Below are positions 1-64,000 of a DNA stretch of 64,000 nucleotides, one piece after another. Origin of the DNA: an uncultured Syntrophaceae bacterium. GTDB lineage: Bacteria; Desulfobacterota; SM23-61. The stretch is from positions 5,660 through 69,659 of the forward strand of contig CAZAGD010000043.1 in assembly GCA_964484485.1 (NCBI GenBank). The letters are read 5' to 3'. Numbering within the stretch: the stretch's first letter is position 1; every line of letters begins with the position of its first letter. The position numbers and the translations under genes were made by a program. A model generated the notes under the pieces. It made no database searches and was not told the DNA's origin. It saw only the letters and a list, made by a program, of their open reading frames with translations.

Positions 1-141
1 TCTACTGAAAATGGAAACACAATTTGGGTGGCCCAGGGATCCATGGAGGGTAAAAGAGGCGAAAAACCAGGAGACATCTTAAAGCAAATTGTGGCCTCTG
101 CTTTGAAAGACTTGCCTGAAATACCTGCCCCAAAACCTTAA
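1..141 (+). CDS. 3' end of a hypothetical protein (truncated by window start)
   Basis: Open frame 1 (STENGNTIWVAQGSMEGKRG...PAPKP*) ending at TAA 139-141; no recognisable motif. Confidence 0.5.
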   Translation, partial: STENGNTIWVAQGSMEGKRGEKPGDILKQIVASALKDLPEIPAPKP

Positions 142-231
142 TTTAGTTTTCAATTCAGTCTTCAAGAATTACTTGGTTTTCCTCATTTAAAATCAGAGTA
201 GCCAAATAATTTAAAGCAAAAATAGAAAAAT

Positions 232-344
232 CTGACCGTCGATCAGTTTTTAAATTTCAATTTAATTCAGGCGGGAGGGAGAGACGCTCCCCCCTCCCGC
301 CTGTTTCCTGCTGGCGATAAATATTAAAACTTTTAGACGGTCAG
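232..344 (-). mobile_element. MITE family A, copy 1 (113 bp, internally deleted)
   Basis: Ends CTGACCGTCGATCAG...TTTTAGACGGTCAG; flanks TAGAAAAAT / TGGAAAAAT (9-bp duplication, 1 mismatch); internal GC hairpin at 268-303. Confidence 0.85.
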
Positions 345-596
345 TGGAAAAATATCTTGATCTGCCCAAAGAAAAATTAGATAATTAGTCCCAAAAGTTT
401 CCTCATTTTGCTCTACCAGATTTTTTAAATCCATAAGGTTTTAGGAGGGGAATAGCATTCTATTTATTCGTTTCTGCCGGGGAATGGTTTTTCGATTATT
501 GAAAAAAGATCGTTTATTTAGAGATCTCTCAATAAAAATAAATGAAATAGAAATTTAAGAGGCAGTAGAAAGCCAATTAAAAAGAGGAGGGGGAAA

Positions 597-1634
597 ATGA
601 AAAGAAACTTTTTAACGTTTATTTTAATTAGTTTTGTTTCTTTGTTCATGTTGGCAAATCATTGCTTTGCTCAAGAAGCCAAAAGAAAAGTAATTCGGTG
701 GGGGAGTTCTAGGGCCGGAAGCGCAGGGTACGTTGTTCTTTTTGGAGTGGCCAAGATAGTAAATGATCGAGCGCCAGAGCTCTACATCGAAGCAGTACCC
801 ACTGGTGGTTCCATTGCCTCGCAGAGAATGATGGGTAAAGGGGAATTAGATGGGGCCTATAGCGGCACTTGGAATTTATTAGACATGTATTTAAATCGGG
901 GGCCTTATGAAAAATCACCATATCCCCCCCAGGCCATCAAGCCATACCAGACCTGGTATACTTATCAAACCCAACAATTCGTGGCTACCAAAAGTGATAG
1001 AGCAGACATTAAAAGCTGGCGTGATTTAGCTGGAAAGAAAGTCTGTATTCCTTTCCCTGGGACAGCAGTTTTTGAAGTGCCCAAAGCAGCTTTTACCGCT
1101 ATGGGTATTTGGGATAAAATGAAAGTGGTCGATTTAGCTCTTTCGGGAATTCCCGATGCCTTAAATATGGGAACAATCGATGCTGTGGTTAGCTATGCAA
1201 ATGGGGGGGTTTTAGTCCCTTGGATGGCCGAGGTTGATTCGCGTTGCAAAATAAAAGTTGTCAACCCTACTCCCGCAGATGAAGAGATAGTTAAAAAGGT
1301 TTCCGGATACGTAACTGGCCTCTTAGATGCTAAAAAGGTTTTTTCTCAAGACGTGGGGGTTACCCAGGTTTTCACTATTTGCGACTATTATGGCTTCCAC
1401 ATTGGTAAAAATCTTTCTAAGGAACATGGATACAAATTATTTAAAATTCTAATTGAAAATGCCCAGGAAATAGAAAAAGTCCACGCCATGATGAAAGAGT
1501 ATGCACATGATCCTTTAGGGATGCAAGTAAAAGCTATAGGGAGCATACCTAAAATCCCCGTGCATCCTGGAGTCGCTAAATACTTAAAAGAGAAGGGATT
1601 ATGGCAAAAAGAGTGGATTGTGGGGGCCGAGTAA
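597..1634 (+). CDS. TAXI-family TRAP transporter solute-binding protein
   Basis: Signal peptide; GSSRAGSAGY, TGGS, and PVHPGVAKYLKE motifs typical of TAXI receptors; next to a fused permease; SD GGAGGGG. Confidence 0.88.
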   Translation: MKRNFLTFILISFVSLFMLANHCFAQEAKRKVIRWGSSRAGSAGYVVLFGVAKIVNDRAPELYIEAVPTGGSIASQRMMGKGELDGAYSGTWNLLDMYLNRGPYEKSPYPPQAIKPYQTWYTYQTQQFVATKSDRADIKSWRDLAGKKVCIPFPGTAVFEVPKAAFTAMGIWDKMKVVDLALSGIPDALNMGTIDAVVSYANGGVLVPWMAEVDSRCKIKVVNPTPADEEIVKKVSGYVTGLLDAKKVFSQDVGVTQVFTICDYYGFHIGKNLSKEHGYKLFKILIENAQEIEKVHAMMKEYAHDPLGMQVKAIGSIPKIPVHPGVAKYLKEKGLWQKEWIVGAE

Positions 1635-1680
1635 TTTTTTACTTTGAGGATAAAGGAAAGGACAAATTATTAGGAAGGCA

Positions 1681-3612
1681 ATGAAATTCGTTAATTTGAG
1701 AAATATCTACCTTACATTAGTGATCCTTTACGTCTTGGGAATTATGGCCTTCGCCATATTAATGTTTGAACCTCGTGAAGAATTAATTTTGCTTTACCTT
1801 CCCTTTACCTACTCTTTGATTATATTGAACCCCGAGGGAAAGATATGGCGAAGGTTTACACAAAAGAGTTATAAATTTCTTCTCATCGGAGTTTGTTTGC
1901 TTATGGTCGCTACGGTGGTCTATTTTCGTTCTCAGTATAATTCCTTGTTATATGAAAGATTAGGTAATTATTCCCAGGCTGATTATTTCTTTAGCATCGG
2001 TCTTATTATTCTTGCCTTTTTATTGACTTGGGCTAATTATGGGGGAAGCATACCAATATTAGCTTTGATCGCTTTAAGTTACGCTCACTTTGGCCAATAT
2101 TTTCCGGGCTTCCTTTATCATAAAGGTATATCAATAGAAAGAATTATAGCCATATCAGCAACTGAATTTAATTCGGGCGATGGCGTTTTGGGGTCTCTTC
2201 CGCAAATTGGCATTACTTGGATTGCTATTTTCACCATCTTTGCCGGTTTGGCTTCTGGGTTTGGAATTTTGGAGTATATCATTAAGATTTCTTATAACAT
2301 TTTCAAAAAGTTTAAATATGGCGTTCCGCAAATAGCCGTCATCTGCAGCATGATTTTTGGCATGTTTTCAGGAAGTGGGGCAGCTAATGTAGCTGGGACT
2401 GGGTCCTTTACCATACCTTTAATGAAGCGTTACCGAATGCCTCCGGCCATTGCTGGTGCCATTGAGTCGGTGGCTTCATCGGGGGGACAAGTTATGCCCC
2501 CCATAATGGGTGCAGCAGCATTCGTTATGGCAAGTTATTTAGGAAAATACTACTGGCAAATTGTGGTCGTAGGATTTTTGCCGGCCTTTATTTTTTACGC
2601 CTGTGTAGCTTTGGCTGTTTATATTTATTCTCGCCAATTTTTAGAAATACGCGCTGAAGTTGCTACCGAGGAATTAAGAATGTCCCAAATGTCTAAATGG
2701 GAAAAAATCCAAGGGCTACCTTTATTAGTGGCTATTTTAATGCTCATCATAATTATGAGTGTTTATTGGGTAGATGTTATGATTGCCGGGTTGGCCATGA
2801 TTCTTGCTTTTTTAATTACCTGGATTATCACTCAAGTTTTAGCTTCACCCAATAAGACAGAAATGATGCAGAGATTTCTCACCAATTTCCTAAGAGGAGC
2901 AAAAGAGGGAGCAGATACTACTGCCTCTATTACTACCATGATGGCTTGCATTGGGATTATTGTGGCTGTTTTAATTCAAACCGGACTTGCCCAAAAACTC
3001 TCTTTTACAATCGTGGATATCGCTGGGGGCAATAAAGTATTTTTAATCCTCTTAGCCTCGGGATTGTGCATTTTGTTTGGAATGGCTGTTAGTACCGTAG
3101 CTGCCTACATTTTGACTGTAACTCTCGTTGCCCCGGTTTTAGCAAATATGGGGGTCTCTCCCTTGATAACTCATTTTTCTGTTTTCTATTTTGCTATGAT
3201 GGGATTGATCACCCCTCCGGTTGCCCCTTGCTGCGCCGTTGCTTCAGGAATAGCTAAAGAAAGTTTTCTTAAGATATGTTGGTATTCCCTAAAAATAGGC
3301 GTTCCTTTGTTTATTCTTCCGTTGAGTTTCTTTTCTCAAGAAGCCATCATTATGCATGGCCCCAAAACCATTTCAGCTTTTTTTACAGTAGCAATTGCCA
3401 TGGCCGCAATAGTTTTAGGTATTAACCTTGGTTATTCAGGATTAAAATCTGTGGGCAAACGAATAATTTATCTGGGAACAGGTTTGTTTACTCTCTTTTA
3501 TGCCAAATATCATTGGCTATTCTTCGGTATGGCTTTATGTGCTTTATTTATTTTTGTAGAAATTTATTGGCTATATAAAGGAAAATATGATTATATCAAA
3601 AAAATGGTATAG
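1681..3612 (+). CDS. TRAP transporter fused 4TM/12TM permease (TAXI type)
   Basis: Highly hydrophobic; GSGAANVAGTGSFTIP, ASSGGQVMPPIMGAAAF and ITPPVA motifs. Confidence 0.92.
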   Translation: MKFVNLRNIYLTLVILYVLGIMAFAILMFEPREELILLYLPFTYSLIILNPEGKIWRRFTQKSYKFLLIGVCLLMVATVVYFRSQYNSLLYERLGNYSQADYFFSIGLIILAFLLTWANYGGSIPILALIALSYAHFGQYFPGFLYHKGISIERIIAISATEFNSGDGVLGSLPQIGITWIAIFTIFAGLASGFGILEYIIKISYNIFKKFKYGVPQIAVICSMIFGMFSGSGAANVAGTGSFTIPLMKRYRMPPAIAGAIESVASSGGQVMPPIMGAAAFVMASYLGKYYWQIVVVGFLPAFIFYACVALAVYIYSRQFLEIRAEVATEELRMSQMSKWEKIQGLPLLVAILMLIIIMSVYWVDVMIAGLAMILAFLITWIITQVLASPNKTEMMQRFLTNFLRGAKEGADTTASITTMMACIGIIVAVLIQTGLAQKLSFTIVDIAGGNKVFLILLASGLCILFGMAVSTVAAYILTVTLVAPVLANMGVSPLITHFSVFYFAMMGLITPPVAPCCAVASGIAKESFLKICWYSLKIGVPLFILPLSFFSQEAIIMHGPKTISAFFTVAIAMAAIVLGINLGYSGLKSVGKRIIYLGTGLFTLFYAKYHWLFFGMALCALFIFVEIYWLYKGKYDYIKKMV

Positions 3613-3958
3613 TCATTTATTCAATAATAATCAAAATAAAGAGCTCACGTTTGTCTGGCCTTAGCAGAGAAATAAACACCAAGTTAGGTAAAAAATAGGA
3701 GTCTTGAATATATCGTCAATTAGACTTTTCCCCCAAATTTCCTAATATATGATGTACCATTACCAATTTTAGTCAAAGTAGTCCCTTCAAATTTTGATGA
3801 TAGCCCAGTTTCTTTGCTTTCCTTGCTGAGTGAAATCATAAAGAAGCGGTAGAAGACTAGACCAGGCTATTCTAAAAAACTTGACATTTTTAACCTAAAC
3901 TTGTAATTATCATCAATAAAAAATGCGAAATAAGAACATTTGATCCGGAGGTAAAATT

Positions 3959-4741
3959 ATGGAAAAGCAGTATGTACGGTGTGAAATTGCCGAAGGAATT
4001 GCCTTGGTAACGATTGATAACCAGGCTGCTTTGAATGCTCTAAATAAGCCAACTCTTGACCAGTTGGATAAGATCTTTGATGACTTGGCCAAGAATGAAG
4101 AAGTGCAAGGGGTGATTATTACGGGAGCCGGAGAAAAATCTTTCGTCGCCGGAGCTGATATTTCGGAATTTACCCAAATTAAAGGATCAGAAGCGGCCGC
4201 TTTTATGGCTCGGGGCCAAAGAATCTTCGATAAAATTGAAGCTTTTGACCGCCCGGTAATTGCGGCCGTAAATGGATTTGCCTTGGGGGGAGGGAATGAA
4301 CTGGCTATGTGTTGTGATATTCGCATAGCTGCTGAAAATGCCGTATTTGGACAACCAGAAGTGAACTTAGGTATCATTCCTGGCTATGGCGGAACACAAC
4401 GTTTACCCCGCCTTATTGGCCCAGGAAAGGCTAAAGAAATCATTTTCGCTGATGAAAGATTAAGTGCGCAGGAAGCCTGGCGGGTCGGCTTAGTAGAGCG
4501 AGTCGTGCCCAAAGGGCAAGCGGTGGAAGAAGCGAAAAAACTACTCAAAAAAATTATGGCCAAAGGGCCGGTAGCTATTAAAATGGCCAAGAAAGCGATT
4601 AATGAGGGATTGAAAAAATCGCTGCGCGAAGGGTTGGATCTCGAGGCCGAATGTCAAGCTGTCTGTTTTAGCACCGAGGATAAGGATGAAGGAGCGCGGG
4701 CTTTCTTAGAAAAACGCCCCGCACAATTTAAAGGGAAATGA
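3959..4741 (+). CDS. crt: Enoyl-CoA hydratase / crotonase
   Basis: FVAGADI, AAVNGFALGGGNELAMCCD, PEVNLGIIPGYGGTQRL; both catalytic Glu present; upstream of hbd. Confidence 0.9.
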   Translation: MEKQYVRCEIAEGIALVTIDNQAALNALNKPTLDQLDKIFDDLAKNEEVQGVIITGAGEKSFVAGADISEFTQIKGSEAAAFMARGQRIFDKIEAFDRPVIAAVNGFALGGGNELAMCCDIRIAAENAVFGQPEVNLGIIPGYGGTQRLPRLIGPGKAKEIIFADERLSAQEAWRVGLVERVVPKGQAVEEAKKLLKKIMAKGPVAIKMAKKAINEGLKKSLREGLDLEAECQAVCFSTEDKDEGARAFLEKRPAQFKGK

Positions 4742-4828
4742 TTTTTCCATAAAAAGCGAATTCACTAAATAAGGGGTGAAGAGAAAAGCGCTTAGCGCCT
4801 GGCTAATACTTTGGGAAAGGAGAATAGT

Positions 4829-5686
4829 ATGGAAGTAAAGAAGATATGTGTATTAGGGGCTGGTTTAATGGGGGCAGGTATAGCTCAAGTAGCCGCAGAG
4901 ACTGGTTTTCAGGTCTCTATGCGGGATATAGAAGATCGCTTCGTCCAGAATGGTTTGGCCAACATTCGCAAGAATTTAGATCGGGCAGTAAGCAAAGGGA
5001 AGATGACAAAAGAACAAGCGGAAGAGATACTATCTCGCCTTAAAGGTACGGTTGATTTGGCGGCGGCGGTAAAAGATGTGCAAGTGGTGATCGAAGCAGT
5101 AGTGGAGAATATGGAGCTTAAGAAACAAGTGTATAAAGAACTAGATCAGCTTTGTGCGCCAGAAGTAATTTTAGCTTCTAATACTTCTGGTCTTTCAATT
5201 ACAGAGATTGCTTCCGTGACTAAGCGGCCGGCCCAAGTAATCGGCATGCACTTTTTTAACCCTGTGCCCGTTATGAAATTGGTCGAGATAATTAAAGGGC
5301 AGGCCACTTCTGAAGAAACTTATCAGCTTATTAAGTCTTTAGCGGAAAAGATGGGCAAAGAACCGATTACGGTTAATGAATCTCCAGGTTTTGCAGTTAA
5401 CCGTATTTTAGTGCCCATGATCAATGAGGCCATTTTTGTCTTGCAGGAAGGGGTAGCTTCGGCGGAAGATATTGATAAAGGAATGATGCTGGGAGCCAAT
5501 CATCCCATAGGTCCTTTAGCTTTAGCTGATTTAGTCGGCTTAGATACGCTTTTGATGGTCCAGGAGAATCTTTATAAGGAATTGGGTGATTCTAAGTATA
5601 GGCCCTGTCCTCTCCTGCGTAAAATGGTGCGGGCTGGCCACTTGGGCCGAAAGACCGGCAAGGGCTTTTATGAATATACCAAATGA
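4829..5686 (+). CDS. hbd: 3-hydroxybutyryl-CoA dehydrogenase
   Basis: GAGLMGAG Rossmann motif, [28 protein letters not shown]. Start moved to ATG 4829 because of SD AGGAG at 4818-4822. Confidence 0.92.
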
Positions 5687-5689
5687 TTT

Positions 5690-6025
5690 TTGATGGCGAG
5701 CACTGAAGAATTCCTGGTCCAAAAAGCTATCGGGGAAATTGAAAGATGGCTAATAGAGGAGGGAAACTTTGCTCCTTCTCGAATAGCCATTAAATTTTGT
5801 GGTGGTTGTAATCCTACTTATGAACGTGGTGATGTTGCTCAAATAATCAAGGAAAGCATACCAAACGTAAGGTGGGTTTCCGCAGATGCCGAAGCTGATC
5901 TGTTAATAATTATAAATGGGTGCAATTGCAGTTGCGCCCAAAGGCCAGAAATTGAAGAAAAAGGGCGCTTTTGCTTAGCCATAAGAGGAGATGGCGTTTC
6001 GAAAATTTACCGATCGAAGAGTTAA
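5690..6025 (+). CDS. Small Cys-rich hypothetical protein
   Basis: 111 aa, tightly packed between hbd and the mutase; KFCGGCNP and NGCNCSCA motifs. Confidence 0.7.
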   Translation: MMASTEEFLVQKAIGEIERWLIEEGNFAPSRIAIKFCGGCNPTYERGDVAQIIKESIPNVRWVSADAEADLLIIINGCNCSCAQRPEIEEKGRFCLAIRGDGVSKIYRSKS

Positions 6026-6061
6026 ACTATCTCCTTAGCACAACCTTGCAGGGAGGCGTCT

Positions 6062-7738
6062 ATGGAGCGAGATTATTTGTTAGAATTGGAGCGGGCTCGT
6101 CAGGCCTGGGAGAAAGAGTGTTATCCTTCTGGGGCAGGAGATCAAGGGGAACGTTTGCCGCGTTTCTCCACTATTTCAGATTTAGAGATAAAGGCTCTTT
6201 ATACTCCGCAGGATACTTCTAATTTAGATTATTTACGCGACCTGAGCTTTCCGGGACAATATCCTTTTACGCGAGGAATTCAGCCTTCTATGTATCGGGG
6301 ACGTTTATGGACGATGCGCATGTTTTCGGGGTTTGGCAGTGCTGAGGATACTAACCGCCGTTACAAATATCTTTTATCTCAGGGACAGACGGGACTTTCT
6401 GTTGCTTTTCATTACCCCACTTTGATGGGCTATGATTCAGATAGCCCCATGGCTCGAGGAGAAATAGGCAGATGCGGCGTAGCCATAGATACTTTAAAAG
6501 ATATGGAGATTCTTTTTGACGGTATTCCTTTAGATAAAGTGACTACTTCCATGACCATAAACCCTCCCGCGGCTATTCTTTTAGCCATGTACATTGCCGT
6601 AGCGGAAAAACAAGGGGTAAGCAAGAAAGATATTGGTGGGACAATTCAGAACGACATGCTCAAAGAGTTTATTGCCCAGAAGACCTTTATGCTGCCCCCC
6701 CGGCCTTCATTACGGATTATCGTGGATACTGTAGAATATTGTACGAAAGAAGTTCCCCGGTGGAACACCATCAGCATTAGCGGCTATCATATTCGTGAGG
6801 CAGGGTCCACAGCCGTGCAGGAGTTGGCTTTTACTTTGGCTGATGGCATTTGTTACGTGGAAGCGTGCTTAGAAAGAGGGATGCAGGTCGATGACTTTGC
6901 TCCCCGCTTATCTTTCTTTTTTAATTCCCATATTGATTTTTTTGAAGAGATTGCCAAATTTCGGGCCGCCCGGCGCCTTTGGGCGCGTATAATGAAGGAA
7001 CGTTTTCAAGCAAAGAATCCCCGTTCTTGGATGCTGCGCTTCCATACCCAGACGGCCGGTTGTTCTTTGACTGCCCAACAGCCTTATAATAATATTGTGC
7101 GCACCACCATTGAGGCGTTGGCCGCTGTCTTAGGGGGAACGCAATCTTTGCATACTAACTCTTTAGATGAAGTTTATGCTGTGCCCACAGAAGAGGCGGC
7201 TACTATTGCCTTGCGGACGCAGCAGATCATAGCTGAAGAGACAGGGGTAGCTAATACCATCGATCCTTTAGGGGGCTCTTACTTCGTGGAAGCCCTGACT
7301 AATAAAATGGAAGAGGAAGCTTGGAAGTATATTCAGAAGATAGATGAACTCGGCGGCATGATTAAGGCCATTGAACTTGGCTACCCCCAGCAAGAGATTG
7401 CCAATGCTGCTTATACTTATCAAAAGCAGTTGGAGAGGAAAGAAAAGATTGTCGTTGGGGTTAATAAGTATCAGATGATTGAGGAACAGCCCATTGAATA
7501 TCTAAAAATTGATCCGGAGGTGGAAAAGCGGCAGTTAAATAGATTGCAAGAAGTTAGGCGGACGCGCCATAATACTAAAGTAAAAACTTGTCTTAATGAT
7601 TTGCGGCAAGCTGCGCAAGGGGCCGAGAATTTGATGCCTTATATATTGGCGGCAGTAAAGGAATACGCCACTTTGCAAGAAATCTGTGATGTATTCAGGG
7701 AAGTTTTTGGAGTTTATCGTGATCCGGGAATGTTCTAA
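6062..7738 (+). CDS. Acyl-CoA mutase large (substrate-binding) subunit, isobutyryl-CoA-mutase-like
   Basis: [50 protein letters not shown]; no B12 domain; F88/Q206 at the MCM Y89/R207 positions. Confidence 0.9.
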
Positions 7739-7740
7739 AA

Positions 7741-7810
7741 TAACTGCCGAGAGCGCTGAGATAGCCGGGGTATCTTTTTCACCGCAGAGTATGGGAAGAA
7801 CGCCGAGAAG
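7741..7810 (+). repeat. Degenerate family E repeat (TTTCACCGCAGAG...AACGCCGAGAA)
   Basis: TTTTCACCGCAGAGTATGGGAAGAACGCCGAGAAG resembles the reverse complement of 54282-54315 (TTTCACCGCCAAGGGCGCCGAGGACGCAGAGAAA). Confidence 0.45.
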
Positions 7811-7934
7811 TTTAAAGTTTGTAAAATATCTAAGGCCAAGGCTACTATCCAAATACAAGAGGTGAAGCTATTATTTTTAATATCCTCGGTGATGTGGGCA
7901 TGCTCTGGGGTAAAAATATTTGAGGTAAACAAAG

Positions 7935-8336
7935 ATGGAAAGGAAGGTAAGGATTTTAATTGCCAAGCCCGGCTTAGATGGTCATGACCGCGGAGCTAAA
8001 GTAGTGGCCCGAGCTCTGCGCGATGGCGGGTTTGAAGTAGTTTATACTGGCCTGCACCAAACTCCGGAACAGATAGTTAATGCTGCTATTCAAGAAGATG
8101 TGGACGCCATCGGCATGAGTATTCTCTCTGGGGCGCATAATTATCTCTTTCCGCGCGTGTTAGAAATTTTGAAAGAAAACCAAGCCGAAGATATTAAAGT
8201 CTTTGGCGGCGGAATAATCCCCCCGGAAGATATTCCTTTTTTAAAAGAAAAGGGAGTAGCCGCCATTTTTACGCCCGGAACTTCCACAGAAGATATAATT
8301 AGCTGGGTTAAAGAAAATATAAAACCTAAAAATTGA
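7935..8336 (+). CDS. Acyl-CoA mutase small cobalamin-binding subunit
   Basis: [14 protein letters not shown] (DxHxxG base-off/His-on motif), SILSGAH, GGGIIP. Confidence 0.93.
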
Positions 8337-8358
8337 TGAATTTTTGATTTGCCGAACT

Positions 8359-9078
8359 ATGATTACCGCATGGACACGCCACAGACTTAAACAAATTTTT
8401 TATTTTCTACTATTAATTTTTTGCTCGGTTAGCCTCCTGAGCAACTGTGCCTTGGGGCCGAAAAAAGATGTGCAGAAGTCACCTCAAGAAATGTACAATG
8501 AAGGCTTAAAATTATTAAATAAAAAGAAATACGAAAGAGCTGCGGAAGCATTTCAAAAATTAAAGGAAGAACATCCTTTGAGTTCTTATACCCCCTTAGC
8601 TGAGCTGCGTATTGCTGATGCCCTTTTCTTTAATAAAAGCTACGCTGAAGCAGTAAACCAGTATGAAGAATTTAGAAAGTTGCATCCTTTGCATCCGGAA
8701 GTGCCTTATGCTATTTACCAGATAGGCATGTGTTATTTTAAACAAATGCTTTCGGTAGATCGAGACCAGACGGCCACGGAAAAAGCCTTAGAACAATTTC
8801 GATACCTTATTGAAAATTTCCCGCAAAGCCCCCATACCCCTGCGGCGCGTGAGAAAGTCCAGGTTTGTCGGCGTCAACTCGCCGAGCATGAATATTATAT
8901 TGGTCACTTTTATTTTCGCATGAAAAAGTACCGCGCCGCCTTAGGCAGGTTTGAAAAAATATTGCAAACCTTTCCCGATTTAGGATATGAAGAAAAACTT
9001 AAACCACTAATCGCCAAATGCCAAGCAGAAATAGCTAAAATAGAAGAAAGGGAACAGAAAAAAGAGAAAAAGGGTTAA
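8359..9078 (+). CDS. bamD: Outer membrane protein assembly factor BamD
   Basis: Lipobox LLSNC; TPR pattern with HPLHPEVPYAIYQIGMCYF, DRDQTATEKA, LAEHEYYIGHFY, A...RF. Start uncertain (TTG 8344 or ATG 8359). Confidence 0.85.
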   Translation: MITAWTRHRLKQIFYFLLLIFCSVSLLSNCALGPKKDVQKSPQEMYNEGLKLLNKKKYERAAEAFQKLKEEHPLSSYTPLAELRIADALFFNKSYAEAVNQYEEFRKLHPLHPEVPYAIYQIGMCYFKQMLSVDRDQTATEKALEQFRYLIENFPQSPHTPAAREKVQVCRRQLAEHEYYIGHFYFRMKKYRAALGRFEKILQTFPDLGYEEKLKPLIAKCQAEIAKIEEREQKKEKKG

Positions 9079-9086
9079 AATCTTTT

Positions 9087-11735
9087 TTAAATTAAAGCGT
9101 AAATCTCTTGGAGAGCTGCGGGGAGTCCTTCCACTTTAGTTCCGCCTGCCTGGGCCAAATCGGGGCGCCCGCCGCCGCTTCCGCCCACATGTTCAGCAAT
9201 TTTCTTAATTAGTTGATGGGCCGGGTATTTTTCTTGGAGATCTTTAGTTACGGCGCAAAGAAGCATTACTTTGCCATCTCCCTGAGCACCTAAAAGAATA
9301 ATTCCGGATTGAATTTGCCCCTTCAAAAGATCAGCTAATTCCCGCAACTCTTTTGGATCTTTAGCTTCGACCGTAGTGGCCAGAACTTGGACGCCCTTTA
9401 CTTTCTTAGCTGCGGAGATCAATTCTTTAGATTGGTTAGTGGAAATTTTAGCCTTAAGAGCATGCAGAGCTCTCTCTGTTTCTTTTTGCTCTTTGATTAA
9501 GCGGTGCACTTTCTCGGCCACTTCGCCAGGCCTTGCTTTAAGAACGGTGGCTATAGTGCGCAGTTCTTTCTCCGCTCTTTTAAATTCTTTCCAGGCTTCC
9601 TCGCCCGTAACTGCTTCTATGCGCCGCACGCCAGCAGCCACTCCGGTTTCGGCGATGATCTTGAATAGACCTATATCTCCGCTTCTCCGGGTATGTGTTC
9701 CGCCACAAAGCTCGGCGCTTACCTCACCCACTTGCACTAAACGTACTATATCGCCGTATTTTTCGCCAAATAAGGCCATGGCTCCCCGCTGAATAGCCTC
9801 CCGATAAGGAAGAAAAGATACACAGACCTCTATGTTCTGGCGGATGCGGGAATTAACAATTTCTTCGACTTGGTCTATTTCTTCTGGAGTTAAGGGAGAA
9901 AAATGGGTAAAATCAAAGCGCAGGCGATCTGGGGTGACTAAAGATCCAGCTTGTTTGACGTGATCACCTAAAACCTGTCTTAAAGCCGCCTGGAGCAGAT
10001 GCGTAGCTGTATGATTCAAGGCTGTTCTTTGCCTGGTTTGGGCATTTACCTGCAGAGTGAGCAAATCTCCCTGGTGCACAACGCCTTTCTTAATCACTCC
10101 GCGGTGTACGATAATCTCCGGGAGAGGACGGAGGCATCGCTTTACCTCCATGAGAAACCCATTATGTTGCAATAGCCCCTGGTCGCCTTCTTGTCCTCCG
10201 GCTTCTCCATAAAAAGGAGTTCGATCGGTGATTATCTCCACTTCCTCTCCAGCCCGAGCCTCTTTTACTTCACGCTCCTCCTTGAGGATCTTCAGCACCC
10301 GTCCTTCAGCTGCGAGTTGATCATAGCCAACAAATTCGGTTTTCAGATTTTGCGCAGCCAGAGTTCTATAAATTTCAGCCAAAGCTTCTTCTCCAGAGCC
10401 CTTCCAGTGTTCGCGTGCTCGCGCCCTTTGGTTAGCCATGGCTTGTTCAAAACCATGGTGGTCTAAGCGGAACCCCTCATCGCGGGCCATTTCTTCAGTT
10501 AAATCAAGAGGAAAGCCGTAGGTATCATAAAGTCTAAAAATGAATTCGCCAGGGATGATTTGGTGGCCTTGGCTCTTGAACTTCTTGACTTCCTCGGACC
10601 AGAGGCGCAGTCCATTATTCAGAGTTTCCAAGAAACGCTCTTCTTCTCTAAAAATTATGTTTTTGATCATTTGTCGGTTAGGAGTTAATTCTGGGTAAGC
10701 CTCTTCCATAAGAGCGATTACGTCATCCGTTAGCCGGTAAAGGAAGGTCTCCTGGATGCCTAACTTTTGGCCATGGCGCATAGCCCGACGCATAATGCGT
10801 CTCAACACGTATCCCCGACCTTCGTTGGATGGCAATACGCCATCGCCAATAAGAAAAGTAGCGGCGCGAATATGGTCGGCAATGACGCGGAAGGATATTC
10901 CGGCGGGAGAGGCGGCTAGGTATTTTTGGCCACAAATCCTTTCCAAAGAACGGAGAAGAGGGAGAAAGAGGTCCGTATCGTAATTGCTCTCTACCCCTTG
11001 GACGACCGCCGTGATTCTCTCCAAGCCCATTCCTGTATCAATGCTGGGGCGAGGGAGAGGAATAATTTTACCATCAGCGAAGCGTTCAAATTGCATAAAG
11101 ACTAAATTCCAAAGCTCTAAATAACGGTCGCAGTCACAACCGAGAGAACATTCTGGACGTCGACAACCGATGTGCGGGCCTTGGTCAATAACGATCTCCG
11201 AACAAGGACCACAAGGCCCCGTATCGCCCATCTGCCAAAAATTATCTTTGCTGGGGAAAGCTTTTATCCGTTCCTGGGGCACAAATTGGCGCCAAATTTC
11301 TTGAGCTTCTTCATCGATACCTATGCCCAGGGCAGGGTCGCCTTCATGAATGGTCACCCACAGCTTTTCGGCCGGTAATTTTAAATAAGCAGTCAAAAAT
11401 TCCCAGGCCATAGAAATAGCTTCTTTTTTAAAATAGTCTCCAAAAGAAAAGTTACCCAGCATCTCAAAAAAAGTGTGGTGACGGGCGGTATAGCCTACAT
11501 TTTCCAAATCATTATGCTTCCCCCCGGCCCGCACACATTTCTGGGAGGAGGTAGCTCTCAAAAAGGGAGGTTTTTCTTCCCCTGTAAAATAATTTTTAAA
11601 CTGCACCATACCGGCATTGGTGAAGAGAAGGGTAGGGTCCTTTTGCGGAATGAGGGGGGAACTGTTGACGATGGTGTGTCCCCGCTCCTGAAAATATTTT
11701 AAAAATTTCTGGCGAATCTCTGCCCCGGTCATCAT
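9087..11735 (-). CDS. alaS: Alanine--tRNA ligase
   Basis: DPTLLFTNAGMVQFK, HHTFFEMLGNFSFGDYFK, HTATH, ELCGGTH, GGSGGGRPDLAQAGG. Confidence 0.98.
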   Translation of the reverse strand: MMTGAEIRQKFLKYFQERGHTIVNSSPLIPQKDPTLLFTNAGMVQFKNYFTGEEKPPFLRATSSQKCVRAGGKHNDLENVGYTARHHTFFEMLGNFSFGDYFKKEAISMAWEFLTAYLKLPAEKLWVTIHEGDPALGIGIDEEAQEIWRQFVPQERIKAFPSKDNFWQMGDTGPCGPCSEIVIDQGPHIGCRRPECSLGCDCDRYLELWNLVFMQFERFADGKIIPLPRPSIDTGMGLERITAVVQGVESNYDTDLFLPLLRSLERICGQKYLAASPAGISFRVIADHIRAATFLIGDGVLPSNEGRGYVLRRIMRRAMRHGQKLGIQETFLYRLTDDVIALMEEAYPELTPNRQMIKNIIFREEERFLETLNNGLRLWSEEVKKFKSQGHQIIPGEFIFRLYDTYGFPLDLTEEMARDEGFRLDHHGFEQAMANQRARAREHWKGSGEEALAEIYRTLAAQNLKTEFVGYDQLAAEGRVLKILKEEREVKEARAGEEVEIITDRTPFYGEAGGQEGDQGLLQHNGFLMEVKRCLRPLPEIIVHRGVIKKGVVHQGDLLTLQVNAQTRQRTALNHTATHLLQAALRQVLGDHVKQAGSLVTPDRLRFDFTHFSPLTPEEIDQVEEIVNSRIRQNIEVCVSFLPYREAIQRGAMALFGEKYGDIVRLVQVGEVSAELCGGTHTRRSGDIGLFKIIAETGVAAGVRRIEAVTGEEAWKEFKRAEKELRTIATVLKARPGEVAEKVHRLIKEQKETERALHALKAKISTNQSKELISAAKKVKGVQVLATTVEAKDPKELRELADLLKGQIQSGIILLGAQGDGKVMLLCAVTKDLQEKYPAHQLIKKIAEHVGGSGGGRPDLAQAGGTKVEGLPAALQEIYALI

Positions 11736-12223
11736 TCTTCGGTCAAACCTCCCTCTCTGGAGAAAATATTGGTAATCTCTTCCCAGGAATATCCGTACCG
11801 ATAAAGTTGGTTAGCTAATTTTTTCAATTCCTGATTAGAAAATTCAGATAAATTGCGGTTTTTTAATTTTTTCTCTAAAAGTTTTTTCAATCTTTCCTCC
11901 GCTGGGAAAATTTTTTCTTCTTGGGCGACGACTTCTTCAGCTAAATCTGGGCCGATGCCCTTTTCTTTGAGTTTGTGCTTAATCCGCCATGGCCCCCAAA
12001 ACTTTTGTTTTCCATAAAAGTTAGCCAAATTTTGGGCATAGCGCAGATCGTTTAAAAGTTGAAGAGTTGAAAGTTTATGGAGAACATTTTCTATTTCCGT
12101 CAAAGAAAATCCTTTTTGCCCAAGCTTCTGCCGCATTTCTGCTTGGCTGTAATCCTTGCGCGCCAAGAGGCGCAGGGCAAATTCTTCTGCGTTTTTATCC
12201 AGACGCCTAGCCGAGCTAAGCAT
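11732..12223 (-). CDS. recX: Regulatory protein RecX
   Basis: ALRLLARKDYSQAEM, LNDLRYA, GPWRIKHKLKEKG; between recA and alaS. Confidence 0.85.
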   Translation of the reverse strand: MLSSARRLDKNAEEFALRLLARKDYSQAEMRQKLGQKGFSLTEIENVLHKLSTLQLLNDLRYAQNLANFYGKQKFWGPWRIKHKLKEKGIGPDLAEEVVAQEEKIFPAEERLKKLLEKKLKNRNLSEFSNQELKKLANQLYRYGYSWEEITNIFSREGGLTEE

Positions 12224-12232
12224 AACAAATTT

Positions 12233-13249
12233 TTAAGATTCTTTAGTCCTCCGCAGAAGGCCGAAGTGTTCTTTTATTTTTTCTTCCATGGCCCGCGCCA
12301 CGTCAGGATGCTCTTTAAGGAAAATTTTAGCATTTTCGCGCCCTTGGCCTATACGCTCGTTGTTAAAAGAAAACCAAGATCCGCTTTTTTCGACAATTCC
12401 ATTTTCCACAGCCAGATCTAATAAATCCCCCTCGCGGGAGATTCCTTCTCCATACATGATATCGAACTCTACTTCCTTAAAAGGCGGAGCTAATTTATTT
12501 TTTACTACCTTCACCCGCGTACGACTACCGGTTACGTCTTGCCCGTCCTTAATCGCCCCTACTCGGCGAATGTCTAACCGCACGGATGAATAAAATTTGA
12601 GAGCATTGCCGCCAGTGGTAGTCTCCGGGTTGCCCATAAAAACGCCGATTTTCATGCGGATTTGGTTGATGAAGACGACGCAGGTGTTTGATTTACTTAT
12701 CGTAGCGGTTAATTTGCGGAGTGCTTGCGACATCAAGCGCGCTTGCAAGCCCATATGAGCATCCCCCATTTCCCCTTCCAGCTCGGCTTTGGGTACAAGG
12801 GCTGCCACTGAATCTATGACTACTACATCAATAGCTCCACTGCGGACGAGCATTTCGGCGATCTCCAATGCTTGTTCGCCAGTGTCGGGTTGAGAAATTA
12901 AGAGGTCGTCTGTTTTGACCCCCAATTTACGCGCATAGGCTACGTCCAGAGCGTGCTCCGCATCAATAAACCCGGCAATACCCCCTTTTTTCTGCGCTTC
13001 GGCGACAATATGTAAAGCTAAAGTAGTTTTGCCCGAGGCTTCCGGGCCAAAGATCTCTACCACTCGCCCACGGGGAACTCCGCCAATTCCTAAAGCTATG
13101 TCTAAAGCTAAGGACCCCGTAGAGATGACGGGTATGTCGGGAATTAAGGCATCTGTGCCCAAGCGCATGATGGCCCCTTTGCCAAATTGCCGTTCAATCT
13201 GGCTGATGGCCAGGTCGATAGCTTTTTCTTTTTGATTCTCGGCCGGCAT
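12233..13249 (-). CDS. recA: Recombinase RecA
   Basis: [37 protein letters not shown]. Start at the second ATG (13249), which follows SD AAAGGAGG. Confidence 0.98.
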
Positions 13250-13333
13250 ATTTTCCTCCTTTGCCAATTTAATTCCTTTAAGGTTCCTTAAAAATGATGT
13301 TCTTTCTTTTCCTTGCTAAAGGGGCCTTCTATT

Positions 13334-13912
13334 TTATGAACCAATTTCCCGAAAAGAAAAAGTGCGCAGGCGAGTATAAACAGCCCCAGTCGGTTTAAGG
13401 TCACTTTTAAAAAGGACAATTTCGCGAACTGCAAATGTGCCCAATTCTAAATTTTGGTTGGCTACGATGAGCGGCTGAAGTTCACTTAAATTTCTCCCCG
13501 AACGTACCCGCCCCATAGTAAGATGGGGAGTAAAAGGGCGTTCCTCAGCCGGAAAACCTTCACCCAACAACTTTCTTTCAATTTCTTTTTGTAGAAGAAC
13601 AACTTCCTTATTGCCATTGTTGATTCCCAACCAGATTACCCGCGGACGATGGCGCGAAGGGAAGCAGCCTAAGCCAGAGATGGTGATGGAAAAAGGCGGG
13701 CAGTGAGCAACAATGGGTAGAATAATTTGGCTCACTTGCGCTAATTTTTCGGAGGAAATTGCCCCAAAAAATTTTAAAGTAAGGTGAATGTTCCGGGGAG
13801 CAACCCATTTAACATCAGCCTGAGTTTCTTTAAGCTTTCTCTGTAACTCCTCCATTGGCGGATGCAAAAATTCTGGTATCTCAATGGCTAAAAAGGAACG
13901 GATTTTTTCCAT
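13334..13912 (-). CDS. thpR: RNA 2',3'-cyclic phosphodiesterase (2H family)
   Basis: Two HxT motifs (HLTL, HLTM); RSFLAI N-terminus; FKSDLKPTGAVY; likely start MEKIR. Confidence 0.9.
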   Translation of the reverse strand: MEKIRSFLAIEIPEFLHPPMEELQRKLKETQADVKWVAPRNIHLTLKFFGAISSEKLAQVSQIILPIVAHCPPFSITISGLGCFPSRHRPRVIWLGINNGNKEVVLLQKEIERKLLGEGFPAEERPFTPHLTMGRVRSGRNLSELQPLIVANQNLELGTFAVREIVLFKSDLKPTGAVYTRLRTFSFREIGS

Positions 13913-13917
13913 ATATT

Positions 13918-15186
13918 TTACCGGGTAAGACCAGAAAGAAGATTTAGAAAATATCTGCGCACCCAATCGAGAGCTATTTGAGCAGATAAAGTCTTAATCT
14001 GGTCCCGATCTCCGGTCAGATTATATTTTCTGCTTACCACCCCTTCGGGAGCAGCCAGAGCAATAAAAACAGTGCCCACCGGCTTTTCCTCGGATCCTCC
14101 AGTGGGGCCAGCGATCCCAGTTACGGCCAACCCTAAAGTGGCCTTGCTGATTTCGCGCACTCCCGCAGCCATTTTCTCAGCCACGGGCGCGCTCACCGCC
14201 CCATTTTTATTTATAATATTTACCGGAACTTTTAAAATTTCTATTTTGGCCTGATTACTATAAGCTACTATACCGCGCTCGAAATAATCTGAACTACCTG
14301 GAACTTGGGTTAGCCGATGAGCAATCAATCCTCCCGTACAGGATTCGGCTACTGCTAAAGTAGCTTTGTTTTTGCGCAAAATCTGGCCCACGATTTGTTC
14401 CAGAGTCTCCTCGTCAATGGCAAAAACCCGTCCCGCCAGTTTTTCTCTAATGAGTTTTTCCAATTCCCAGAGTTTTCTTTCTGTTTCTTCTTCTGATTTG
14501 CCTCGCACTGAAATTTTTACATGATTTTCCGGAAAACGCGGTAAATAAGCTAAGGTAGCCGAGTAATCGGCTAAATTTATACCATGCAGACGGTCAGCAA
14601 TGGCTGACTCAGTTAAACCAAATACTTTTAAGGTACGCGCCCGCCAAAATTCTTTCTCTTCTTTTCCGGCCCTTTCCTTTATAAGAAAAGGAATGATTCT
14701 TTCCTTGAATAAATATTGTAATTCTTTAGGTACTCCGGGAAGGAAAATGAAGCTTTTGCCCCTATGGCGCAAAATGAATCCATTAGCCGTGCCCATTGGG
14801 TTAGGAATTATTTCGGCCTGGGCGGGGGAAAATGCTTGTTTTTCATTGGCTAAAGGCATTTCCATTCCTCTTTGAGCGAAACGCTCCCGAAGCTGCTGCA
14901 AAACTTCTTTATTGATGATTAGATGTCTTCCAAAGGCCTGGGCGGCCGCGCTAACAGTTACATCATCAGCAGTCGGCCCTAATCCACCCGCGACAATAAT
15001 CACATCAGCATGCTCCTGGGCTTGTTGCAGGGCAGTTTCAATATAAAATTCTTGGTCTCCCACTGTAGTAATAAAAGTAACTTCAAAACCATGCGAGTTC
15101 AATTCGCTGGCCATATAAGCGGAATTGGTATCTATTATTTCGCCAGAAGTCAATTCATTACCAATAGTTATAATTTCTACTTTCAT
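13918..15186 (-). CDS. cinA: Competence/damage-inducible protein A (MocF domain + NMN deamidase)
   Basis: IGNEL..G.I.DTN, GGLGPTADD, LPGVP, AESCTGG, TGIAGPTGG. Confidence 0.93.
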   Translation of the reverse strand: MKVEIITIGNELTSGEIIDTNSAYMASELNSHGFEVTFITTVGDQEFYIETALQQAQEHADVIIVAGGLGPTADDVTVSAAAQAFGRHLIINKEVLQQLRERFAQRGMEMPLANEKQAFSPAQAEIIPNPMGTANGFILRHRGKSFIFLPGVPKELQYLFKERIIPFLIKERAGKEEKEFWRARTLKVFGLTESAIADRLHGINLADYSATLAYLPRFPENHVKISVRGKSEEETERKLWELEKLIREKLAGRVFAIDEETLEQIVGQILRKNKATLAVAESCTGGLIAHRLTQVPGSSDYFERGIVAYSNQAKIEILKVPVNIINKNGAVSAPVAEKMAAGVREISKATLGLAVTGIAGPTGGSEEKPVGTVFIALAAPEGVVSRKYNLTGDRDQIKTLSAQIALDWVRRYFLNLLSGLTR

Positions 15187-15234
15187 AACTCTTCTTTTTA
15201 AAGAATCAGCTCATTTAATAGCGATTTAGCCCCA

Positions 15235-15678
15235 CTAGTTTAAAATTCGTAAAATAACATTGGCACAAACCCCCGCTATTACATCATCCAAAACAACTGC
15301 CCAGCCACCTGATAGACGCTGGTGAACTAAATTAATAGGAGGTGGTTTAATTATATCGAAAAGACGAAAAAAAAGAAATCCCCATATAATATTGGCAAAA
15401 GAAAAAGGAATAAAAGAAATAGAAATAATACAGCCCAATATTTCATCAATAACTATTTTCGGGCTGTCTTTTAACTTGAAGATATTTTCTCCATAATGGG
15501 CCAACCACACCGCCAGAAAGAAGAGGGTTATGATGGTCAAAAGATAGATCGCCGGCGGAAGAGGGGCGATAAAGTAAAAAATTATAATTCCTAAAAGCGA
15601 GCCAAATGTTCCTGGCGCAAAAGGGATAAAACCCGTAAAAGCGCCCGAGGCCAAAAAAATTATAATAAATTTAGTCAT
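15235..15678 (-). CDS. pgpA: Phosphatidylglycerophosphatase A
   Basis: APGTFGS, D...IVIDEILG, FRLFDIIKP, VVLDDVIAG. Confidence 0.92.
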   Translation of the reverse strand: MTKFIIIFLASGAFTGFIPFAPGTFGSLLGIIIFYFIAPLPPAIYLLTIITLFFLAVWLAHYGENIFKLKDSPKIVIDEILGCIISISFIPFSFANIIWGFLFFRLFDIIKPPPINLVHQRLSGGWAVVLDDVIAGVCANVILRILN

Positions 15679-15759
15679 TATTTTTTTATTTTCTCAGATA
15701 CTTTAAAAGATTTTAATAAATTAGCTTTTTTTCTTTGGACATGTCAATATCAAGTAATC

Positions 15760-15927
15760 CTGACCGTCTAACAGTTTTAATATTTCTCCCCAGCAGGAAA
15801 CAGTCCAGAGGCAGGCGGGACTGTTATTTCCCGCCCTTACCTATAAAATGACAAGTGCCTCATTTTAATGAGCCTCTTTCCCATCCCCCTAAATTTGGCC
15901 CAAATTTCAAAATTGATCGAGGGTCGA
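15760..15927 (+). mobile_element. MITE family A, copy 2 (168 bp)
   Basis: CTGACCGTCTAACAG...TGATCGAGGGTCGA; flanks CAAGTAATC / CAAGTATTC; internal GCCTCATTTTAATGAGCC at 15857-15874. Confidence 0.8.
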
Positions 15928-16020
15928 CAAGTATTCTTGACCTTAGAAGAGTTAGCCCGCCTCTACAAAAAGTAGTCTCGAAAATTTTAATCGTTAATCA
16001 ATCTTTTTATAGTTTTTTCT

Positions 16021-16048
16021 TTTAGATCTTTTTTTAAATTGCCGATAA
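16021..16048 (+). promoter_or_regulatory. Putative sigma28-like promoter of pilB
   Basis: Perfect GCCGATAA at 16041-16048; weak -35 (TTTAGATC). Confidence 0.45.
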
Positions 16049-16139
16049 ATTCAATCAGAAGTGGGTAGAAATAACGCTAAAACTTGACCGCACCTTGAAT
16101 CTAATATACTGAAAAAACTCAATTTTTGGGAGTAAAAGG

Positions 16140-17837
16140 ATGAGCGTTCGGCTCGGCGAATTATTAGTGAGCAAAGGTTTGATCACGCCTAAGCAATTGG
16201 AGGACGCCCTCCAGGAGCAAAAAATTTCAGGAGCTAAATTAGGCTCTGCTTTAGTAAAACTTGGTTATATTACAGAGAAAAATTTAGTTTCTTTCTTAAG
16301 TCGTCATTATGGAGTTCCAGCTATAGATTTGGCCGAAGTGCAGATTGATCCCGAAGTCATTAAAATGATCCCCCCTGATGTAGTTTTTAAATATCAAGTT
16401 ATTCCCTTTAAACGGGTCGGTTCTACTCTGCGGGTGGCCATGAGTGACCCCTCTAATATTTTAGCCATCGATGATATTAAATTCTTAACGAGTTGTCATG
16501 TAGAGGTATTTGTTTCTACCGAGAGCGCCATAAAAGCAGCCATCGATAAATTTTATGATTCTACAGAATCTTTGGCCGAGATTATGGGGACGATGGATGA
16601 GATAGATAAGATGGAGCTCTTGGAAGAATCCGAAGAAGTTGACATACGGGAATTACAGCAGGCTTCGGAAGATGCTCCGGTAGTGAAGTTAGTTAATTTA
16701 ATTCTCAATGAAGCCATAAAGCGAAGAGCCAGCGATATTCACCTGGAGCCCTATGAAAAGGTTTTTCGGGTTCGCTTTCGGGTAGATGGCGTTCTGCATG
16801 AATTTATGAAGCCCCCCATGAAGTTGAAAAATGCCATCATTTCCCGAGTAAAGATCATGGCTAAATTAGACATCGCTGAAAGGCGGCTGCCTCAGGACGG
16901 CCGGATAAAAATGAAATTCGGCAAAGACAAAGAAATGGATTTTCGCGTCTCGGTTCTGCCTACTCTTTTTGGGGAAAAAGTGGTTTTGCGCCTTTTAGAT
17001 AAATCTAATTTGCAATTGGACATGACCAAGTTGGGTTTTGAAGAAAAATCTTTAAAAGAATTTAAAGAAGCTATCCATAAGCCTTACGGCATGGTATTAG
17101 TTACAGGACCAACCGGCAGCGGCAAAACGACTACTTTATACTCAGCTCTGGCTGAACTGAATCAGATAACGGAAAATATTTCCACGGCTGAAGACCCCGT
17201 GGAATTCAATCTCATGGGAATTAATCAAGTCCAAATTCACGAAGAAATTGGCCTAACTTTTGCATCTTGTTTAAGGTCGTTCTTACGACAGGATCCAGAC
17301 ATAATCATGGTGGGCGAAATCCGGGACTACGAGACGGCGGAAATTGCCATAAAAGCTGCGCTTACGGGGCACCTTGTTTTAAGCACTTTGCATACCAACG
17401 ACGCACCGAGTACTATAACTCGGCTTTTGAATATGGGAATTGAACCGTTTTTAGTAGCCTCTTCGGTTAATCTGATTGCCGCGCAGCGTTTGGCGCGGAT
17501 GATCTGTGAATATTGCAAACAGCCCGTGCAGGTTTCTCCGCAGATGTTATTAAATTTAGGCGTCTCCCCCGAGGAGATTCCCGACTTTGTTTGCTATAAA
17601 GGGACTGGTTGCCCGCGTTGCAATAATACAGGCTATAAGGGCCGGATAGGTATTTATGAAGTTTTGCCCATGCGGGAGGAAATCAGGGAATTAACTCTGC
17701 AAGGTGCTTCCGCTATGGAGATAAAGAAGGAAGCTATGCGCTTGGGAATGAAGACTCTTAGGCAAGCAGCTTTAACAAAATTAAAAGAAGGAGTCACTAC
17801 AGTGGAAGAAGTATTGAAAAGCACTGTAGAAGATTAA
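16140..17837 (+). CDS. pilB: Type IV-A pilus assembly ATPase PilB
   Basis: N-terminal MSVRLGELL; GPTGSGKTTT; LRQDPDIIMVGEIRD; CxxC...CxxC Zn motif. Confidence 0.95.
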   Translation: MSVRLGELLVSKGLITPKQLEDALQEQKISGAKLGSALVKLGYITEKNLVSFLSRHYGVPAIDLAEVQIDPEVIKMIPPDVVFKYQVIPFKRVGSTLRVAMSDPSNILAIDDIKFLTSCHVEVFVSTESAIKAAIDKFYDSTESLAEIMGTMDEIDKMELLEESEEVDIRELQQASEDAPVVKLVNLILNEAIKRRASDIHLEPYEKVFRVRFRVDGVLHEFMKPPMKLKNAIISRVKIMAKLDIAERRLPQDGRIKMKFGKDKEMDFRVSVLPTLFGEKVVLRLLDKSNLQLDMTKLGFEEKSLKEFKEAIHKPYGMVLVTGPTGSGKTTTLYSALAELNQITENISTAEDPVEFNLMGINQVQIHEEIGLTFASCLRSFLRQDPDIIMVGEIRDYETAEIAIKAALTGHLVLSTLHTNDAPSTITRLLNMGIEPFLVASSVNLIAAQRLARMICEYCKQPVQVSPQMLLNLGVSPEEIPDFVCYKGTGCPRCNNTGYKGRIGIYEVLPMREEIRELTLQGASAMEIKKEAMRLGMKTLRQAALTKLKEGVTTVEEVLKSTVED

Positions 17838-17870
17838 GAATAAAGCCTTAATAGAATTTGGAGGAGTAAC

Positions 17871-19085
17871 ATGGACGTTTATGTATGGGAAGGGCGTTCC
17901 CGGAAAGGCACAATCGAACGGGGTGAAATAGAAGCCGCCAATGAGGCGGCCGTACGCAGTATCTTGCGCCGGCAACAGATTCAGGCGATCAAAATTCAGG
18001 TGAAACCTAAGGATATTTTAAAAAGAATCACTTTTTTCAAACGTCGCCGGGTAAAAGAAAAAGACATAGTCGTCTTTACCAGACAATTTGCCACCATGAT
18101 CGATGCCGGTTTACCCCTGGTGCAATGTTTAGAAATTTTAGCCAGTCAGCAGAATAATGCCACTTTCAAAGAAGTCCTCCTCAAAGTCAAGGGGGATGTG
18201 GAAGCAGGCTCTACTTTTGCGGATGCTTTACGGAAGCATCCGCACATCTTTAACGAACTTTTCTGCAATTTAGTGGCTGCCGGGGAGGCTGGTGGTATAT
18301 TAGATACGATTTTAAACCGCCTGGCTAATTATATTGAAAAATCAATGAACTTGAAAAAGAAGGTTAAAGGAGCCATGGTATATCCGGCTACGGTGTTAGC
18401 CATTGCTTTATTAGTCGCCGCCGGCATGCTCATTTTTGTTATTCCCGTTTTCCAAAAAATGTTTGCGGATATGGGAGGAACTCTGCCGGCTTTCACTCAA
18501 TTAGTAATCAATATAAGCGAATTGCTGCGCCGCTATTTTGTAGTGATCATAGCCGCTCTAGTTCTCTTAGTCTTCCTCTTCCGGCGTTATTATAAAACTG
18601 AAAGCGGCCGAGAAGCAGTGGATAATGCTTTGCTCAAAATCCCTGTTTTTGGAGAATTGATCCGGAAAGTAGCTATTGCTAAATTTACCCGCACTTTAAG
18701 TACGATGCTTTCCAGCGGCGTGCCCATATTGGAAAGCTTAGATATTGTGGCCAGAACTGCCGGCAATAAAATTATTGAAAAAGCCATCTTAAAAACAAAG
18801 ATGAGTATCGGAGAAGGAAAAACCATTGCCGAGCCTTTAGCCGCCAGCAATATTTTTCCACCCATGGTGGTCCAGATGATCTCGGTCGGCGAATCGACTG
18901 GCGCTCTGGATTCCATGTTGAGTAAAGTGGCTGATTTCTATGACGATGAAGTAGACGCCGCCGTGGCTGCCCTGACCTCCTTATTAGAACCCTTATTAAT
19001 GGTCTTCTTAGGAGGAACAATTGGCGCCTTAGTAATAGCCATGTACCTGCCTATTTTCCAGATGGCTTCTATTTTGGGCAAATAA
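17871..19085 (+). CDS. pilC: Type IV pilus platform protein PilC
   Basis: FTRQFATMIDAGLPL, GEAGGILD, MISVGESTGALD, AMYLPIF. Confidence 0.95.
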   Translation: MDVYVWEGRSRKGTIERGEIEAANEAAVRSILRRQQIQAIKIQVKPKDILKRITFFKRRRVKEKDIVVFTRQFATMIDAGLPLVQCLEILASQQNNATFKEVLLKVKGDVEAGSTFADALRKHPHIFNELFCNLVAAGEAGGILDTILNRLANYIEKSMNLKKKVKGAMVYPATVLAIALLVAAGMLIFVIPVFQKMFADMGGTLPAFTQLVINISELLRRYFVVIIAALVLLVFLFRRYYKTESGREAVDNALLKIPVFGELIRKVAIAKFTRTLSTMLSSGVPILESLDIVARTAGNKIIEKAILKTKMSIGEGKTIAEPLAASNIFPPMVVQMISVGESTGALDSMLSKVADFYDDEVDAAVAALTSLLEPLLMVFLGGTIGALVIAMYLPIFQMASILGK

Positions 19086-19186
19086 AAAGCACTTTAAGCG
19101 GAAAAAACTACCCGAATCCGGCCTGCCCATGGTAAAATTTTTTTACTGTACGGGTAAGAAATTTAGGGGGAGAAGGATTAAGCAAC

Positions 19187-20335
19187 TTGGCCATTTACTT
19201 AGACCATGCGGCTACTTCTTTCCCGAAGCCGCCCTCCGTCTACCAGGCGGTTATGCATGTCCTCAGGCAGGTAGGCGGGAGTCCTGGTCGTTCGGACCAT
19301 CGCGCGGCGCGGGAAGCCAGTCAGATAGTCCAAGAAACGCGGGAGAAAATTGCCCGTCTATTCGCGATCCCTCAAGCTGAACAAATTATTTTTACCCCTA
19401 ATGCCACTACGGCCATTAACTTGGGTCTAAAGGGCCTGCTCACCCCTAAAGACCATGTCCTTATCTCCTCTATGGAACATAATTCCGTAGTCCGCCCCCT
19501 GCGCGGCTTAGAGGAGCAAGGAGTAAAATTTTCTATAATTCCTTGTTCAAGGGAAGGCTATCTTGATCCTTTGGCCTTTAAAAAAGGATTACAGCGCAAG
19601 ACTAAATTGATTGTTTTAACCCATGCTTCAAACGTAACCGGCATGATCTTTCCCATCGAAGAAATAGGGCACTTGGCCAGATCGCGGGGCATTTTTTTCA
19701 TGGTTGACGCTGCCCAAACAGCAGGTTTGCTTCCCATCGACGTCCAGAAGATGAAAATAGATTTGTTGGCCTGTCCGGGCCATAAATCTCTTTATGGTCC
19801 CCAAGGAACTGGCTTCCTTTATGTTTCCAAGGAAATAAAATTAAAACCTCTCCTCGAAGGCGGCACCGGAACTAATTCAGAATCTGATAAACAGCCTCAA
19901 ATAATGCCCTTCTGCTTAGAGAGTGGAACCCTTAATACGCCCGGAATTGCCGGATTAGGGGCGGGAATTTCTTTTATTAGGCAAGAAGGTCTGGCTAAAA
20001 TTTGGAGAAAAGAGAGCAAATTGACCAAATTTTTAATGGAGGGATTGAAAAAAATTTCGGGACTTAAAATATACGGTTCTTTAAACGCCGCAGAAAGGGT
20101 GCCCGTAATCTCTTTCAATTTAAATTCTATCCATCCCGGTCACTTAGCTTACCTTCTGGATGAAATATATAATATTGGTGTACGTTCGGGCTTACATTGT
20201 GCCCCGCATGCTCATCGCACCTTAGGTACGTTTCCTTACGGAGCTGTGCGAGTTAGTTTAGGTTTTTTTAATAGAGAAAAAGACGTGCAGGCGCTGCTTA
20301 AAGCCCTTGAAGAGATTTCGCGGAGGAAGGTATGA
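19187..20335 (+). CDS. Cysteine desulfurase family, PLP-dependent aminotransferase class V
   Basis: YLDHAATS, EHNSV, DAAQTAG, PGHKSLYGPQG (PLP Lys), RSGLHCAP catalytic Cys; TTG start. Confidence 0.85.
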   Translation: MAIYLDHAATSFPKPPSVYQAVMHVLRQVGGSPGRSDHRAAREASQIVQETREKIARLFAIPQAEQIIFTPNATTAINLGLKGLLTPKDHVLISSMEHNSVVRPLRGLEEQGVKFSIIPCSREGYLDPLAFKKGLQRKTKLIVLTHASNVTGMIFPIEEIGHLARSRGIFFMVDAAQTAGLLPIDVQKMKIDLLACPGHKSLYGPQGTGFLYVSKEIKLKPLLEGGTGTNSESDKQPQIMPFCLESGTLNTPGIAGLGAGISFIRQEGLAKIWRKESKLTKFLMEGLKKISGLKIYGSLNAAERVPVISFNLNSIHPGHLAYLLDEIYNIGVRSGLHCAPHAHRTLGTFPYGAVRVSLGFFNREKDVQALLKALEEISRRKV

Positions 20336-21342
20336 AAATTTTGGGTATAGAAACTTCATGTGATGAGACTGCTGCGGCCTTAATCGAAGATGGTAAAAAT
20401 ATTTTAGCTGATGTAGTTGCTTCTCAAGTATCGATCCATAGCAAATTTGGGGGCATAGTTCCAGAACTTGCTTCGCGAAGGCATGTGGAAGCCATTCTAC
20501 CTGTGCTTGAAGAAGCTTTATCTAAGAGCAAGCACACGCTAAAAGATGTAGAGGCTATAGCAGTAACCCAGGGGCCCGGCCTCGTCGGTTCTTTACTTAC
20601 CGGCATTGCCGTAGCCAAGTCTTTGGCCTATGTACTCAACATTCCTTGGGTAGGAGTGAACCATATCTACAGCCATATCGAGGCTATATTCCTTTCGCCG
20701 ACTTACCCCCAGAGTTTCCCTTTTATTGCTTTAGTAATTTCGGGCGGCCACACTGTTCTATACCGAGTGGAAGACCATAATCATATGAACTTATTGGGGC
20801 GCACCAGAGACGACGCGGCCGGAGAGGCCTTTGATAAGGTGGCTAAATTTTTGGGATTAGGGTATCCTGGCGGAGTAATCATTGATCGTTTAGCCAAGCA
20901 AGGCGATCCCCAGAGCATCGACTTTCCCCGTCCTTTATTAGACAATGATTCTTTTGATTTTAGTTTTAGTGGTTTGAAAACCGCGGTCTTGCAGTATGTG
21001 CGCAATCTAAAAAAGGAACTTTCCCCCGTCCAGATCTCGGCCATAGCCGCTTCATTTCAAGAAGCCGTGGTGGATACATTACTGACTAAAACTATGCGGG
21101 CTGCTAAATACCATAAGCTTAATCAAGTGGTTATCGTAGGCGGAGTGGCCTGCAATTCCCGTTTGCGAGAGAAATTTTGGCAAGAAAGCCAGGAAGCAGA
21201 GATTTCTGTTTTTTTCCCTCCTCCCAGATTTTGCACGGATAACGCAGCTATGGTGGCTGCAGCAGGTTATCATCTTTTATTAAAGGGACAAAAAGCTGAT
21301 CTTGGGCTTAATGCTTATTCTCGCTTAGCCAAGTCGTCCTGA
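20332..21342 (+). CDS. tsaD: tRNA N6-threonylcarbamoyltransferase TsaD
   Basis: LGIETSCDET, VNHIYSH, SGGHT, DDAAGEAFDK, TDNAAM. Confidence 0.96.
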   Translation: MKILGIETSCDETAAALIEDGKNILADVVASQVSIHSKFGGIVPELASRRHVEAILPVLEEALSKSKHTLKDVEAIAVTQGPGLVGSLLTGIAVAKSLAYVLNIPWVGVNHIYSHIEAIFLSPTYPQSFPFIALVISGGHTVLYRVEDHNHMNLLGRTRDDAAGEAFDKVAKFLGLGYPGGVIIDRLAKQGDPQSIDFPRPLLDNDSFDFSFSGLKTAVLQYVRNLKKELSPVQISAIAASFQEAVVDTLLTKTMRAAKYHKLNQVVIVGGVACNSRLREKFWQESQEAEISVFFPPPRFCTDNAAMVAAAGYHLLLKGQKADLGLNAYSRLAKSS

Positions 21343-21432
21343 AGCGGAGAGGATTATCTATTTTTTGTCTATTCTGCCGCTGCGCGGGAAAATAGGGAAA
21401 AACAAAAAAATTACCTTAAGCTTTAGCTGGCC

Positions 21433-22278
21433 ATGAGTCTGCTAAAAAAGATTAAAGAACTAAGGATTTCTCCGCGGAAAAAACTGGGCCAGCATTTCGT
21501 TATCGATGGTCGAATAATCCGAAGAATAGTAAATTCCGCCGCCTTACAACCGGATGATATAGTGGTAGAAATTGGAGCTGGTCTGGGTAATCTCACCGCT
21601 CCTTTAGCAGAGCAGGCTGGCCATGTGTACGCCATTGAAATTGATCGGCGCTTATTCGGGGAACTGCAAAAAGAATTTCAAGGAAATGAAAAAATAGAAA
21701 TAGTTCCGGGAGATGCTCTAGAGCTGGATTTTGCCCCGTGGTTTAAAAGATGGCAAAGGCGGATGAAAGTAGTAGCTAATTTGCCTTACGAAATTTCTAG
21801 TCCAATGATTTTTCGTTTCTTTCAAGAGCGGCAATATTTTTCGCTTTTGGTGTTGATGCTGCAGATGGAAGTCGCCCGCAGGGTAGTTGCTGTACCAGGT
21901 ACAAAAGAATATGGACCGTTGAGTATCTGGTCTCAACTCTATGCCCATGCCCAAATTTTATTTACGGTCAGTCCCCAAGCCTTCTTCCCTCCTCCGCGAG
22001 TGGAATCTGCCGTAGTTAAATTCGAAGTCTTAGCTGATACCGACTTAGAGAAGAAAGAGGAAGAATTATTAAATTCGTTAGTACGGGCGGCTTTTACCTA
22101 TAGGCGAAAGACTATTTTAAATGCCTTAAAGATGGCCGGTATATCTTCCTTTTCCCCAGAAAAAATATTGGTCGCCTTAAAAGCGGTGGGAATTTCTCCG
22201 CAAGCGCGAGGCGAAGCCCTCTCTTTAAAACAATTCCAGGATCTTAGCGAGCAATTGCGGCGAATAAAAGAGCAATGA
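21433..22278 (+). CDS. rsmA: 16S rRNA m6,2A1518/1519 dimethyltransferase
   Basis: KKLGQHF, EIGAGLG, ANLPYEISSP, FFPPPRVESAVV. Confidence 0.95.
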   Translation: MSLLKKIKELRISPRKKLGQHFVIDGRIIRRIVNSAALQPDDIVVEIGAGLGNLTAPLAEQAGHVYAIEIDRRLFGELQKEFQGNEKIEIVPGDALELDFAPWFKRWQRRMKVVANLPYEISSPMIFRFFQERQYFSLLVLMLQMEVARRVVAVPGTKEYGPLSIWSQLYAHAQILFTVSPQAFFPPPRVESAVVKFEVLADTDLEKKEEELLNSLVRAAFTYRRKTILNALKMAGISSFSPEKILVALKAVGISPQARGEALSLKQFQDLSEQLRRIKEQ

Positions 22279-23435
22279 AGAAAAAGAAAATTATTTTATC
22301 CGTTTTTTTAATCCTCCTTTTTTTCAGTTTTGTATTCACTTCCTATGGGGAACGCCTTTTTTGGAGTGTCTTAGTCTTGAATGAAATTCTCCATTTTGAG
22401 AAACCTGGATTACTTTGGCAGGTTTCTTCAACCCCTAAAATAATAGAGGTAACCTTTCCCGGGCCGCGGGGGATGGTGAAGGCTGATTTGTATTTGCCAC
22501 AACCCATAATTAAAAGGGCTGGAATCCTCCTTAATCACGGCGTGATCGATACAGGCAAAGATGATCCTCGTTTGCGGCGCTTGGCCGAAATCCTTTGCCG
22601 AGCCGGCTTCGTAGTTTTGATCCCAGACTTCACTGGAATGCGCTCTTTTCGTATCTCGCCAACGGATATTGAGGAAATCCAAAGTGCCTTTGAACATTTT
22701 ATCCAAATGGAAAACTATATTTTAAAAGAAGCTTGCGGCTTATTCGGTTTTAGCTATGGCGCGGGACCGACTATTATAGCAGCTTGTCAGCCGAAAATTC
22801 GAGATAAAGTTCGCTTCGTCGTCTCGTTTGGCGGCTATTTTGATTTAAAGAATGTTCTTTCATACATAGGAACTGGTTATTTTGAATTCGGCGGAAATAA
22901 ATATTTTCGCCCGCCTCAAGAATATGGGAAATGGGTTTTCTTAGCCAACAACCTGGACTTGGTAAGGTCTGCCAAAGATCGTTCTATTTTAAAAGAATTG
23001 GTTAAAGTCAAACTTAAGGATGAAAAAGCACCGGTGGGCCACTACCTTAGTGAACTGGGCCAAGAAGGCCAAGATATTTTAGCTCTTTTATCTCATCATG
23101 ACCCCAAACAAACAGAAGCCATAATCAAAAGACTGCCTCTTTCGATTCAACGCGACTTAGATGCCTTAGCCGTCGGCGCTGCCTTACCCAATTTAAAAGC
23201 TGATATTATCTTAGTCCATGGGGAAGATGATGATCTAATCCCTTTCACAGAAACTCTACGTTTAGCCCAGTCTGTCCCCGATCCTCAAAGAGCCTACTGG
23301 AAAATTATCCGCACCTTTGCTCATGTGGATCCTGAGCGTTATCCACTAAATATTAAAAATTTATTTTATTTTTATCTTCCGGAAGGGTGGAAGATGTTCG
23401 CTTTGGTAAATAAGTTAATGCACTATAAAAGGTAA
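22275..23435 (+). CDS. Membrane-anchored alpha/beta hydrolase
   Basis: N-terminal TM/signal; GFSYG nucleophile elbow; HGEDDDLIP; C-terminal AHVD His. Confidence 0.7.
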   Translation: MKKKKIILSVFLILLFFSFVFTSYGERLFWSVLVLNEILHFEKPGLLWQVSSTPKIIEVTFPGPRGMVKADLYLPQPIIKRAGILLNHGVIDTGKDDPRLRRLAEILCRAGFVVLIPDFTGMRSFRISPTDIEEIQSAFEHFIQMENYILKEACGLFGFSYGAGPTIIAACQPKIRDKVRFVVSFGGYFDLKNVLSYIGTGYFEFGGNKYFRPPQEYGKWVFLANNLDLVRSAKDRSILKELVKVKLKDEKAPVGHYLSELGQEGQDILALLSHHDPKQTEAIIKRLPLSIQRDLDALAVGAALPNLKADIILVHGEDDDLIPFTETLRLAQSVPDPQRAYWKIIRTFAHVDPERYPLNIKNLFYFYLPEGWKMFALVNKLMHYKR

Positions 23436-23471
23436 AAAGTTGAAGAAAGAGGGTAGGGGAAATAAAGAGAA

Positions 23472-24209
23472 ATGAGTAAACTTTATCTTCATCTTCGGAA
23501 AAGGTTTGAACAGGCAATTCTTAAACATAAGATGCTTGCGGCCGGAGATCGGGTATTAGTAGGCGTCTCCGGTGGGGCTGACAGCCTTACCCTTCTTAAG
23601 TTACTAACCGGCCCCATGCTTTTTGCCCCTAAGCCAGATTTTGTCTTAGCCGTGCACGTGGATTTGGGGTTTGATGGAAGCGCGGGAGATTCAATTTCTG
23701 CCTTGGAGAAATATTTCCAGGTCGAGGGATATAATTACCAGATTGAAAAAACGAATATTGGCCAGCTGGCGCATAGCGAATTTAACCGCAAAGCCAGCCC
23801 GTGCTTTTTATGTTCCCGTCTGCGCCGGAAGAAACTTTTTGAATTGGCCAGAGATTATAAGTGTAATAAAGTAGCTTTAGCTCATCATAAGGATGATTTG
23901 ATCGAGACTCTACTGCTCAATATTTTTTTTGCCCGAGAGATCAGCACCATGCCTCCTTATCAATCTTTCTTTAAAGGAAATTTTTACTTGATGCGGCCGC
24001 TGGCTTATATCGAGGAAACACTTCTCAAAAGATTTGCGCGTGAAGAAGGACTACCGGTGATGAAAGTAAATTGTCCATCGGCTGGGAAGACCAAAAGGCA
24101 GTATATAAAAGATTTATTAAAAAAATTGGAAGAGGATCATCGGGGAGTAAAAGATAATATTTTTAAGGCTATGAAGCATGTGAAACCAGATTATTTGTTG
24201 GTTGAATAA
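23472..24209 (+). CDS. ttcA: tRNA 2-thiocytidine synthetase TtcA-like PP-loop ATPase
   Basis: SGGADS PP-loop, CFLCSRLRR, LAHHKDD, MRPL, single Cys in CPS. Confidence 0.75.
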   Translation: MSKLYLHLRKRFEQAILKHKMLAAGDRVLVGVSGGADSLTLLKLLTGPMLFAPKPDFVLAVHVDLGFDGSAGDSISALEKYFQVEGYNYQIEKTNIGQLAHSEFNRKASPCFLCSRLRRKKLFELARDYKCNKVALAHHKDDLIETLLLNIFFAREISTMPPYQSFFKGNFYLMRPLAYIEETLLKRFAREEGLPVMKVNCPSAGKTKRQYIKDLLKKLEEDHRGVKDNIFKAMKHVKPDYLLVE

Positions 24210-24263
24210 CCCTCCCAACATCCCTTTAGAAAAGAGCGGAATCCCCCTTCTCTTTTTTTCTAA
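24205..24263. repeat. Degenerate family D hairpin repeat
   Basis: CCCTCCCAACATCCCTTTAGAAAAGAGCGG...CTCTTTTTTTCTAAGAG resembles 53922-53994. Confidence 0.35.
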
Positions 24264-24290
24264 GAGACTGTGTCATAATGAATAAATAGC

Positions 24291-24360
24291 TTAAATTTCA
24301 CTTCTCTCCCTCCTGCCTTTCTCCTGTTGGCGAGAGATATTAAAACTGATTGACTTTGAG
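24291..24360 (-). mobile_element. MITE family A, degenerate single-end remnant
   Basis: TTAAATTTCACTTCTCTCCCTCCTGCCTTTCTCCTGTTGGCGAGAGATATTAAAACTGATTGACTTTGAG aligns to the last ~70 bp of copy 48931-49222. Confidence 0.65.
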
Positions 24361-24372
24361 CCCATAAAAATA

Positions 24373-24400
24373 TTGACAATCAAATAAAATTTAATATTAT
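24373..24400 (+). promoter_or_regulatory. sigma70 promoter of tRNA-Met
   Basis: TTGACA-N16-TATTAT, 24 bp upstream of the tRNA. Confidence 0.6.
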
Positions 24401-24424
24401 ATTTCTATATTCTTCTTTCATCGT

Positions 24425-24501
24425 GGCGGTGTAGCTCAGTGGGTTAGAGCATGCGGCTCATATCCGCAGAGTCCGGGGTTCGAATCCCTGCACCGCCACC
24501 A
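24425..24501 (+). tRNA. tRNA-Met(CAT), elongator type
   Basis: GGCGGTG/CACCGCC acceptor stem, TGCGG-CTCATAT-CCGCA anticodon arm, GGTTCGAATCC T-arm, encoded CCA. Confidence 0.93.
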
Positions 24502-24640
24502 TTTTTCGCCCATTTAAATTTTAATTCCCCTCTCATATTTCTTTTGTATTTATTCATATAGGAACTCTAATTTTTTAAAATTATTTAATTATTTTGTAAA
24601 AAATAAAGGGCGAGATTATATGATTTTGAGCACCTTCAGG

Positions 24641-24785
24641 GTCATTCCTGTCCCAGGTGAGAATCCAGAAGAGATTAAAAAGATCTCTTAAAAAGTTTTG
24701 AAAAAAATAAATTTGGCCATTCTTGGGAGGCAAAAAGTCTATTGATTTTAATATGTTCTTAGGCTCCTGCTTCCGCAGGAGTGAC
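24641..24785. repeat. Family C (dRS3-like) inverted pair, degenerate
   Basis: GTCATTCCTGTCCCAGGTGAGAATCCAG (24641-24668) facing TAGGCTCCTGCTTCCGCAGGAGTGAC (24760-24785). Confidence 0.6.
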
Positions 24786-24997
24786 CAAAAATGGGTTTTC
24801 AGAGATCTCAAAAAAAAACCGGATTGCTGTTTTCATAGGAACCACGAAGGCTTATCTTGCTCAAAAGCTGAATGTATAAAACGAATCAGGCATGATTATC
24901 GGGCATCACTAATATATTTCAGTTAGTGACTATTTTTTTAAAAAGAAAGGTTCATTTTGGGTTTTCTTTAACCGGAATTGCGCAAATAAAAATATCG

Positions 24998-25291
24998 CTG
25001 ACCGTTGATCACTTTTAATATTTATCGCCAGCAAAAGACAGGCGGGAGGGGAGAGGTAAAATTAAAATCGGCTGGGAATTGCTTAACTCCTTCTTACCCA
25101 CCCTTTATCCGCCATAAACAGCGGGGATAAACTTATCTTGAAAATAAAAACGCGAATAATTCTCCCTAATTTAAAGTGCAGACTTTTTTATTCCCCGCCC
25201 ACGCCGATGAAAGAACCAGGGCCTCATTTTAATGAGCCTTTCTCCCTCCCGCCTGAAATAGGTACGAATTTCAAAAGTGATTGACGGTCAG
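24998..25291 (+). mobile_element. MITE family A, copy 3 (294 bp, full length)
   Basis: CTGACCGTTGATCAC...GTGATTGACGGTCAG; perfect 9-bp duplication AAAATATCG (24989-24997 / 25292-25300). Confidence 0.9.
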
Positions 25292-25389
25292 AAAATATCG
25301 ACCTTGACTTTTCATTCGGCACAGTTAATATAATTAAAAATTTATTTGTAAATTTATCCTACAAAAAATCGAGTGGGGAGGGATAATTT

Positions 25390-26376
25390 ATGTTAAACAA
25401 TTTTAAATCTTTTTTTTCGGTAATCGTTTTCTTTTTCTGCTTTTTTATTTTGAGCTCTCCTAATGTTCATGCCCAGGATTTTCCAACCAAGCCAATTACA
25501 ATTTATTGTGGCTTTGAAGCCGGAGCCACTACTGACCTTACAGCCCGAGCTTTAGCCGAAGAAGCCCAGAAGATCATGGGAGTGCCTGTAGTGGTGGAAA
25601 ATAAAGCCGGCGGGGGAGCTACCGTGGCTGCTACGCTTGTAGCCAGCAAAAAACCTGACGGGTATACTTTAGCGGTTATTTCCTCTTCCGCTTTAGACAC
25701 TCGCCACATGATGCTGAACGTACCTTATGACCCCTTTAAAGACTTCACTTATATTCTCGCCTACGCTACCTACATTGGCGGCATTTGCGTAAAGAAAGAA
25801 GCTCCCTTTAGAACTCTTCAAGATCTTTTAGAAGAGGCGCGCAAACGTCCGGGTGAATTATCTTATAGTTCTTCTGGAACTGGAGCCACGCAACAACTTG
25901 CCGTAGAATATTTAGCCAAGCAAGCAAATATAAAATTTAAGCATGTTCCTTACAAAGGAGGCGCTCCTGCTTGCACTGCACTCATTGGCGGCCATGTAGA
26001 CTTTACTGCCGGAGCCGGTATTCATTTAAACTATGTTAAACAAGGCGTATTCCGGATGCTGGCCGTGACTGTAACAGAGCAAAGAGATCCTGATTTTCCT
26101 GATATTCCCACTTTGAAAGACCTTGGTTATAAAGATGTTCCTCCTGCTCTGTATCTATTGGTCGCCCCTAAAGGGCTTCCCGATCCTATTTTTAAAAAAA
26201 TAGAAACGGTTTTTACGCAGGCCGCCCATTCTCCAGAATTTAAAAAAGTGCTCAAAAATTTATCAGTACCATTTACATTTAAGAATAGGAGAGAGTTGGA
26301 AACCGATTTTCCCAAAACTTATCAGTTTTATGCGCAGCTGCTCAAAGAGATAGGCATCGAAATGCGCAAGAAGTAA
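25390..26376 (+). CDS. Bug/TctC family tripartite tricarboxylate transporter substrate-binding protein
   Basis: Signal peptide; FPTKPI, AGATTDL.AR, VVVENKAGGG, KPDGYTL, HVPYKGGAPA. Confidence 0.92.
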   Translation: MLNNFKSFFSVIVFFFCFFILSSPNVHAQDFPTKPITIYCGFEAGATTDLTARALAEEAQKIMGVPVVVENKAGGGATVAATLVASKKPDGYTLAVISSSALDTRHMMLNVPYDPFKDFTYILAYATYIGGICVKKEAPFRTLQDLLEEARKRPGELSYSSSGTGATQQLAVEYLAKQANIKFKHVPYKGGAPACTALIGGHVDFTAGAGIHLNYVKQGVFRMLAVTVTEQRDPDFPDIPTLKDLGYKDVPPALYLLVAPKGLPDPIFKKIETVFTQAAHSPEFKKVLKNLSVPFTFKNRRELETDFPKTYQFYAQLLKEIGIEMRKK

Positions 26377-26531
26377 ACTTAAATTGCTGCTTACCATATC
26401 GGAAAAGTTGCCGAATCTCTCGGGGATGCATATTTTTAAATCTGGTCGCTCCATCTTTCTTCCTTTAGAGATTTAAATTTTTCCCTTAAAAAAATTTTTA
26501 TTTATCTTTTAAAAGTGAGCAAGAAAGTAAT

Positions 26532-26566
26532 AATCTCCTCTAGCCCCTCCTTAAAAAAGAGGGGAA
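26532..26566. repeat. Family D hairpin repeat
   Basis: AATCTCCTCTAGCCCCTCCTTAAAAAAGAGGGGAA. Confidence 0.5.
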
Positions 26567-26687
26567 TGAATAATGAATTTAGAAAAGGAAAGAATTCAGA
26601 AATAAGGAATTTGCTGATTATGGGCAACGTTTTTTAGGTATGCCCTTGCGGCCAATTACATCCTATTCTTAATAAGGTGAAATAAGT

Positions 26688-26744
26688 ATAGGACCAGGGC
26701 TTGGCCCTTGCTGGATAGCGGCCAGGGCTGAAGGTCTGCCTTAC
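26688..26744. repeat. Family B REP-like inverted pair (degenerate)
   Basis: ATAGGACCAGGGCTTGGCCCTTGCT (+) and GTAAGGCAGACCTTCAGCCCTGGCC (-), variants of GTAGGGCAAGGGCTTGACCCTTGCC. Confidence 0.55.
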
Positions 26745-26760
26745 GAAAAATATCTTTGAC

Positions 26761-26780
26761 AAAAAGTGATCGACGGTGAG
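26761..26780 (+). mobile_element. MITE family A lone terminal repeat
   Basis: AAAAAGTGATCGACGGTGAG differs by 1 nt from the copy 5 end AAAAAGTGATCGACGGTCAG; no partner end found. Confidence 0.6.
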
Positions 26781-26792
26781 TTTAAAATAATA

Positions 26793-26820
26793 TTGACATG
26801 AATTAAAAAAAAATTAAAAT
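26793..26820 (+). promoter_or_regulatory. Putative sigma70 promoter of dctPQM
   Basis: TTGACA-N16-TAAAAT. Confidence 0.5.
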
Positions 26821-26917
26821 AAGCTTTAATCTAATCTTTGGTCAATTGCTATAATTGAAATTGCTAAAGAACGAAAAAAAGACCAAGATTAAAAAAAATT
26901 AATAAAAGGAGGGGGTT

Positions 26918-27970
26918 ATGAAGAAAATATTTCTATTATTTATGGCCATATGCTTTATTTTAATCGCCGATATGGCCACAGCACAAGATCTGCCGAGGAA
27001 TCATTTCAAAGTAATTGGCTACCACAGCACCGTAGTTATGTCAATTAGAGATGAAATTCCTTTTTGGCGAGAAACTTTACCTAAAGCATCAAAAGGTGCG
27101 ATCACTGCGGATATTACACCTCTTGACCACATGGGGATAGATGACAAAACATTATTACGTTTGATACGCTTAGGCGTTATGGACTTCGCCAGCATGGATA
27201 TATCTAAGATGGCTGGTGATGATCCGCGCTTTGAGGGAGTTGACTTAGCCGGCTTAACGCTAGACCCAGTTAAAGCCCGCGCTGCCTGCGAAGCATACCG
27301 AGCTGTATTGGATAGGCAAATGCAAAAAAATTGGAATGCCAAATTATTGGTTTTTGGGGCCAATCCACCACAAGTATTTTGGTGCCGGGAAGTGATTGGT
27401 GGTCTTAAAGACCTTAAAGGAAAAAAGATTCGGGTTTTTAACCCCACGATGCGTGATTTCTTGGGTGGTATAGGAGCGACAGCCGTAAGCATGGCCTTTG
27501 CCGAAGTTGTGCCTGCGCTTAAACAAGGGGTGGTTGATTGTGCAGTTACCGGAAGTCTTTCTGGAAATACAGCGGGCTGGCCAGAAGTGACTAAGTCGCT
27601 TTACCCAATGTCCTTGGGCTGGAGCATTAATGTGACTGCTGTTAATTTAAAAACTTGGAATAGACTTGACCCACAGACGCAGAAATTCTTGCTGGAGCAA
27701 TTCAAAGCTTACGAGGAAAAAGTATGGCAAACCCATAAATTAGCCATGGAAGAAGCTGACAATTGCAATACGAATAAACAGCCATGCACATTGGGCAAAC
27801 CTGCTAACATGGTTATCGTACCCGTAAAGCCAGAGGAAGCGGAAATGCATAAGAAGCTGGTAGAGTCAGCAGTGCTTGCCGGCTGGGCCAAGCGGTGTGG
27901 TCCAGAATGCGCGGCTGAATGGAATGAAACAGTTGGTAAAGTACTTGGCCTAAAGGCCCCGATCAAATAA
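26918..27970 (+). CDS. dctP: TRAP transporter substrate-binding protein DctP
   Basis: Signal peptide; DLKGKKIRV, GATAVSMAFAEVVPALKQGVVD; upstream of dctQM. Confidence 0.9.
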   Translation: MKKIFLLFMAICFILIADMATAQDLPRNHFKVIGYHSTVVMSIRDEIPFWRETLPKASKGAITADITPLDHMGIDDKTLLRLIRLGVMDFASMDISKMAGDDPRFEGVDLAGLTLDPVKARAACEAYRAVLDRQMQKNWNAKLLVFGANPPQVFWCREVIGGLKDLKGKKIRVFNPTMRDFLGGIGATAVSMAFAEVVPALKQGVVDCAVTGSLSGNTAGWPEVTKSLYPMSLGWSINVTAVNLKTWNRLDPQTQKFLLEQFKAYEEKVWQTHKLAMEEADNCNTNKQPCTLGKPANMVIVPVKPEEAEMHKKLVESAVLAGWAKRCGPECAAEWNETVGKVLGLKAPIK

Positions 27971-28001
27971 TTAAAGGGATTAGTTACCTGGGAAGGGGAA
28001 G

Positions 28002-28598
28002 ATGGAAAAGCTAATGAGCTTGGCCACTCAATTAAGCCGCTATAGCTTGAGGTTTGGTGGAACCTTAGTTCTTCTGGCTGCTCTGCTTATTGGCGTAGAC
28101 GTGATTTTGCGCAAATTCTTTCAAAGTTCCATCGGAGGTGCCGATGAGCTTGCCGGTTATGCTTTAGCCCTCGGCACCTCTTGGTCGCTGGGAGCAACCT
28201 TGTTAGACCGCGCGCACATCCGCATCGATTCTTTATATTCCCTCTTCCCGCGGGGATTTCGTCTTTTTTTAGATTTTATTGGATTGATCCTCTTTTTAAG
28301 TTTTTTCGGCTTAGTTGCTTGGCGTGGTCTGAGTGTCATGGAGCAGTCTTGGGTTTCCTCGTCGCGAAGTCATACAGCCTTAGCTACCCCCCTGATTATT
28401 CCCCAATCAATTTGGGTCATAGGTCTCCTAATCCTCATCTTTTTGGGAATTATCCTTTTCGTGCGCGCCGCCTTGCTCGTATGGCAGGGAGAAATTGCTG
28501 CTGCCTCTCGAGCTATCAGCACCCGTGCAGCTGCTGAAGAAGTGGAAGAAGAGGTGCGCTATCTTAAGGAGCGTAAGCCTAAGAGGATGGAGTCCTGA
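28002..28598 (+). CDS. dctQ: TRAP transporter small permease DctQ
   Basis: 4 TM; DVILR, GADELAGY, HIRID. Confidence 0.88.
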   Translation: MEKLMSLATQLSRYSLRFGGTLVLLAALLIGVDVILRKFFQSSIGGADELAGYALALGTSWSLGATLLDRAHIRIDSLYSLFPRGFRLFLDFIGLILFLSFFGLVAWRGLSVMEQSWVSSSRSHTALATPLIIPQSIWVIGLLILIFLGIILFVRAALLVWQGEIAAASRAISTRAAAEEVEEEVRYLKERKPKRMES

Positions 28599-29884
28599 TG
28601 CTCGGGACAGCTTTCTTAATCCTTATTGGACTCCTTGCTTTTGCTGTGCCTGTGGCGGCTGGGCTGGGAATTTTGGGCTTGGCTTTAGAATGGATTTATT
28701 CGAAGCTGCCCCTTAATATGGCCTTAGGTGAAATCTCTTGGGCTACCTCAAATAACTTTTTGCTGGTAGCTATTCCTTTCTTTGTTTTGCTGGGTGAAAT
28801 TCTCCTTCGTTCGGGAATAGCCGAAAGAATGTACAATTCTCTTATCCTTTGGGTGCCTTGGCTGCCAGGGGGGCTCATGCATACTAATATTGTCTCCTGC
28901 GCTATGTTTGCCGCGACTTCTGGATCGAGTGTCGCTACTGCCGCTACTATCGGCACTGTCGCCCTGGGGGAAATTCAGAAGCGGGGGTATTCAGAACGCC
29001 TTTTCTTAGGAACAATTGCGGCCGGCGGTACATTGGGTATCCTTATCCCACCATCGATTAATATGATCGTTTATGGAGTGCTTACTGATACCTCGATCCC
29101 CAAATTATATCTGGCTGGTTTTATCCCAGGATTTATTTTGGCGAGCTTATTTAGTTTGACTGTCCTTATTTGTTGTCTAATTAATCCTGAATGGGGAGGC
29201 AAACCTATTCCCGCTACATGGAGGCAAAGACTTAAAGCCCTACCCGACCTTATACCGCCTATTATTATATTTATAGCAGTTATCGGTTCTATCTATGCAG
29301 GCTGGGCAACGGCTACAGAGTCAGCTGCCTTAGGAGTAATTGCTGCCTTAGCCATTGCTGCCTGGCGGCGTCTTTTGTCCATAAAAATGCTAACCCACGC
29401 CTTTGAAGGAACCATGCGGACAACGGCAATGATTATGGCAATTCTAATCGCTGCCTATTTTCTTAACTTTGTAATGGGTTCTATCGGTCTGCTTAAGAAA
29501 GTAAACGATTTTATTATGGGTCTGCAACTAACTCCCAGGCAATTACTTTTTGCTGTTATAGTTTTCTATGTCATTTTAGGCATGTTTATGGAGACTCTCT
29601 CTATGATGGTAGCTACTGTGCCAATTATTACGCCGATTATGGTAAAAATGGGGTTCGATCCTGTATGGTTTGGTGTTTTAATCGTGATCCTCATGGAAAC
29701 GGCCATGATCACCCCCCCAGTTGGTATTAACCTTTATGTGGTGCAAGGCCTGCGCAAGAGCGGACGCATCAACGATGTCATTATTGGCGCTTCCCCTTTT
29801 GTACTGGCTATGTTTGCGATAATGGCTATTATTTCATACTGGCCTGAACTTGTCCTCTGGTTGCCCAAAGTACTGGAAAGATAA
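28598..29884 (+). CDS. dctM: TRAP transporter large permease DctM
   Basis: SGSSVATAA, GGTLGILIPPS, ITPPVGINL. Confidence 0.93.
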   Translation: MLGTAFLILIGLLAFAVPVAAGLGILGLALEWIYSKLPLNMALGEISWATSNNFLLVAIPFFVLLGEILLRSGIAERMYNSLILWVPWLPGGLMHTNIVSCAMFAATSGSSVATAATIGTVALGEIQKRGYSERLFLGTIAAGGTLGILIPPSINMIVYGVLTDTSIPKLYLAGFIPGFILASLFSLTVLICCLINPEWGGKPIPATWRQRLKALPDLIPPIIIFIAVIGSIYAGWATATESAALGVIAALAIAAWRRLLSIKMLTHAFEGTMRTTAMIMAILIAAYFLNFVMGSIGLLKKVNDFIMGLQLTPRQLLFAVIVFYVILGMFMETLSMMVATVPIITPIMVKMGFDPVWFGVLIVILMETAMITPPVGINLYVVQGLRKSGRINDVIIGASPFVLAMFAIMAIISYWPELVLWLPKVLER

Positions 29885-29930
29885 AGTTGCCTAATTTTTC
29901 TTCTGCGGGCAAATCTTTTTGGTATAACCA

Positions 29931-29955
29931 ATAGGGCAAGGAACAATCCCTTGCT
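29931..29955 (+). repeat. Family B REP-like element
   Basis: ATAG-GGCAAGGA-ACAAT-CCCTTGCT hairpin. Confidence 0.55.
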
Positions 29956-30068
29956 TGGCAATGTTTAAGAATTTATCTAAATGCCATTACAATAAAGGAG
30001 AGGGAAATTTCCTACATTTTTATTAACCTAAATTAGGCGATTTTTCATTATTCATTATATCAAAGATA

Positions 30069-30184
30069 CTGGATTCTTGCCTGCTTCAGCCTGCTTCAGC
30101 CTGCTTCAGCCTGCTTCATGCTTCCGCAGGAATGACAAATATCAGCCAACGAATGAGAGTGTCATTCCCGTGAAAACGGGAATC
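30069..30184. repeat. Family C (dRS3-like) pair with internal 4 x 10-bp tandem expansion
   Basis: CTGGATTCTT-(GCCTGCTTCA)x4-TGCTTCCGCAGGAATGAC, then GTCATTCCCGTGAAAACGGGAATC (exact ATTCCC-N8-GGGAAT at 30164-30183). Confidence 0.8.
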
Positions 30185-30239
30185 TTAACGGTTTTGTCTT
30201 CATAAATGTCAAAAGAATCTCTCAGATTAGGATTAAATT

Positions 30240-31106
30240 TTATTCCTTGAAATCATATAGATTCGCTGGATTATCAGCTAATACAGCTCGGCGGATCGAT
30301 TCATTGGGTATCCATTCTAACAAAAGATCCAGAAGATCTGCCTCTTCTGGCTTATTTCCAGGTGTATGATTGGGATGAGGCCAGTTGGTAGCCCAAACTA
30401 AGCGATCAGGACGAACGGAGACTAATGCTTTAATTTTCTCGCCGACGTCTTCATAATGAGGGGGTCCTGATAAACTGGCCAAATAGGGAGCAGAAATTTT
30501 TACCCAGCATCTGCCCGTTTCCAGGAAACGGAGGAGTTCCTGAAATCCGGGATCGTTGATTCCTTTTTCAGGAGGAGTTCGCCCCACATGGTCAATAACC
30601 ACATCCACAGGGATTTTTTTCAAAATTGGAATCGCGGCGGGGAGCCAATTGCCGCGGTCTTGAATTTGGAGGTGCCACCCCAAAGGAGCAATGCGTTTGG
30701 CCATTTCTGGGACATCGCTCATGCGGAAATCATCTACTAAAAGGTAGAAACGCAGCCCCCGCATTCCGCCCTCGTGCAGCTTTCGCAATTCTGCATCACT
30801 TATATCTTTTTTGGTCACCGCCACTCCTCGTGCCCGTGCTAAACCTAATTGTTGGATAGCATCGAGAGTGCAACTATTGTCGGTGCTGTAGAGGGAAGGC
30901 TGAACAATTACACATCTTTCTATACCCAGGCGATTAAGCATTGTTTTATAAGCTTCGAGCGAAGCCAACCAATTTGTGGGCCGACGTCCTGGAAAAGGTG
31001 GATATTTATCAGCTGGACCATAAATATGGGCATGAGTATCGCAAGACCGCGGCGGCGCTATCATACGGGGTTTACGCCCTTCACCTGGAATTATTAATGG
31101 GAGCAT
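30240..31106 (-). CDS. Amidohydrolase_2 family lactonase (LigI / 2-pyrone-4,6-dicarboxylate lactonase-like)
   Basis: CDTHAHIYGP, LGIERCVIVQPS, VIDHVG, WVKISAPY, WATNWPHP. Confidence 0.75.
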   Translation of the reverse strand: MLPLIIPGEGRKPRMIAPPRSCDTHAHIYGPADKYPPFPGRRPTNWLASLEAYKTMLNRLGIERCVIVQPSLYSTDNSCTLDAIQQLGLARARGVAVTKKDISDAELRKLHEGGMRGLRFYLLVDDFRMSDVPEMAKRIAPLGWHLQIQDRGNWLPAAIPILKKIPVDVVIDHVGRTPPEKGINDPGFQELLRFLETGRCWVKISAPYLASLSGPPHYEDVGEKIKALVSVRPDRLVWATNWPHPNHTPGNKPEEADLLDLLLEWIPNESIRRAVLADNPANLYDFKE

Positions 31107-31135
31107 AAAATAAACGCCATCTTAATGCGTGGTTC

Positions 31136-31208
31136 GGCAAGCCCCAAGGGCTTGCCCTACGAGAAATTTAAAAAACCTCAAATGTAGGGCAAGGGCTTGA
31201 CCCTTGCC
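31136..31208. repeat. Family B REP doublet (REPIN-like)
   Basis: 31136-31160(-) GTAG-GGCAAGCCC-TTG-GGGCTTGCC and 31184-31208(+) GTAG-GGCAAGGG-CTTGA-CCCTTGCC; perfect stems, 23-bp spacer. Confidence 0.8.
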
Positions 31209-31374
31209 GCATTTGGTTTTATTTCTTATATGCAATTACGACCCAATTTCATTGGGGAAACTCGATAAAGCCAGACCACGGAGTAAGATAAGAGTGATAA
31301 CTGTAAATATTTAATTGCTCCGATTAATAGGTATATTTCTTTTTTAATGAAGTCCATGGTGATTCCTTCCTTTT

Positions 31375-33363
31375 TTAAGATTTTTTCTTGGCCAAATGGG
31401 CAATAAGAAAAGTAATCGAGGCTATAAAGAGTCCTAAAAGGTCGGTTTTCCATTCTGGAATGGACAAGGCTATTCCAGCAGTGAAAAAGATAATTCGCAA
31501 AGAAAAATTGATTTTACCGAGGCCGATTAAATACCCTTCAAAAGTTGACCCAATCAAAATAACTCCTAAACCAGCAGAAAGAACAGCTTGAATTACTTCT
31601 CCTGGTCCTGATTGCAAGATCAAGGCAGGGTTAAAAACGAATATAAAAGGTAATAAATAAATTACTCCACCCAAACGAGAGGCGGTATAGCCAACCTTCA
31701 AGGGAGATGTTTGGGCAATAGTTGCTGCTGGAAAAGCAGCTAAGGCAACAGGAGGGGTAATAAAAGAGATCATGCCCCAATACATGACAAAAAGGTGCAC
31801 AGCTATCTCATTCAAACCTAATTGGATCAATCCTGGCGCCAAAACTAAGGCCAAAAAAACATAACAGGCAGTGATAGTCATACCCATGCCCATAATAAAA
31901 CTGGCCAAGGCGCCTAAAAGGAGCATAAAAGCTATATTCCCTCCGGCAAAACTGACGAGCTCGCGAGCAAAACTGGCCGCTACTCCCGTGAGGGAAAGGG
32001 AGCCCATAATCATGCCAACCCCGGCTAAGATGGCTACTAACTCAGCCAGGAACTTTCCCGATGATTCAATCAACTCAAAGAATTTGCGCGCGTTGAATCT
32101 ATTTTCTCTTTTGAACATAGCCACTATAAGAAGAATAGCCATGGCGTAAAAAGGGGCTTGGCTTTCTACGCGCAAAGAAAATAAAAAATATATTAAAACA
32201 ATTAGCGAGAAAGGAAAAAACCAACCCTCCTTTAAAGTTATGGAAAGAGGAACGATTTCATTGGCTGGAATGCCGGCAATTCCTTTTCTGGCGGCAAACC
32301 CGTCCACTTGAATTAAAAGGCCAAGATAATATAACAAGGAAGGAATAGCCGCGGCTAAAGCAATCTGCGCATATGGTTTTTGCAAAAAAGCAGCCATGAC
32401 AAAGGCCGTAGCTCCCATGACTGGGGGCATTAATACCCCTCCGGTTGAAGCGCAAGCTTCAATAGCCCCAGCATAATGAGGTGGATAGCCAGTTTTTTTC
32501 ATAGCCGGAATGGTAATTGAGCCAGTAGTTATTACATTAGAAATGGCACTGCCGCTCATGGAGCCAAATAAAGCACTGGCCATTACCGCTACCTTAGCAG
32601 GACCACCTCTGGTTGACCCCAAAAGAGCAAAAGAAAAATCAAGGAAAAATTTTCCGCCTCCGGTAACTTGTAAGGCAATCCCGAATAACATAAAACCGAT
32701 TAATAAATCTCCAAAGACTTTCATAGGAATTCCTAAAATGCTGTCAACACTCAGAGAGTGAAAAGTAGCGGTAGTAACAAAAGAACGACCATGGCCCTCT
32801 AAAAAGGCAGGCATATAAGGAGCAAAAAGGGGATAAAGAGAAAAAAAGAGGATGACTATGGCTAAAGCGAGCCCAGTTGTTCTACGGACAGCTTCTATAA
32901 CTAAGGCCCAAAGGATAATAGCCATATAAGTTATTTCTTCGGGAGCAAAATAGCCCCATCCCCTTTCAATTATTGTGTAACCATAACGGGCAAAAATAGC
33001 TGGGATTATAAAAGAAATAAAGGCTAAAAAACAATCCAATAGCCATAATGATTTTGAAGAAGATCCTCTCACCAAAGGAAAATATAAGAAAACCTGGGGC
33101 ATGAATAAAGCCAAGATTAAATAGAGATAGGAATTATCCATAATCATTATTCCCCCCAGACGCAGATGATAAATCTGATAAATAGCTAAAATAATAGTCA
33201 CCAAAGAAAATAAGAAGGTAATTGACCGCAGGGGGCCAGTTAAATTTCTATATCTTGAGATAGTTACTTTGGCTTGGCTGAAATTTTGATCGTTCTTCAT
33301 TTTTCCCTTTTTCATTACATAAATTTTAGAAAAGAAAAGGGCAGCGATGATATTCACCACCAC
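31375..33363 (-). CDS. TRAP transporter fused permease (TAXI type)
   Basis: GGPAKVAV, SGSAISNV, ASTGGVLMPPVMGA, ITPPVA; true start probably the ATG at 33300. Confidence 0.92.
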   Translation of the reverse strand: MVVNIIAALFFSKIYVMKKGKMKNDQNFSQAKVTISRYRNLTGPLRSITFLFSLVTIILAIYQIYHLRLGGIMIMDNSYLYLILALFMPQVFLYFPLVRGSSSKSLWLLDCFLAFISFIIPAIFARYGYTIIERGWGYFAPEEITYMAIILWALVIEAVRRTTGLALAIVILFFSLYPLFAPYMPAFLEGHGRSFVTTATFHSLSVDSILGIPMKVFGDLLIGFMLFGIALQVTGGGKFFLDFSFALLGSTRGGPAKVAVMASALFGSMSGSAISNVITTGSITIPAMKKTGYPPHYAGAIEACASTGGVLMPPVMGATAFVMAAFLQKPYAQIALAAAIPSLLYYLGLLIQVDGFAARKGIAGIPANEIVPLSITLKEGWFFPFSLIVLIYFLFSLRVESQAPFYAMAILLIVAMFKRENRFNARKFFELIESSGKFLAELVAILAGVGMIMGSLSLTGVAASFARELVSFAGGNIAFMLLLGALASFIMGMGMTITACYVFLALVLAPGLIQLGLNEIAVHLFVMYWGMISFITPPVALAAFPAATIAQTSPLKVGYTASRLGGVIYLLPFIFVFNPALILQSGPGEVIQAVLSAGLGVILIGSTFEGYLIGLGKINFSLRIIFFTAGIALSIPEWKTDLLGLFIASITFLIAHLAKKKS

Positions 33364-33391
33364 CCTTTTATGCTAATTAATTAACCTTAAG

Positions 33392-34528
33392 CTAAAAGCC
33401 AGCAGCTTTCCTCTTCTTAAGCCAAAAATCAGGGAAATCTTTGGAGGGAATTTTCTTTTCTAAGGCTTCAGACATGACCGTATCCCATAATTTTTTTAAA
33501 TCAGCTTGTCTTTTTAAACGTTCTTTATTGAGAGCTTCTCTCTGGGACGTCCACTTACCAATTTCTTTAAGGTAACGGATAGCACCTTCATGAATAGGAA
33601 TAGGGTAATCTTCATAAAGTTCTAAGAATTTTTCCGGAGCCCAATACGCTTCTAATGATTTATGCTTAGCAGCATATACCGGGAAGGATTCATGAAGAAG
33701 CTTGGTAATTATGTAAGCTTTATCTGCCGGAAGGAAATCATAAGTCAAAGCTACTGGGTAAGGATAAGTAAGTGTCTCTAAAGGCTTGTCTGGAGATATA
33801 CCAGCGCCAATAGTTGCTTTCATTGGAGAATAATAAGGATAACTTTTTTTCAATCGAGCCCATCCTTCTTTATCTGCCAAGGGAAGAGGAACATATCTTA
33901 TCCCATAGGGCATGGCCGCCATCTCGTAGGCCGTAGAAGCTGTGGGATTGATATGAGAGGCATCAATCTTTCCTTCCATGACCATCTTCATTCCCGCAGC
34001 ATAGGTCGGAACATCCACCTTTTGTACATCTGTCCAGCTCAGGCCAGCAAAAACTAAATGAGCCTCGCTAATCATAGTCAGAGCATAAGTTGGAAAATAG
34101 GCGACCCTCTTCCCTTTTAAATCTGCTGCCGTTTTGATGACGGAATCTCCACGTATTCCCAAACACAATCCGGGATGTTGGGCTAAGTAAAGGACGCGTA
34201 CAGGTTGTGGCCCCCAATCAATGGTGGAATAATCGTATAGACCTTCTTGCATAAAATAAGAACCAATGCCGTGAAAAGCTACTTCCGCATCTTTAAGCCG
34301 GAGGGGATAAACGCGGGGAAGATCAGTCCCGGCAGGAATAACGCGCACTTTTATTTTATATTTTTCCCACAAAGATTCGCTTACAAAACCCACTTGCATA
34401 TAACCCGAGGATCCTACGTCATAAGCTGTCCAGGTCATCATCTTGGGCAGTTCCACTGCTTCGGTGTAGAAACTTAAGGCCCCCGAAAATAAAACTACCA
34501 TCAATGAGAGAAATTTTTTGACAAACAT
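33392..34528 (-). CDS. TAXI-family TRAP solute-binding protein
   Basis: Signal peptide; DVGSSGY, DWGPQPVR, DLKGKRVA, PIHEGAIRY. Confidence 0.85.
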   Translation of the reverse strand: MFVKKFLSLMVVLFSGALSFYTEAVELPKMMTWTAYDVGSSGYMQVGFVSESLWEKYKIKVRVIPAGTDLPRVYPLRLKDAEVAFHGIGSYFMQEGLYDYSTIDWGPQPVRVLYLAQHPGLCLGIRGDSVIKTAADLKGKRVAYFPTYALTMISEAHLVFAGLSWTDVQKVDVPTYAAGMKMVMEGKIDASHINPTASTAYEMAAMPYGIRYVPLPLADKEGWARLKKSYPYYSPMKATIGAGISPDKPLETLTYPYPVALTYDFLPADKAYIITKLLHESFPVYAAKHKSLEAYWAPEKFLELYEDYPIPIHEGAIRYLKEIGKWTSQREALNKERLKRQADLKKLWDTVMSEALEKKIPSKDFPDFWLKKRKAAGF

Positions 34529-34693
34529 AGATTACCTCCTTTTTGGAATTTTTTATGATGCTTTTCTTAAAAAGTGGCCAATATTACGTCTTTTGAAATT
34601 CCCCAGCCATCATGGTAGCTTTTTGCCCCTTACCAACTTTCTTTTACAAATAGTTGAACAGGCAACCTTAATCCTTTCTTTGAAATAGAAAGA

Positions 34694-34721
34694 ATTTTAA
34701 AGGCAATTATAAAAAAGTCAA
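34694..34721 (-). promoter_or_regulatory. Putative sigma70 promoter of the TAXI gene at 34528
   Basis: Minus strand TTGACT-N16-TAAAAT. Confidence 0.5.
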
Positions 34722-34978
34722 GCGAAATTGGGATTTAATTATAGCCCATAACTCCTTCGTCGTTTCTGATAATACCCTGCACTTCGTGTTCTTCCCGCTG
34801 ATACTTTATGATGATATGATTAAGAGGAAGCGTAGCTTGCTAAAAATTCTATAAATTGGCCAAGAGAAGGAGATCTTTCTCACCTCTTCAAAATGGCAAT
34901 GACCGTTTTAGGGCTTAAGCTGGTAAAATATGTTCATTAATAATGGGTTACCTAAAAGGGTAAATCATTCTTCATGAT

Positions 34979-36928
34979 TTAAAGAATTTTTTCTTCTTTT
35001 TTATGCGCCAAGAGTTGAATTTTAATTTTTTGGAATCCCTTCATTCCTAAAATTAAAATGAACAAAACTAACCCAAGCAGATCAGTCACCCATTCTGGGG
35101 TCATGAGCAAAGCACCAGAAAAAATGATAAAAGCCCTTTTCCAAAATCCTAAATTCCCTAAAAATATATTATATCCTTCTATGCCAGAGGCCAGCAAAAA
35201 AACTCCCAAAAATCCTGTACTCAAGACTTTTAAAATTTCCACAAAATTTCCTTGCAGAACAAAAGCAGGTTGAAAAACAAAGAAAAAAGGAATGATAAAG
35301 AGAACTATGCCCAAACGGATAGCTTGAAAACCTGTGCGCATAGGGTCTGCCCCGGCCAAAGAAGCTGCGGCATAAGCGCCAATGGCTACCGGCGGAGTAA
35401 TGAAAGAGAGCATGCCGCAGTACATTAAGAAAAGATGAACGCTCAAAGGATTGAGGCCAGATTTAACCAAGGCAGGAGCAAGGAGCACTGCTAATAATAA
35501 ATAGCAGGCCGTGACCGTAAGCCCCATCCCTAAAATAAAGCTAGCTATTGCCCCCAAAAAGACTAACAAAACGATATTGCCACGGGCTAAAGCTATAATT
35601 TCTGTAGATAGAGTTTGCGCCACCCCTGTAATAAGCAGAGAAGCAATGAGCAGGCCTATAGCTGCTAAAATGCCGGTAATTTCTCCTATAGTCCTACCAA
35701 CTCCTTCTAAAAATTCGACGAAGCTCTTAAAATTTAAGCGGGTCTCTTTCTTGATCATGGTCAGCACCAACACAGCACTGGCGGCATAGAAAGGTGCTTG
35801 GGCTTCTCGCCGCAGAGAGAAAAGAACGTAAATCAATAGAACAAAAGCAAGTATATAAAACCAGCCATTTTTTATTGTTGTCCACCATGAGGGAATATTG
35901 CTCGCTGGGAAACCTTTAAGGCCAATCTTCGCTGCGTAGCAATCTACCTGGACGAAAAGTCCAAGGTAATATAATAATGAGGGAATAATTGCGGCCAAAA
36001 CAACTTCTGCGTAGGGTATATTCAAAATAGAAGCCATGACAAAGGCTGCTGCGCCCATAATGGGAGGCATAAGCACTCCTCCGGTGGAGGCACAAGTCTC
36101 GATAGCGGCCGCATAATAACTTGGGTAGCCTGATTTCTTCATGGCCGGAATGGTAAAAGAACCTGTGGTAATAACGTTGGTAATTACGCTTCCGCTTATC
36201 GATCCCACCATAGCACTGCTGACTACAGCAACTTTAGCAGTTCCCCCCCTAACCCTACCCAATAATGAGAGGGCGAGATCGAGAAAAAATTTGGCCCCTC
36301 CAGTGGAAGTAAGCGCAACTCCAAAAAACATAAAACCTATAAAGAGATTACCCAGAACATGAGTGGGAAGGCCTATTATTCCCTCTGGTCCCATAGCATA
36401 ATATCCAACTAATCGTGGGAAAGAGAAACTTTTTGTAAAAAGGAATCCTGGCATATGTTCCCCGAAAAGGGGATAGACGGAGAATAAAAAAACTAGGCCA
36501 AAGAGAACCCATCCTACTATCCGGCGGGCGGCTTCGAGAACTAACCCCCAAAGCAAAATGCCCAGGACAAAAGCTAATGGCGGTGGAGAAACCTCCCATC
36601 CTTTAAATAAAATTTGTTGACCCTGAAGAAAAAAATAAAAAGCACTGCTAAAGCAAAGCAAAGCCAAGAATAAATCGAAAGAACTTACTTTTCCTTTAAA
36701 ACGCGCAGCCGCCGGAAAATAAAGGAAAACTAAAGGGAGGAAGAAACTTAAAATTAAGTGCAAATAAGCGGTACCGACGATAAATCCTCCCCAAAAGCGC
36801 ACTCCTATATGAAATAGATAAACGATAGCCGATAAAATTCCAGCACAAGAGAAGACTATGGCTAATAAGCGAATTAAAGGGGGTAAAACCCGATATCTGC
36901 TAATTTCAGGCAGGGGTGCTTGATTCAT
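34979..36928 (-). CDS. TRAP transporter fused permease (TAXI type)
   Basis: GGTAKVAV, SGSVITNV, ASTGGVLMPPIMGAAAF, ITPPVA; paralog of 31375-33363. Confidence 0.92.
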   Translation of the reverse strand: MNQAPLPEISRYRVLPPLIRLLAIVFSCAGILSAIVYLFHIGVRFWGGFIVGTAYLHLILSFFLPLVFLYFPAAARFKGKVSSFDLFLALLCFSSAFYFFLQGQQILFKGWEVSPPPLAFVLGILLWGLVLEAARRIVGWVLFGLVFLFSVYPLFGEHMPGFLFTKSFSFPRLVGYYAMGPEGIIGLPTHVLGNLFIGFMFFGVALTSTGGAKFFLDLALSLLGRVRGGTAKVAVVSSAMVGSISGSVITNVITTGSFTIPAMKKSGYPSYYAAAIETCASTGGVLMPPIMGAAAFVMASILNIPYAEVVLAAIIPSLLYYLGLFVQVDCYAAKIGLKGFPASNIPSWWTTIKNGWFYILAFVLLIYVLFSLRREAQAPFYAASAVLVLTMIKKETRLNFKSFVEFLEGVGRTIGEITGILAAIGLLIASLLITGVAQTLSTEIIALARGNIVLLVFLGAIASFILGMGLTVTACYLLLAVLLAPALVKSGLNPLSVHLFLMYCGMLSFITPPVAIGAYAAASLAGADPMRTGFQAIRLGIVLFIIPFFFVFQPAFVLQGNFVEILKVLSTGFLGVFLLASGIEGYNIFLGNLGFWKRAFIIFSGALLMTPEWVTDLLGLVLFILILGMKGFQKIKIQLLAHKKEEKIL

Positions 36929-36953
36929 AAGACCTCTTTGATTTTTTAGGTTT

Positions 36954-38024
36954 TTACTTTTTTGCTTCCCATTCTTTTATTCTTTTTCTCTCTTCTTCCA
37001 AAGCTTTGTTTTGCCAAGCTTCATGTTCGGGAGTCCATTTCCCTTTTTCTTGAGCATACTTAATAAGGCCTTTATGGAAAGGAATAAAGATCGGCTTATT
37101 GAGGTCTAAAGTAATTTCCAGAGACCACTCTTCAGTAGAAGGCTTGCTAACATCTTTGTAAAGATCCCGACCTTCAACTAAAGCTTTGACAATTGTATAG
37201 ATCACCATTTCGTCAACAGTTTCATAGGTAGTTAAAGAATACGGATAATAGGCAAGCCACTTGTAACCTCCTTCTCCCAGAGCTCCATAGTTTGCCCAAA
37301 TCGGAAAGGCCATGAAGGGCGCAAATTTCTTCATTCGTTCCCAGGCTTCTTTGTCTTTCTGATCCATAGGTAAGTAACGCAGTCCATAAGGAGCAGATTC
37401 CCATTCTTTCATGATGGGAGTAACCGGGCAGGCGTGGCAGGCATCGGCCGCCTTTTCCATAACCATTTTTATTCCCGCTATATATCCAGCGGCTTTAACT
37501 AACACAACATCTTCTTTCCGTAAGTTTCCATAAGCTAAAAGGGCAGGGACAGTTAAAGAAAAAAGGCCGGGAGGATAAGCAACTCTTTTGCCCTTTAAGT
37601 CAGCCCAGCTCTTAATTCCCGAGTCACCTCGTACGGCCATTCCGTGATGGATAACATTGCCAGCAAAAACTAATCTAATATTTTGTGGTCCCCAATCTTT
37701 AGCAGCAAATTCTTCTAATCCATTACTGACAAAATATAGTGTGGCCGCCGTGAGGATAGAAACTTCAGCCTCACCCTTTCTTATAGGCAGAAGCCTCCCC
37801 ACATCTGTATCTGCTGGTGTGGGGCGAGCTTTAATACCGGTCTTCTTTTCGATGGTATCTGAAAAAGCAGTAGCTAAAATATTACCAAGAGATCCTATAG
37901 GGTAGCCCGTAATAGTTATAACTTTCGGTAACTTAGAAGGAGCAGAACTTGAGATGGAAATAAAGACTAAAAATATTGCGGATAAAGTCAAAGCTGTACA
38001 AAAAACTAAAACCTTCTTTTTCAT
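36954..38024 (-). CDS. TAXI-family TRAP solute-binding protein
   Basis: Signal peptide; DWGPQNIR, DLKGKRVA, PFHKGLIKY; paralog of 33392-34528. Confidence 0.85.
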   Translation of the reverse strand: MKKKVLVFCTALTLSAIFLVFISISSSAPSKLPKVITITGYPIGSLGNILATAFSDTIEKKTGIKARPTPADTDVGRLLPIRKGEAEVSILTAATLYFVSNGLEEFAAKDWGPQNIRLVFAGNVIHHGMAVRGDSGIKSWADLKGKRVAYPPGLFSLTVPALLAYGNLRKEDVVLVKAAGYIAGIKMVMEKAADACHACPVTPIMKEWESAPYGLRYLPMDQKDKEAWERMKKFAPFMAFPIWANYGALGEGGYKWLAYYPYSLTTYETVDEMVIYTIVKALVEGRDLYKDVSKPSTEEWSLEITLDLNKPIFIPFHKGLIKYAQEKGKWTPEHEAWQNKALEEERKRIKEWEAKK

Positions 38025-38261
38025 AATAGCACCTCCCTTTTTTTGTTCCCCTTCTTAGATAGGACTGCTTATAAAAGCATTCCTGAAGGGCGACATCGCC
38101 TTTCGTATAAAAGAGTACATCTTTTCTTGTTAAGGAAATTTTTGTTTTTTGATAAATTGGCGCCCTGCTCAAAATTGATAAAAATTATGCTGATAGTTGA
38201 ACTTTTCAAATTTTTTGAATATTAATATTTAAAACCCCCAACTTGTCAAGAGGATTTTTGA

Positions 38262-38444
38262 CTGACCGTCGAACAGTTTTATTTTTCGCTCCCAAATGTG
38301 ACTGAGCGGAAGGGGGAGAGGCGAAATTAAATAGCTCCTTATCTTCCCCCCCCTGCCTATAAAAAAATAAGTGCCTTATTTTAATGAGCTTTTCCCCCTC
38401 CTGCCCTGAATTGCGCTGAAATCTAAAAAGTGATCGACGGTCAG
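38262..38444 (+). mobile_element. MITE family A, copy 5 (183 bp)
   Basis: CTGACCGTCGAACAG...GTGATCGACGGTCAG; flanks GATTTTTGA / GATTTTGGA; internal GCCTTATTTTAATGAGCT. Confidence 0.85.
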
Positions 38445-38451
38445 GATTTTG

Positions 38452-38581
38452 GAGACCTCTGAAAAATCCATTTTATTGTCCCTCCTGGGCAGCAGGCGTT
38501 AACCAGCATCTGGCGATTATTTGATCCAAGATTGGCCAAGAATGGACATATTTCTGCCTTAAACACTTTTTCGGAGATCAC
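38452..38581. mobile_element. Possible second, unrelated miniature element (~130 bp)
   Basis: Imperfect inverted ends GAGACCTCTGAAAAAT / CTTTTTCGGAGATCAC (12/16 complementary); no clear TSD. Confidence 0.3.
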
Positions 38582-38749
38582 CCAAAAATTGATTGCCAAC
38601 TAAAATTTTTTTTTAAGAAATTTAATCTGGCAAAAGTCAGTTAATAGACATTATTAAAAAGCAACCCTGGCGAAGCACAGTTTGAAAAATGGTTGAGTTC
38701 GTTGATGCAGATTTTGAATACTTTATAATAAAATAAAGGCCTTTTAATA

Positions 38750-39991
38750 TCAAATTATTTTTTCTTTTTTCAAATGCTCGAATTCCTCTTTAGAGAGTTT
38801 CAATAATCCCAGATAAATTTTCTCATTATGTTGGCCAAGCAAAGGGGCAGGGCAGGGGAAATCTGCCGGGAGTTCATAAAAACGAATAGGGAAGCCAGCG
38901 GCTTTCACGCCAGTAGGTCCACAAAGGGGGTGCCATAGCTCCTGGATCATTCCCCGCGATTGCAATTGGGGATCTTGTAATACTTCCTTTATTTCCAATA
39001 CTGGGTCGCAAGGGACTTTTTTATTCCGCAAAATCCTTAGGGCTTCTTCTGTGGTATATTTCTGAGACCACTCCACTACCATAGCCTCCACTTCATGGGC
39101 ATTCTTCAATCGGTCCTCTACGTTGGCAAAGCGAGGATCATTTAAACAGTCTTCTCTCCCGATGGCTTCCAAAAATATCTTCCATTGCTCATTGGAAAAT
39201 ACACAAATAGCAATATTTCCGTCCTTCGTCGGGAATGTACTCCAGGGAACTGCCCTGGGGTTCCGATTTCCTTGCCGAGTAGGAATACCGTTAGCCACAA
39301 GAATATCTAAAGCTTCATCCATGATTAACGAAAAATTACAATCCTGCATGGATATATCAATCCTTTCGCCATGGCCGGTTTTTTCGCGGGAAATTAAAGC
39401 TGCTAAGATTCCACTTAGTCCGTACAAAGCAGGAACCAAGTCACCAATCCACGCTCCACAGCGCAGGGGAGGACCATCTGGATATCCTGTTACTGCCATA
39501 ATTCCGCTAGTTGCTTGAATAGTAAGATCAAAAGCTGGAAAATCTCGATAGGGACCGCTTTGGCCATAGCCAGAGATGGAGCAAAAAATAATTTTGGGGT
39601 TTATGGTCTTTAATTTTGGGTAATCAATCCCGAAGCTTTCCATGGTCCCGGGAACAAAATTTTCCAGGAGCACATCTGCTTTGGCGACTAAGAGTCGAAA
39701 AATTTCAATGCCGCGCTTACTTTTTAAATTGAGGGTGATACTCTTTTTACCCCGGTTGCGCTTTAAATTGATGAGGGAGATATCTTCGGCAGTTCGACCT
39801 GCGAATCGGACGCCCTTTGGACCGGCGAAGGGAACTGTGATTCGGGTGGGGTCACCGATGCCGGGGCGTTCCACTTTTATGACCTCGGCTCCCATGGCTG
39901 CAAGTTGCATGCTCAAAAAAGGACCGGACAGCCAGGAGGTTAAATCGATCACGCGGATTCCTTCTAAATGTTTTGTTATAGAGGGTTTCAT
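38750..39991 (-). CDS. CaiB/BaiF (class III) CoA transferase
   Basis: IRVIDLTSWLSGP, GAEVIKVE, NRGKKSITLNLK, ISGYGQSGP, catalytic Asp region GDLVPA. Confidence 0.92.
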   Translation of the reverse strand: MKPSITKHLEGIRVIDLTSWLSGPFLSMQLAAMGAEVIKVERPGIGDPTRITVPFAGPKGVRFAGRTAEDISLINLKRNRGKKSITLNLKSKRGIEIFRLLVAKADVLLENFVPGTMESFGIDYPKLKTINPKIIFCSISGYGQSGPYRDFPAFDLTIQATSGIMAVTGYPDGPPLRCGAWIGDLVPALYGLSGILAALISREKTGHGERIDISMQDCNFSLIMDEALDILVANGIPTRQGNRNPRAVPWSTFPTKDGNIAICVFSNEQWKIFLEAIGREDCLNDPRFANVEDRLKNAHEVEAMVVEWSQKYTTEEALRILRNKKVPCDPVLEIKEVLQDPQLQSRGMIQELWHPLCGPTGVKAAGFPIRFYELPADFPCPAPLLGQHNEKIYLGLLKLSKEEFEHLKKEKII

Positions 39992-40397
39992 CGATTGATT
40001 ACTCCTTAAATAAATTTATTAAAAAGCCGAGTAAGGGTCGCTTTATCCTTTAATACCACTAAAACCACCAATACCCAGAGTCACTCGTTTTAAAAATTGT
40101 CATTATTAGACTAAATTAATTCAATTATAAGACAAGATTTTATTAAAGCCAATCAAAGGCTTATATTCTTTAAGTGATACCATTTCATAGTAGATTATGC
40201 CCGCGAAGCTTCTTCCAGCATCCTTTTAGCGGAGAACATGCATCCAGATATTAAAAAAGTTAAAAAATTTGAGGACTAGATTCCTGATAGCGGAAGAACG
40301 ACTTCATCTTCCACATGGCGAGAAACTCTAAACGGAGGGAGAGGGTGAAGCGGAAGCTAAAGTTCAAAGGTAAAAGGCAAAAATTTCTACCTGTCAT

Positions 40398-40826
40398 TCA
40401 ATCATCCCATTTTTTCCCTTTGCCCTTATCCTTTTTCTTAAAATGACCTGGAGGATAATGTTTAATTACGTGAGGGTGGTGGACATAAGGACGGTCAACG
40501 TCCATTTCTAAGCTAATATATTCATTGGCAATAATTCGAATTCCTGAGGGGAGACTAGCGGATACTTGCCATGCTCCTCCTTGATAATAAAAATATATTC
40601 TTCTGCCCACATCAAAATATACTTGGACCTCAGGATAATAATAATAAACGTATTTTACTCTATAACCATGAGCTGGAGCCCATGGTGGTGGAGCAGGCTT
40701 AGCTGGGGTAGGCGGAGGGGGAGATTGAACGGCTACCTGACGCTCTCCAATTGTAAGTGAGCAGCCCGTATTAAGCAATAAACTCAACCCGCCAAGGGCA
40801 AAAATTATTAAAAATATTTTTTTCAT
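40398..40826 (-). CDS. Hypothetical lipoprotein (Pro/Tyr-rich, basic tail)
   Basis: Lipobox-like LNTGC; PPPWAPAHGYR, YYYYPEVQVYFD; SD GGAGG. Confidence 0.7.
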   Translation of the reverse strand: MKKIFLIIFALGGLSLLLNTGCSLTIGERQVAVQSPPPPTPAKPAPPPWAPAHGYRVKYVYYYYPEVQVYFDVGRRIYFYYQGGAWQVSASLPSGIRIIANEYISLEMDVDRPYVHHPHVIKHYPPGHFKKKDKGKGKKWDD

Positions 40827-40880
40827 TAAAACCTCCGTTAATTTTGATAATAATTTTTATTATATCTTTTTGATTAAAAC

Positions 40881-40906
40881 TTCGGCAAAAAGAGGGAAAA
40901 AATTTA
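40881..40906 (-). promoter_or_regulatory. Putative sigma28-like promoter of the lipoprotein gene
   Basis: Minus strand TAAA-N16-GCCGAA. Confidence 0.4.
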
Positions 40907-40918
40907 AATTTCTTTTGA

Positions 40919-42082
40919 TCATCCTATATGGCTATTAAAAATTATATCCATTCTAAAATGTTGCAGAATAGAAATAAAAGCCGGGTTCAGCAAAGGATCT
41001 GTCTTCATTCCTAACAAATGCGATATACAGGAGCAATCCGAAGAACCAAATCCAGGGATTTCCCATGAAGCAATCTTTTGGAGCTCCCCCGCGAGAGCGC
41101 ATTCAATGTCCGTAGAAGATCTGATGGGAATGGCTTTATAAAATTGGGCTTGATTTAGAAAATAATCAATATGCCAAAAAAATTTTTTGTTTTGGCGCTG
41201 GTGGCGAGCGATTCTTTGGGACAAATTTTTTTTAGCCGAGCCCACATAAAGATAATAACCTGCGGGAAAGTGCCGAGGTCCAAGCTTACCAATGAGCAAT
41301 TCTTTTTCCAAAGGCAAATAAAGTATTAAAATATAAGCGCCGCGATTTTTATTTTCCCTTTCCAAGATCGACCAAGGGATCTGGAGAAGTTCTATAGAAG
41401 AAATTTTTGAAAAATTATCCTGCAACTTGATCGCTAAAGGGAGGATAGATATTTCTTCTTGGGCTTGGAAAAGTTCATGGGCGAATTCAGGATCGGTATG
41501 ATACTCAGGAAGGAAATATTTGGCTGTGGGTGAAAAAATGAGGAAAAGAATGGCCCCTTCTTTTCCTTGCTTCGCCAACTCTCTTAATTCTTGAATGTGT
41601 TTTCTTCCGCGCCTGGTGACAGCATCTGGGAACATGGCTACATATTTTCCATAAAGGGTACAAGACTTCACTTCTAAGATGACCTCTCTTTTCCCTTTCT
41701 TTAAAAGAAAATCAAACCTGCTGTTGCCCCAGGAGTATTCTCTTTGTTGCACGCTAACCCCTTCCAGGCCGGGAATGAGATCATTTTGGATGAGAAAATC
41801 AACCAAATAGTTGGTAAGGTGGGTATTAATAAAAACAGGATACCCATCTCGTTCTGCAGCTATAGCAGTATAAGACAGCTTTCTATTTATATTTGTGGTT
41901 TTTTCAAAATAGATGGTAGCTCCGGGCCAAAGAAGTTCCCAGAGACGGCCGGGATTGGGCAAAAAGACCTCTATCTTTCTTCCCCTAAAAAGACACTGAA
42001 TAACAAAGCGGTTAATTCTGCTTAAGAATTTAGCTTTTTCCAATGGCGGAAAAAATTCAGATTTTATTTGCCGTACTAGCAA
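40919..42082 (-). CDS. sfsA: SfsA-family nuclease fused to a C-terminal DUF123 (GIY-YIG-like) domain
   Basis: RINRF, LPNPGRL.EL, SRFDF, EVKSCTL, FPDAVT.RG.KH; then GAYIL, GYYLYVGSA, RIARH, WHIDY, FGSSDC.C.SHL. Confidence 0.85.
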   Translation of the reverse strand: MLVRQIKSEFFPPLEKAKFLSRINRFVIQCLFRGRKIEVFLPNPGRLWELLWPGATIYFEKTTNINRKLSYTAIAAERDGYPVFINTHLTNYLVDFLIQNDLIPGLEGVSVQQREYSWGNSRFDFLLKKGKREVILEVKSCTLYGKYVAMFPDAVTRRGRKHIQELRELAKQGKEGAILFLIFSPTAKYFLPEYHTDPEFAHELFQAQEEISILPLAIKLQDNFSKISSIELLQIPWSILERENKNRGAYILILYLPLEKELLIGKLGPRHFPAGYYLYVGSAKKNLSQRIARHQRQNKKFFWHIDYFLNQAQFYKAIPIRSSTDIECALAGELQKIASWEIPGFGSSDCSCISHLLGMKTDPLLNPAFISILQHFRMDIIFNSHIG

Positions 42083-42220
42083 GGATGGCCCCTCTTAATT
42101 AATTTTTTGTTTAAGCCTATTTTTAATCTTAAAAGAAATGGGCGCAAAATAAAAGTATTCTCTTTAAACTTGCTTTTAGTAAGGGAATCGTAATAAGATT
42201 ATTTAAATTTAATCAAAAAT

Positions 42221-42294
42221 GCCCCCGTAGCTCAGGTGGATAGAGCAAGGGATTCCTAATCCCTGTGCCGCGTGTTCGAGTCACGCCGGGGGCA
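42221..42294 (+). tRNA. tRNA-Arg(CCT)
   Basis: GCCCCCG/CGGGGGC stem, AGGGA-TTCCTAA-TCCCT anticodon arm, GTTCGAG T-loop; CCA not encoded. Confidence 0.92.
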
Positions 42295-42345
42295 CTCGTC
42301 TCCAAGAAATAATAAAAATTTATTTAGGCCAAGAGAAAGAGAGGA

Positions 42346-43047
42346 ATGAACTTGGCTGAAAAATATCAATTGCCCAGACGAGATTTTTTTAAAATCACAG
42401 CTGGCGCTTTGGGAATTTGGATTAGTGCTGACCGTGTTTCTTCCTCCATCGCCCAAACCAAAGAAGAAACCTGGCCCAAAAAAATTAGTAAAGAGGTCCA
42501 GCGGCTACTTAAAGAAATGGAAGCTCAAAGTAGTCGGTATTGGAGCGTACCTAAGAAGGATGGACAATTTTTAAATTTTTTTATAAGGGCGATGAAGGCT
42601 AAACAAGTTTTGGAAGTAGGTACTTCCCAGGGATATTCGGCAATTTGGATGGGCTTAGCTTTAAAAGAAACAGGGGGGCACTTAACTACTATTGAAATAG
42701 GAAAGAGCCGGTATGAATTGGCCAAAAAATATGTAAACCAGGCCGGCCTCTCCACCCACATCACTCTTATCAATGGAGATGCGCACCAAGAGATCATTAA
42801 ACTAAGGGGTCCTTTTGATTTTGTTTTTCTTGATGCCGATAAAGAAGGGCAGGTAGATTATTTTCAAAAGCTCTATCCTCATAAAATTTTGCCTGGGGGA
42901 GTAATTGCCGTCCATAATGCCATCCAATACGCCAAATCCATGCAAGACTACTTAGATTTAGTCCGGCATCATCCCAATTTTGATAGCATAATCGTGAGTG
43001 CCACTCTGGAAGATGGTTTTTCCCTCAGTTATCGCTTACCCACTTAG
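42346..43047 (+). CDS. Class I SAM-dependent O-methyltransferase with twin-arginine signal peptide
   Basis: PRRDFFK Tat motif; LEVGTSQGYS, TTIE, FDFVFLDADK, HNA. Confidence 0.8.
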   Translation: MNLAEKYQLPRRDFFKITAGALGIWISADRVSSSIAQTKEETWPKKISKEVQRLLKEMEAQSSRYWSVPKKDGQFLNFFIRAMKAKQVLEVGTSQGYSAIWMGLALKETGGHLTTIEIGKSRYELAKKYVNQAGLSTHITLINGDAHQEIIKLRGPFDFVFLDADKEGQVDYFQKLYPHKILPGGVIAVHNAIQYAKSMQDYLDLVRHHPNFDSIIVSATLEDGFSLSYRLPT

Positions 43048-43172
43048 AATTATTACTCGGAGCAATTAAATATTTACAGTTATCACCCTCACCTTCCTCC
43101 ATGGTGATGGTCTTATCGACTTCCCCGAATGAGACTGGGTCGTAATTCGAAATAAGAAAGGAAATCAAATGA

Positions 43173-43197
43173 GGTAAGGGATAAAACCTTGCCCTCC
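43173..43197 (-). repeat. Family B REP-like element (degenerate)
   Basis: Minus strand GGAG-GGCAAGGT-TTTAT-CCCTTACC. Confidence 0.45.
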
Positions 43198-43230
43198 AAA
43201 TCTGGTCTATTGCCCATCTCGTAATTTCAT

Positions 43231-43277
43231 AACTCCCCCTTCTCCCCCTCTTACTTTAAGAGGGGGTGGGGGGGCGT
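43231..43277. repeat. Family D hairpin repeat
   Basis: AACTCCCCCTTCTCCCCCTCTTACTTTAAGAGGGGGTGGGGGGGCGTT. Confidence 0.55.
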
Positions 43278-43391
43278 TAAACCCTTGCGCCATGAATTAT
43301 ATTTAGCAAGCGGCAAGCTGAATCTGCATCAAGATGTCATTCATTTTATGCTCCCATTAACAATTCCCAAAAATTATTCTTTCTTCGGTTT

Positions 43392-44501
43392 TTACCTAAA
43401 AGAGGGCCAGAATTCGCGGAGAAGAAATTTAAGCTCTTTTATCATCTCTATAGTATATTTTAAAGGTCCGTTCTTAGGGGGTTTAGATGGCCAAGGCAGA
43501 GGCTCTGCTAAAGGCCAAGGGAAATTCGCCAAACCGGTCAATAAAGCAAGCCAAGCATAAGGTAAAATCTCTTTGTTATAGCCTGAACCGATCATGTCAA
43601 TAACCCTACCTTGGCAAATATTATCGGCCAGCTCCCGCACTGTTTGGCCAATCATCGAAAATCCTTTCACTGTTAAACCTAAATTAGTTAACTGATCAGA
43701 AAGATGAGGATCAGATCCGCCATTCCTTATAATAATTTGGGGCTGAAAATCAAAAACAACGGGTTTAACGATTTCGGCCAACACTAAGGCATAGCATTGG
43801 TCATCAGCTCCAGGAGGCATGGGCATATTAATGGTATAGCCTCGGCCCTCTTTTTCACCGAGTTGATGGATGAAACCAGTTCCCGGATATAGCGTCCGGG
43901 GGTCTTGATGAATATCGAGGAAAAGGACGCCGGGGTCTTCATAAAAATATTCAGCCGTCCCATTACCGGCATGAGCATCGGTATCCAAAATTAAAATTTT
44001 TTCCCACTTATAAATTTTTTGCAAATATTTGGCGGCAAAGGCGACGTCATTATATATACAAAACCCTTCGCCTCTATTTGGCTTGGCATGGTGCAGACCA
44101 CCGCCCAAGGAGACCACTTTGGTATATTGATTAGTAGCTATTAAATCACAGGCTTTTTTAGCCTGGCCCACAATCAGTCGGGCTGCCTCTTCCACCTTTC
44201 CGGGGCGGCCCACTGGGCGATTGTCTCCGGTATGGAACTGAAAGAAACGGCTATTATAATCCTGCCCCAGATTAGCCATTTTGAAATAGTAAGTGGTAAA
44301 TTCGATATATTCTTTTTGACAGATAAGCAACAGGTCTTTTTCTTCTGCCCAATCCGCTTCCAAGAATTTGTAAATTCCTTTACTGGGAAATTTTTCTCTC
44401 AAAAATTGGGGAAATATTTGGTAGCGGTCACCTCGAAAGGGATGACCAGGTCCGAAGTCGTACTCTTTTAATTCTTCGCGGTAAAGGATGGGCAAAGTCA
44501 T
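43392..44501 (-). CDS. Histone deacetylase family Zn-dependent deacylase (AcuC-like)
   Basis: FGPGHPF, GGGLHHA, GFCIYND, DTDAH, NGGSDPH..D.L, GSGY. Confidence 0.9.
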   Translation of the reverse strand: MTLPILYREELKEYDFGPGHPFRGDRYQIFPQFLREKFPSKGIYKFLEADWAEEKDLLLICQKEYIEFTTYYFKMANLGQDYNSRFFQFHTGDNRPVGRPGKVEEAARLIVGQAKKACDLIATNQYTKVVSLGGGLHHAKPNRGEGFCIYNDVAFAAKYLQKIYKWEKILILDTDAHAGNGTAEYFYEDPGVLFLDIHQDPRTLYPGTGFIHQLGEKEGRGYTINMPMPPGADDQCYALVLAEIVKPVVFDFQPQIIIRNGGSDPHLSDQLTNLGLTVKGFSMIGQTVRELADNICQGRVIDMIGSGYNKEILPYAWLALLTGLANFPWPLAEPLPWPSKPPKNGPLKYTIEMIKELKFLLREFWPSFR

Positions 44502-44517
44502 AATTAGCGTTTTCCCT

Positions 44518-45051
44518 TTAATTGTAAAAAAAGAGCTTTACGATGATAATTGCCAATATAATGCCCATGAGGTCAGCAATAACACAAACGGGAATTAAAT
44601 AGCGCGTCTTTTTAATTCCTACGGCACCCAGATAGATGGCCAAGACATAGAAAGTGGTTTCCGCACTGCCCATGATTACGGCCGCAATTCTGCTGGCCAG
44701 AGAATCTGGGCCTGTATTTTTCACAATATCTGTAAACAATCCCAGAGCAGCACTGCCCGACAACGGCTTAATAAAGGAGATAGAAATAATCTCGAAGGGT
44801 AAGTTAAAAAAGTTGCTGACTCCCCGGAAAATTTCTTGTCCTAAATTAAATGCTCCCGAGGCCTGGAAAGCTTTGACAGCAACAAAAATGGCCAACACAT
44901 AAGGGAAGATACGCAGGGTTACATTTATTCCTTCTTTGGCCCCATTAACGAAACAATCATAAACTTTTACCTTTTTAAAGAAAGCATAAGAGACTATCGA
45001 GAAGATGAAAATTGGAATAATAAGTTGAGAGATAAAATGCACAATATTCAT
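44518..45051 (-). CDS. spmB: SpmB-like membrane protein (nucleoside-recognition Gate domain)
   Basis: KVYDCFVNGAKEG, KPLSGSAALG, MGSAETTFYV..YLGAVGI. Confidence 0.85.
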   Translation of the reverse strand: MNIVHFISQLIIPIFIFSIVSYAFFKKVKVYDCFVNGAKEGINVTLRIFPYVLAIFVAVKAFQASGAFNLGQEIFRGVSNFFNLPFEIISISFIKPLSGSAALGLFTDIVKNTGPDSLASRIAAVIMGSAETTFYVLAIYLGAVGIKKTRYLIPVCVIADLMGIILAIIIVKLFFYN

Positions 45052-45623
45052 TTTAAGATCTTGCGAAATAAAAATAAGATTCCTATGGCCAATATCGCGG
45101 AAATGAAGGTAGATAAAATTGTTGGCCCTACGATAAGAGAGGCCTTAGGAGAACCGAAATCAGAAAGAATGCCTATTACCGAAAAAGGGATGAGCTGAAT
45201 ACTGGCCGTATTAATGACGATAAAAAGCATCATTTCGAAAGTTAAAGTTTCCTTATCGTTATTTAATGTTTGGAGATCTTGCATGGCCTTGATGCCTAAA
45301 GGAGTAGCCGCATTTCCTAAGCCAAAAAAATTTGCTAAAAAATTAAGTGTAATGGAAGTGATGGCGGGGTGGTTAGCAGGAATTTTCTTAAAAAGGGCAC
45401 AAATCAAAGGTTGGAAAGCGCGAGCTAAACTGTAAATAAGGCCGGATTCTTCGATTATTTTAGTTATGCCCAACCACAGAGAAATAATTCCCCCAAGAAA
45501 AAGAGAGATCTCTACGGCTGCTTTGGCCCCCTCAAAAAAAGATTTAGTTAGCTCCTCCAGGCGGCCATTTATTAAAGAAACAATTACACTGACGAAGAGC
45601 AATAAAAACCATACCGTATTCAT
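45048..45623 (-). CDS. spmA: SpmA-like membrane protein
   Basis: LWLGI.KI.EESGL, ANFFGLGNAATPLGIKAMQ.L, INTASIQLIP. Confidence 0.85.
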   Translation of the reverse strand: MNTVWFLLLFVSVIVSLINGRLEELTKSFFEGAKAAVEISLFLGGIISLWLGITKIIEESGLIYSLARAFQPLICALFKKIPANHPAITSITLNFLANFFGLGNAATPLGIKAMQDLQTLNNDKETLTFEMMLFIVINTASIQLIPFSVIGILSDFGSPKASLIVGPTILSTFISAILAIGILFLFRKILK

Positions 45624-46459
45624 AAAATTTTAAGCGTTTTGGTATAAGTATTTAATTCCACCTTAGCGCCAATGGGTAGAGTAATCTTATTTGGTCCATG
45701 ACCGATATAAGGGCAATAGACTAAGGGAAAATCTATTTTAATCTGTTCCTGCAAGATATTAAAGACATCTTTATTTTTCAGCCCCCGAAAATCTCCTAAA
45801 ATAACGCCTTGAACTTTAGCAAATTTTTGAGCCAGAATCCATTGAGAAAGCAGCCTGTCTACTTCATATAGCTTTTGATCTACCTCTTCTAAGAATAAAA
45901 TTGTCCCGGCAGTTTTTATCTCCCATTTGGTGCCCAGCAAAGCTGATAAAGTAATTAGATTGCCGCCTTTAAGAACTCCGCGGGCTATTCCAGCCCGGTA
46001 AATGCCTAAAGGAGCACCGGCAAATAAATTCTTTTGCGGAAATCCCTGACAAGCATTGAGGAAGGAGCGGGTGGTAAAAGGAGTGACGGGATGGAAATTG
46101 ATGATCATCGGCGAATGCCAAGTGATTAGTCCTGTTTTTTCATAGATAACATTCAAGAGAGCGCTAAGGTCGCTGAAGCCGGCAAAAATCTTGGGGTGCT
46201 TTTTAAGAAGAGTAAAATTGAGCTGGGGGAGGAGTTTCATACAGCCATAACCTCCCCTTTGGGCCATGATTATTTCTACTTTTTTATTCTTCACCGCCGC
46301 ATGTATTTGCTTAATCTTTTGCTTAAGGGGAGGCATTTTAGTCAAGAACTTTTTATTCTGTACTTTAAAACCCAAGTCCTCTAAGGTCTTTATGCTCGCC
46401 TTAAATTCTCTTTCTTTTTTCATCAACCAACTGGGAGTGATGATAGAAATTATGGGCAA
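45620..46459 (-). CDS. LD-carboxypeptidase (peptidase S66)
   Basis: RGGYG nucleophile motif, GFSD.SAL, GGNL, LFLEE, GHG. Confidence 0.88.
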   Translation of the reverse strand: MPIISIITPSWLMKKEREFKASIKTLEDLGFKVQNKKFLTKMPPLKQKIKQIHAAVKNKKVEIIMAQRGGYGCMKLLPQLNFTLLKKHPKIFAGFSDLSALLNVIYEKTGLITWHSPMIINFHPVTPFTTRSFLNACQGFPQKNLFAGAPLGIYRAGIARGVLKGGNLITLSALLGTKWEIKTAGTILFLEEVDQKLYEVDRLLSQWILAQKFAKVQGVILGDFRGLKNKDVFNILQEQIKIDFPLVYCPYIGHGPNKITLPIGAKVELNTYTKTLKIL

Positions 46460-46474
46460 ATTCGTTCCTTTCTA

Positions 46475-47551
46475 TTATAGTATTTCCAAAGGCAGCAGCA
46501 TTTCTTCCGTATAACCAAATTCACTAAGGAAACGTTGCGTAGCTTCCATATTTGGCTTCCATCCCATCTTTTCGCCGCGAAATCGAGTGGCTAAAACATA
46601 GTCGAAGATAGGGGAAAAAACTCCCATAGCCAGAAAATTTGGTTGACTACGGGGGTACCCTCCTGGCCCTTTTTCACTAGCCCAAAGGGCATCTAAAAGA
46701 CAAAGTTGCTGGCGGGGGTAAACTACTTTTCCAGTCTGCAGATCCATGGGACCCAAAATCTCTGGGGTTTTATTAATGGCCAACAAATAATCGAGGGCGC
46801 CTTCCCGATGACCGGGAGCCGGATCAAAGGTACCAAAGTGATTTTTCATAGTCATGGTAAAGCCTCCAAAAGTCTGGCTATGTCCTTTACACATGGCTAT
46901 ATTGATGAGAATATCCACATATCCGTCCACCAAAGGTTTGAGGCATTTTGCTTGTCCACGAGATTGCCGCCAGGGTTCGGGAACTTTAGTTAAAGCAGTC
47001 ACTCCTCCCCATTCATTTTCAATTTTGACGCCTGCGGGCAGGTCGGCAAAAGGTGTATTTTGGGCCATAGAGCCACCATGAATTCCATCGTAAATGTGAA
47101 TGTTCTCAGGATTTATTCGGCAGATCTTGACCAGGACGTGGCAAATTTTAGACATCACCGCGCTGCGGGTATGTTGGAGAGCAATGTTATTAGTTTTAAT
47201 GGCCACGACTGTTTCCGACCAGGATTTACGCGGTGGTTTTATGAAAATGGTTGACCAAGCTTTCTCAGGATTAGACAATTTAGTTAGAGCGCAAGCTAAT
47301 TTATCTAAGTTTTCCCAAACTACTTCTTTAACTACTAATTTTTCCTGCCAAGACCAAGAAGAAATCGGCTGCAAGTCTCTGGTCATGCGTGAGTCAATAA
47401 TGCCCACCACGCGCCGATGGTCAATATGTGGGTGAACCTGGGTACCTTTGGCCCAGTGGGCTTTAATCTCGCGGCCGTAAAGAAAAGGGGCAACAGCCGC
47501 GGAGGTAGCGATTATTGATTTTTTAAGAAAGTTGCGACGGGATATAGACAT
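46475..47551 (-). CDS. DUF362-like protein with Tat signal
   Basis: SRRNFLKK; IKTN; CKGH..GGFTMTMKNHFG; start at ATG after SD GAGGAGG. Confidence 0.65.
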   Translation of the reverse strand: MSISRRNFLKKSIIATSAAVAPFLYGREIKAHWAKGTQVHPHIDHRRVVGIIDSRMTRDLQPISSWSWQEKLVVKEVVWENLDKLACALTKLSNPEKAWSTIFIKPPRKSWSETVVAIKTNNIALQHTRSAVMSKICHVLVKICRINPENIHIYDGIHGGSMAQNTPFADLPAGVKIENEWGGVTALTKVPEPWRQSRGQAKCLKPLVDGYVDILINIAMCKGHSQTFGGFTMTMKNHFGTFDPAPGHREGALDYLLAINKTPEILGPMDLQTGKVVYPRQQLCLLDALWASEKGPGGYPRSQPNFLAMGVFSPIFDYVLATRFRGEKMGWKPNMEATQRFLSEFGYTEEMLLPLEIL

Positions 47552-47649
47552 AAAATTTTTCACCTCCTCATGATTTATTTTGACCCACTTTGGAGGTTTT
47601 CAGCAAGTTTTATTTTGTTATAATAAAAAATAAAAATAGGGGAGGGAAT

Positions 47650-48897
47650 ATGAATTTAAAAAATTTGCGGGTGAATGAGCATCGGCTACGTACATCCTTG
47701 GAAAAAATGGCGGAGATTGGCCAAACCCCCAAAGGGGGTGTACACCGCTTGGCCCTCTCGGATGAAGACCGCGAAGCCCGAAATTTGTTTGTCAATTGGC
47801 TCAAAGAATTGGGCTTAGAAATTATTATTGATGAGTTGGGAAATATATTTGGTCGCCGGCGCGGCGAACAAGACCATTTTCCTGCCGTGCTTATGGGGTC
47901 TCATTTAGACACTCAGCCGCAAGGGGGGAGGTTTGACGGAATCTTAGGAGTTTTAGGAGCTTTGGAAGTCATGCGTACCCTTCATGAAAACAAGATTAAT
48001 ACAGAGCGGCCTTTGGTCATCGTTGATTGGACCAATGAAGAAGGATCACGATTTTCCCCAGCCATGATGGGCTCGGGAGTTTGGACGGGAAAGTTGAACC
48101 GAGATTGGGTTTACAATAGAACGGATATAAAAGGAAAGAGCGTAGGGGAAGAGCTGGTCAGGATAGGTTATCGCGGTGAAAAAGAAGCTAAGAGTTTTCC
48201 GGTGCACGCTTATTTTGAATTGCACATAGAACAGGGACCCATTTTGGATAAAGAAGGCATCAAGATTGGAGTGCCGCGGGGGATCGTGGGCATAGTTTGG
48301 GCGGACCTTTTCGTGGAAGGGAGATCAAACCAAGTAGGGCCTACGCCCATGGAGGGAAGGAATGATGCCCTTTGTGCCGCGGCCGAAATGATTTTACAGG
48401 TGGAAAAATTGCCCCGAGATATGGGTGGAAATATGGTAGCTACCGTAGGAGAAATCCATAATTTACCTAATTCGCGCAATATTATTCCCGGGAAAGTGCG
48501 CTTTACAGTAGATATTCGTTCTTGGGATGATGAATTACTTAGGCGCGGAAAAGAGTATCTGCAGACCCAAGTCCAAAAAATTGCGGAGCGGCGGGGATGC
48601 GCTTTCCGCTGGGAAGATATCTGGATGATAAACCATACCCCGTTTGCGGAAGAATTGATCCAACTGGTAGAAAAGACGGCCACAGAACTGGGTTATTCTA
48701 CGAGAGAGATGGTCAGCGGCGCAGGACATGACGCCAGTTATTTAAGCCAAATAGCCCCGACCGCCATGATTTTTGTGCCCAGTATTGGGGGGCGGAGTCA
48801 TGTAGAAGTGGAAGAAACCAAGTGGGCTGACTGTGCAGCCGGAGCGAATGTCCTCTTGCATTGTGTCTTGCAAGCAGCAGCCGGAAGAGCAGAATGA
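47650..48897 (+). CDS. M20 Zn-dependent hydrolase (N-carbamoyl-amino acid / allantoate amidohydrolase family)
   Basis: GSHLDT, GG.FDG..GV, TNEEG.RF, ELHIEQGP, SGAGHDA, SH...E; start MNLKN after SD GGGGAGG. Confidence 0.88.
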   Translation: MNLKNLRVNEHRLRTSLEKMAEIGQTPKGGVHRLALSDEDREARNLFVNWLKELGLEIIIDELGNIFGRRRGEQDHFPAVLMGSHLDTQPQGGRFDGILGVLGALEVMRTLHENKINTERPLVIVDWTNEEGSRFSPAMMGSGVWTGKLNRDWVYNRTDIKGKSVGEELVRIGYRGEKEAKSFPVHAYFELHIEQGPILDKEGIKIGVPRGIVGIVWADLFVEGRSNQVGPTPMEGRNDALCAAAEMILQVEKLPRDMGGNMVATVGEIHNLPNSRNIIPGKVRFTVDIRSWDDELLRRGKEYLQTQVQKIAERRGCAFRWEDIWMINHTPFAEELIQLVEKTATELGYSTREMVSGAGHDASYLSQIAPTAMIFVPSIGGRSHVEVEETKWADCAAGANVLLHCVLQAAAGRAE

Positions 48898-48930
48898 ATT
48901 TCTGTTTTAAAAATTTTAAGAACAACACCC

Positions 48931-49222
48931 TTGACCGTCGATCAGTTTTTAAATTCCACGTTAATTCAGGCGGGAGGGAGAGAGACTCATTAAAATGAGG
49001 CACATATTCTTTCATAGGTACAGGCGGGGAAATAGACATTTATTTTAAAAGAAGGAAGCTATTATTTAAGTTTATCTGGCAGGACAAGTATGTCCCCGCC
49101 GTTCTTGGCGGAGAGAAGGTGAGTAAGAGAGGAATGGTCATTTCCCAGCCGATTTTAATTTCGCCTCTCCCCTCCCGCCTGTTTCCTGCTGGTGAGAATC
49201 ATTAAAACTGTTAGACGGTCAG
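48931..49222 (-). mobile_element. MITE family A, copy 6 (292 bp, full length)
   Basis: TTGACCGTCGATCAG...CTGTTAGACGGTCAG; flanks ACAACACCC / ATAACACCC; colinear with 24998-25291. Confidence 0.88.
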
Positions 49223-49255
49223 ATAACACCCCTAGTGATTCTCGAATTGCTTAAT

Positions 49256-49285
49256 TTGACATACCAATAATCATAGTGCTAACTT
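49256..49285 (+). promoter_or_regulatory. sigma70 promoter of miaB (possibly leaderless transcript)
   Basis: TTGACA-N18-TAACTT with extended TG; ATG starts 7 nt after the -10 hexamer; no SD. Confidence 0.5.
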
Positions 49286-49291
49286 TTAATT

Positions 49292-50626
49292 ATGCTGCCG
49301 AAAAAATTATTCCTAAAAACTTTTGGCTGCCAGATGAATGTTTATGATTCGCAAAGGATTCTGCAATTGCTCGCCCGGGAGAATTATATACTTGTTAATA
49401 ATCCGCGCGAGGCCGATTTAATTTTCTTGAATACCTGCACGGTGCGAGAAAAGCCAGCCCAAAAGGTGTATAGTATCCTGGGTCGTCTGCGGCCTTTAAA
49501 GAAAAAAAATCCGAATTTAATCATTGGAGTAGGGGGGTGCTTGGCGCAACAAGAAGGAGAAAATTTGCTGGCCAGGTTTGCCCAAGTGGATTTTGTTTTA
49601 GGGACCAAAGAATTTAACCGCCTCTTGGAAATTTTAAACATAATTGAGAAATCAAGGACGCGCCTGACGGCCACTGAGCTTAACGGCAGAATAGATCCGT
49701 ATGCCGAACTTCCTTTGGTGGGCGAACCAAATTCTGGGGCGACGGCCTTTGTGTCGATCATGCAGGGGTGCGATAATTTCTGCTCTTTCTGCATTGTCCC
49801 TTTGGTGCGAGGGCGAGAGGTTTCCCGGCCCAGCCGGGATATTTTAAAGGAAATTTCTTTATTAGCCCAAATAGGAGTTAAAGAAGTTACTTTATTAGGG
49901 CAAAATGTTAATTCTTATGGGAAAACCTCTCCTGGAGAATTAGATTTTGCAGGATTGCTTAGGGCAATTCAAGAAATCCCGGGAATAGAAAGAATTCGTT
50001 TCACTACTTCTCATCCCCGTGATCTTTCCGAGTCGCTCATCGAGTGCTTTGGTCAACTGTCCAAACTTTGTGAGCATATCCATTTGCCCTTACAATCTGG
50101 ATCTGACCGCATCCTTAAGCTAATGAACCGCGGCTATACCTTCCAGGAATACTTGCAGAAGGTTAAGAGGCTGCGCCAAGTCTGTCCCGATATAAGTATT
50201 ACCACCGACATGATCGTAGGTTTTCCCGGGGAAAAAGAAGAAGATTTTCAGGCCAGCTTAGAGGCGCTGGGTCTAATCGAGTTTGATGAGATGTTCTCTT
50301 TCAAATATGCCGATCGACCGGGGACAAAGGCCTCTTCTTTAGGTGCAAAGGTTCCCGAAGAAATTGGGGAGAGACGCTTAAGAGAATTGCAAACTTATCA
50401 AAAAAAGATTACGCAGCAAAAAAATAAAGCCTATGAAGGGAAAACCGTCCAAGTTTTAGTGGAGGGGAAGAGCAAAAATTGCCCGGAAGAAAGCACAGGA
50501 AGGACCCGGACAAATCGCATCGTTAATTTCCCAGGTATTTTTGCCCCAGGAAGGTTAGTGAATGTGAAAATAGTCCAGGCTTACGCCCACAGCTTGCGGG
50601 GAGAAGTCCAAGATCACTCCCTTTAA
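49292..50626 (+). CDS. miaB: tRNA-2-methylthio-N6-dimethylallyladenosine synthase
   Basis: TFGCQMNVYDS, NTCTVRE, QGCDNFCSFCIVP, TTSHP, C-terminal TRAM (GRTRTN). Confidence 0.96.
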   Translation: MLPKKLFLKTFGCQMNVYDSQRILQLLARENYILVNNPREADLIFLNTCTVREKPAQKVYSILGRLRPLKKKNPNLIIGVGGCLAQQEGENLLARFAQVDFVLGTKEFNRLLEILNIIEKSRTRLTATELNGRIDPYAELPLVGEPNSGATAFVSIMQGCDNFCSFCIVPLVRGREVSRPSRDILKEISLLAQIGVKEVTLLGQNVNSYGKTSPGELDFAGLLRAIQEIPGIERIRFTTSHPRDLSESLIECFGQLSKLCEHIHLPLQSGSDRILKLMNRGYTFQEYLQKVKRLRQVCPDISITTDMIVGFPGEKEEDFQASLEALGLIEFDEMFSFKYADRPGTKASSLGAKVPEEIGERRLRELQTYQKKITQQKNKAYEGKTVQVLVEGKSKNCPEESTGRTRTNRIVNFPGIFAPGRLVNVKIVQAYAHSLRGEVQDHSL

Positions 50627-50645
50627 TTAAGAAAGAGAAAAACAA

Positions 50646-51293
50646 ATGATAGATCTACATACCCACACCCTTTTTAGTGATGGAGAACTTTTACCTGCGG
50701 AATTAGTGAGAAGAGCCTTGGTTATTGGCTACCAAGCCATTGGCCTGACCGACCATGCGGACTCTTCCAATCTCGATTTAATCGTGCCTCGGCTAGTCGA
50801 GGTTTGCCGCGATTTAAATCGCTATTGGCCGATCAAAGTGATTCCTGGGGTGGAATTAACGCATTTGCCTCCAGAATTAATTGTTCCCTTAACTGGTCGG
50901 GCCAGGGCATTGGGGGCGCAAATCGTTGTAGTTCACGGTGAAACAATAGCCGAGCCTGTACCTCCAGGTACCAACCAGCAAGCTATTTTGGCCGGGGTAG
51001 ATATCTTAGCTCATCCAGGGTTAATATCTGCCGCAGAAGCGGCCTTGGCCAGAGAAAAAGGCGTTTTATTAGAAATTACTTCTCGCTCAGGGCATAGCTT
51101 AACCAATGGGCACGTGGCCCAGGTCGCTAAAGAAACAGGGGCCCATTTAATTTTAAACACTGATACCCATGCTCCTGGTGATCTCATCTCGGCCGAAAAA
51201 GCTTTGCGGGTTGTTTTGGGTGCAGGCTTGCCGGAAGATCATTTCCAAATAATGTTGGAGAATGCCCGCCGAATAATTGGCCGCGTGGGGTAG
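50646..51293 (+). CDS. PHP domain protein (histidinol-phosphatase-like)
   Basis: DLHTHT.FSDG, TDH, GVELTH, VHGET, LAHPG, NTDTH. Confidence 0.85.
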   Translation: MIDLHTHTLFSDGELLPAELVRRALVIGYQAIGLTDHADSSNLDLIVPRLVEVCRDLNRYWPIKVIPGVELTHLPPELIVPLTGRARALGAQIVVVHGETIAEPVPPGTNQQAILAGVDILAHPGLISAAEAALAREKGVLLEITSRSGHSLTNGHVAQVAKETGAHLILNTDTHAPGDLISAEKALRVVLGAGLPEDHFQIMLENARRIIGRVG

Positions 51294-51338
51294 TTTTAAA
51301 AAGAAATTTTTGCAATACCTCGGTGGAAAATATTAGCC

Positions 51339-52472
51339 TTAAAATCGAAATTCGGGCTTGATTTTGAAATCTATCATAGCCGTGTCTTTCTTTTCCCCGA
51401 TTTCTTCCATCTTGATCCGTAACCTTAAATCGTTGGCGCTGTCCGCATACGCCAGAGCATTATCGAAGTCTATAAGTTTTTTCTGGTAAAGGTCAAAGAT
51501 GGCCTGATCAAAAGTTTGCATCCCTTCCAATGTTCCTTCGGCCATAGCTTCTTTTAATTTGTCTACTTGGGCCTTATGGATCAAGTCCTTAACTCGGGGG
51601 GTATCCAAAAGAATTTCCACGGCGGCAACCCGATTGCCATTTATACTGGGAATTAAACGCTGGGAAATAATGGCCCGCAGATTTAAAGAGAGCTGTAAGT
51701 AAATTTGCTGATGCCTTTCGGGCGGGAAAAAGTTCATCACTCTCTCAATAGCCTGATTAGCATTGTTTGCATGAATGGTGGCCAAGCAGAGGTGACCAGT
51801 TTCCGCATAGTCAATGGCTGATTCCATGGTCTCGACATCGCGGATTTCCCCAATGAGGATGACATCTGGGGCCTGCCGCAAGGTATGTTTTAAAGCAGCG
51901 GCGTAACCGTGGGTATCAATACCTATCTCGCGCTGGGTAATGATGGACTTTTTATGCTCATGAATGAACTCAATGGGATCTTCGATGGTGACAATGTGTC
52001 CAGTAGCATTAGAATTTCGGTAATCAATTAAAGCGGCCAGAGTGGTTGATTTCCCTGAGCCAGTGCGACCAGCAACTAAAACCAGACCTCGTTTCGTCAT
52101 CGCAATTTCTTTAAAGATTTGGGGGAGGCCGAGGTCATCTATAGTCTTGATGTTGATTTTTATGTGGCGCATGACTAAGCCAAAGCATCCTCTTTGGCGG
52201 AAAATATTGACCCGGAAACGCCCCAGATTAGGATAGGAGATAGCTAAGTTCATCTCCCACCTTCGGGCGAAATAGGTTTTTTGGGTTTGGCTCATCAGGG
52301 ACATAGCCAATTGTTCGGTTTCTTCCGCGGTATATTTACGTGTTCCTCCGGGAACCACCACTCCTTCTACTCTATACATAGGAGGGCTGTCGACCGTAAT
52401 ATAAAGATCTGAAGCCTCTCGTCTAACCATCTCTTCCAATAATTCGCGGATATTCATAGTCATCGCCTTCAC
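51339..52472 (-). CDS. pilU: Type IV pilus retraction ATPase, PilU-like
   Basis: GRTGSGKSTT, LRQAPDVILIGEIRD, GMQTFDQAIF; lacks AIRNLIRE; immediately downstream of pilT. Confidence 0.8.
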   Translation of the reverse strand: MKAMTMNIRELLEEMVRREASDLYITVDSPPMYRVEGVVVPGGTRKYTAEETEQLAMSLMSQTQKTYFARRWEMNLAISYPNLGRFRVNIFRQRGCFGLVMRHIKINIKTIDDLGLPQIFKEIAMTKRGLVLVAGRTGSGKSTTLAALIDYRNSNATGHIVTIEDPIEFIHEHKKSIITQREIGIDTHGYAAALKHTLRQAPDVILIGEIRDVETMESAIDYAETGHLCLATIHANNANQAIERVMNFFPPERHQQIYLQLSLNLRAIISQRLIPSINGNRVAAVEILLDTPRVKDLIHKAQVDKLKEAMAEGTLEGMQTFDQAIFDLYQKKLIDFDNALAYADSANDLRLRIKMEEIGEKKDTAMIDFKIKPEFRF

Positions 52473-52476
52473 CTCC

Positions 52477-53520
52477 TTAAGTGTTAAAGATATTCGGATT
52501 GGTGGCTAAATAGAGGCATTGTTCTTTGTCTACAATACCCCGGGTTACTAAATCTTTCAAGGATTGGTCCAGGCTAATCATCCCGTACTTTTGGCCCGTT
52601 TGAATGGCGGAGGGGAGCTGAGCCACTTTCCCCTCACGGATAAGGTTGCGCACAGCGGGCGTACCGATCATTATCTCTACGGCAGGAACGAGACCCCGCC
52701 CATCCCGCCTCTTCAAAAGGACTTGAGAAATAATGGCTTGGATGGATTCGGCAAATTGGGCTCGTACCTGTTCTTGTTGATGAGCAGGAAAAACATCGAT
52801 AATGCGATCTATGGTTTTGGCCGCGCCGCTTGTATGAACTGTGGATAGGACTAAGTGGCCAGTTTCGGCGGCCGTTAGGGCTAAAGAAATGGTTTCTAAG
52901 TCCCGCATTTCACCGACCAGGATTATATCAGGGTCTTCGCGCAGAGCGCTGCGCAGCGCATTGGCAAAACTATGGGTATGAGCTCCTATCTCCCTTTGGC
53001 TGATCAAACATTTTTTAGATTCGTGCACAAATTCAATCGGATCTTCAATAGTGATAATATGCCCCCGCCAAGTATTGTTTATGATGTCAATCATGGCCGC
53101 TAGGGTGGTTGATTTACCACTACCAGTAGGGCCAGTTACTAAAATTAGGCCTTTTTCATTTTTTACCACTTCCCGCAATTGGCGCGGCAAACCAAGTTGC
53201 TCTAAGGTCATAATCTTAGAAGGAATTACGCGAAAGACTATGCTATCCCCCCGAGCCTGACGAAAAGCGTTGACCCGGTAGCGAGCTACGCCTTTTAATT
53301 CCAAAGAGAAATCTAACTCATGCATTTCTTCAAATTTTTTCCGCTGCTGGTCGTTGAGGACGTCATAGAGCATCTTGTGAATTTCTTCGCGGCTAAGAGG
53401 TGGCATTTCAATCCTTTTCATCTCCCCATGGATGCGCACCATGGGTGATTCGCCAGCACTCAGATGTAGATCAGAAGCATTCTCCTTTTGGACAAAAATT
53501 AAAAGTTCCGAAATATCCAT
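52477..53520 (-). CDS. pilT: Type IV pilus retraction ATPase PilT
   Basis: GPTGSGKSTT, LREDPDIILVGEMRD, AVRNLIRE motif. Confidence 0.93.
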   Translation of the reverse strand: MDISELLIFVQKENASDLHLSAGESPMVRIHGEMKRIEMPPLSREEIHKMLYDVLNDQQRKKFEEMHELDFSLELKGVARYRVNAFRQARGDSIVFRVIPSKIMTLEQLGLPRQLREVVKNEKGLILVTGPTGSGKSTTLAAMIDIINNTWRGHIITIEDPIEFVHESKKCLISQREIGAHTHSFANALRSALREDPDIILVGEMRDLETISLALTAAETGHLVLSTVHTSGAAKTIDRIIDVFPAHQQEQVRAQFAESIQAIISQVLLKRRDGRGLVPAVEIMIGTPAVRNLIREGKVAQLPSAIQTGQKYGMISLDQSLKDLVTRGIVDKEQCLYLATNPNIFNT

Positions 53521-53602
53521 TTTTCACCTTTCTTTCCCAATTCTTGGTTAATTAGTGACCTTAAAATTTATATGTCAAGTGTTTATACCGGACTCAAAAG
53601 AT

Positions 53603-53630
53603 TTATCGGCAAAGAAATAAAGAAACTTCA
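53603..53630 (-). promoter_or_regulatory. Putative sigma28-like promoter of pilT-pilU
   Basis: Minus strand TGAAGTTT-N12-GCCGATAA versus FliA consensus TAAAGTTT-N11-GCCGATAA. Confidence 0.55.
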
Positions 53631-53662
53631 CTCAATATCTATATTTATAGCTTACTTATTTA

Positions 53663-53687
53663 AGCCAGGGTAAAGCCCTTTCCCTAC
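53663..53687 (-). repeat. Family B REP-like element
   Basis: Minus strand GTAG-GGAAAGGG-CTTTA-CCCTGGCT. Confidence 0.6.
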
Positions 53688-53716
53688 GGGCAAATATGGA
53701 ATAAATGATGATAAAT

Positions 53717-53751
53717 TGGAATAATGGAATAATGGAATATTGGAATAATGG
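53717..53751 (+). repeat. 8-bp tandem repeat TGGAATA(A/T) x4
   Basis: TGGAATAA-TGGAATAA-TGGAATAT-TGGAATAA-TGG; related degenerate tract at ~53878-53913. Confidence 0.75.
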
Positions 53752-53921
53752 GGAAGGGAGCGAAGCGGGGAGCAAGGAGCAGGGCGCAGGGCGAATAAAA
53801 GTGCTGCAGTTGGGTAGCGGGACAATTAAAGGCCAAGCGGAAAGCGCAGCGAGTTAGTGTTGAATGTTAAAAGAAAGGGAATGATAGAATATTCGAATGG
53901 TGGAATATTGGGGTGAATCGT

Positions 53922-53994
53922 AATCCCTCCCCACCTCCCTTTAAAAAAGGGAGGATCAACTCCCCTCTTTTTTAAAGAGGGGACGGGGGAGATT
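53922..53994. repeat. Family D double hairpin
   Basis: CCTCCCTT/AAGGGAGG and CCCCTCTTT/AAAGAGGGG stems inside outer AATCCCTCCCC...GGGGAGATT. Confidence 0.7.
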
Positions 53995-54106
53995 ATAGAA
54001 CGCAGATTATCGCTGATTTTCAGGATTAAAAATAATTATTTAAAAATTTTTTCTCTATACTACATACTTGCAAACCCTTTAAATTTTATTAAGTAAAAAG
54101 ATGACT

Positions 54107-54315
54107 CTCCCAGAGCTCGCCGAGCGCCCGGAGAAAGAAATGAATAAAATTATTAAAAAATGTTAAAGAAAAAATATAGAATAACGGAAAATTGGGTTAA
54201 TATTCTCTTTATTTTTTTTCTCTTTTTGGCAAATAATTCATCTCTGTGTGCTCTGGGCCCTCTTTGGCTTATAACTAAAAATTTCTCTGCGTCCTCGGCG
54301 CCCTTGGCGGTGAAA
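54107..54315. repeat. Family E inverted repeat arms around an AT-rich spacer
   Basis: CTCCCAGAGCTCGCCGAGCGCCCGGAGAAAG facing TCTCTGTGTGCTCTGGG and TTTCTCTGCGTCCTCGGCGCCCTTGGCGGTGAAA. Confidence 0.45.
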
Positions 54316-54345
54316 CATTTTAGCATTTATGGCTGTCCGTTCTGC

Positions 54346-54460
54346 GGCAAGGGCCAAGCCTTTGCCCTACGAAACTTCGCGATAAATTTTTATTAATCTT
54401 CGGAAGGCAAGGCTTTGGGGCTGTGACCTCTTTTCAGCAGGGGATGAACCCTTGCCCTAC
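54346..54460. repeat. Family B REP cluster (2 clear copies + 1 degenerate)
   Basis: 54346-54370(-) GTAGGGCAAAGGCTTGGCCCTTGCC; 54436-54460(-) GTAGGGCAAGGGTTCATCCCCTGCT; degenerate + strand copy ~54402-54428. Confidence 0.75.
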
Positions 54461-54603
54461 GCCTTACTACGTTGCTTAATGTGCTATTTAAAACCTTATA
54501 TAAAAAATGGCTAAATGCCTTAAAAGTTATTATTTTCGGAATTGCAGCCGAAAAATTAAACCTTTCATCCTTCAGAGAGGTATTATGGACAAGAACAAAA
54601 AAA

Positions 54604-54631
54604 TTGCAAAAAGAAATTGATGTGTTAGAAT
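54604..54631 (+). promoter_or_regulatory. sigma70 promoter of xerD
   Basis: TTGCAA-N16-TAGAAT with extended TG; start codon 7-10 nt downstream. Confidence 0.5.
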
Positions 54632-54637
54632 AAATTT

Positions 54638-55552
54638 TTGATGACTGAGGAGATTAAAAAAAACTTGGACTATTGGCTAGACAGTTATCTGCATTATTTG
54701 GCCGTGGAAAAAGGATTGAGCCCCCATACCCTAGAGGCTTATGCCCATGACTTGCAGGGATATGCTCTTTTTCTAAGAGACCAAGGGGGAGAATTGTGGA
54801 AAATAAACTCCTTGGAGGGAATGAGAAAATATTTCCAGGAGTTACGTTCCCGAGGCATTTCTCCTCGTAGTCAAGCGCGGATTCTTTCCGCTTTGAGGGG
54901 GTTTTATAAATTTTTAGTTCGGGAGCAGGCCTTGGCTGAGAACCCGCTGCAGCAATTGCCTACCCCCAAAATTACCCCCCACCTTCCCGAGATACTCAAT
55001 GCTCAAGAAATAGAAAAACTTTTGGATCAGCCCAACCGCCAAAATTCTTTAGGGATTCGCGATCGGGCCATGTTAGAGCTTTTATATGCCACGGGTCTGC
55101 GCGTCTCCGAATTAATTCATCTCACCTTGAATGATGTCAATTTAGATTTAGGCTATGTGCGCACTAAAGGGAAAGGGGGGAAAGAGCGAATTGTCCCTTT
55201 AGGCGGAGAAGCTCGGCGAGCCCTTTTAGAATACCTCCAAGGCCCTCGCCGGCAGGCCCAAGAGAAAGATGGGGAGGCTACTTTATTTTTGGGAAAGAGA
55301 GGGAAGGGTATTTCGCGCCAGGGATTCTGGAAAATAATTAAAAAACATGCTTGGGCCGCGGGGATAAACAAAAGAATCACTCCGCATATGCTACGCCATT
55401 CTTTCGCTACCCATCTTTTAGAAAGAGGTGCCGACCTTCGTTCTGTACAATCAATGTTGGGACATGCCAATATCGCCACTACGCAAATTTACACCCATGT
55501 GTCCCGGGAGCATTTAAAACTAATCCACCGTAAATATCATCCCCGGGGTTAA
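54638..55552 (+). CDS. xerD: Site-specific tyrosine recombinase XerD
   Basis: VEKGLSPHTLEAY, RDRAMLELLYATGLRVSELI, TPHMLRHSFATHLLE.GADLRSVQ.MLGH...TTQIYTHV, HPRG. Confidence 0.92.
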   Translation: MMTEEIKKNLDYWLDSYLHYLAVEKGLSPHTLEAYAHDLQGYALFLRDQGGELWKINSLEGMRKYFQELRSRGISPRSQARILSALRGFYKFLVREQALAENPLQQLPTPKITPHLPEILNAQEIEKLLDQPNRQNSLGIRDRAMLELLYATGLRVSELIHLTLNDVNLDLGYVRTKGKGGKERIVPLGGEARRALLEYLQGPRRQAQEKDGEATLFLGKRGKGISRQGFWKIIKKHAWAAGINKRITPHMLRHSFATHLLERGADLRSVQSMLGHANIATTQIYTHVSREHLKLIHRKYHPRG

Positions 55553-55554
55553 AA

Positions 55555-58251
55555 ATGGACGTGATTACCACCCATATTAATGCTGATTTTGATTCTTTGG
55601 CCTCCATGCTGGCAGCCAAGAAATTATACCCCCAAGCCGTCATTGTTTTCCCGGGATCGCAAGAAAAAAATTTACGGGACTTTTTTGTGCAATCGGCATT
55701 TTACGTAATGGAGACCAAGCGCTTGAAAAACATCCCTTTTGATAAAGTGCGCCGGCTAATATTAGTGGATACCCGCCAACCTGGCCGCATAGGGAAATTT
55801 GCTGAATTAGCTCAGCGACCCCATGTGGAATTACATATTTTTGATCACCATCCGCCATCTGCAGAAGATCTGCATGGGCAGGTAGAATATATTCAAGAAG
55901 TGGGCGCCACTATAACCGTATTAATTAAAATTTTAAAAGAGCGGGGGATACCTATTAATGCCGAAGAGGCTACGATTATGGCCTTAGGATTATACGAGGA
56001 TACAGGATCTTTTACTTTCACTTCGACTACTAAAGAAGATCTGGAAGCAGGGGCTTTTCTCTTGGCTCACGGGGCTAATTTGAACATGGTGGCCAACATG
56101 ATTACCCGCGAACTTACCTCGGAACAGATTTCCCTCTTGAACGAATTGATCCATAGTAAGACTTCTTATCTCATCAAAGGCCTGGAGATAGTAGTGGCCA
56201 AAGCTACGGCTAATAAATATGTAGGAGATTTTGCTCTCCTGGTGCATAAGTTACGAGACATGGAGAATATACGGGTTCTTTTCGCTTTGGCGGAGATGGA
56301 GGACCGCGTTTATTTTGTGGGGCGGAGTAGTATTCCCGAAGTCAATGTGGGGGAGATTGCGGCTCTTTTTGGCGGAGGTGGGCATCCTACAGCAGCCTCA
56401 GCATCCATCAAAGGAATGAGCCTGGCCCAAGTAGAAGAAAAGCTTTTGACTTATTTGGAAGGTCGCCTGCCAGCGACAAAGTTGGCCCGCGATCTGATGT
56501 CTTTTCCGGTAAAGACCGTTGGGGTAAATGATACTATAGCCCATGCCAGTGAATTGCTTACCCGCTATAATATCAATGTTTTGCCGGTCATGGATAAAGA
56601 AAAATTAGTTGGTCTAATCTCCCGGCAAGTAATTGAAAAGGCGGCTTATCATGGATTCCGGGATGCTCCCGTTAAAGATTATATGACGAGCGAATTTGCT
56701 ATTGTTCATCCGCGCACCGCCTTGACTAAAGTGCAGGACATAATAGTAGGCCATAACCAGCGGTTTTTGCCGGTTATGGATAAAGATAAATTGGTAGGCG
56801 CCATCACCCGTACCGATCTGCTCCGCTGGATGTATACCAGCACTCATCAATCTTGGCCTGCTCCTGCCGAAAGAGAATTTTCAGCCCTCCGCCCGCGCAC
56901 CAAAGGAGTGGCAAACATCTTAGAAGAACGCTTACCGAAAGATGTACTTTCCTTAATGAAAACCATCGGGGAGATGGGTGCTAAATTAGGCTATCAAGTA
57001 TATGCTGTGGGCGGATTCGTCCGGGACCTTCTGCTGCGGATTGAAAATTTTGATATTGATATTGTAGTCGAAGGGGAGGGGATTAAATTAGCGCAACTCT
57101 TAGCGGAGCAGGGAGGCGGTCAAATTCAAGTACATAAAAAATTTGGCACAGCTACCTTAATCTTTCCCCAAGGAAGGCGGCTCGATATTGCTACCGCCCG
57201 CTTAGAGTATTATGAACATCCAGCCGCTCTTCCCCGTATCGAACATAGCTCTATCAAACTTGATCTTTTTCGCCGAGACTTTACTATAAACGCTTTAGCC
57301 CTCCACCTCCACCCGCAACACTTTGGGGAATTGATAGACTTTTTTGGCGGGCAGAGGGACCTGAAAGAAAAACTTATTAGGGTTATTCATAATTTGAGTT
57401 TTATAGAAGATCCAACCCGCATTTTTAGGGCCCTGCGTTTTGAACAACGGATCGGTTTTCAGATTGCCCGCCATACGCAGATGCTCATGGAAAATGCAGT
57501 CCGACTTGAACTTTTCGGGCGTTTATCAGGTAAAAGACTTTTTCATGAATTGGTACTTTGTCTGGCAGAGGAAAAGCCTTGGCGGGTTATCAAGCGGTTG
57601 GGAGATTATAATTTATTAAAATTCTTTCACCCCCGGCTAAATGTAGACCGATCTCTGGAGAACCTTTTTCAAAATTTGGAAAATGTTATCTCTTGGTATC
57701 AACTCTTATTTACGGGGGAGAAGTATGATAAATGGCTAGTATTTTTCCTAGGGTTGGTTGAACATCTGAACGAAAAAGAAATTCAAGACTTATTAAAAAG
57801 ACTTGCTCTTCCAGAAAAATTCAAAGAAAGATTTTTAGAAAATAGACGGTTGGCCTGGAAAGTGGAAGAAGAACTAATTCGTTATCCAGGGCTAAAGCGG
57901 AGCGAAATATATTTCCTGCTCAAGCCCTTGCCGGTTGAATTCCTTCTTTATGCTATGGGGAGAACAAGCTCGGCCGAGGCCCGCAAGGCGATTTCCCTTT
58001 ATTTTACTACTCTAAAACCAGTCCAAGTTTTGTTAAAAGGAAAAGATTTGAAAAAATTGGGATATCCGCCGGGGCCGATTTATAATAAAATCTTTCATGA
58101 CCTGCTCCGGGCTCGTTTAGACGGAGAATTGCATACTTATCAAGATGAAGTTGCTTTTGTGCAAAAACATTTTGCCTCTAATCGCGATATGGCTAAAGAG
58201 GATGGTTACCTAATTAATTTAACTTCCGCGAAGGAAAGGAGTACAGTTTGA
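55555..58251 (+). CDS. tRNA nucleotidyltransferase with N-terminal DHH/DHHA1 and CBS domains (A-adding-like)
   Basis: THINADFD, DHH, GGGGHPTAASA, CBS pair, VGGFVRD..DIDI, ARLEYYEHPAALP, RRDFTINA, EDPTRIFRA. Confidence 0.88.
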   Translation: MDVITTHINADFDSLASMLAAKKLYPQAVIVFPGSQEKNLRDFFVQSAFYVMETKRLKNIPFDKVRRLILVDTRQPGRIGKFAELAQRPHVELHIFDHHPPSAEDLHGQVEYIQEVGATITVLIKILKERGIPINAEEATIMALGLYEDTGSFTFTSTTKEDLEAGAFLLAHGANLNMVANMITRELTSEQISLLNELIHSKTSYLIKGLEIVVAKATANKYVGDFALLVHKLRDMENIRVLFALAEMEDRVYFVGRSSIPEVNVGEIAALFGGGGHPTAASASIKGMSLAQVEEKLLTYLEGRLPATKLARDLMSFPVKTVGVNDTIAHASELLTRYNINVLPVMDKEKLVGLISRQVIEKAAYHGFRDAPVKDYMTSEFAIVHPRTALTKVQDIIVGHNQRFLPVMDKDKLVGAITRTDLLRWMYTSTHQSWPAPAEREFSALRPRTKGVANILEERLPKDVLSLMKTIGEMGAKLGYQVYAVGGFVRDLLLRIENFDIDIVVEGEGIKLAQLLAEQGGGQIQVHKKFGTATLIFPQGRRLDIATARLEYYEHPAALPRIEHSSIKLDLFRRDFTINALALHLHPQHFGELIDFFGGQRDLKEKLIRVIHNLSFIEDPTRIFRALRFEQRIGFQIARHTQMLMENAVRLELFGRLSGKRLFHELVLCLAEEKPWRVIKRLGDYNLLKFFHPRLNVDRSLENLFQNLENVISWYQLLFTGEKYDKWLVFFLGLVEHLNEKEIQDLLKRLALPEKFKERFLENRRLAWKVEEELIRYPGLKRSEIYFLLKPLPVEFLLYAMGRTSSAEARKAISLYFTTLKPVQVLLKGKDLKKLGYPPGPIYNKIFHDLLRARLDGELHTYQDEVAFVQKHFASNRDMAKEDGYLINLTSAKERSTV

Positions 58252-58254
58252 GGT

Positions 58255-59241
58255 ATGGATAAACAACGTGTCTTAAGTGGTATGCGTCCCTCAGGAAAGC
58301 TGCATTTGGGGAATTTAGCGGGAGCCTTGGAAAATTGGAAAAAACTGCAGGAAGATTATGAATGTTACTTTTTCGCGGCTGATTGGCATGCTTTGACCAC
58401 CGAATATAGTAACCCGGAGATAATTAGGGCCAGCATAAGCGAAATGTTCCTTGATTGGTTAAGCGTTGGTTTATCGCCAGAGAAGAGCGTGCTTTTTATC
58501 CAATCCCGAATTAAAGAACATGCCGAATTGCATTTACTCTTATCTATGATAACCCCCCTTTCTTGGTTAGAGCGGGTACCCACTTATAAAGAACAGCAGC
58601 AAGAATTGAATAACAAAGATTTGTCTACCTATGGGTTTTTGGGTTATCCTCTCTTGCAAACTGCTGATATAATTATCTATAAAGCCCATAAAGTACCGGT
58701 GGGCATAGATCAAGTTCCCCATGTGGAGCTTTCGCGAGAAATTGCGCGCCGGTTTAACTTCTTTTACGGGCCGGTTTTTCCTTTGCCCGAACCGTTGCTT
58801 ACGGAAGTTCCTAAATTATTAGGTATCGACGGGCGCAAAATGAGCAAATCTTACAACAACGCCATTTACATTTCTGATACTCCCGAAGAGATCCGCCAGA
58901 AAGTTAGCCAAATGTTTACTGACCCTAACCGTATCCGGCGGAATGACCCGGGCAATCCCGAGATATGCAATGTTTTCTCCTTCCATCGCCTCTACAGTTC
59001 ACCCCAGTTAGTCGAGGAGATTAACATAAGTTGTCGTCAAGGTGGCCTAGGTTGCGTGGAAGACAAAAAGATTATGGCTGAAAATTTGATTAACTACTTG
59101 GCGCCCATCCATGAAAAAAGGAGGCAAATTTTACAGAACCCCCATTTATTAGAAGAAGTAATTGAGGATGGCTGCCGCCGGGCTGGAGAAGTAGCGAGGC
59201 AGACCATGGAGGAAGTTCGGCAGGCTATGAAAATAAGTTAG
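58255..59241 (+). CDS. trpS: Tryptophan--tRNA ligase
   Basis: SGMRPSGKLHLGN, YPLLQTADI, VPVG.DQ..H, KMSKS. Confidence 0.97.
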   Translation: MDKQRVLSGMRPSGKLHLGNLAGALENWKKLQEDYECYFFAADWHALTTEYSNPEIIRASISEMFLDWLSVGLSPEKSVLFIQSRIKEHAELHLLLSMITPLSWLERVPTYKEQQQELNNKDLSTYGFLGYPLLQTADIIIYKAHKVPVGIDQVPHVELSREIARRFNFFYGPVFPLPEPLLTEVPKLLGIDGRKMSKSYNNAIYISDTPEEIRQKVSQMFTDPNRIRRNDPGNPEICNVFSFHRLYSSPQLVEEINISCRQGGLGCVEDKKIMAENLINYLAPIHEKRRQILQNPHLLEEVIEDGCRRAGEVARQTMEEVRQAMKIS

Positions 59242-59270
59242 GAAGAGGCCGCTAAATAGAGGAAAAAACG

Positions 59271-60083
59271 ATGGCCCAAGATAGTCTTTATCCGGAATTC
59301 GAACAGCCCGAATTACCTTTAAACGTGAAGCTGGAAATTTTTGAAGGTCCGCTGGATCTTCTCTTGCATTTGATCAAAAAGAATGAAATCAATATCTATG
59401 ATATTCCCATTACCTTGATTACGCAGCAATACTTGGAATATTTGGAGATGATGAAGAACCTCAACTTAGATGTAGCGGGTGAATTTCTGCTCATGGCGGC
59501 AACCCTTTTGCATATAAAATCTAAGATGCTGTTGCCGCCTGCGGAAAGCGCTGAGGAAGAAGGGGAAGAAGAGGCGGCTGAAGACCCGCGGGCCGAATTA
59601 GTAAGACGGCTACTCGAATACCAGAAGTACAAAGAAGCGGCTGTGGAATTAGCCAAGAGGGATTTGCTGGAGCGTGAGGTATTTACCCGAAAAGTACTAA
59701 GCGATGAATTAATTAATCTCCCTGCGGAAGAGGTAGTCATAGGTGAATTAACCTTGTTTGATTTGATCGAGGCTTTAAAGAAAGTCCTCCAGCGTGTTTC
59801 GCCAGAAGAGTTTCAAGAAATTTCTCTGGATAGTTTTAGCCTCAAGGAAAAGATCCAGCAGATAATGGAGTTAATCTGGAAAGAAAACAGCATTTCTTTT
59901 ACCCAGCTTTTTCCTCCGGAAGCTTCCAAGCGGGAGATTATTCTAAGTTTTTTAGCCCTCTTGGAACTTTTGCGCCTCCGTTTAGTAAAAGCCTATCAAA
60001 CAGAGGCATTTGGCCCGATCCGTATCTTTTCACCCATAGATGTGGAAGAAGGAAGAAAATTTATAGCGGAAGGGGTTTGGTAA
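59271..60083 (+). CDS. scpA: Segregation and condensation protein A
   Basis: FEGPLDLLLHLI, AGEFLLMAATL, DPRAELVRRL.EY, FLALLEL. Confidence 0.95.
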   Translation: MAQDSLYPEFEQPELPLNVKLEIFEGPLDLLLHLIKKNEINIYDIPITLITQQYLEYLEMMKNLNLDVAGEFLLMAATLLHIKSKMLLPPAESAEEEGEEEAAEDPRAELVRRLLEYQKYKEAAVELAKRDLLEREVFTRKVLSDELINLPAEEVVIGELTLFDLIEALKKVLQRVSPEEFQEISLDSFSLKEKIQQIMELIWKENSISFTQLFPPEASKREIILSFLALLELLRLRLVKAYQTEAFGPIRIFSPIDVEEGRKFIAEGVW

Positions 60084-60084
60084 A

Positions 60085-60798
60085 ATGGATAATCAACATT
60101 TACCGGCCATCATCGAAGCTTTAATCTTCGCTGCCGAGGCCCCTTTGCCTTTAGAAAAGATTAGAGAAATTTTGGATGTGCCCAAGAAAGAAGTCCAAGG
60201 CATACTGGAGCAGCTGCGCGCCGACTATGCTAATCAAGAGCGAGGTTTTACTTTGGTAGAGGTGGCTGAAGGCTGGCAGTTTCGCACCCGTCCTGAATAT
60301 GCGCCTTGGATCAGAAAAATGAAGAAAGCAAAGACCTTCGCCCTCAGTCAGCCTGCTTTGGAAACTTTAGCCGTCATTGCCTATAAACAACCAATCATGC
60401 GCTCAGAAATCGAAAAAATTCGGGGCGTAGATTCCGGAGGGGTGCTGCGGACGCTATTAGAAAAAAAGCTCATAAAAATTTTGGGGAGGAAAGATATACC
60501 CGGCCGTCCCTTAGTCTATGGGACGTCGCGGCATTTTTTGGAGACTTTTGGACTCAAAGATTTGACCAGTTTACCTACCATAAAAGAAATGGAAAGTTTG
60601 GGGGCTGGGGAGAGAGAAAAAATTTTATCGACCAATGGGCTTATGAATCCTGGCCAAGAAAATGTACCTGAGGGAGAAGGGGATGATTGGGGGCCGCAAG
60701 AAACGGAAAGGGAACTAAAAAAAGAAGAAGTTAAGGAAAATTTGCCGGAAGCGAAAATAAATGAACAATCTTGTGAGAATATCGAAAATTCTGGCTGA
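60085..60798 (+). CDS. scpB: Segregation and condensation protein B
   Basis: IEALIF, LSQPALETLAVIAYKQPI, IRGVDS, GRPLVYGT...FL..FGL; acidic tail. Confidence 0.95.
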   Translation: MDNQHLPAIIEALIFAAEAPLPLEKIREILDVPKKEVQGILEQLRADYANQERGFTLVEVAEGWQFRTRPEYAPWIRKMKKAKTFALSQPALETLAVIAYKQPIMRSEIEKIRGVDSGGVLRTLLEKKLIKILGRKDIPGRPLVYGTSRHFLETFGLKDLTSLPTIKEMESLGAGEREKILSTNGLMNPGQENVPEGEGDDWGPQETERELKKEEVKENLPEAKINEQSCENIENSG

Positions 60799-61507
60799 CG
60801 CGGGTTTAGCCTCCAGGCGTAAAGCCGAGGAATTAATCCGGGAAGGAAGAGTTACGGTTAATGGCCGGGTGGCGCAGATTGGCGACAAAGCTAACCCGGT
60901 CCAAGACCATATAAAGGTAGACGGCCGGCGCATCTCGCCTCTGACTAATAAAGTTTATATAATCCTTTACAAACCTAAAGGAGTAGTAACTTCCATAGAT
61001 GATCCGGAGGGGAGAACGACGGTCTTGGACTTAATTAAACCATTAAAAACTCGTCTTTTCCCGGTCGGTCGCCTCGATTTCGACGCTGAGGGAGTTCTCC
61101 TTTTGACGAATGATGGCCAGATGGCCCATTGTTTAACCCACCCTTCGTTCCGAGTGCCCCGCAAATACTTAGTTAAAATTAAGGGCCAGCCTACGGAGGA
61201 AGAAATAGAAAAACTCCAGCAGGGGGTAAAATTGGCCGATGGCCATACGGCTCCTTGTCTCATTTTTCCGGTGAAAAAAACTACCGAAAATCTCTGGGTA
61301 GAGATGACTTTATACGAAGGGCGCAATAGACAAATAAAGAGAATGTGGGAAAAAACCGGTTATCAAGTATTGAAATTAAAAAGAATAGCTTTTGCCGGCC
61401 TAAGCTTGGGAAAAATGCGCCCTGGGGAATATCGTTTTTTGACTCCGCGCGAGTTGCAAAAGCTGCAGAAAATTATCCAAAATAAAAAATCCATCCCCAT
61501 GGGCTAA
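60761..61507 (+). CDS. rluB: rRNA pseudouridine synthase, RluB/RsuA family
   Basis: S4 domain (ASRRKAEELI..GRV), PVGRLD catalytic Asp, EGRNRQIKRM; follows scpB. Confidence 0.8.
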   Translation: MNNLVRISKILADAGLASRRKAEELIREGRVTVNGRVAQIGDKANPVQDHIKVDGRRISPLTNKVYIILYKPKGVVTSIDDPEGRTTVLDLIKPLKTRLFPVGRLDFDAEGVLLLTNDGQMAHCLTHPSFRVPRKYLVKIKGQPTEEEIEKLQQGVKLADGHTAPCLIFPVKKTTENLWVEMTLYEGRNRQIKRMWEKTGYQVLKLKRIAFAGLSLGKMRPGEYRFLTPRELQKLQKIIQNKKSIPMG

Positions 61508-61517
61508 GGCAAAAATT

Positions 61518-62027
61518 ATGGAGTTCTCTAAAAAGGGCGATGAAGGTTTTACCAGTCTTTTAGGTGGGGAAAGAGTTTCTAAAGCAGATCCCAGACCGGA
61601 AACTTACGGCACAATTGATGAGGCCAGTTCTGCTTTAGGATTAGCCCGAGCTACAGCTGCTCGTGAACAAACCCAGGCCATTATTCTTTCTATCCAAAAA
61701 GACTTGCAGATCTTAGCGGCCGAGTTAGCTAGCGGAGCCCTCGCCAAGACTCCTTATCCCTACCGAATTGAGACAACTCATGTACAAAGGTTAGAAAATT
61801 TAATTGCTGATTTACAAAAGGATGTAACTCTACCAAACGAGTTTATTTTGCCCGGCAAGACTCTTTCTTCTGCCGCTATCGACTTAGCCCGGACTATTAT
61901 CCGCAGAGCAGAGCGCCGCGCCGTGCTTTTGTACCAGGAAAAAATTATTGACAATCCGCAGGTCTTAGCCTTCCTTAACCGCTTGGCGGATCTCCTTTTT
62001 ACTTTGGCCAGATATGAGGAAGCTTGA
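61518..62027 (+). CDS. PduO-type cob(I)alamin adenosyltransferase
   Basis: KKGDEGFTSL, YGTIDE, FILPG, ARTIIRRAER, FLNRLADLLF.LAR. Confidence 0.88.
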   Translation: MEFSKKGDEGFTSLLGGERVSKADPRPETYGTIDEASSALGLARATAAREQTQAIILSIQKDLQILAAELASGALAKTPYPYRIETTHVQRLENLIADLQKDVTLPNEFILPGKTLSSAAIDLARTIIRRAERRAVLLYQEKIIDNPQVLAFLNRLADLLFTLARYEEA

Positions 62028-62030
62028 TTA

Positions 62031-63413
62031 ATGTTTTCGCTTCTCCAACAGGTCAAAAAGACCATAGACAAGTATGAAATGCTCCAACCTGGCGATGGAG
62101 TAGTGATTGGCGTATCCGGAGGACCTGATTCCATGGCTCTTTTGCGGGTCCTCTGGGAATTACGGCTAGAGCTTCGTCTTTCCCTTTATGTAGCCCATTT
62201 GAACCATGGGCTTCGCCCGGAAGCAGAAGAAGAGAAAAAGTTTGTGCAAAAAGCGGCCGGGGCTTTAAGTCTGCCCTTTTTTTATCAGAAAGCTGATGTG
62301 TTAGCTAGGCAAAAAGAGAAAAATATTCCCCTGCAAGAAGCAGCCCGGGAGGTGCGCTACGCTTTTCTAAACGAAGTCGCCCAAAAACAGCGGGCCACCA
62401 AAATTGCCTTGGGACATACTGCTGATGATCAAGTAGAGTCAATTGTGATGCGCTTCCTGCGTGGCTCAGGGTCGCGGGGCTTGGCCGGAATTCCTCCGGT
62501 GCGGGAAGGCCTTTATATTCGCCCTTTGATCGAATGCTGGCGGGAACAGATCGAAGATTTTTTACAGAAAAAGAAAATCTCTTTCTTGACCGATCCTTCC
62601 AATCGTTATTTACATTATTTACGGAATCGGATTCGGCATGAGCTTATTCCTTTGCTCCAAAAGTATAATCCCAATTTGCCCCATACGCTCTGGCAAATGG
62701 CCGAGATATTTCGGGCGGAAGAAGAATACTGGGAGAATCTCCTCCAAGAGAAGTTTTTTTCTTTTGTGCGCCAGCAAAAAAAAGACGCACTTATTTTAGA
62801 TATTCCCTCGTTACAGGAACAGCCTTTAGCCATGCAGTGGCGAGTTATCCGCCAGGCTATCCGGAATAGCTTAGGTCATCTACGCCGCATAGGTTTTATC
62901 CATGTTTGGGATATAACCCGTTTGATTCAATCTCCAGAACCGAATAAGACTCTGTTACTTCCTCACGGAGTGCGCGTGATCAAGTCTTATCAGACACTAA
63001 CTTTAGCCTTACAGCCTGAGCACATCCCCTCTTTTAATTATCAAATTTTGGGCCCAGGCTATATAGAGATACCGGAAATAGGCCGAGCCCTGAATTTGGA
63101 AATTACTTCTCGCCCTTCTCTAAATAAAGAAAGGGCTTCTAATAATGTAGCTTTCTTGGATTTTGATCATTTAGACTTCCCTTTACTTATTAGGTCATTC
63201 CGGCCCGGGGATCGCCTCCAACCTTTGGGCATGGAAAAGGAAAAGAAGCTAAAGGATCTTTTTATAGATTTAAAAATTCCCGTTCGCCAACGGCGCCTGA
63301 TTCCGCTACTCTTTAAAAATGACCAGATTCTTTGGGTGGCTGGAATCCGTCTTGACCACCGGGCACGGGTAAAACCAGAGACGAAAAGAGTTTTGCGGGT
63401 CGAGATATTCTGA
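62031..63413 (+). CDS. tilS: tRNA(Ile)-lysidine synthetase
   Basis: VSGGPDSMAL, HLNHGLR, REVRY, GHTADDQ.E, RN.IRH; C-terminal KKLKDLFID.KIP...R..IPL. Confidence 0.96.
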   Translation: MFSLLQQVKKTIDKYEMLQPGDGVVIGVSGGPDSMALLRVLWELRLELRLSLYVAHLNHGLRPEAEEEKKFVQKAAGALSLPFFYQKADVLARQKEKNIPLQEAAREVRYAFLNEVAQKQRATKIALGHTADDQVESIVMRFLRGSGSRGLAGIPPVREGLYIRPLIECWREQIEDFLQKKKISFLTDPSNRYLHYLRNRIRHELIPLLQKYNPNLPHTLWQMAEIFRAEEEYWENLLQEKFFSFVRQQKKDALILDIPSLQEQPLAMQWRVIRQAIRNSLGHLRRIGFIHVWDITRLIQSPEPNKTLLLPHGVRVIKSYQTLTLALQPEHIPSFNYQILGPGYIEIPEIGRALNLEITSRPSLNKERASNNVAFLDFDHLDFPLLIRSFRPGDRLQPLGMEKEKKLKDLFIDLKIPVRQRRLIPLLFKNDQILWVAGIRLDHRARVKPETKRVLRVEIF

Positions 63414-63739
63414 ATCTTTGGCCCATATTTTCTGCGTAAATATTATCCGCCTTAAGAAAGTAGATCCCCCATTAATCCTTTCGCAAAGGAAGATGCGGCG
63501 GGATTTGTATAACAAAACTTCCAGATTTGGCAAATATTTAGTATAGCGGGGAATTAAAGTTAAAGAAGATTTTTCCGTTGTGCAAAACCTTACTTTGTGC
63601 TATAAATATTTAAACTTAGAAGAAGCGTAAAAATAGTTTCTTTTTCCTTTTTTAAGCAAATTAACCCGGAAAGTAAAATAAGCAAATTAGTACCCAGGGG
63701 TGAAAAGAAACCAAATTTTAATCAATTAGAAAGAGGCTT

Positions 63740-64000
63740 ATGGGGGAAAAGAGAGTGGGCCCCTTTTATAAAAATTTGGCGATTTGGCTGGTCATCAGCG
63801 TGATGATGATCTTGCTCTTCAATCTTTTTAACCAACCTCGTTCTTCCTCAGAAAAAATAATTTTTAGCGAATTCTTGAGCGCCTTAGACCGGGGAGAGAT
63901 TAAAGAAGTCACCATTCAAGGACATAATATCTCCGGCCGGTTTGCTAATCGCCGAGAATTTAAAACTTATGCGCCCAATTATCCTGAGCTCATTAAAATT
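63740..64000 (+). CDS. ftsH: ATP-dependent zinc metalloprotease FtsH (5' part, truncated by window end)
   Basis: Read manually: MGEKRVGPFYKNLAIWLVISVMMILLFNLFNQPR...IIFSEFLSALDRGEIKEVTIQG, a typical FtsH N-terminus downstream of tilS; alternative GTG start 63755. Confidence 0.85.
   Translation, partial: MGEKRVGPFYKNLAIWLVISVMMILLFNLFNQPRSSSEKIIFSEFLSALDRGEIKEVTIQGHNISGRFANRREFKTYAPNYPELIKI

Follow-up and report, generated by a model that had tools for sequence, protein, structure and literature searches.

A family of small IS4-type transposons that probably inserts at a fixed distance upstream of sigma70-type -35 hexamers

What are the short repeats that lie between the genes of a 64,000-nt stretch of bacterial DNA (hereafter the window), how might they move, and what decides where they settle? 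A sequence-only reading had described five full copies and two lone ends with inverted termini and 9-bp flanks, all of which we confirmed, and had proposed a non-autonomous element of IS4/IS50 type. The window comes from a MAG contig of Thermodesulfobacteriota, and 14% of it is intergenic. The most unusual property of the repeats, their exact placement beside -35 hexamers, was absent from that reading.

The repeats of the window and their flanks

The five complete MITE copies and two lone ends are intergenic without exception. Ten matches to CTGACCGTCGATCAGTTTT with at most three mismatches were found in the window (232/344, 15760, 24998/25291, 38262/38444, 48931/49222 and the lone end 26762-26780), compared with none in 100 dinucleotide-preserving shuffles. 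The right end of copy 2, reaching to 15927, is degenerate (GAGGGTCGA) and fell under the match threshold, yet it still aligns with the other copies. The terminal inverted repeats measure 19 bp and have the consensus CTGACCGTC(G/T)A(T/A)CA(G/C)TTTT; the second lone end, at 24303-24360, is an end module of 58 nt with 72% identity. No additional copies were detected in the window by blastn-short with all five copies as queries. Flanks of 9 bp with at most one mismatch bracket all five complete copies, and copy 3 alone has an exact duplication. The loci are as follows.

MITE copy 1, 232..344, minus strand: 113 bp, B-end left and A-end right; duplications 223-231 TAGAAAAAT and 345-353 TGGAAAAAT; promoter side ATC, -35-like TTGATC at 357-362, 17-nt spacer, GATAAT; downstream the NMT1_3 solute-binding gene 597-1634.
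MITE copy 2, 15760..15927, plus strand: 168 bp, deletion derivative, right end degenerate; duplications 15751-15759 CAAGTAATC and 15928-15936 CAAGTATTC; on the left TTGACA 15742-15747 (minus strand), 3 bp off and facing pgpA (15235-15678, minus); on the right TTGACC 15937-15942, touching the duplication directly and facing pilB.
Lone degenerate A-type end, 24303..24360, minus strand (24291-24360 in the sequence-only reading): flank CCCATAAAA 24361-24369, ATA, TTGACA 24373-24378, 16-nt spacer, TATTAT; the promoter-like site at 24373 belongs to tRNA-Met (24425-24501).
MITE copy 3, 24998..25291, plus strand: full-length, 294 bp; exact duplications AAAATATCG at 24989-24997 and 25292-25300; promoter side ACC, TTGACT 25304-25309, 16-nt spacer, TAATAT; tctC downstream (25390-26376).
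Lone 19-bp end, 26762..26780, minus strand: flank TTTAAAATA 26781-26789, ATA, TTGACA 26793-26798, 16-nt spacer, TAAAAT; dctP downstream (26918-27970).
MITE copy 4, 38262..38444, plus strand: 183 bp, deletion derivative; duplications 38253-38261 GATTTTTGA and 38445-38453 GATTTTGGA; on the left TTGACA 38244-38249 (minus strand), 3 bp off and facing NMT1_3 (36954-38024, minus).
MITE copy 5, 48931..49222, minus strand: full-length, 292 bp, inverse orientation; duplications 48922-48930 ACAACACCC and 49223-49231 ATAACACCC; GTGATT and no TTGAC at offset 13, the nearest TTGACA being at 49256.

Solute-binding-protein genes lie downstream of four of these seven loci. The full-length form, represented by copies 3 and 5, is about 293 bp long, and by alignment copies 1, 2 and 4 (113, 168 and 183 bp) are internal-deletion derivatives; the whole size range, 113-294 bp, lies below the limit of about 500 bp for MITEs. 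Since tblastn with both proteins of the related insertion sequences described below found neither a transposase nor an OrfA homologue within the window, the window copies are non-autonomous. The master copy folds as a long hairpin (-47.5 kcal/mol, z = -5.3). Rfam at gathering thresholds returned two tRNAs from the window and nothing else; identity with a known structured ncRNA, an outcome that the sequence-only reading had weighed against its own proposal, was thus not seen.

Bacterial MITEs such as the Correia elements of Neisseria and RUP of pneumococcus are small, non-coding, multi-copy, intergenic and hairpin-forming. The present family resembles them in its IS-borrowed inverted ends, target duplications and presence or absence among strains, but differs in its apparent IS4-family descent, its 9-bp duplications and its placement at a promoter element rather than at a simple target like TA. 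The strain polymorphism is seen at copy 3: the related strain L004 carries the empty orthologous site, with a single AAAATATTG and an intact TTGACT, the kind of site that had been suggested as a check. For copies 1, 2, 4 and 5 no empty sites were found, as the contigs recovered from 98-100% identical strains all carry the copies.

Autonomous insertion sequences with the same ends

Full-length ISs of 1564-1606 bp, with MITE-type ends of 19-20 bp and 9-bp duplications, occur in several phyla (L066, L063, L087 and L107-L138; duplications recovered were GTCCTCACT, AAAAATCTC, GAAGTCGGT and AGAGCAAAC). The terminal 19-25 bp of the MITE are 89-95% identical to both ends of L066, L087, L107, L126 and L135. 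The match is limited to these termini and the core is unrelated. The MITE as a deletion derivative of one of the sampled ISs was accordingly rejected, and because of the unrelated core the parent IS is deduced from the ends alone. On the metagenome contig L108, a MITE of this subfamily (94-96% over 50 nt) and an autonomous IS stand in tandem.

These ISs encode a DUF6788 ORF of 106-109 aa (OrfA), always placed ahead of the transposase ORF, which follows through an ATGA overlap and runs unbroken for 370-379 aa. Its DDE triad (D96, D161, E264; spacers of 64 and 102 residues) is invariant in 34 transposase sequences, and the Y(2)R(3)E(6)K motif, Y257-x2-R260-x3-E264-x6-K271, is invariant or nearly so. 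Both the triad spacing and the duplication of MITEs and ISs fall within the ranges of the IS4 family, D(60-110)D(100-150)E and 8-13 bp. The NCBIfam IS4 model NF033591 matched the transposase with E 3e-36 at 125 bits, under its cut-off of 152, and PF01609 matched the L066 protein at 21.6, under its cut-off of 23, while several homologues carry precomputed PF01609 hits. Scores below the curated IS4 cut-offs indicate a divergent lineage rather than an equivalog of the curated models. The AF2 model of the transposase (pLDDT 86.6) had as its best Foldseek PDB matches the Tn5 transposase structures 1MUS, 3ECP and 4DM0 (E 4e-9, probability 1.0, TM 0.56-0.60 for this predicted model); at the sequence level, neither phmmer nor a profile HMM linked the protein to solved transposases among PDB sequences, and the fold search alone succeeded.

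The view that the repeats are a family of small non-autonomous transposons, apparently moved by an IS4-type (Tn5/Tn10-like) transposase, is thus supported by the empty site in L004, the ISs with matching ends, the DDE and YREK residues and the Tn5-like fold. An IS4-family DDE transposase bounded by the same ends, whose existence the sequence-only reading had left to be checked, was found in the full-length ISs. We infer that mobilisation in trans probably takes place within the window's genome.

Other parts of that reading fared less evenly. For the IE sequence that it quoted, which we take to be correct, the count of 13/19 positions shared by the family end and the IS50 inside end is arithmetically sound. 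Each of the five window copies does, taken literally, have a GATC in one end alone, but this is not conserved in relatives, which sets the family apart from IS50. The Dam-sensitivity drawn from it is not supported: master copies in the Kamchatka MAG have GATC in both ends, and most autonomous ISs in neither (CTATCAC, CTAACAC, CGAACAG).

In the definition of the IS4 family that De Palmenaer, Siguier and Mahillon gave in 2008 (PMC2266710), the IS50 subgroup has the end consensus CW------Y---CA-A--W-, DR of 8-9 bp and a size of 1350-1550 bp. Our family end agrees with it at 6 of the 7 specified positions and has a DR of 9 bp, whereas the autonomous ISs lie just over that size range. With IS10 and IS50 the family shares 5'-CT ends, imperfect inverted ends of about 19 bp, the 9-bp duplication, DDE residues spaced as in IS4 (D-64-D-102-E) and the Y(2)R(3)E(6)K signature. 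Tn5 offers the closest predicted fold, but the transposase here is about 100 aa shorter, and while classical IS4 members have a single ORF, here a conserved extra DUF6788 gene lies upstream. The IS10 subgroup shares the CT ends and DR of 9; the ISs are, however, too large for it (1200-1350 bp) and the duplicated 9-mer is without its GCTNAGC signal. The closest named IS found was ISTth2 of Thermus thermophilus (about 31% aa identity over 67-82% of the protein), which belongs to the IS4 family, IS10 subgroup, with DR 9 (PMC6352166). Its ends, CTGAGTTCTCATCACTTT, have CTGA.....ATCACTTT in common with this family and its 9-bp duplication, GTCCTCCAG, is exact, but it is 1.18 kb long, has one ORF and lacks an internal DUF6788 gene. 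The single ISTth2 copy examined does not follow the placement rule described next: it has no TTGACA 3 bp past its duplication.

Placement relative to the -35 hexamer

One of the flanks has a set layout: the 9-bp duplication, 3 bp, TTGAC(A/T) and, 17 nt on, a -10-like hexamer. Among 161 non-redundant ends, TTGAC begins at offset 13 in 62 and at each other offset in at most one; ends of repeated elements gave 46 at offset 13 and one each at offsets 10 and 12. The reverse complement, GTCAA, had no comparable offset peak at the same ends, and the hexamer always reads away from the element. A -10-like hexamer followed at a spacer of 16-18 nt in 54 of the 62 cases; at a control spacing the count was 11 of 62. 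The 12 bp that separate tip from hexamer are themselves not conserved, and the duplicated 9-mers show mild A-richness in a position table.

Six of the seven window loci obey the rule of 3 bp and a hexamer, copy 5 being the exception. A promoter scan of the window gave its best sites at 24373 and 26793; these two, like the site at 25304, are separated from an element end by exactly 12 bp. Of 26 complete elements, 19 carry TTGAC without mismatch at offset 13 on one side or both, and the rest mostly show near-matches or are tandem or chimeric; copy 5 of the window and a few complete elements are without the hexamer. Many metagenomic IS contigs have flanks that do not match, probably through assembly chimeras or recombination between copies. 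Tandem insertions share the same 9-mer and repeated insertions reuse one 9-mer. The rule was seen in MAGs labelled as at least three phyla. We also considered the hexamer as a component of the element; this was rejected, as the empty site retains it.

From this evidence, all of it comparative, we consider it likely that the MITEs and their parent ISs insert at a position defined to the base pair, 12 bp upstream of a sigma70-type -35 box. In a full-text literature search we met no account of a bacterial insertion sequence directed to -35 hexamers, of an IS with these ends, or of DUF6788. The target consensus of IS10 (symmetric NGCTNAGCN) and of IS50 (GNTYWRANC) lies inside the duplication; here, in contrast, it would be a flanking TTGAC(A/T) hexamer.

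An IS4-derived MITE family transposing into sites fixed by the -35 hexamer would probably account for the pattern, as follows. A transposase supplied in trans would bind both inverted ends and excise the element, presumably by cut-and-paste chemistry if this family behaves like IS10 and IS50. Integration through staggered cuts 9 bp apart would generate the 9-bp duplication, with exactly 3 bp between the 9-bp target and a downstream TTGAC(A/T) that points away from the element; in practice this hexamer is the -35 box of a sigma70-type promoter. The tip of the element would land at about -48, leaving -35, spacer and -10 unharmed and displacing the upstream DNA. A two-fold symmetric transpososome could use a hexamer on either side, and for that reason either element end may face the promoter. 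No orientation bias of the MITEs relative to the promoter was found (A end facing in 13 of 26, B end in 7 of 21, p = 0.37), and full-length ISs likewise occur in both orientations. Re-insertion into the promoter-proximal copy of the 9-mer would build tandem arrays.

The reading of the hexamer, and other explanations

A second IS4-like family bears on which protein might recognise the hexamer. Its transposase is 25% identical, its ends begin CTTGCC... and its duplication is 9-10 bp; TTGAC stands 3 bp past this duplication in 21 of 55 ends, and in L003 and L185 this family and the MITE have hit one and the same 9-mer. The small ORF of this family bears no relation to DUF6788 and gave weak hits (E ~1e-3) to HARE-HTH and to the N-terminal domain of RNA polymerase delta. 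A common 3-bp spacing despite unrelated small ORFs suggests the shared component, the transposase, as the reader. OrfA itself (AF2 model, pLDDT 87; a helix, three strands and a long helix) is disfavoured as a protein that would read TTGACA through a sigma-region-4-like or other HTH domain, its model having no PDB fold match (best E 0.16). Exact TTGAC is present at about 84% of promoter-side ends, and -35 conservation in ordinary promoters, as in E. coli compilations, is much looser; this strictness favours direct sequence readout. On this evidence we lean towards the transposase itself, rather than the small ORF or RNA polymerase, as the factor that reads the hexamer from DNA.

The transpososome might instead be tethered to RNA polymerase holoenzyme seated on the promoter, at its sigma region 4 or its alpha-CTD over the -35/UP region, perhaps via the small ORF, with the distance reflecting the geometry of the complex. 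The genuine, correctly spaced -10 signal at insertion sites would fit such tethering, though selection against genic insertions could also explain it: in the window, TTGAC[AT] hexamers are occupied at 5 of 14 intergenic but none of 36 genic positions, an absence that speaks for tethering and from which it follows that purifying selection certainly shapes the observed pattern. The proximal UP-element subsite, at about -46 to -38, is where alpha-CTD binds, and the duplicated 9 bp coincide with it; the HARE-HTH and delta hits of the second family's small ORF point the same way. Yet a tether does not account readily for a TTGAC far stricter than in general promoters or for identical spacing in two families whose small ORFs are unrelated; the DUF6788 model matches no RNA polymerase-binding or HTH fold, and for a rule spanning at least three phyla a DNA motif is an easier explanation than a conserved protein contact. 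We therefore regard tethering as unlikely. Were it true, it would be a bacterial counterpart of promoter tethering of the Ty3/TFIIIB type, and accumulated MITEs would then be, on a similarly doubtful footing, tolerated or co-opted insulators between promoters and upstream regulatory DNA.

Random or AT-biased insertion, with promoter adjacency as mere survivorship at harmless spots, draws on the compactness of such genomes, in which (with 14% of the window intergenic) surviving insertions must be intergenic, and on the A-richness of the 9-mers. It is nevertheless very improbable: selection cannot yield single-base precision (46 ends at offset 13, one each at 10 and 12), independent insertions, those of the second IS family among them, reuse an identical 9-mer, and the hexamer is invariably oriented away from the element. 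A palindromic host regulatory or structured-RNA module spanning the -35 region (REP-like, an operator array or an sRNA) can hardly be credited, despite the master-copy hairpin and the promoter-region location, four times in seven ahead of solute-binding-protein genes, as the empty site keeps its hexamer, duplications adjoin the element tips, the 12 bp from tip to hexamer are unconserved, transposase-carrying ISs are bounded by the same ends, an Rfam match is absent, both orientations occur and any MITE with inverted ends gives long hairpins.

If the -35 hexamer does direct insertion, the family departs from DDE insertion sequences in general, usually described with short, weak or symmetric target preferences. 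Elements that target landmarks include Ty3 (RNA polymerase III starts), Tn7 (attTn7), IS1397 (REP/BIME) and group IIC introns (after terminators). The principle would be the same, a recurrent gene-sparing landmark serving as a safe haven with many sites per genome, but enzymes and mechanisms differ; Ty3 depends on a protein tether to TFIIIB, while readout directly from DNA is favoured here, and to our knowledge none of Tn7, IS1397 and group IIC introns targets a -35 promoter hexamer. A fixed distance from -35 would be a new bacterial safe-haven strategy that spares genes and core promoters, with hundreds of -35 sites available in every genome. It would explain tandem pile-ups of elements at strong promoters, and repeated displacement of upstream regulatory DNA could rewire regulation. 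Each insertion would mark a real promoter, so that promoters of uncultivated phyla (among them Thermodesulfobacteriota and Aminicenantes) could be annotated at no extra cost. A Tn5-like transpososome reading DNA outside its staggered cut would also be a testable system and a possible route toward promoter-directed insertion tools.

As to the age of the insertions, the sequence-only reading took them to be old and retained, which is borne out in part. The 75% identity between copies 3 and 5, the two full-length copies of the window, agrees with this, but copy 3 is strain-polymorphic and a related MAG has copies with 99.3% identity. The high-copy Kamchatka MAG was rejected as the window species; its sampled genes have 30-47% protein identity to window genes and are probably paralogues. 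In L001-L003 the second IS family occupies the 9/10-mer of the 26762..26780 locus, and the window therefore represents the empty site of that insertion. Finally, in L144 copy 5 is present with a different left flank, indicating a rearrangement at this copy.

MITE copies in the window and an empty site in a related strain

Searching the 64-kb window with the 19-mer CTGACCGTCGATCAGTTTT, allowing up to three mismatches, returned 10 matches, against none in 100 dinucleotide-preserving shuffles. The coordinates, inverted ends and 9-bp flanks first described from the sequence alone were confirmed when all positions were re-read.

Loci of the MITE family in the window, with the flank read outward as far as the hexamer
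Copy 1, 232-344: inverted end pair, 19-mer match at 232/344; right flank TGGAAAAAT-ATC-TTGATC
Copy 2, 15760-15927: inverted end pair, 19-mer match at 15760, right end at 15927 degenerate; left flank GATTACTTG-ATA-TTGACA
Lone end, 24303-24360: decayed end module; outward from 24360, CCCATAAAA-ATA-TTGACA
Copy 3, 24998-25291: inverted end pair, 19-mer match at 24998/25291; right flank AAAATATCG-ACC-TTGACT
Lone end, 26762-26780: 19-mer match; outward from 26780, TTTAAAATA-ATA-TTGACA
Copy 4, 38262-38444: inverted end pair, 19-mer match at 38262/38444; left flank TCAAAAATC-CTC-TTGACA
Copy 5, 48931-49222: inverted end pair, 19-mer match at 48931/49222; the only one of the seven loci missing the hexamer at the fixed position

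Every window copy is intergenic, and the 9-bp flanks of the five full copies are exact in one and carry one mismatch in the other four. Sensitive BLAST with all five copies as queries found no additional copies in the window, where Rfam at gathering thresholds recognized two tRNAs only. Alignment of the copies (A3) identified 24998-25291 and the inverted 48931-49222 as full-length (about 293 bp), and copies 1, 2 and 4 as internal-deletion derivatives. The master copy is predicted to fold into a long hairpin, which is usual for a MITE. The window strain is also present in several JGI, ENA and Logan assemblies.

At the site of copy 3, the window reads AAAATATCG, the 294-bp element, AAAATATCG again and then ACCTTGACT. 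In the related strain L004, whose downstream sequence is 98.8% identical to the window, GCAAATAAAAATATTG is directly joined to ACCTTGACTTTTC; this is an empty orthologous site with a single 9-mer, such as the sequence-only reading had suggested looking for. That reading also took the insertions to be old and retained, which fits the 75% identity shared by the two full-length window copies but not copy 3, which has an exact duplication and is polymorphic between strains.

A search for the end motif in one genome per species yielded more than 100 stretches. Dozens of them belong to a Thermodesulfobacteriota MAG from Kamchatka, where most lie 35-55 nt from the end of a contig, as is typical of a repeat whose high copy number interrupts assembly; this MAG also contains a pair of complete copies that are 99.3% identical. 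Further stretches occur in MAGs labelled Aminicenantes, Syntrophaceae, 'delta proteobacterium' and Eubacteriales. A GATC in only one end is true of the window copies, but in the Kamchatka master copies both ends have it, and in most autonomous ISs neither does; Dam control as a feature of the family is not supported.

The autonomous element and its transposase

In locus L066, MITE-type ends enclose an element of 1606 bp in which two ORFs overlap, one for a 107-aa DUF6788 protein and one for a 376-aa transposase. The transposase matches the NCBIfam IS4 model NF033591 (E 3e-36), though under the curated cut-off, and scores just under threshold for Pfam DDE_Tnp_1; its family comprises 741 clusters, nearly all without a name, in a collection of 5.8 billion proteins. 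An alignment of 34 transposase sequences contains invariant D96, D161 and E264 together with Y257-x2-R260-x3-E264-x6-K271, which reproduces the IS4-family spacing of the DDE residues and the family's Y(2)R(3)E(6)K signature (PMC2266710). Sequence searches of the PDB with the transposase gave no matches; the closest fold to its AlphaFold model (pLDDT 86.6) is that of Tn5 transposase (Foldseek E 4e-9, probability 1.0). Additional full-length ISs (L107-L138) measure 1564-1606 bp, have CTGACCGT tips throughout and recoverable 9-bp duplications, and all carry a 106-109-aa ORF upstream of the transposase. This two-gene IS lineage is divergent, unnamed and under curated HMM cut-offs, and in this it is out of the ordinary.

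An IS4-family transposase bounded by matching ends, as sought from the sequence-only reading, therefore exists. Similarity between the MITE and the sampled full-length ISs is limited to the terminal 19-25 bp, and no transposase homologue was found in the window. Contig L108 has a MITE in tandem with an autonomous IS; this MITE shares 94-96% identity with window copies 1 and 5. The empty site, the full-length ISs with shared ends, the transposase-free window and this tandem together support the proposed identity as a non-autonomous IS4/IS50-type element, and we infer that it was mobilized in trans in the window's own genome. As a MITE of the IS4 family, it is an ordinary kind of element.

The closest named IS is ISTth2 (IS4 family, IS10 subgroup, DR 9), whose ends, CTGAGTTCTCATCACTTT, are similar to those of the MITE and the IS. 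Its copy in Thermus thermophilus pTT27 (L195 996-2171) has an exact 9-bp duplication, GTCCTCCAG, of the same length as here, but lacks TTGACA at the position used by our family. A 106-aa hypothetical ORF lies just beyond the left end of ISTth2 in this locus.

Insertion at a fixed distance from a -35 hexamer

Counting outward from the element tip, TTGAC occurs at offset 13 in 62 of 161 non-redundant ends from all fetched loci, and at most once at each remaining offset from 1 to 55; its reverse complement gave no comparable peak in the same ends. Given that the hexamer stands on one side of an element with two ends, 62 of 161 is near saturation for a set that includes chance end-motif matches and the flanks away from the promoter. 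Of 26 complete elements, 19 carry TTGAC without mismatch at offset 13 of one flank or both; most of the others show TTGATT, TTGCCT or TTGATC, or belong to tandem or chimeric arrangements. In the 62 ends, the hexamer has A as its sixth base 39 times and T 21 times. A T-A-W-A..T signal follows 17 nt past the hexamer, and at least four of six TATAAT matches at a 16-18-nt spacer are found in 54 of the 62 ends, versus 11 at control spacing. The two best promoter-like sites of window 24200-27000, at 24373 and 26793, both score 11/12, and from each of these and from the site at 25304 the distance to an element end is exactly 12 bp. Elements occupy 5 of the 14 intergenic TTGAC(A/T) hexamers in the window and none of the 36 genic ones. 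Judged by their sequence, the hexamer sites adjoining elements are real promoters. Because the empty site in L004 retains TTGACT, the hexamer is host DNA and not part of the element.

Genes for solute-binding proteins of TRAP/TTT-type transporters lie downstream of four of the seven element loci (597-1634, 25390-26376, 26918-27970 and 36954-38024; NMT1_3 twice, TctC and DctP), and an autonomous IS in L109 is also upstream of an NMT1_3 gene; probably such genes simply have consensus -35 boxes.

In related strains (L001-L003), a different IS occupies exactly the 9/10-mer beside the window's lone end at 26780, so that the window, at 26781-26790, is its empty site. This second family (L003 2181-4150; L151-L194) is about 1.95 kb long with ends CTTGCCCCCCTTCACTTTTGGGG, and encodes a 401-aa IS4-like transposase, 25% identical to that of the first family, and a 109-aa HARE-HTH-like ORF. 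The family is widespread in metagenomes, and a metagenome scan for its end gave 44 loci. Among 55 non-redundant ends, TTGAC lies 3 bp past the 9-10-bp duplication (offset 14) in 21, and at any other offset no more than twice. In L185/L161, the target GTTTTTGGC beside one TTGACA was used by both a second-family IS and a MITE.

Insertion directed by a -35 hexamer, common to two IS families in MAGs whose labels span at least three phyla, goes beyond an ordinary MITE. Target preferences in the IS4 review are in-duplication or AT-rich only (PMC2266710), and full-text literature searches found no description of hexamer-directed insertion. The account as a whole comes from comparison among loci.

The transposase is the sole component shared by the two families: their small ORFs, DUF6788 and a weak HARE-HTH-like protein, are unrelated, and the DUF6788 model matched no DNA-binding fold. 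The most economical reading is thus that the Tn5-like transposase itself would contact TTGAC(A/T) 3 bp beyond its 9-bp staggered cut. With two-fold symmetry, the transpososome could use a hexamer on whichever side it lies, in keeping with the absence of orientation bias relative to the promoter among MITEs (p = 0.37) and likewise among ISs. The element tip would end at about -48, sparing the core promoter and displacing the DNA upstream. The tips of both families (CTGAC.., CTTGCC..) may themselves resemble the hexamer.

Recruitment of the transpososome by RNA polymerase would account for insertion at real promoters, and the 9-bp duplication falls at the proximal UP-element position; we favour it less, as ordinary -35 conservation in promoter compilations is far weaker than the hexamer stringency at element ends, which argues for DNA readout. 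Many flanks (L008, L012, L036, L039, L048, L049, L069, L070, L079, L080, L103, L108, L144) run from the 9-mer straight into another element's tip, an arrangement expected if newcomers insert at the promoter-proximal 9-mer copy. We therefore reject mere survivorship, in which selection would confine surviving insertions to promoter-upstream DNA, and prefer targeting, because selection cannot yield single-base precision and the identical 9-mer was struck repeatedly.

Possible rearrangements and other repeats

Nucleotides 1-138 of L001/L002 match window 31088-31224 inverted (93%) and are joined to sequence collinear with the window from 24521, which suggests either that about 6.7 kb is inverted or rearranged between strains or that the join arose in assembly. 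In L144 (1060-1145), from another strain, copy 5 (window 48931) is conserved (98%), but the DNA to its left belongs to another genomic region, with a decayed MITE end at its border, 9 bp from the copy. MITE copies seem to act as breakpoints of rearrangement.

A small palindromic repeat, GGCAAG(G/C)CC...GGGCTTGCCCTACG, is present as pairs both at window 31130-31215 and at 54340-54465. It is a REP-like hairpin unit separate from the MITE, and a 13-mer search found 2 against 1.3 expected, not above chance. Window 53521-54637 is 1.1 kb of gene-free DNA without an Rfam match, containing several hairpins, 4.4 units of TGGAATAA at 53717-53751 and related 16-mers at 53879-53909. Finally, a perfect 10-bp tandem repeat, GCCTGCTTCA, is present four times at 30079-30118, in the intergenic stretch between ORFs ending at 29884 and 30240.

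Follow-up and report, generated by a model that had tools for sequence, protein, structure and literature searches.

Most GTAG-tagged REP copies in the 64,000-nucleotide stretch of DNA analysed here (the window), from an uncultured Syntrophaceae bacterium, are decayed, and the one intact dimer has probably spread as cargo of a MITE, copied by a transposase that recognises the inverted ends of that element and not by a RAYT. The element is of an ordinary known kind with a small twist: its clean REP pair is MITE-borne. The usual description of REP and REPIN elements has them depend on a single resident RAYT and pass by vertical inheritance. The locus is a documented hot-spring Thermodesulfobacteriota case in which the REP dimer is mainly the cargo of a different mobile element. 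The free REP copies undergo decay and turnover among close relatives.

A family of mostly decayed GTAG units

An earlier note on this DNA had listed nine intergenic GTAG-hairpin units, often in inverted pairs, and had read them as a RAYT-REPIN system. Herein, both strands of the window were scanned with two variants of the 25-nt consensus, a (GTAGGGCAAGGGCTTGTCCCTTGCC) and b (GTAGGGCAAGCCCTTGGGGCTTGCC), using 30 shuffles for each threshold; the consensus itself is GTAGGGCAAGGGCTTGNCCCTTGCC, or the variant with a flipped inner stem. The scan revealed 8 distinct sites at no more than seven mismatches, against 0 to 0.23 in the shuffles, and a 12-mer search gave 16 matches where 5.3 were expected, a number that none of the shuffles attained. 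All nine units are located where they had been placed, eight of them match consensus a or b at seven mismatches or fewer, and all nine fall in non-coding DNA, which makes up 14% of the window (coding fraction 0.86). The overall density was approximately 10 units per 64 kb, all in non-coding DNA. The inverted pairs are also real, at 31136-31208, at 26686-26745 and in the three-unit cluster at 54346-54460. The features are as follows (energies are for single-stranded DNA folds, z against shuffles).

26686 to 26712, plus strand: decayed REP, a-like (GTATAGG...); 5 mismatches to a; weak fold, -4.0 kcal/mol, z -0.6
26721 to 26745, minus strand: strongly decayed REP, b-like; about 9 of 25 mismatches by hand count; fold at shuffle level
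29931 to 29957, plus strand: lone REP-like hairpin, tag ATAG, flanked by convergent genes; 7 mismatches; -5.2 kcal/mol, z -2.3
31092 to 31329, no strand: 234-bp MITE with flanking TA (element 31094 to 31327), from the inverted-end search; ends TTAATGGGAGCA and TGCTCCGATTAA
31136 to 31160, minus strand: intact REP, variant b (GTAGGGCAAGCCCTTGGGGCTTGCC), within the MITE; 0 mismatches; 9-bp stem, -11.1 kcal/mol, z -4.3
31161 to 31183, no strand: spacer (23 nt) between the REPs of the inward-facing (TT) dimer and conserved along with them
31184 to 31208, plus strand: intact REP, variant a (GTAGGGCAAGGGCTTGACCCTTGCC), within the MITE; 1 mismatch; 8-bp stem, -9.8 kcal/mol, z -3.9
43051 to 43362, no strand: 312-bp element, the second with these inverted ends, from the inverted-end search; carries the unit at 43173
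43173 to 43197, minus strand: decayed REP, a-like, GGAG tag, within the second element; 5 mismatches; -4.1 kcal/mol, z -1.95
53663 to 53687, minus strand: decayed single REP, a-like; 5 mismatches; no significant fold
54346 to 54370, minus strand: REP, a-like, first of the three cluster units; 2 mismatches; -6.3 kcal/mol
54404 to 54428, plus strand: decayed REP, b-like, middle of the cluster, from reading of the sequence; weak fold
54436 to 54460, minus strand: decayed REP, a-like, third cluster unit; 5 mismatches; exact 12-mer GTAGGGCAAGGG; stem degraded

The middle unit of the cluster, 54404-54428 (+), was missing from the earlier list. The units at 29931 and 43173 are among several that lie at the 3' ends of genes or in the gap between convergent ones. 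The strongly decayed unit at 26721-26745 is credible only as the inverted-pair partner of 26686, with which it forms a decayed dimer, 26686(+)/26745(-), whose GTAGs face outward. The GTAG tetranucleotide, unpaired in the computed folds, is exact in only 5 of the 9 listed units, the rest carrying GTAT, GTAA, ATAG or GGAG. When the units were folded as single-stranded DNA, only 2 of 10, 31136(-) and 31184(+), folded strongly; 29931 and 54370 were marginal, and the remaining units were at the level of the shuffles. In this unbiased 64-kb sample, every unit outside the MITEs is decayed by the fold test. The units are members of the GTAG-tagged REP superfamily. Rfam matches in the window were two tRNAs only, which rules out a known RNA family.

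A 234-bp MITE with the intact dimer at its core

The pair at 31136-31208, singled out earlier as the cleanest, is real and folds strongly, but it is the core of a 234-bp MITE. In this dimer, 31136-31160(-)/31184-31208(+), the GTAGs face inward across the 23-nt spacer. The dimer and its spacer were found at 87-91% identity at five loci of two other MAGs (L021, L055, L062, L078, and L080). The dimer thus forms an independent unit, since in other MAGs the same dimer and spacer stand between at least three different left flanks and at least three different right flanks. As in a REPIN, the two inverted REPs and the spacer are conserved as one unit across copies. The contig scan for the REP gave at least 103 loci, and among the matches listed none came from the window's own genome. 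Both free S-S pairs of the stem were complementary in 121 of 123 pattern matches, in four combinations, where chance would give approximately 25%; this covariation argues that the hairpin is under selection. Stem variants in REPtrons, in which the REP flanks a RAYT gene, include CAAGGG/CCCTTG, CAACGG/CCGTTG, and CAAGGC/GCCTTG.

The MITE is non-coding and has terminal inverted repeats of 12-14 bp. Its inverted ends, TATTAATsGGAGCA, lie at 31092 and 31329 and recur at 43051 and 43362, where they bound the second element. The second element is 81% identical to positions 92-238 of the MITE and 89% identical to positions 3-37, so that the right arm is common to both and the middle is different. Dimer-free variants of the MITE, 46 nt shorter, exist, and so do dimers free of the carrier. 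In the cluster, 54343-54422 is 74% identical to the dimer region of the MITE.

The MITE was carried by 317 contig pieces of run X1 and 183 of run X2, both of them source hot-spring metagenomes, and the pieces end sharply at 31089/31091 and 31329. Its summed depth ran into the thousands, compared with 15-25 for the flanking DNA; these sums mix organisms and are not copy numbers. An orthologous contig of a relative presents the empty site, joining 31088 to 31329 without the 240 bp. The MITE thus occurs many times over in the source metagenomes and is missing from the relative's site; a MITE transposase accounts for its multiplication better than a RAYT does. TA stands on both flanks of the MITE, and from these flanks a TA target-site duplication is putative; the empty-site junction of the relative does not match it letter by letter, reading GATAA where AATTA is found here. 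A scan of viral contigs for the MITE inverted end gave two matches only, both attributable to chance in AT-rich phage DNA.

In the source runs, the depth of the REP a segment was approximately 6000, whereas for the free dimer that faces outward, the partner half reached only 110-275. In these runs, the REP sequence in its MITE-cargo form is 20-50 times more abundant than in the free dimer. The summed metagenome depth, which mixes organisms, suggests hundreds of REP a copies, mostly within the MITE.

Free REP copies turn over between relatives

The relatives differ from the window at 26467-26778 and at approximately 15.8 kb. At the former site, which holds the decayed outward-facing dimer, 106-123 other letters take the place of the window's sequence, and 26679-26777 has a paralogous copy on another contig of run X4. 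The units are embedded in larger repeated mosaics. A congeneric MAG from Kamchatka, approximately 90% identical, contains several near-consensus, well-kept outward-facing dimers at loci that were found via the exact REP pattern and are thus biased towards intact copies. These dimers hint at RAYT activity in the genus.

The same REP type flanks RAYT genes in other bacteria

The window has no RAYT gene, as had been stated earlier: tblastn with two RAYT/Y1 queries gave no matches in the 64 kb. Elsewhere, this REP type occurs on each side of the gene in at least four complete REPtrons (L097, L110, L113, and L116), and partial REPtrons were found at L111, L112, L114, L118, and L119. The RAYT genes of the four complete REPtrons encode 156-166 aa with HUH and Tyr motifs; they scored 97-115 bits on the model NF047646 (REP-associated tyrosine transposase), for which the cut-off is 80, and stayed below the IS200 cut-off. 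In the RAYT alignment, the histidines of columns H69 and H71 do not vary, nor does Y129. The best solved relative is TnpArep (4ER8, E = 4e-18), and IS200/IS605 structures matched at 1e-9 or weaker. When the metagenomes were searched with the pattern 'REP + 62-92 nt + NPVR', RAYT genes were present in 8 of 12 matches.

The bracketing 25-mer, tag included, is identical in at least four complete REPtrons, with a genome GC of 43-64%. RAYTs of the clade share 59-80% identity across Deltaproteobacteria, Brocadia/Kuenenia, WOR-3, Desantisbacteria, and Saganbacteria, and the identical 25-mer is dominant in gut Eggerthellaceae and gut Oscillospiraceae. In related 'Deltaproteobacteria' MAGs, the RAYT genes occupy a conserved chromosomal site between M48 peptidase and DUF2284 genes. 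The RAYTs P0028, P0099, P0064, P0090, P0127, and P0137, obtained from protein searches that covered thousands of RAYTs, all belong to other lineages, and the first three are flanked by other REP types (GTAGGGACAG..., GTAGCGGCGA...). The JGI metagenomes contain the population of the window at 100% identity, and a scan of them for the exact REP with NPVR at a fixed distance, which gives a weak negative, found no REPtron of this lineage.

Is the RAYT-REPIN system still active?

The reading of the family as a RAYT-REPIN system holds in that the REP type flanks RAYTs elsewhere; it does less well where the clean pair is MITE-borne and most copies are decayed. If such a system were still active, a single-copy RAYT elsewhere in the genome would go on copying dimers, including the one in the MITE, and the decayed units would be its old tail. 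The flanking of RAYTs by this REP type in many lineages agrees with this explanation, as do the Kamchatka dimers. So do contigs of X1 and X2 that have REP a in non-MITE flanks, with approximately 20 pieces carrying the free dimer, and the M48 peptidase/DUF2284 site of the related RAYTs, a pattern typical of vertical keeping. However, each unit outside the MITEs is decayed in the unbiased sample, the cargo form greatly outnumbers the free dimer in the source runs, and the JGI scan, weak as a negative, was without a REPtron of the lineage. We therefore regard continued copying by a RAYT as a serious but rather unlikely explanation.

A second explanation takes the hairpins as structural modules of MITEs or as hairpins selected by the host (terminators, mRNA stabilisers or protein-binding sites), with a GTAG that arose by convergence. 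The position of several units at the 3' ends of genes or between two convergent genes would fit, and so would their place within larger repeated mosaics. But the 25-mer that brackets RAYTs in at least four complete REPtrons is identical, tag included, convergence to at least 20 identical bases is implausible, and the stems are not followed by any T-run. Loss of the stem in most window copies also speaks against selection of the hairpin by the host. Taken together, this explanation is improbable. A simple terminator is ruled out, as the stems are without T-runs and most are degraded.

Ends of IS200/IS605 elements, or of derivatives carrying TnpB or IscB, are likewise subterminal hairpins processed by Y1 transposases, but this identity is rejected as very improbable, given that the window has no Y1 similarity in the tblastn search and no ORF enclosed by any unit pair, and that the REP-flanked proteins elsewhere pass the RAYT model and fail the IS200 cut-off.

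A proposed course for the REP family

The explanation that we prefer, spread of the intact dimer as MITE cargo, would proceed as follows. Each REP unit comprises a 5' GTAG tail and a hairpin of 8-9 bp, and the two variants, a and b, which differ by a flipped inner stem, pair as heterodimers. The RAYT, an HUH/Y1 transposase of single-stranded DNA that this REP type brackets in other bacteria, would bind the folded hairpin together with the GTAG on single-stranded DNA and cut and rejoin alongside it, by analogy with TnpA-REP of E. coli. We infer that a RAYT was the original driver of the REPs. The family now exists in two states. In the first, decayed singletons, dimers and a trimer occupy intergenic spacers; these would be relics of earlier REP insertions, and they turn over between close relatives. 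In the second, one intact inward-facing dimer resides in the MITE and a degraded unit in the second element with the same ends; the dimer was presumably captured by the MITE, which would be the multiplying form. The transposase recognising the inverted ends is putatively IS630-like, and the TA flanks suggest IS630-type mobilisation of the MITE.

Comparison with known systems

The deltaproteobacterial setting is not new: Di Nocera, De Gregorio and Rocco (2013; PMC3733652) report GTAG REPs in all proteobacterial divisions, including D. alkenivorans. The units here share with those REPs, and with the E. coli REP/BIME and the Stenotrophomonas and Pseudomonas REPs, the 25-nt imperfect palindrome, the unpaired 5' GTAG and the extragenic location; further common features are the occurrence as singletons, as dimers whose GTAGs lie outside (HH) or inside (TT) and as clusters, heterodimers of units with different stems, and REPtrons. 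The sequence family of the window is absent from the families in the text of that paper, and, compared with what is described there, most copies here are decayed and the intact TT dimer is borne by a MITE with inverted ends.

As in the REPIN-RAYT system of P. fluorescens SBW25 (Bertels and Rainey 2011; PMC3116915), the conserved unit is formed by doublet and spacer and not by the single REP, singletons resemble decayed doublets, and the associated transposase is a RAYT, here seen in other genomes. In contrast to SBW25, the abundance of the doublet is linked here to a carrier element that has terminal inverted repeats.

The carrier resembles IS630/Tc1-type MITEs, such as RUP of Streptococcus pneumoniae and Nezha of cyanobacteria, in being non-coding, with terminal inverted repeats, TA flanks, many copies and an empty site in a relative, whereas its core is a GTAG REP heterodimer. 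Known longer repeats with inverted ends and REP dimers in mid-element, of other sequence and from another phylum, also resemble the MITE of the window. In those repeats the outer palindrome was found only together with the REPs, whereas here both dimer-free carriers and carrier-free dimers exist.

REPIN-RAYT systems are by description mostly vertical, whereas the 25-mer of the window recurs across many phyla. Beyond this window, such spread of an identical 25-mer would bear on the question of horizontal transfer of REP-RAYT systems. We tentatively consider it possible that the REP GTAGGGCAAG...CTTGCC and its RAYT clade are one cross-phylum lineage, whose inward-facing dimer was captured by an IS630-type MITE and spread free of the RAYT. 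If so, a REPIN could exchange a domesticated Y1 transposase for a DDE transposase as its 'driver', and could outlive the loss of its RAYT, or both enzymes could act on it.

For annotation, caution is needed, as a 'clean REPIN' may be the core of a MITE. Such a REPIN may even provide the called start codon of a neighbouring gene.

GTAG units of the window

All nine GTAG units listed in the earlier note, from 26688 to 54460, were found at their coordinates, and with GTAG set 5' they aligned gap-free. Two variants were distinguished, a (consensus GTAGGGCAAGGGCTTGNCCCTTGCCG) and b (GTAGGGCAAGCCCTTGGGGCTTGCCG), the inner stem of b being flipped relative to that of a. Scanning against both variants gave 8 distinct sites with ≤7 mismatches versus 0 to 0.23 in shuffles, and a 12-mer search gave 16 matches where 5.3 were expected. 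A further decayed unit, missing from the list, lies at 54404-54428, whereas the unit at 26721-26745, with about 9/25 mismatches by hand count, is too degraded to stand alone. Every unit lies in non-coding DNA (coding fraction 0.86), as had been claimed, and the inverted pairs were likewise confirmed:

26686-26745, outward-facing pair, a decayed version of the heterodimer typical of a congeneric Kamchatka MAG
31136-31208, inward-facing pair
54346-54460, inward-facing and outward-facing dimers with the middle unit in common

When the units were folded as single-stranded DNA, strong folds occurred only at 31160 (minus strand, -11.1 kcal/mol) and 31184 (plus strand, -9.8 kcal/mol), with z about -4. 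Units 29931 and 54370 folded marginally, and the remaining units gave no fold better than shuffles.

The intact dimer within a MITE

The JGI metagenomes 3300010284 and 3300022548 contain the window proteins and DNA at 100% identity, which are also present in X1 and X2, a pair of runs with the label hot springs metagenome. When the contigs of these two runs were mapped onto 31050-31420, 317 and 183 pieces, respectively, stacked up with sharp ends at 31089/31091 and 31329; the summed depth was in the thousands versus 15-25 in the flanks. As the repeated segment starts with TA-TTAATGGGAGCA and ends with TGCTCCGATTAA-TA, 31094-31327 is a 234-bp element bounded by terminal inverted repeats and flanked by TA. 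A relative's 9349-bp orthologous contig from run X4 covers 30800 to 31088, joins 31088 to 31329 via the four letters GATA and resumes past the MITE; this locus is an empty site. A second element at 43051-43362 (312 bp) has the MITE ends and right arm in common and a different middle, and carries a degraded REP (43173-43197) within the shared right arm. Thus, three of the nine listed units, both intact ones among them, are MITE cargo. The pair at 31136-31208, singled out earlier as the cleanest REPIN, is an intact inverted pair, but it is actually the core of the 234-bp MITE.

The middle of the second element (43199-43325) contains a G/C-run hairpin, CCCCCTTCTCCCCCTCTTACTTTAAGAGGGGGTGGGGGGG, an insertion that may have replaced REP b and the spacer.

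Among the loci listed, two other 'Deltaproteobacteria' MAGs carry the inward-facing dimer and its 23-nt spacer at 87-91% identity, at five loci where both flanks differ; one context is the MITE right arm (L010, L021). Furthermore, runs X4 and X5 contain MITE copies without the dimer, shorter by a net 46 nt. Together, the differing flanks and the dimer-less copies tentatively favour a REPIN-like dimer having joined the MITE. The shorter copy may represent the ancestral form of the MITE core, or it may have arisen by deletion. The missing 46 nt (31155-31200) lie between two direct AAGGGCTTG repeats, and the shorter MITE retains one hairpin without GTAG, CGGCAAG...CTTGCCG.

We consider it probable that the REPs of the window are RAYT-type single-stranded-DNA hairpins with a GTAG handle, that the free copies are relics, and that an IS630-like MITE now multiplies the intact dimer as its core.

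Association of the REP type with RAYT genes

The proposed association of REPs with a RAYT held for the REP type, through REPtrons in other genomes only. In a Saganbacteria MAG (L097), GTAGGGCAATGGCTTGTCCATTGCC and an inverted GTAGGGCAAGGGTTTATCCCTTGCC bracket a 156-aa gene with the GTAGs outward. Metagenomes were scanned for a REP of the window type, 62-92 nt, and the reverse complement of NPVR; 8 of the 12 loci obtained had a homologue of the L097 gene adjoining the REP, and in L110, L113 and L116 a REP occurs on both sides, which makes these loci complete REPtrons. Similarly, the RAYT gene P0090 of a 'Deltaproteobacteria' MAG is flanked by the b-like GTAGGGCAAGCCTTTAGGCTTGC. Its neighbours are an M48 peptidase gene on one side and a DUF2284 gene on the other, a conserved position common to a 73%-identical relative. 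Protein searches returned RAYT matches in the thousands, and the six whose genomic contexts were examined all came from other lineages. A targeted scan of the metagenome collection that contains this population gave no REPtron of the window's lineage; as the pattern was strict, this counts only weakly against a canonical REPtron here. An active RAYT-REPIN system, in line with the earlier reading, is less probable.

On three Deltaproteobacteria MAG contigs from different metagenomes (L124, L128, L129), 73%-identical RAYT genes occupy one chromosomal slot, in the order M48 peptidase/TPR gene, RAYT, DUF2284 and GAF protein. This conserved slot would fit a domesticated RAYT that has long been inherited vertically.

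Close RAYT relatives are associated with other stems (GTAGGGACAGGG...) with the a/b architecture unchanged, showing that REP and enzyme diversify together. With a pattern allowing any G or C at two stem pairs, these were complementary in 121 of 123 matches, in four combinations, indicating that the REP stem is under selection. Hairpins unrelated to transposition are improbable.

The HUH histidines and the Y..xNPVR Tyr are conserved in the REP-flanked proteins. On the NF047646 model, 'REP-associated tyrosine transposase', for which the cut-off is 80, they scored 97-115 bits, and they failed the IS200 model. Among solved structures, E. coli TnpArep (4ER8) is the closest at E = 4e-18, versus 1e-9 or weaker for IS200/IS605 structures. 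It is highly improbable that the units are IS200/IS605 ends.

The 25-mer GTAGGGCAAGGGCTCTGCCCTTGCC is identically the dominant REP, among the matches listed, in gut Actinomycetota (at least 14; Eggerthellaceae L006, L027, L046, L056 and others) and gut Bacillota (at least 39; Oscillospiraceae and relatives L007, L035, L063, L072 and others), mostly as outward-facing dimers with 25-32 nt spacers. The occurrence of one REP in two phyla of a single habitat suggests that the REP-RAYT pair has spread horizontally.

Comparison with known REPs

GTAG REPs have been recorded in all Proteobacteria divisions, including D. alkenivorans, and in Cyanobacteria, Chloroflexi and the PVC group (PMC3733652). That paper also covers HH and TT dimers, heterodimers and REPtrons, and the REPIN was defined as a doublet unit (PMC3116915). 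Anabaena has REP dimers within longer palindromes (PMC3733652). The one less common feature here is that a TA-flanked MITE carries a GTAG heterodimer.

Free REPs, turnover and other repeats

The free copies, probable relics, were compared with those of relatives. Positions 15968-23599 show 87-91% identity to a contig of the Thermodesulfobacteriota MAG Kamch4342-D-MF-053. The typical Kamchatka unit, 56-58 nt long, consists of a(+), 4-6 nt and b(-) as an outward-facing heterodimer, mostly with ≤3 mismatches each in a sample biased to intact copies because loci were fetched by the exact REP pattern. Relatives have 106-123 unrelated letters instead of 26467-26778, and upstream of 15968 a REP is present in the Kamchatka MAG and absent from the window's genome; REP sites thus turn over among relatives. 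Mapping the 26686-26745 dimer on X1 and X2 yielded merely 20 and 17 pieces. Depth was about 6000 over the REP a half versus 110-275 over the b half, and therefore REP a sequence in the source community is overwhelmingly MITE cargo.

In the Kamchatka MAG, dimers at L004, L008 and L094 lie between ccgcaaagggcaggcggcttaaaaatttt and a second shared block; these outward-facing dimers also lie within a larger repeated unit.

Upstream of the REP pair, 26497-26580 holds another dispersed repeat (about 40-75 bp, core 26529-26566), represented by numerous contig pieces across four hot-spring runs, at depth up to 888 in X4. The 1.1-kb pilT/xerD spacer (53521-54637) combines several other repeat families in a mosaic. 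At 53695-53772 and 53968-54162, a TGGAATAA tandem tract and two other segments of this spacer recur at high copy in the source metagenomes, with summed depths of 800-2900 versus about 45 in the flanks, and are independent families unrelated to REPs.

Neighbouring genes are ordinary: TRAP and TctC transporters, amidohydrolase, deacetylase, PilT-like ATPase and XerD-like recombinase. The Amidohydro_2 gene (30240-31106, minus strand; identical 288-aa product in JGI) has its called ATG inside the left inverted end of the MITE. Its Pfam domain begins at residue 22 and its second Met is codon 15 (31062-31064). Translation probably starts further downstream; alternatively, the MITE donated the first 14 codons.

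Follow-up and report, generated by a model that had tools for sequence, protein, structure and literature searches.

The conserved unit in this part of the genome of an uncultured Syntrophaceae bacterium is a cassette of three genes only, S66-spmA-spmB, in which the gene for a serine peptidase of family S66 lies directly ahead of the genes for two small membrane proteins, SpmA and SpmB. It was studied in a window of 64,000 nucleotides (the whole stretch of DNA analysed, GCA_964484485.1 CAZAGD010000043.1:5660-69659). We propose, tentatively and with somewhat less than even confidence, that SpmAB imports a peptidoglycan peptide ending in D-alanine and that the cytoplasmic S66 enzyme trims this D-alanine. 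The gene arrangement itself is not a matter of chance, because the overlapping tricistron is conserved across seven genera and recurs in unrelated lineages.

The cassette lies within five packed open reading frames on the minus strand of the window, at 43392-47551, all of them present as the earlier note had described them (DUF362-S66-spmA-spmB-HDAC). The first (46475-47551) encodes a DUF362 protein (PF04015, 27.3 bits against a cut-off of 24) that starts with an ATG at 47551, behind a GAGGAGG ribosome-binding site, and that carries a Tat-like signal, made up of the twin-arginine-like motif SRRNFLK and a hydrophobic stretch after it. It is followed by the S66 gene (45620-46459), which starts with TTG and has the ribosome-binding site AAAGGA, then by the genes for an SpmA-like (45048-45623) and an SpmB-like membrane protein (44518-45051), and finally by a gene encoding a zinc deacylase of the HDAC family, class I/II type (43392-44501). 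The overlaps of 4 bp are also as described, each reading ATGA, one at the S66 stop and the spmA start and the other at the spmA stop and the spmB start, and the gaps between DUF362 and S66 and between spmB and the HDAC gene are of 15-16 nt each. The host is a diderm and a non-sporulator, again in agreement with the earlier note: the genome encodes BamA (438 bits, above the cut-off), and Spo0A was not found in it, all receiver-domain matches being below the cut-off.

Within the class of this bacterium, every one of the 11 genomes positive for SpmA, which represent seven genera, has S66 immediately upstream of spmA and shows the overlaps; the same three genes are also found in another family of the phylum (G196) and in the loci of six out of six metagenome relatives. 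The S66 orthologues that occupy this position in relatives are 57-95% identical to the protein of the window. The flanking genes vary between lineages. DUF362 and the HDAC gene are neighbours of the cassette in the genus alone, and DUF362 is missing from this place in the six remaining genera of the class, in G196 and at the metagenome loci L150/L151. Neither S66 nor SpmAB needs the other, since the family search yielded no S66 in four SpmA-positive genomes (explicitly so for G035, and as its listing implies for G315, G289 and G172) and genus g4 keeps the S66 orthologue and has no spmAB. In a sample of 401 genomes of the phylum, SpmA was found in 90 and S66 in 231, and the two are adjacent only in two families. 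Most spmAB loci of diderm phyla have unrelated neighbours, the 93 genes next to them representing 144 Pfam families.

The linkage of spmAB with S66, on which the earlier note had staked its proposal, recurs independently in distant lineages, and spmAB is linked with other stem-peptide peptidases too. In the order of a bacterium with type IX secretion (G404), S66 adjoins spmA in 16 of 20 loci, 11 of these 16 having the order S13-S66-spmA-spmB, and the locus L057 additionally holds M15, M23, NlpC/P60 and a second S66. Eight loci of the Tissierellales are ordered spmA-spmB-S66, some of them preceded by a gene for a YkfC-like NlpC/P60-SH3 protein, which is cytoplasmic; S66 and S13 flank spmAB in both loci of the order of G406; and in the Bacillales, the S11 gene dacB is found with spmAB (dacB-spmAB) in 24 loci. 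For each of the genomes G404, G405 and G406, all S66 copies are located at the spmAB locus. The S66 genes linked to spmAB belong to distinct deep clades, and the pairing has arisen separately, with different S66 lineages and different gene orders. In the searchable, non-subscription literature, no publication linking spmA with ldcA or S66 was found.

The S66 protein of the window is encoded by the sole S66 gene of the genome, and its N-terminal and C-terminal domains (PF02016 and PF17676) are both above their cut-offs (100.9 and 98.8 bits, E 7e-29 and 4e-28). The motifs around the catalytic Ser (GFSD), Glu (FLEE) and His (GHG) align with those of Lmo1638, MccF and BA_5613, and the serine column is the residue mutated to alanine in the solved structure 4inj. 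There is no signal peptide in this protein, nor in any S66 adjoining spmA in the lineages examined, and for this reason the S66 partner of spmAB is predicted to be always cytoplasmic; the S13, M15, M23 and DacB proteins neighbouring spmAB do have signal peptides. With 279 residues the enzyme is shorter than LdcA (about 305-320), it reaches 122.2 bits with the LdcA equivalog model NF008424 against a cut-off of 378, and it is 31-35% identical to unlinked LdcA-type S66 proteins of the same phylum. Among solved structures, its sequence is closest to MccF-like proteins (Lmo1638, 7e-27; BA_5613; E. coli MccF, 4e-24), with LdcA enzymes only slightly behind and small differences in E-value. We infer an LD-carboxypeptidase activity for this short S66 subfamily.

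SpmA and SpmB are adjacent membrane proteins of ~175-195 residues with one Gate domain (PF07670) each. Database homologues are annotated at source as 'spore maturation protein A', and the SpmA proteins of Bacillus loci are 43-45% identical to the SpmA of the window; the SpmB matches the YjiG model NF007811 weakly. In a genome with BamA and without Spo0A, the name 'spore maturation' reflects homology only, rather than a role in endospore maturation. The biochemical role of SpmA and SpmB, which has lacked an explanation since 1995, is still called unknown in papers of 2022 and 2026. In the fused homologue P0129, residues 2-187 are 46% identical to SpmA and residues 241-414 are 44% identical to SpmB, and the structure model of this protein (pLDDT 90.8) matches 13 transporter chains at Z 9-14.7. 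Concentrative nucleoside transporters rank first (Z 14.7 and 13.5), followed by ArsB, TRAP-QM, DASS and AbgT (Z 9-12.7), after which the scores drop to Z 6; the alignments cover 270-330 residues at a sequence identity of only 9-14%, and the Foldseek E-values are weak on their own (1.5e-3 and worse). On the basis of this model, the SpmAB pair is confidently predicted to have the fold of elevator-type secondary transporters, from which it differs by this low identity and by being split over two polypeptides. Concentrative nucleoside transporters and FeoB also have the Gate domain in Pfam. The known substrates of the best fold matches are presumably all small (nucleosides, di- and tricarboxylates, sialic acid), with no peptide among them. 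No sequence match of SpmAB to any solved chain and no S66-Gate fusion protein were found.

Other genes for peptidoglycan recycling are present in the genome and contradict the idea of an AmpG-independent pathway: a full-length AmpG-family permease (294.6 bits) has a GH3 NagZ-like gene immediately after it, and AnmK and eight Opp/Dpp-type binding proteins (SBP_bac_5) are encoded as well. Amidase_2 (AmpD) was not found in the genome, nor was the Mpl ligase, for which the best TIGR01081 match reaches 204 bits, the cut-off being 388.7. This match sits in a run of three on contig C59, which we read as Mur-ligase genes of a cell-division/wall cluster, and with a genome completeness of 97.7% the absence of Mpl is likely. 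Recycling in the strict sense, as had been proposed, is doubtful because the ligase was not found; an importer of peptides or muropeptides stays the best available reading, because the linkage is recurrent, the S66 partner is cytoplasmic and SpmAB has a transporter fold, import itself being what we infer from these three.

The functional unit would then be the operon S66-spmA-spmB. SpmA and SpmB would form the two halves of one elevator-type secondary transporter of the inner membrane, a single fused protein in many bacteria, and would carry a small D-alanine-ended peptide derived from peptidoglycan into the cytoplasm; the likeliest substrate would be the stem tetrapeptide in its free form (L-Ala-gamma-D-Glu-mDAP-D-Ala) or a smaller piece of it. 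The co-translated cytoplasmic S66 serine peptidase would then cleave off the terminal D-Ala. The cassette would act beside the AmpG-NagZ-AnmK route and not as its replacement, and the trimmed product is probably degraded or scavenged and not re-ligated, since Mpl is missing.

Several observations stand against import. The genome already has AmpG and the eight binding proteins; most neighbours of diderm spmAB are unrelated and either partner occurs alone; and the substrates of the fold matches are non-peptide, the S66 score is far below the LdcA cut-off and S66 and Gate are not fused.

The cassette can be compared with several known systems. In the dacB-spmA-spmB genes of B. subtilis, a split SpmA/SpmB pair also lies directly downstream of a stem-peptide carboxypeptidase, but the latter is an exported S11 DD-carboxypeptidase in an operon specific to sporulation, whereas here it is a cytoplasmic S66 in a diderm without Spo0A. 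Recycling in E. coli and Pseudomonas (AmpG, NagZ, AmpD, LdcA, Mpl, MppA-Opp) likewise uses a cytoplasmic S66 with an intact triad, and AmpG-like, NagZ-like and AnmK genes occur here too; by contrast, LdcA has no transporter in its operon there, and here Mpl and AmpD are missing from the matches and the S66 is short. The ykfABCD/dpp genes of B. subtilis encode the cytoplasmic S66 YkfA, the NlpC/P60-SH3 gamma-D-Glu-DAP peptidase YkfC and an ABC peptide importer. Both enzyme types are found in the Tissierella locus, but the SpmAB pair stands in the place of the ABC importer, there as in the window. A parallel that speaks for import is found in E. coli, where yjiH-yjiG, another split pair of Gate proteins whose genes overlap by 4 bp, precedes iadA, the gene for an isoaspartyl dipeptidase, a cytoplasmic peptidase for atypical peptides; the Gate subfamily and the peptidase family are different ones, and YjiH is grouped with SpoVV/YlbJ in a preprint.

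Other explanations have to be weighed against peptide import. SpmAB might move the product or a small effector (D-alanine or D-Ala-D-Ala), or export something for wall maturation, with the operon tuning stem-peptide length and D-Ala flux. Four partner families beside spmAB (S11, S13, S66 and M15) consist of peptidases that release D-Ala, and the closest folds have small molecules as substrates. The Bacillus partner DacB has a signal peptide and acts outside the membrane, and Bacillus spm mutants show a wall or core phenotype. However, the cytoplasmic S66 would free D-Ala inside the cell, which leaves no obvious use for export, and the cytoplasmic YkfC-like protein beside the Tissierella spmAB needs free intracellular peptide. 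We consider this explanation unlikely.

We give a similarly low probability to co-expression without a common substrate, in which SpmAB would transport solutes or ions in a general way, acting for example on turgor or hydration, as the spore phenotype would suggest, and would tend to be co-regulated with wall-remodelling enzymes. This would fit the heterogeneous neighbours of spmAB in most phyla, the occurrence of S66 or SpmAB without the other, and the Bacillus phenotype, which is one of core hydration and not a structural defect of the cortex, but it accounts less well for the conserved translational coupling and for at least four independent recruitments of a cytoplasmic S66 beside spmA or spmB.

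It is more improbable still that the short S66 is an MccF-like amidase that detoxifies aminoacyl-nucleoside antibiotics, SpmAB handling the nucleoside part, in which case the locus would serve immunity or salvage and not the cell wall. MccF, the microcin C7 immunity peptidase, belongs to family S66, has the same triad and, with its relatives, scores slightly above the LdcA enzymes, by differences that are small; in addition, Gate is a nucleoside-recognition domain and the fold comes closest to that of a concentrative nucleoside transporter. Yet the segment between the two aligned blocks has ~17 residues in the protein of the window and ~43 in MccF, so that the inter-domain loop is ~25 residues shorter, and the longer segment is what we take to be the loop recognising the nucleotide. 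Moreover, the neighbours in every independent lineage are cell-wall peptidases and not nucleotide enzymes.

The earlier note had also given the HDAC-family enzyme a part in the pathway, as a possible de-N-acetylase of a sugar product. Its domain is complete (Hist_deacetyl PF00850, E 2.5e-72, 244 bits), and the translation contains the HH dyad (GGGLHHAKP), the D-x-H motif (DTDAHAG), the later Asp (GGSDPH) and the Tyr (GSGY). The nearest solved relatives are HDAC6 and the bacterial HDAH, and the closest ones are deacylases of lysine, polyamines and small amides, none annotated as a sugar deacetylase, which leaves the sugar activity unsupported. That all five genes form one AmpG-independent recycling module is very improbable indeed: the genes are tight and co-oriented within the genus, down to an S66 identity of 80%, and in one other family (G172) spmB is followed by an ORF of the HDAC family that is not an orthologue, but the flanks differ in the remaining six genera, in G196 and at L150/L151, and ampG-nagZ, anmK and the Opp/Dpp-type proteins in the same genome together with these flanks already contradict the AmpG and five-gene parts.

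If SpmAB does import peptides, a third class of transporter for cell-wall peptides would join AmpG (MFS) and MppA-Opp (ABC), and this would bear on beta-lactamase induction, on the release of immune-active muropeptides and on nutrient scavenging in anaerobes. Conservation of SpmA and SpmB extends to nearly all endospore formers and to many diderm phyla, and it is conceivable, if rather doubtful, that all members of the family, those of sporulating Bacillus and Clostridia among them, are elevator transporters for D-Ala-ended stem peptides or their fragments. The spore core-dehydration phenotype of spmA and spmB mutants, described 30 years ago, might then be a failure to clear or salvage the cortex peptides released by DacB, and this classic sporulation phenotype would be explained. 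The repeated linkage with a cytoplasmic S66, the DD-carboxypeptidase, NlpC/P60 and M15 neighbours, the fold and the three-gene cassette in non-sporulators together provide a testable hypothesis on the cargo of this family.

Five tightly spaced open reading frames occupy window 43392-47551, all on the minus strand, as the earlier note had described. In the order of transcription, they are a DUF362 gene (46475-47551; Pfam, 27.3 bits, barely above the cut-off), whose product has a twin-arginine-like N-terminus (SRRNFLK), a gene encoding an S66 (LD-carboxypeptidase/MccF-family) serine peptidase (45620-46459; Peptidase_S66 N and C domains, E 7e-29 and 4e-28), genes for SpmA-like (45048-45623) and SpmB-like (44518-45051) membrane proteins, each with a single Gate domain above the Pfam cut-off, and an HDAC gene (Hist_deacetyl, 43392-44501; E 2.5e-72). 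The S66/spmA and spmA/spmB junctions both consist of a 4-bp ATGA overlap, and the DUF362/S66 and spmB/HDAC gaps measure 15-16 nt. A promoter and terminator scan gave a signal no better than that of shuffled sequence, and an Rfam scan of window 42000-49500 detected no riboswitch, returning only one tRNA and a sub-threshold CRISPR-repeat match within the HDAC gene. This tRNA gene (42221-42294, plus strand; 63.5 bits) lies some 1.1 kb beyond the 3' end of the HDAC gene, between an O-methyltransferase gene and a 387-aa ORF (40919-42082, minus strand) in which the SfsA N-terminal OB and nuclease-like domains are fused to a C-terminal DUF123.

The genome carrying the window (3.63 Mb, 97.7% complete) contains BamA above the profile cut-off, and Spo0A was not found in it, so that its description as a diderm non-sporulator holds. 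It encodes a single S66 enzyme, and its only Gate-domain ORFs beyond the cassette are one of 682 aa (contig C129), taken to be FeoB, and one of 317 aa with two Gate domains (contig C71).

The GTDB class of the window comprises one family, represented by 17 genomes in our sample. All 11 SpmA-positive genomes of this class, from seven genera, carry S66-spmA-spmB in the same order with genes overlapping or abutting, and the flanking genes are wholly different outside the genus of the window. DUF362, the HDAC gene and a divergent M20 amidohydrolase gene accompany the cassette only within this genus (the congener G075 and metagenome loci L146-L149, with 80-95% S66 identity) and are missing from its flanks in the six remaining genera, in G196 (a genome of another family, f83) or at metagenome loci L150 and L151. 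DUF362 and the HDAC gene were rejected as members of the module on account of this genus-restricted synteny, which contradicts the proposal that the five genes form one unit. With 543 bits, the M20 amidase (47590-48897, plus strand), divergent from DUF362, exceeds the cut-off of the subfamily of allantoate amidohydrolases / N-carbamoyl-amino-acid hydrolases. Nor did the nearest solved relatives of the HDAC protein, with HDAC6 and bacterial HDAH closest, then AcuC-like enzymes and hydrolases of xenobiotic amides, give any pointer to the sugar de-N-acetylation suggested for it. A second, non-orthologous spmAB-HDAC adjacency was seen in G172, a genome of family f54 without S66, where a 262-aa HDAC-family ORF (L136:7914-8702; PF00850, 130 bits), 23% identical to that of the window, lies directly 3' of spmB, a single case too slight to build on.

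Across a phylum sample of 401 genomes (the name Thermodesulfobacteriota rests solely on labels of related loci), SpmA is present in 90 and S66 in 231, and outside the class the two genes were seen side by side in G196 alone. The S66 of G196 is 58% identical to that of the window, versus 31-35% for unlinked S66 enzymes from other SpmA-positive genomes of the phylum, and the cassette therefore has its own short, 279-aa S66 subfamily. One genus of the class (g4) retains the orthologous S66 (60% identity) and has no spmAB, and a metagenome scan with S66 retrieved six close relatives and no others. The SpmA tree is compatible both with one gain of the S66 link within the phylum followed by several losses and with transfer. 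The SpmA of the betaproteobacterium Formivibrio citricus (L016) falls within the Thermodesulfobacteriota clade as sister to that of G196 (L124; support 100/99), a nested position which suggests that spmAB has moved horizontally without the S66 gene.

In all, 80 spmA loci were retrieved from many phyla. The known dacB(S11)-spmA-spmB arrangement accounts for 24 loci, all of Bacillales, and the neighbours of most diderm loci are heterogeneous (144 Pfam families for 93 neighbouring genes). Three loci bear S66, each representing an arrangement conserved within its lineage, and in these the cassette is accompanied by other peptidases of the peptidoglycan stem peptide. L057, from a bacterium that carries genes for type IX secretion, has the order NlpC/P60, M23, C26 amidotransferase-like, S66, spmA, spmB, M15 D-Ala-D-Ala dipeptidase, second S66, amino-acid permease; SpmA occurs in 20 of 41 genomes of its order, with S66 directly upstream in 16 of these 20, and in 11 of the 16 S66-linked loci an S13 DD-carboxypeptidase gene precedes S66. 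In two lineages unrelated to each other, the cassette is flanked by a gene for a glutamine-amidotransferase-like hydrolase, of class II in G196 (GATase_4, L137:7455-8225) and of class I/peptidase C26 at L057 (L057:8394-9062). Gamma-glutamyl hydrolases are found among the relatives of both types, and a gamma-D-Glu bond occurs in the stem peptide.

L018, from Tissierella pigra, reads beta-lactamase-like, NlpC/P60-SH3 (YkfC-like), spmA, spmB, S66. In Tissierellales, S66 immediately follows spmB in eight of ten loci whose SpmA is at least 63% identical and in none of 20 more distant SpmA copies (41-52% identity). Among these loci (L175-L204), several genomes (G405, G474, G486, G480, G478 and G460) possess two spmAB copies, one followed by S66 and one not, which suggests a vegetative paralogue alongside a sporulation copy. 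The beta-lactamase-like protein (L018:8108-8890; class A, PF13354, 215 bits) has no signal peptide and is encoded two genes upstream of spmA, adjoining the gene for the cytoplasmic NlpC/P60-SH3 peptidase. At L032, S66 is divergently transcribed and followed by spmA, spmB and an S13 gene, an arrangement repeated in the sole other SpmA-positive genome of its order. In the reference genome of each of these three lineages, all S66 copies are located at the spmAB locus. The linked enzymes fall in separate deep clades of the S66 tree that track the host lineage and, taken with the three differing gene orders, this shows that S66 was probably recruited repeatedly and independently. The recurrence of spmAB-S66 linkage, for which the earlier note had proposed a neighbourhood check, is thus established in the class, in G196 and in these three lineages.

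The S66 of the window begins straight with the catalytic domain, without signal peptide, and its Ser, Glu and His motifs line up with those of solved S66 enzymes. Among the linked loci examined, S66 enzymes adjoining spmA or spmB never have a signal peptide, so that their substrate must get into the cytoplasm. The NlpC/P60-SH3 and beta-lactamase-like proteins of Tissierella likewise have none, and signal peptides are present in the accompanying S13, M15, M23 and DacB proteins and in the second S66 of L057.

In many homologues, SpmA and SpmB are fused into a single protein of 400-460 aa. One of these, P0129, whose N-terminal half is 46% identical to the SpmA and C-terminal half 44% identical to the SpmB of the window, gave a confident predicted model (pLDDT 90.8, pTM 0.87) with a transporter fold. 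Foldseek returned weak matches only, every one a transporter, and in an exhaustive structural comparison concentrative nucleoside transporters came first (Z 14.7 and 13.5), followed by ArsB, TRAP-QM, Pho90, DASS and AbgT (Z 9-12.7) and then by a drop to Z 6, scores to which the tool's caution on helical proteins applies. Because the 13 top matches all come from a single class of transporter and stand well apart from the next scores, and the Pfam Gate domain is shared, an elevator-type secondary transporter is a reasonable reading of the SpmAB model. No S66-Gate fusion was found: 60 long SpmA homologues contained Gate domains only, save one fusion with RecA, probably a gene-calling artefact, and one with Pab87_oct (the domain through which an archaeal peptidase active on D-amino-acid peptides forms octamers), ten SpmA homologues with N-terminal extensions had no additional domain, and a search for longer S66 homologues, which is weak evidence, revealed no Gate fusion.

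We propose that SpmA and SpmB would import a cell-wall peptide ending in D-Ala, from which the co-translated cytoplasmic S66 would then cleave off the D-Ala. Directly shown are the three-gene cassette and how widely it is conserved, its convergent appearance with peptidases of the stem peptide, a cytoplasmic S66 and a fold of the transporter type; the substrate, the direction of transport and the specificity of S66 are inferred from these. We also considered that SpmAB may instead transport D-Ala or another small product, or serve wall maturation, and that S66 and spmAB may merely be co-regulated and have no common substrate. An MccF-like module for aminoacyl-nucleoside detoxification is disfavoured, as the inter-domain loop of the window S66 is shortened and the gene contexts speak against it. 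The data contradict the five-gene, AmpG-independent recycling module of the earlier note, as the same genome encodes AnmK, eight SBP_bac_5 (Opp/Dpp-type) binding proteins and, on contig C75 (L102:465-2839), an AmpG-family permease (TIGR00901, 294.6 bits, full length, below the cut-off of 350) directly followed by a GH3 nagZ-like gene. The genome also has two NlpC/P60 genes. With this ampG-nagZ pair present, peptide import by the cassette would supplement the AmpG route and not replace it. Neither Amidase_2 (AmpD) nor Mpl was found in the genome, and tripeptide re-ligation is unlikely in this organism. The observation itself is confirmed and its original interpretation partly supported.

The closest described system is dacB-spmA-spmB of Bacillus, and the closest functional analogies are the LdcA recycling pathway of E. 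coli and the ykf/dpp murein-peptide cluster of B. subtilis; yjiH-yjiG-iadA of E. coli offers a parallel in which a split Gate pair is coupled to a peptidase. No mention of spmA together with ldcA or LD-carboxypeptidase was found in the searchable literature, and papers of 2022 and 2026 still call the mechanism of SpmAB unknown. The proposed role would amount to salvage of peptidoglycan peptides via a transporter family not previously implicated in it, and the cassette provides a direct experimental handle on the old SpmAB question.

Follow-up and report, generated by a model that had tools for sequence, protein, structure and literature searches.

The 1.1-kb gap between pilT and xerD in a hot-spring bacterium is probably decayed selfish DNA rather than a missed gene or an RNA gene

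The 1.1-kb gap that separates pilT from xerD in a hot-spring bacterium is very probably decayed selfish DNA, neither a missed gene nor an RNA gene. The gap occupies positions 53521-54637 of the window, the whole stretch of 64,000 nucleotides that was analysed. A preliminary description had presented this spacer as a gene-free mosaic of palindromic and tandem repeat families, and the observation is real: every feature it named lies at, or a few bases from, the place assigned to it, and the identities of the flanking genes pilT and xerD were verified. Hidden small genes were considered and rejected, as the longest open reading frames of the spacer (78, 57 and 50 aa) match nothing in Pfam. The repeated DNA makes up about 900 bp of the spacer (53632 to ~54565) and lies between two conserved divergent promoter blocks. 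Very probably, the spacer is an accretion zone, between divergent promoters, for non-autonomous, gene-less palindromic mini-elements. Its contents fall into three components: GTAG-type REPs, a composite block of ~400 bp, and tandem tracts of GGAAT and purine-rich units.

A comparison with orthologous loci defines the limits of the insert. On the pilT side, the leader and promoter-side block (53521-53631, minus strand), which carries the boxes TTATCGGCAA (53603-53612) and GAAACTTCA (53622-53630), is conserved in the alignment of four out of four orthologous spacers and lies outside the insert. On the other side, also outside it, a promoter scan places the xerD promoter at 54595-54637 on the plus strand (TTGCAA, 16 nt, TGTTAGAAT), invariant in the same four spacers. 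The syntenic relatives L007, L008 and L009 have spacers of 219, 425 and 410 bp that retain only the promoter-side blocks, and two of them, L008 and L009, hold their own extra DNA at the same site, unrelated to that of the window. The absence of the ~900 bp from these more distant relatives bears out the picture of a lineage-specific pile of dispersed gene-less repeats. A closer relative, L436, whose XerD is 92% identical, has a spacer of 870 bp, of which the left 640 nt are colinear with the window at ~88% identity. Three pieces are confined to the window: one TGGAATAA unit, a module of 69 nt, and ~190 nt that include the R2 arm and three REPs, the L436 allele lacking ~54264-54456 (from the R1 end to REP c). 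Between these orthologous alleles, whole modules are present in one and absent from the other. Six contigs of the same species (L001-L006) are 99.9% identical to the window and therefore uninformative on variation. The interval between the two divergent promoters would be one in which extra DNA is tolerated.

Read depth in hot-spring metagenomes shows that every piece of the spacer is multicopy, at 3-85x the flanking genes. In run X1, the flanking genes have a depth of ~45 and the spacer pieces of 120-3800, and joints connect the spacer modules in other orders. The GGAAT part of unit M1 reaches 75-85x single copy, an extreme depth that may partly reflect low-complexity cross-matching to other organisms. 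Unit M1, the REPs and the family E arms are each also found alone at other loci.

The REPs of the spacer are of the GTAG type, and their 24-nt pattern is common to many phyla. Three REP-like hairpins with CTAC(G) tails lie on the plus strand: REP a (53664-53688, GCCAGGGTAAAGCCCTTTCCCTACG), a degenerate copy with a weak fold (z -0.24) that is better kept in L436, REP b (54344-54371) and REP c (54435-54461). The last two enclose a degenerate REP on the minus strand (54401-54423) in a cluster spanning 54344-54461. With at most one mismatch, the core CCYTTGCCCTAC occurs four times in 64 kb against 0.79 expected, a count reached by 0 of 100 shuffles, and three of the four copies fall within the spacer; copies resembling the REP pattern number seven in the window. 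The tail ...TTGCCCTAC(G) is found at 53679-53688, 54362-54371, 54452-54461 and 31152-31161, and as GTAGGGCAA on the minus strand at 31184. REP b is a palindrome with a fold of -7.2 kcal/mol (z -1.8), while the inverted doublet at 31137-31211, folded as the segment 31135-31213, gives -21.8 kcal/mol (z -4.9); a second inverted doublet spans 54344-54423. REP depth is 5-8x single copy, a congeneric MAG carries copies on six contigs, and the pattern occurs at more than 102 loci in many phyla.

The pairing of REPs with RAYT genes, put forward in the preliminary description, holds at the level of the family, in Saganbacteria only. Locus L087 presents the order REP, 156-aa Y1_Tnp open reading frame (E 9e-12), REP, and L108 has a deleted remnant of a RAYT-type gene between REPs. 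A tblastn search found no RAYT gene in the window or in related loci (~90 kb from close relatives), and clustering of 632 open reading frames from about 100 loci gave no recurrent gene beside REPs, as expected because RAYT is single-copy. The REPs would be spread in trans by a RAYT, a Y1/HUH transposase, encoded elsewhere in the genome. Like the elements of REP/REPIN-RAYT systems (Bertels and Rainey 2011, PMC3116915; Di Nocera et al. 2013, PMC3733652), they are short imperfect palindromes with GTAG/CTAC tags, extragenic, multicopy and often arranged as inverted doublets, and their family brackets a Y1/HUH RAYT in L087. Three differences stand out: REPIN-RAYT pairs are said to stay within a lineage and to pass down vertically, whereas here one 24-nt pattern spans many phyla, the examined sequence of this organism contains no RAYT, and REPs make up only ~15% of the mosaic. 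The CGTC-tagged REPs (Di Nocera et al. 2013, PMC3733652) were rejected as a match for the other palindromes, their short stems of 8-9 bp being unlike the periodic arms found here.

A second repeat type leads to a nuclease gene. Judged by its sequence, the 10-mer motif AACGCAGATTATCGCTGATTTTCAGGAT is the decayed left (5') arm of a GxxExxY (PD-(D/E)xK) nuclease cassette. Positions 53998-54026 (plus strand) match 25 of the 29 positions of the left arm GGACGCAGATGAACGCAGATnnTCAGGAT, whose consensus GGACGCAGATGAACGCAGATTTTCAGGAT was recovered from other copies in the community; a sublineage variant, ATTATC, is common to the window, L139 and L179. The start codon of the window arm has changed from ATG to ATT, no GxxExxY reading frame is in frame with it, and a GxxExxY protein finds no match in the window by tblastn, nor is the gene present in ~90 kb from close relatives. 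The inverted right arm ...ATCTGCGnAAATCTGCGTCC is missing; the AT-rich loop that follows the left arm (54027-54100, plus strand; compared with L136 2100-2160, L139 and L436) contains only a decayed pyrimidine (Y) arm, TTTCTCTATACTACATACTTGC, at 54050-54071. With the right arm missing and the fold of 53996-54075 at chance level (z -0.03), what the window retains is a decayed arm on its own.

The cassette with its small nuclease gene is widespread and apparently undescribed. Among 117 arm contexts, gene-less hairpins account for 52 and solo arms for 41, three contain the gene in frame, and the remainder have a right arm 121-450 nt away (15) or are ended by a contig edge (6). The filled cassette encodes a 131-aa product that matches TIGR04256 at 9e-41 and has its start codon inside the left arm. 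The arm can be followed in proteins: 120 close protein clusters start with MNADxQDFK, and at least 25 of 126 diverse GxxExxY representatives (at least 20%) have arm-encoded peptides at their termini, the arms being directly readable at L428 and L435. Canonical empty copies have perfect terminal inverted ends, GGACGCAGAT...ATCTGCGTCC, and fold with z -4 to -5.5. The proposed pairing with GxxExxY proteins was thus right for the 10-mer motif, and cassettes exist both filled and empty. The 52 gene-less hairpins contradict the view that the arms simply belong to the coding or regulatory sequence of a GxxExxY gene. In the hot-spring community the window arm has a depth of 31-40x single copy; in run X1 the arm is at about 25-30x and the coding part of a GxxExxY gene is undetectable at 80% nucleotide identity or above (reference L216), so that no mobilising enzyme is demonstrated for this genome. 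The flanks define no target-site duplication and no transposition event was observed, so the mobility of the non-REP families is argued from their distribution; the GxxExxY elements would be mobile on these grounds.

The 10-mer arm is embedded in a composite block of ~400 bp (53921-54318) that consists of family D, the left arm and the family E arms and is found in the same order at unrelated loci of related genomes. It aligns with L139 429-799 at 71% identity over 402 nt and with L179 3009-3312. This fixed order contradicts the independent insertion of the three elements proposed in the preliminary description. Family D (53921-53995) is a double hairpin that forms a three-way junction with a fold of -22.5 kcal/mol (z -4.8), equalled by 0 of 200 shuffles; other copies lie in the window at 26544-26564 and 24210-24262 and in L136, L139, L197 and L436. 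Terminator-like matches are seen within it at 53949-53967.

The first part of family E occupies 54101-54163 (plus strand), where a purine (P) arm (54101-54136) leads into the AT loop AAATGAATAAAATTATTAAAAAATG; the depth there is 11-20x single copy. A GGAAT-like, T-rich module of 69 nt (54164-54232, plus strand) lies within the loop; it is missing from the L436 allele, and L166 and L197 show the same arrangement as the window. The right side (54241-54316, plus strand) consists of two tandem pyrimidine arms, R1 (54241-54268) and R2 (54282-54316; TTTCTCTGCGTCCTCGGCGCCCTTGGCGGTGAAAC), with a depth of ~11x single copy and a second copy at L062 128-210. The arms here are weak, with 79% complementarity over 19 nt and a fold of z -1.5. 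In canonical family E the Y arm directly follows the loop and pairs with the P arm (z -5.8), and typical copies are plain hairpins with a loop of 27-35 nt; arms that are far apart enclose unrelated phage genes. In L435 a pair of R2-type arms brackets a GxxExxY gene; elsewhere such arms lie upstream of unrelated phage genes. As a cassette, family E was rejected: in IMG/VR, arms of the CACAGAG x3 and CTCTGCG...GGTGAAA types form hairpins or have unrelated phage genes as neighbours, and no GxxExxY gene accompanies them. Beyond the REP cluster, a tail of repeated DNA (54462-54565) with a small hairpin at 54522-54565 is in part common to L436.

The tandem tracts form the left part of the insert. 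Unit M1 (53695-53808, plus strand) is a (TGGAATAA)n array followed by a purine-rich heptamer tract ending in GAATAAAAGTGCTGCA; TRF reports 4.4 copies of TGGAATAA at 53717-53751 (score 63) and four copies of AGCAGGG at 53764-53791. Its segment 53725-53808 is 89% identical to L179 2911-2993, which lies in a proB-proA spacer. A low-copy linker (53809-53877), common only to the window and L436, leads to the second GGAAT tract (53878-53913, plus strand; TRF 53879-53909), which ends in GGGGTGAATCG and belongs to a 170-bp unit (53878-54047) present elsewhere on a contig of equal depth. The GGAAT/purine tract is without structure (fold z 0.03), and GGA motifs are numerous across 53717-53910. An exact-pattern scan of viral contigs for the M1 purine tract gave 0 matches, a scan for GGAGCAG x3 gave 61 stretches, and the GGAAT tracts of viral contigs were set aside as generic low-complexity sequence, uninformative here. 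No dedicated gene was found for the D, E or GGAAT families.

These features present a model in which the GxxExxY-type arms would derive from full cassettes through gene loss, as MITEs do from transposons, and the gene-less arms would then spread as hairpins or within the composite block. New units may preferentially insert into the loops of older ones or next to them, building a nested mosaic. The element copies in the spacer are probably mostly decayed and inert.

The alternative that survives best, though it is unlikely in full, is the one originally proposed: separately inserted empty cassettes at a hotspot, each repeat family with its own protein (TIGR02436, GxxExxY, DUF559 or RAYT). The REP-RAYT and 10-mer arm-GxxExxY pairings agree with it, as do the single R2-type arm pair that brackets a GxxExxY gene in L435 and the presence or absence of modules between the window and L436. 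Elsewhere it fails: D, the 10-mer arm and E travel together, most arms of the CACAGAG and CTCTGCG types form plain hairpins or adjoin unrelated phage genes, the GGAAT tracts of viral contigs are uninformative, and in ~3 Mb searched by ORF clustering and by eye neither a four-helix-bundle (TIGR02436) gene nor a DUF559 gene lay beside the motifs. Nor did any recurrent small ORF family other than GxxExxY appear near the motifs, with none evident in loci of the hot-spring lineage. The notion of empty cassettes therefore stands for RAYT and GxxExxY and is not shown for TIGR02436 and DUF559, and since no gene of its own was found for family E and D, 10-mer and E form one block, a dedicated protein can be assigned to two of about five repeat types.

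A single composite element of ~0.9 kb, inserted once and then decayed without any hotspot, is improbable. Such an event would suit the colinear stretches of ~400 bp in L139 and L179 and of 640 nt in L436, but at least three module-sized indels and one tandem-unit change separate the window from L436, the solitary copies of M1, REPs and E arms at other loci speak for separate units, and the spacers of L008 and L009 hold different, unrelated DNA.

Less credible still is a function of the locus itself, whether as a CsrA-titrating multi-GGA small RNA, as a structured RNA, or as an element that terminates transcription or insulates the divergent genes from each other. The many GGA motifs of 53717-53910, the strong D hairpins and the terminator-like matches at 53949-53967 invite this reading, but the region is missing from syntenic relatives, its parts are multicopy at unrelated loci, and the GGAAT/purine tract is unstructured. 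Promoter and terminator counts in the spacer show no excess over shuffles, and Rfam gives nothing at gathering score and nothing below E 0.1, its matches being at chance level (E 0.14-0.6). The CsrA-sponge RNA was rejected on these same grounds, and none of the RNA runs searched for the stretch contains it. A role of individual hairpins in termination, RNA stability or protein binding is conceivable. An assembly artefact of a repeat-rich metagenome can be practically discounted: short-read assemblies do break at these repeats and Logan contigs stop within the spacer, but three assemblies made independently (ENA and two JGI samples) cover its full length at 99.9% identity and L436 has a diverged yet colinear version.

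As a probable accretion zone, the spacer invites comparison with known intergenic mosaics. The enterobacterial BIMEs, reportedly described by Gilson, Bachellier and colleagues, are said to combine REPs with other short conserved motifs in recurring orders, as here; the motifs, the phylum and the 7-10 nt periodicity of the arms differ, and one spacer motif is tied to a nuclease cassette. In cyanobacteria, Elhai et al. are said to have reported in Genome Research in 2008 nested SDR elements of 20-30 nt and STRR tandem heptamers, for which we know of no associated enzyme. Units of 20-30 nt nested in each other and in short-period tandem repeats are shared with the spacer; sequences and hosts differ, and part of the spacer repertoire is tied to RAYT and GxxExxY genes. 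MITEs, Correia, RUP, ERIC and similar elements are gene-less derivatives of autonomous elements, and the excess of gene-less hairpins (52/117) over arm-bracketed genes (3/117 in frame) is MITE-like. Unlike the MITE case, the cassette gene encodes a 131-aa PD-(D/E)xK nuclease rather than a known transposase, and its start codon lies within the left arm.

Bacterial genomes commonly contain short palindromes between genes, but to our knowledge RAYT, which serves the GTAG REPs, is the one mobilising enzyme identified for any of them. The other large REP class is without such an enzyme (Di Nocera et al. 2013, PMC3733652). By sequence, the present data link a second repeat type directly to the gene of a small nuclease and recover its filled, emptied and solo forms from many biomes. 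They also extend one REP sequence family across phyla and suggest that mini-elements accumulate as nested mosaics between divergent promoters. A tentative extension is that GxxExxY nucleases are the dedicated partner enzyme of cross-phylum palindromic mini-elements, a second system of the REPIN-RAYT kind. In such a system the gene would sit between inverted periodic arms, GGACGCAGAT...ATCTGCGTCC, gene-less hairpins would outnumber it, and the hairpins would accumulate in mosaic spacers, nested with REPs and other hairpins. Were this the case, it would assign a role to a protein family that at present has no known function and comprises over 16,000 clusters at 50% identity, and it would explain where many 'orphan' intergenic palindromes come from.

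No description of inverted arms or gene-less hairpin derivatives of GxxExxY genes was found in the literature. The filled cassettes encode members of this family (TIGR04256; PDDEXK_3), while the window holds a decayed arm and no gene; Pfam PDDEXK_3 is listed as 'Unknown' by Steczkiewicz et al. (2012, PMC3424549). No solved structure is detectable by sequence. Conservation in GxxExxY proteins reaches 90% or more for D73, E83, K85 and the G-x-x-E-x-x-Y motif, and the AF2 model (pLDDT 93.6) weakly resembles Cas4, lambda exonuclease and the Hjc resolvase (E 5e-4 to 7e-3).

The pilT-xerD spacer (window 53521-54637) is best explained as a zone between two divergent promoters where non-autonomous palindromic mini-elements have accumulated. 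Its source is an uncultured hot-spring bacterium (G+C 43%) whose closest named relatives are Thermodesulfobacteriota MAGs. NCBIfam models confirm pilT on the minus strand (52477-53520) and xerD on the plus strand (54638-55552); as the two are divergently transcribed, the 1117-bp spacer contains the upstream regions of both. Every feature listed for the spacer in the preliminary description is present. The REP core has four copies against 0.79 expected, a number reached in none of 100 shuffles, and three of the four lie inside the spacer. The double hairpin D (53921-53995) folds far more stably than shuffled sequence (z -4.8). Spacer ORFs, at most 78 aa long, have no Pfam match, and an Rfam search of the spacer found no family. 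The spacer is not an assembly artefact, since three independent assemblies cover it from end to end at 99.9% identity. Directly after xerD in all relatives lies an 898-aa DHH-DHHA1-CBS-PolyA_pol protein (window 55555-58251), which scores 1047 bits with the A-adding tRNA nucleotidyltransferase model, under the curated cut-off of 1440.

The spacer measures 219, 425 and 410 bp in three syntenic relatives (XerD identity 83, 81 and 75%), and two blocks alone are kept among them: a pilT-side block with boxes TTATCGGCAA and GAAACTTCA (window 53603-53630) and the xerD promoter, TTGCAA-16 nt-TGTTAGAAT (54604-54631). Relative to these loci, window 53632 to ~54565 is an insert of extra DNA, and two of the relatives (L008 and L009) carry other, different extra DNA in the same position. 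In a closer relative, L436 (XerD 92% identical), the spacer is 870 bp long, and its leftmost 640 nt align colinearly with the window at ~88% identity. L436 lacks one TGGAATAA unit, the 69-nt module at 54164-54232 and a ~190-nt block containing the R2 pyrimidine arm (54282-54316) and all three right-hand REPs (within 54344-54461), and it keeps a pyrimidine arm absent from the window. These differences show that modules at this orthologous site are polymorphic for presence or absence.

Every piece of the spacer is multicopy. With contigs from four hot-spring metagenome runs placed on the region at an identity of at least 80%, the flanking genes have a depth of ~45 in run X1, and the spacer pieces are much deeper: 3300-3800 for the GGAAT tract, a depth to which low-complexity sequence of other organisms may have contributed, 1400-1800 for 53981-54042, 500-900 for the D hairpins, 500-880 for the family E arms and 220-370 for the REPs. 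Segments 53878-54047 and 54144-54314 are present at other places, on contigs matching this genome's depth, and contig joints link spacer modules in other orders.

The preliminary description had proposed an array of empty cassettes, each repeat type with its own small protein. For two repeats the idea gains support, since at the family level REPs are linked to RAYT transposases and the 10-mer arm to GxxExxY genes; it gives way for D, the arm and family E, which behave as one block rather than as independent insertions.

The 10-mer arm lies at 53998-54026, and its community consensus is GGACGCAGATGAACGCAGATTTTCAGGAT. A 25-nt pattern derived from it matches at least 120 metagenome contigs from many biomes (G+C 33-61%). 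Among 117 distinct arm contexts classified, 52 carry the inverted right arm (ATCTGCGnAAATCTGCGTCC) at a distance of up to 120 nt and form gene-less hairpins, with folds of z -4.0 and -5.5; the right arm lies at 121-450 nt in 15, the arm is solo in 41, and six meet a contig end. In the remaining three the arm is in frame with an ORF of 133-146 aa, the ATG within the arm being its start codon (MNADFQDFKY...), and the right arm directly follows the stop. In L112 another filled copy, the fourth, has a degenerate arm and adjoins an empty copy. Filled, empty and truncated copies stand side by side in the Thermodesulfobacteriota MAG contig L435.

The filled-copy ORF is a TIGR04256 'GxxExxY protein' (9e-41). 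The model spans residues 12-123 only, so the arm codes an N-terminal extension outside the conserved domain. Proteins of 131 aa with the N-terminus MNADxQDFK, 75-96% identical, make up at least 120 clusters in the protein database, and their sources are given as Elusimicrobiota, Deltaproteobacteria and Thermodesulfobacteriota. At 50% identity the family as a whole numbers 16,256 representatives, and at least 25 of 126 diverse ones carry arm-encoded peptides, either N-terminal (MNAD, MDAD or QMNADERR) or as C-terminal read-through (IRVHPRxSA), which makes the arms a family-wide companion of the GxxExxY gene. Conservation is 90% or higher for D73, E83, K85 and the GxxExxY motif, and an AF2 model (pLDDT 93.6) weakly resembles Cas4, lambda-exonuclease-type nucleases and Hjc resolvase (E 5e-4 to 7e-3). 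A complete cassette (L428, 2486-2930) separates hemB (ALAD), which ends 18 nt upstream of it, from a radical-SAM/SPASM gene 76 nt downstream; this insertion in a tight operon gap is present in seven samples. Arm-encoded residue 5 is mostly Y or I (MNADYQDF, MNADIQDF) in filled genes P0121-P0240, and the gene-less hairpins, retrieved using the F variant GATTTTCAGG, may descend from one arm sublineage. A literature search found no description of GxxExxY arms or hairpin derivatives.

The window copy is a decayed solo arm. It matches the consensus at 25 of 29 positions, with ATG changed to ATT, and a gene and a proper right arm are both missing. Arm depth in X1 is ~25-30 times single copy, and the GxxExxY coding part was not detected in that run at 80% nucleotide identity.

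Elsewhere D, the 10-mer arm, a purine arm, an AT loop and pyrimidine arms recur in fixed order. Window 53921-54318 aligns with L139 429-799 (71% over 402 nt), where two tandem units occur, with L179 3009-3312, a proB-proA spacer, and partly with L136, L166 and L197. This recurrence indicates that D, the arm and E behave as one composite block of ~400 bp. The GGAAT-plus-purine unit M1 (window 53695-53808) recurs in L179 as well (89% over 84 nt). In its canonical form family E is a hairpin with a ~27-35 nt loop (z -5.8); in the window copy (purine arm 54101-54136, pyrimidine arms R1 54241-54268 and R2) the 69-nt module interrupts the loop. Motif-first scans of IMG/VR gave 94 stretches with CACAGAG x3 and 20 with CTCTGCG..CTCTGCGGTGAAA; the family E matches either form hairpins or lie immediately before unrelated phage genes, and none of these stretches has a GxxExxY gene beside it. 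One GxxExxY gene in L435 has R2-type arms on both sides. ORF clustering and inspection by eye, rather than HMMs, found no four-helix-bundle or DUF559 genes near any motif. At L166 296-708, a probable toxin-antitoxin pair, made up of a DUF433 ORF (E 6e-27) and a DUF5615/PIN-like ORF that is truncated (E 4e-15), lies between the family E pyrimidine arms and the 10-mer arm, where other copies have the D hairpin. IMG/VR viral contigs contain 61 stretches with the heptamer tract GGAGCAG x3 (L327-L387).

The spacer REPs, among them REP a (53664-53688), consist of GGCAAGGG..loop..CCCTTGCC and a CTAC(G) tail, a form that places them with the GTAG-type REPs (Di Nocera 2013, PMC3733652). In one-genome-per-species contigs the 24-nt pattern derived from them, GCARGGGNNNANCCYTTGCCCTAC, has more than 102 matching stretches (among them loci L010-L111), frequently inverted doublets spaced ~50 nt apart; hosts among the matches listed are Bacillota, Actinomycetota, Acidobacteriota, Chloroflexota, Margulisiibacteriota, Saganbacteria and Thermodesulfobacteriota. 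Gut Oscillospiraceae and Eggerthellaceae are among the carriers. Because the usual account of REPIN-RAYT systems is that they are lineage-bound, this spread across phyla is unexpected. In the Saganbacteria contig L087, a 156-aa ORF between two such REPs is a RAYT (Pfam Y1_Tnp, E 9e-12). Another Saganbacteria contig (L108 4168-4366) has a REP pair around the first codons and last ~26 codons only of a RAYT, an internally deleted, or 'emptied', gene. Neither the window nor the close-relative contigs examined contain a RAYT, so we infer the REP-RAYT link for this genome.

The non-REP elements would move like MITEs and REPINs, with GxxExxY as their putative enzyme. As for the locus, it consists of decayed selfish DNA; the GxxExxY link and a REP family common to many phyla are what give the finding its interest.

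Other repeats accompany these. An intergenic sequence of ~280 bp is repeated at window 31087-31329 and 43051-43367 (81-88% identity), the first copy enclosing a REP doublet (31137-31211), and has doublet-bearing relatives in Deltaproteobacteria MAG contigs (L014, L021, L052, L072). The inverted-repeat element GGCAGGCATGAATGAAGAAGCATCGG ... CCACTGCCTCATGATTCTGAATGAATGCCTGCC (L062 ~6160-6440, L111 ~3900-4130) has a lone REP in the middle of one copy and a REP doublet in the other, so that REPs are nested within another palindrome. A MITE-like dispersed element of ~200-300 bp has five copies in the 64 kb at 74-94% identity (227-386, 15719-15925, 24998-25292, 38253-38450 and 48932-49222), with inverted ends around AAAGTGATCGACGGTCAG and the inner motif CATTTTAATGAGCCTTTC.CCCTCC; one end of it also occurs at L062 1-52. 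Finally, a perfect 10-bp tandem repeat, GCCTGCTTCA x4 (window 30079-30118, TRF score 80), sits between ORFs 28598-29884 and 30240-31106.
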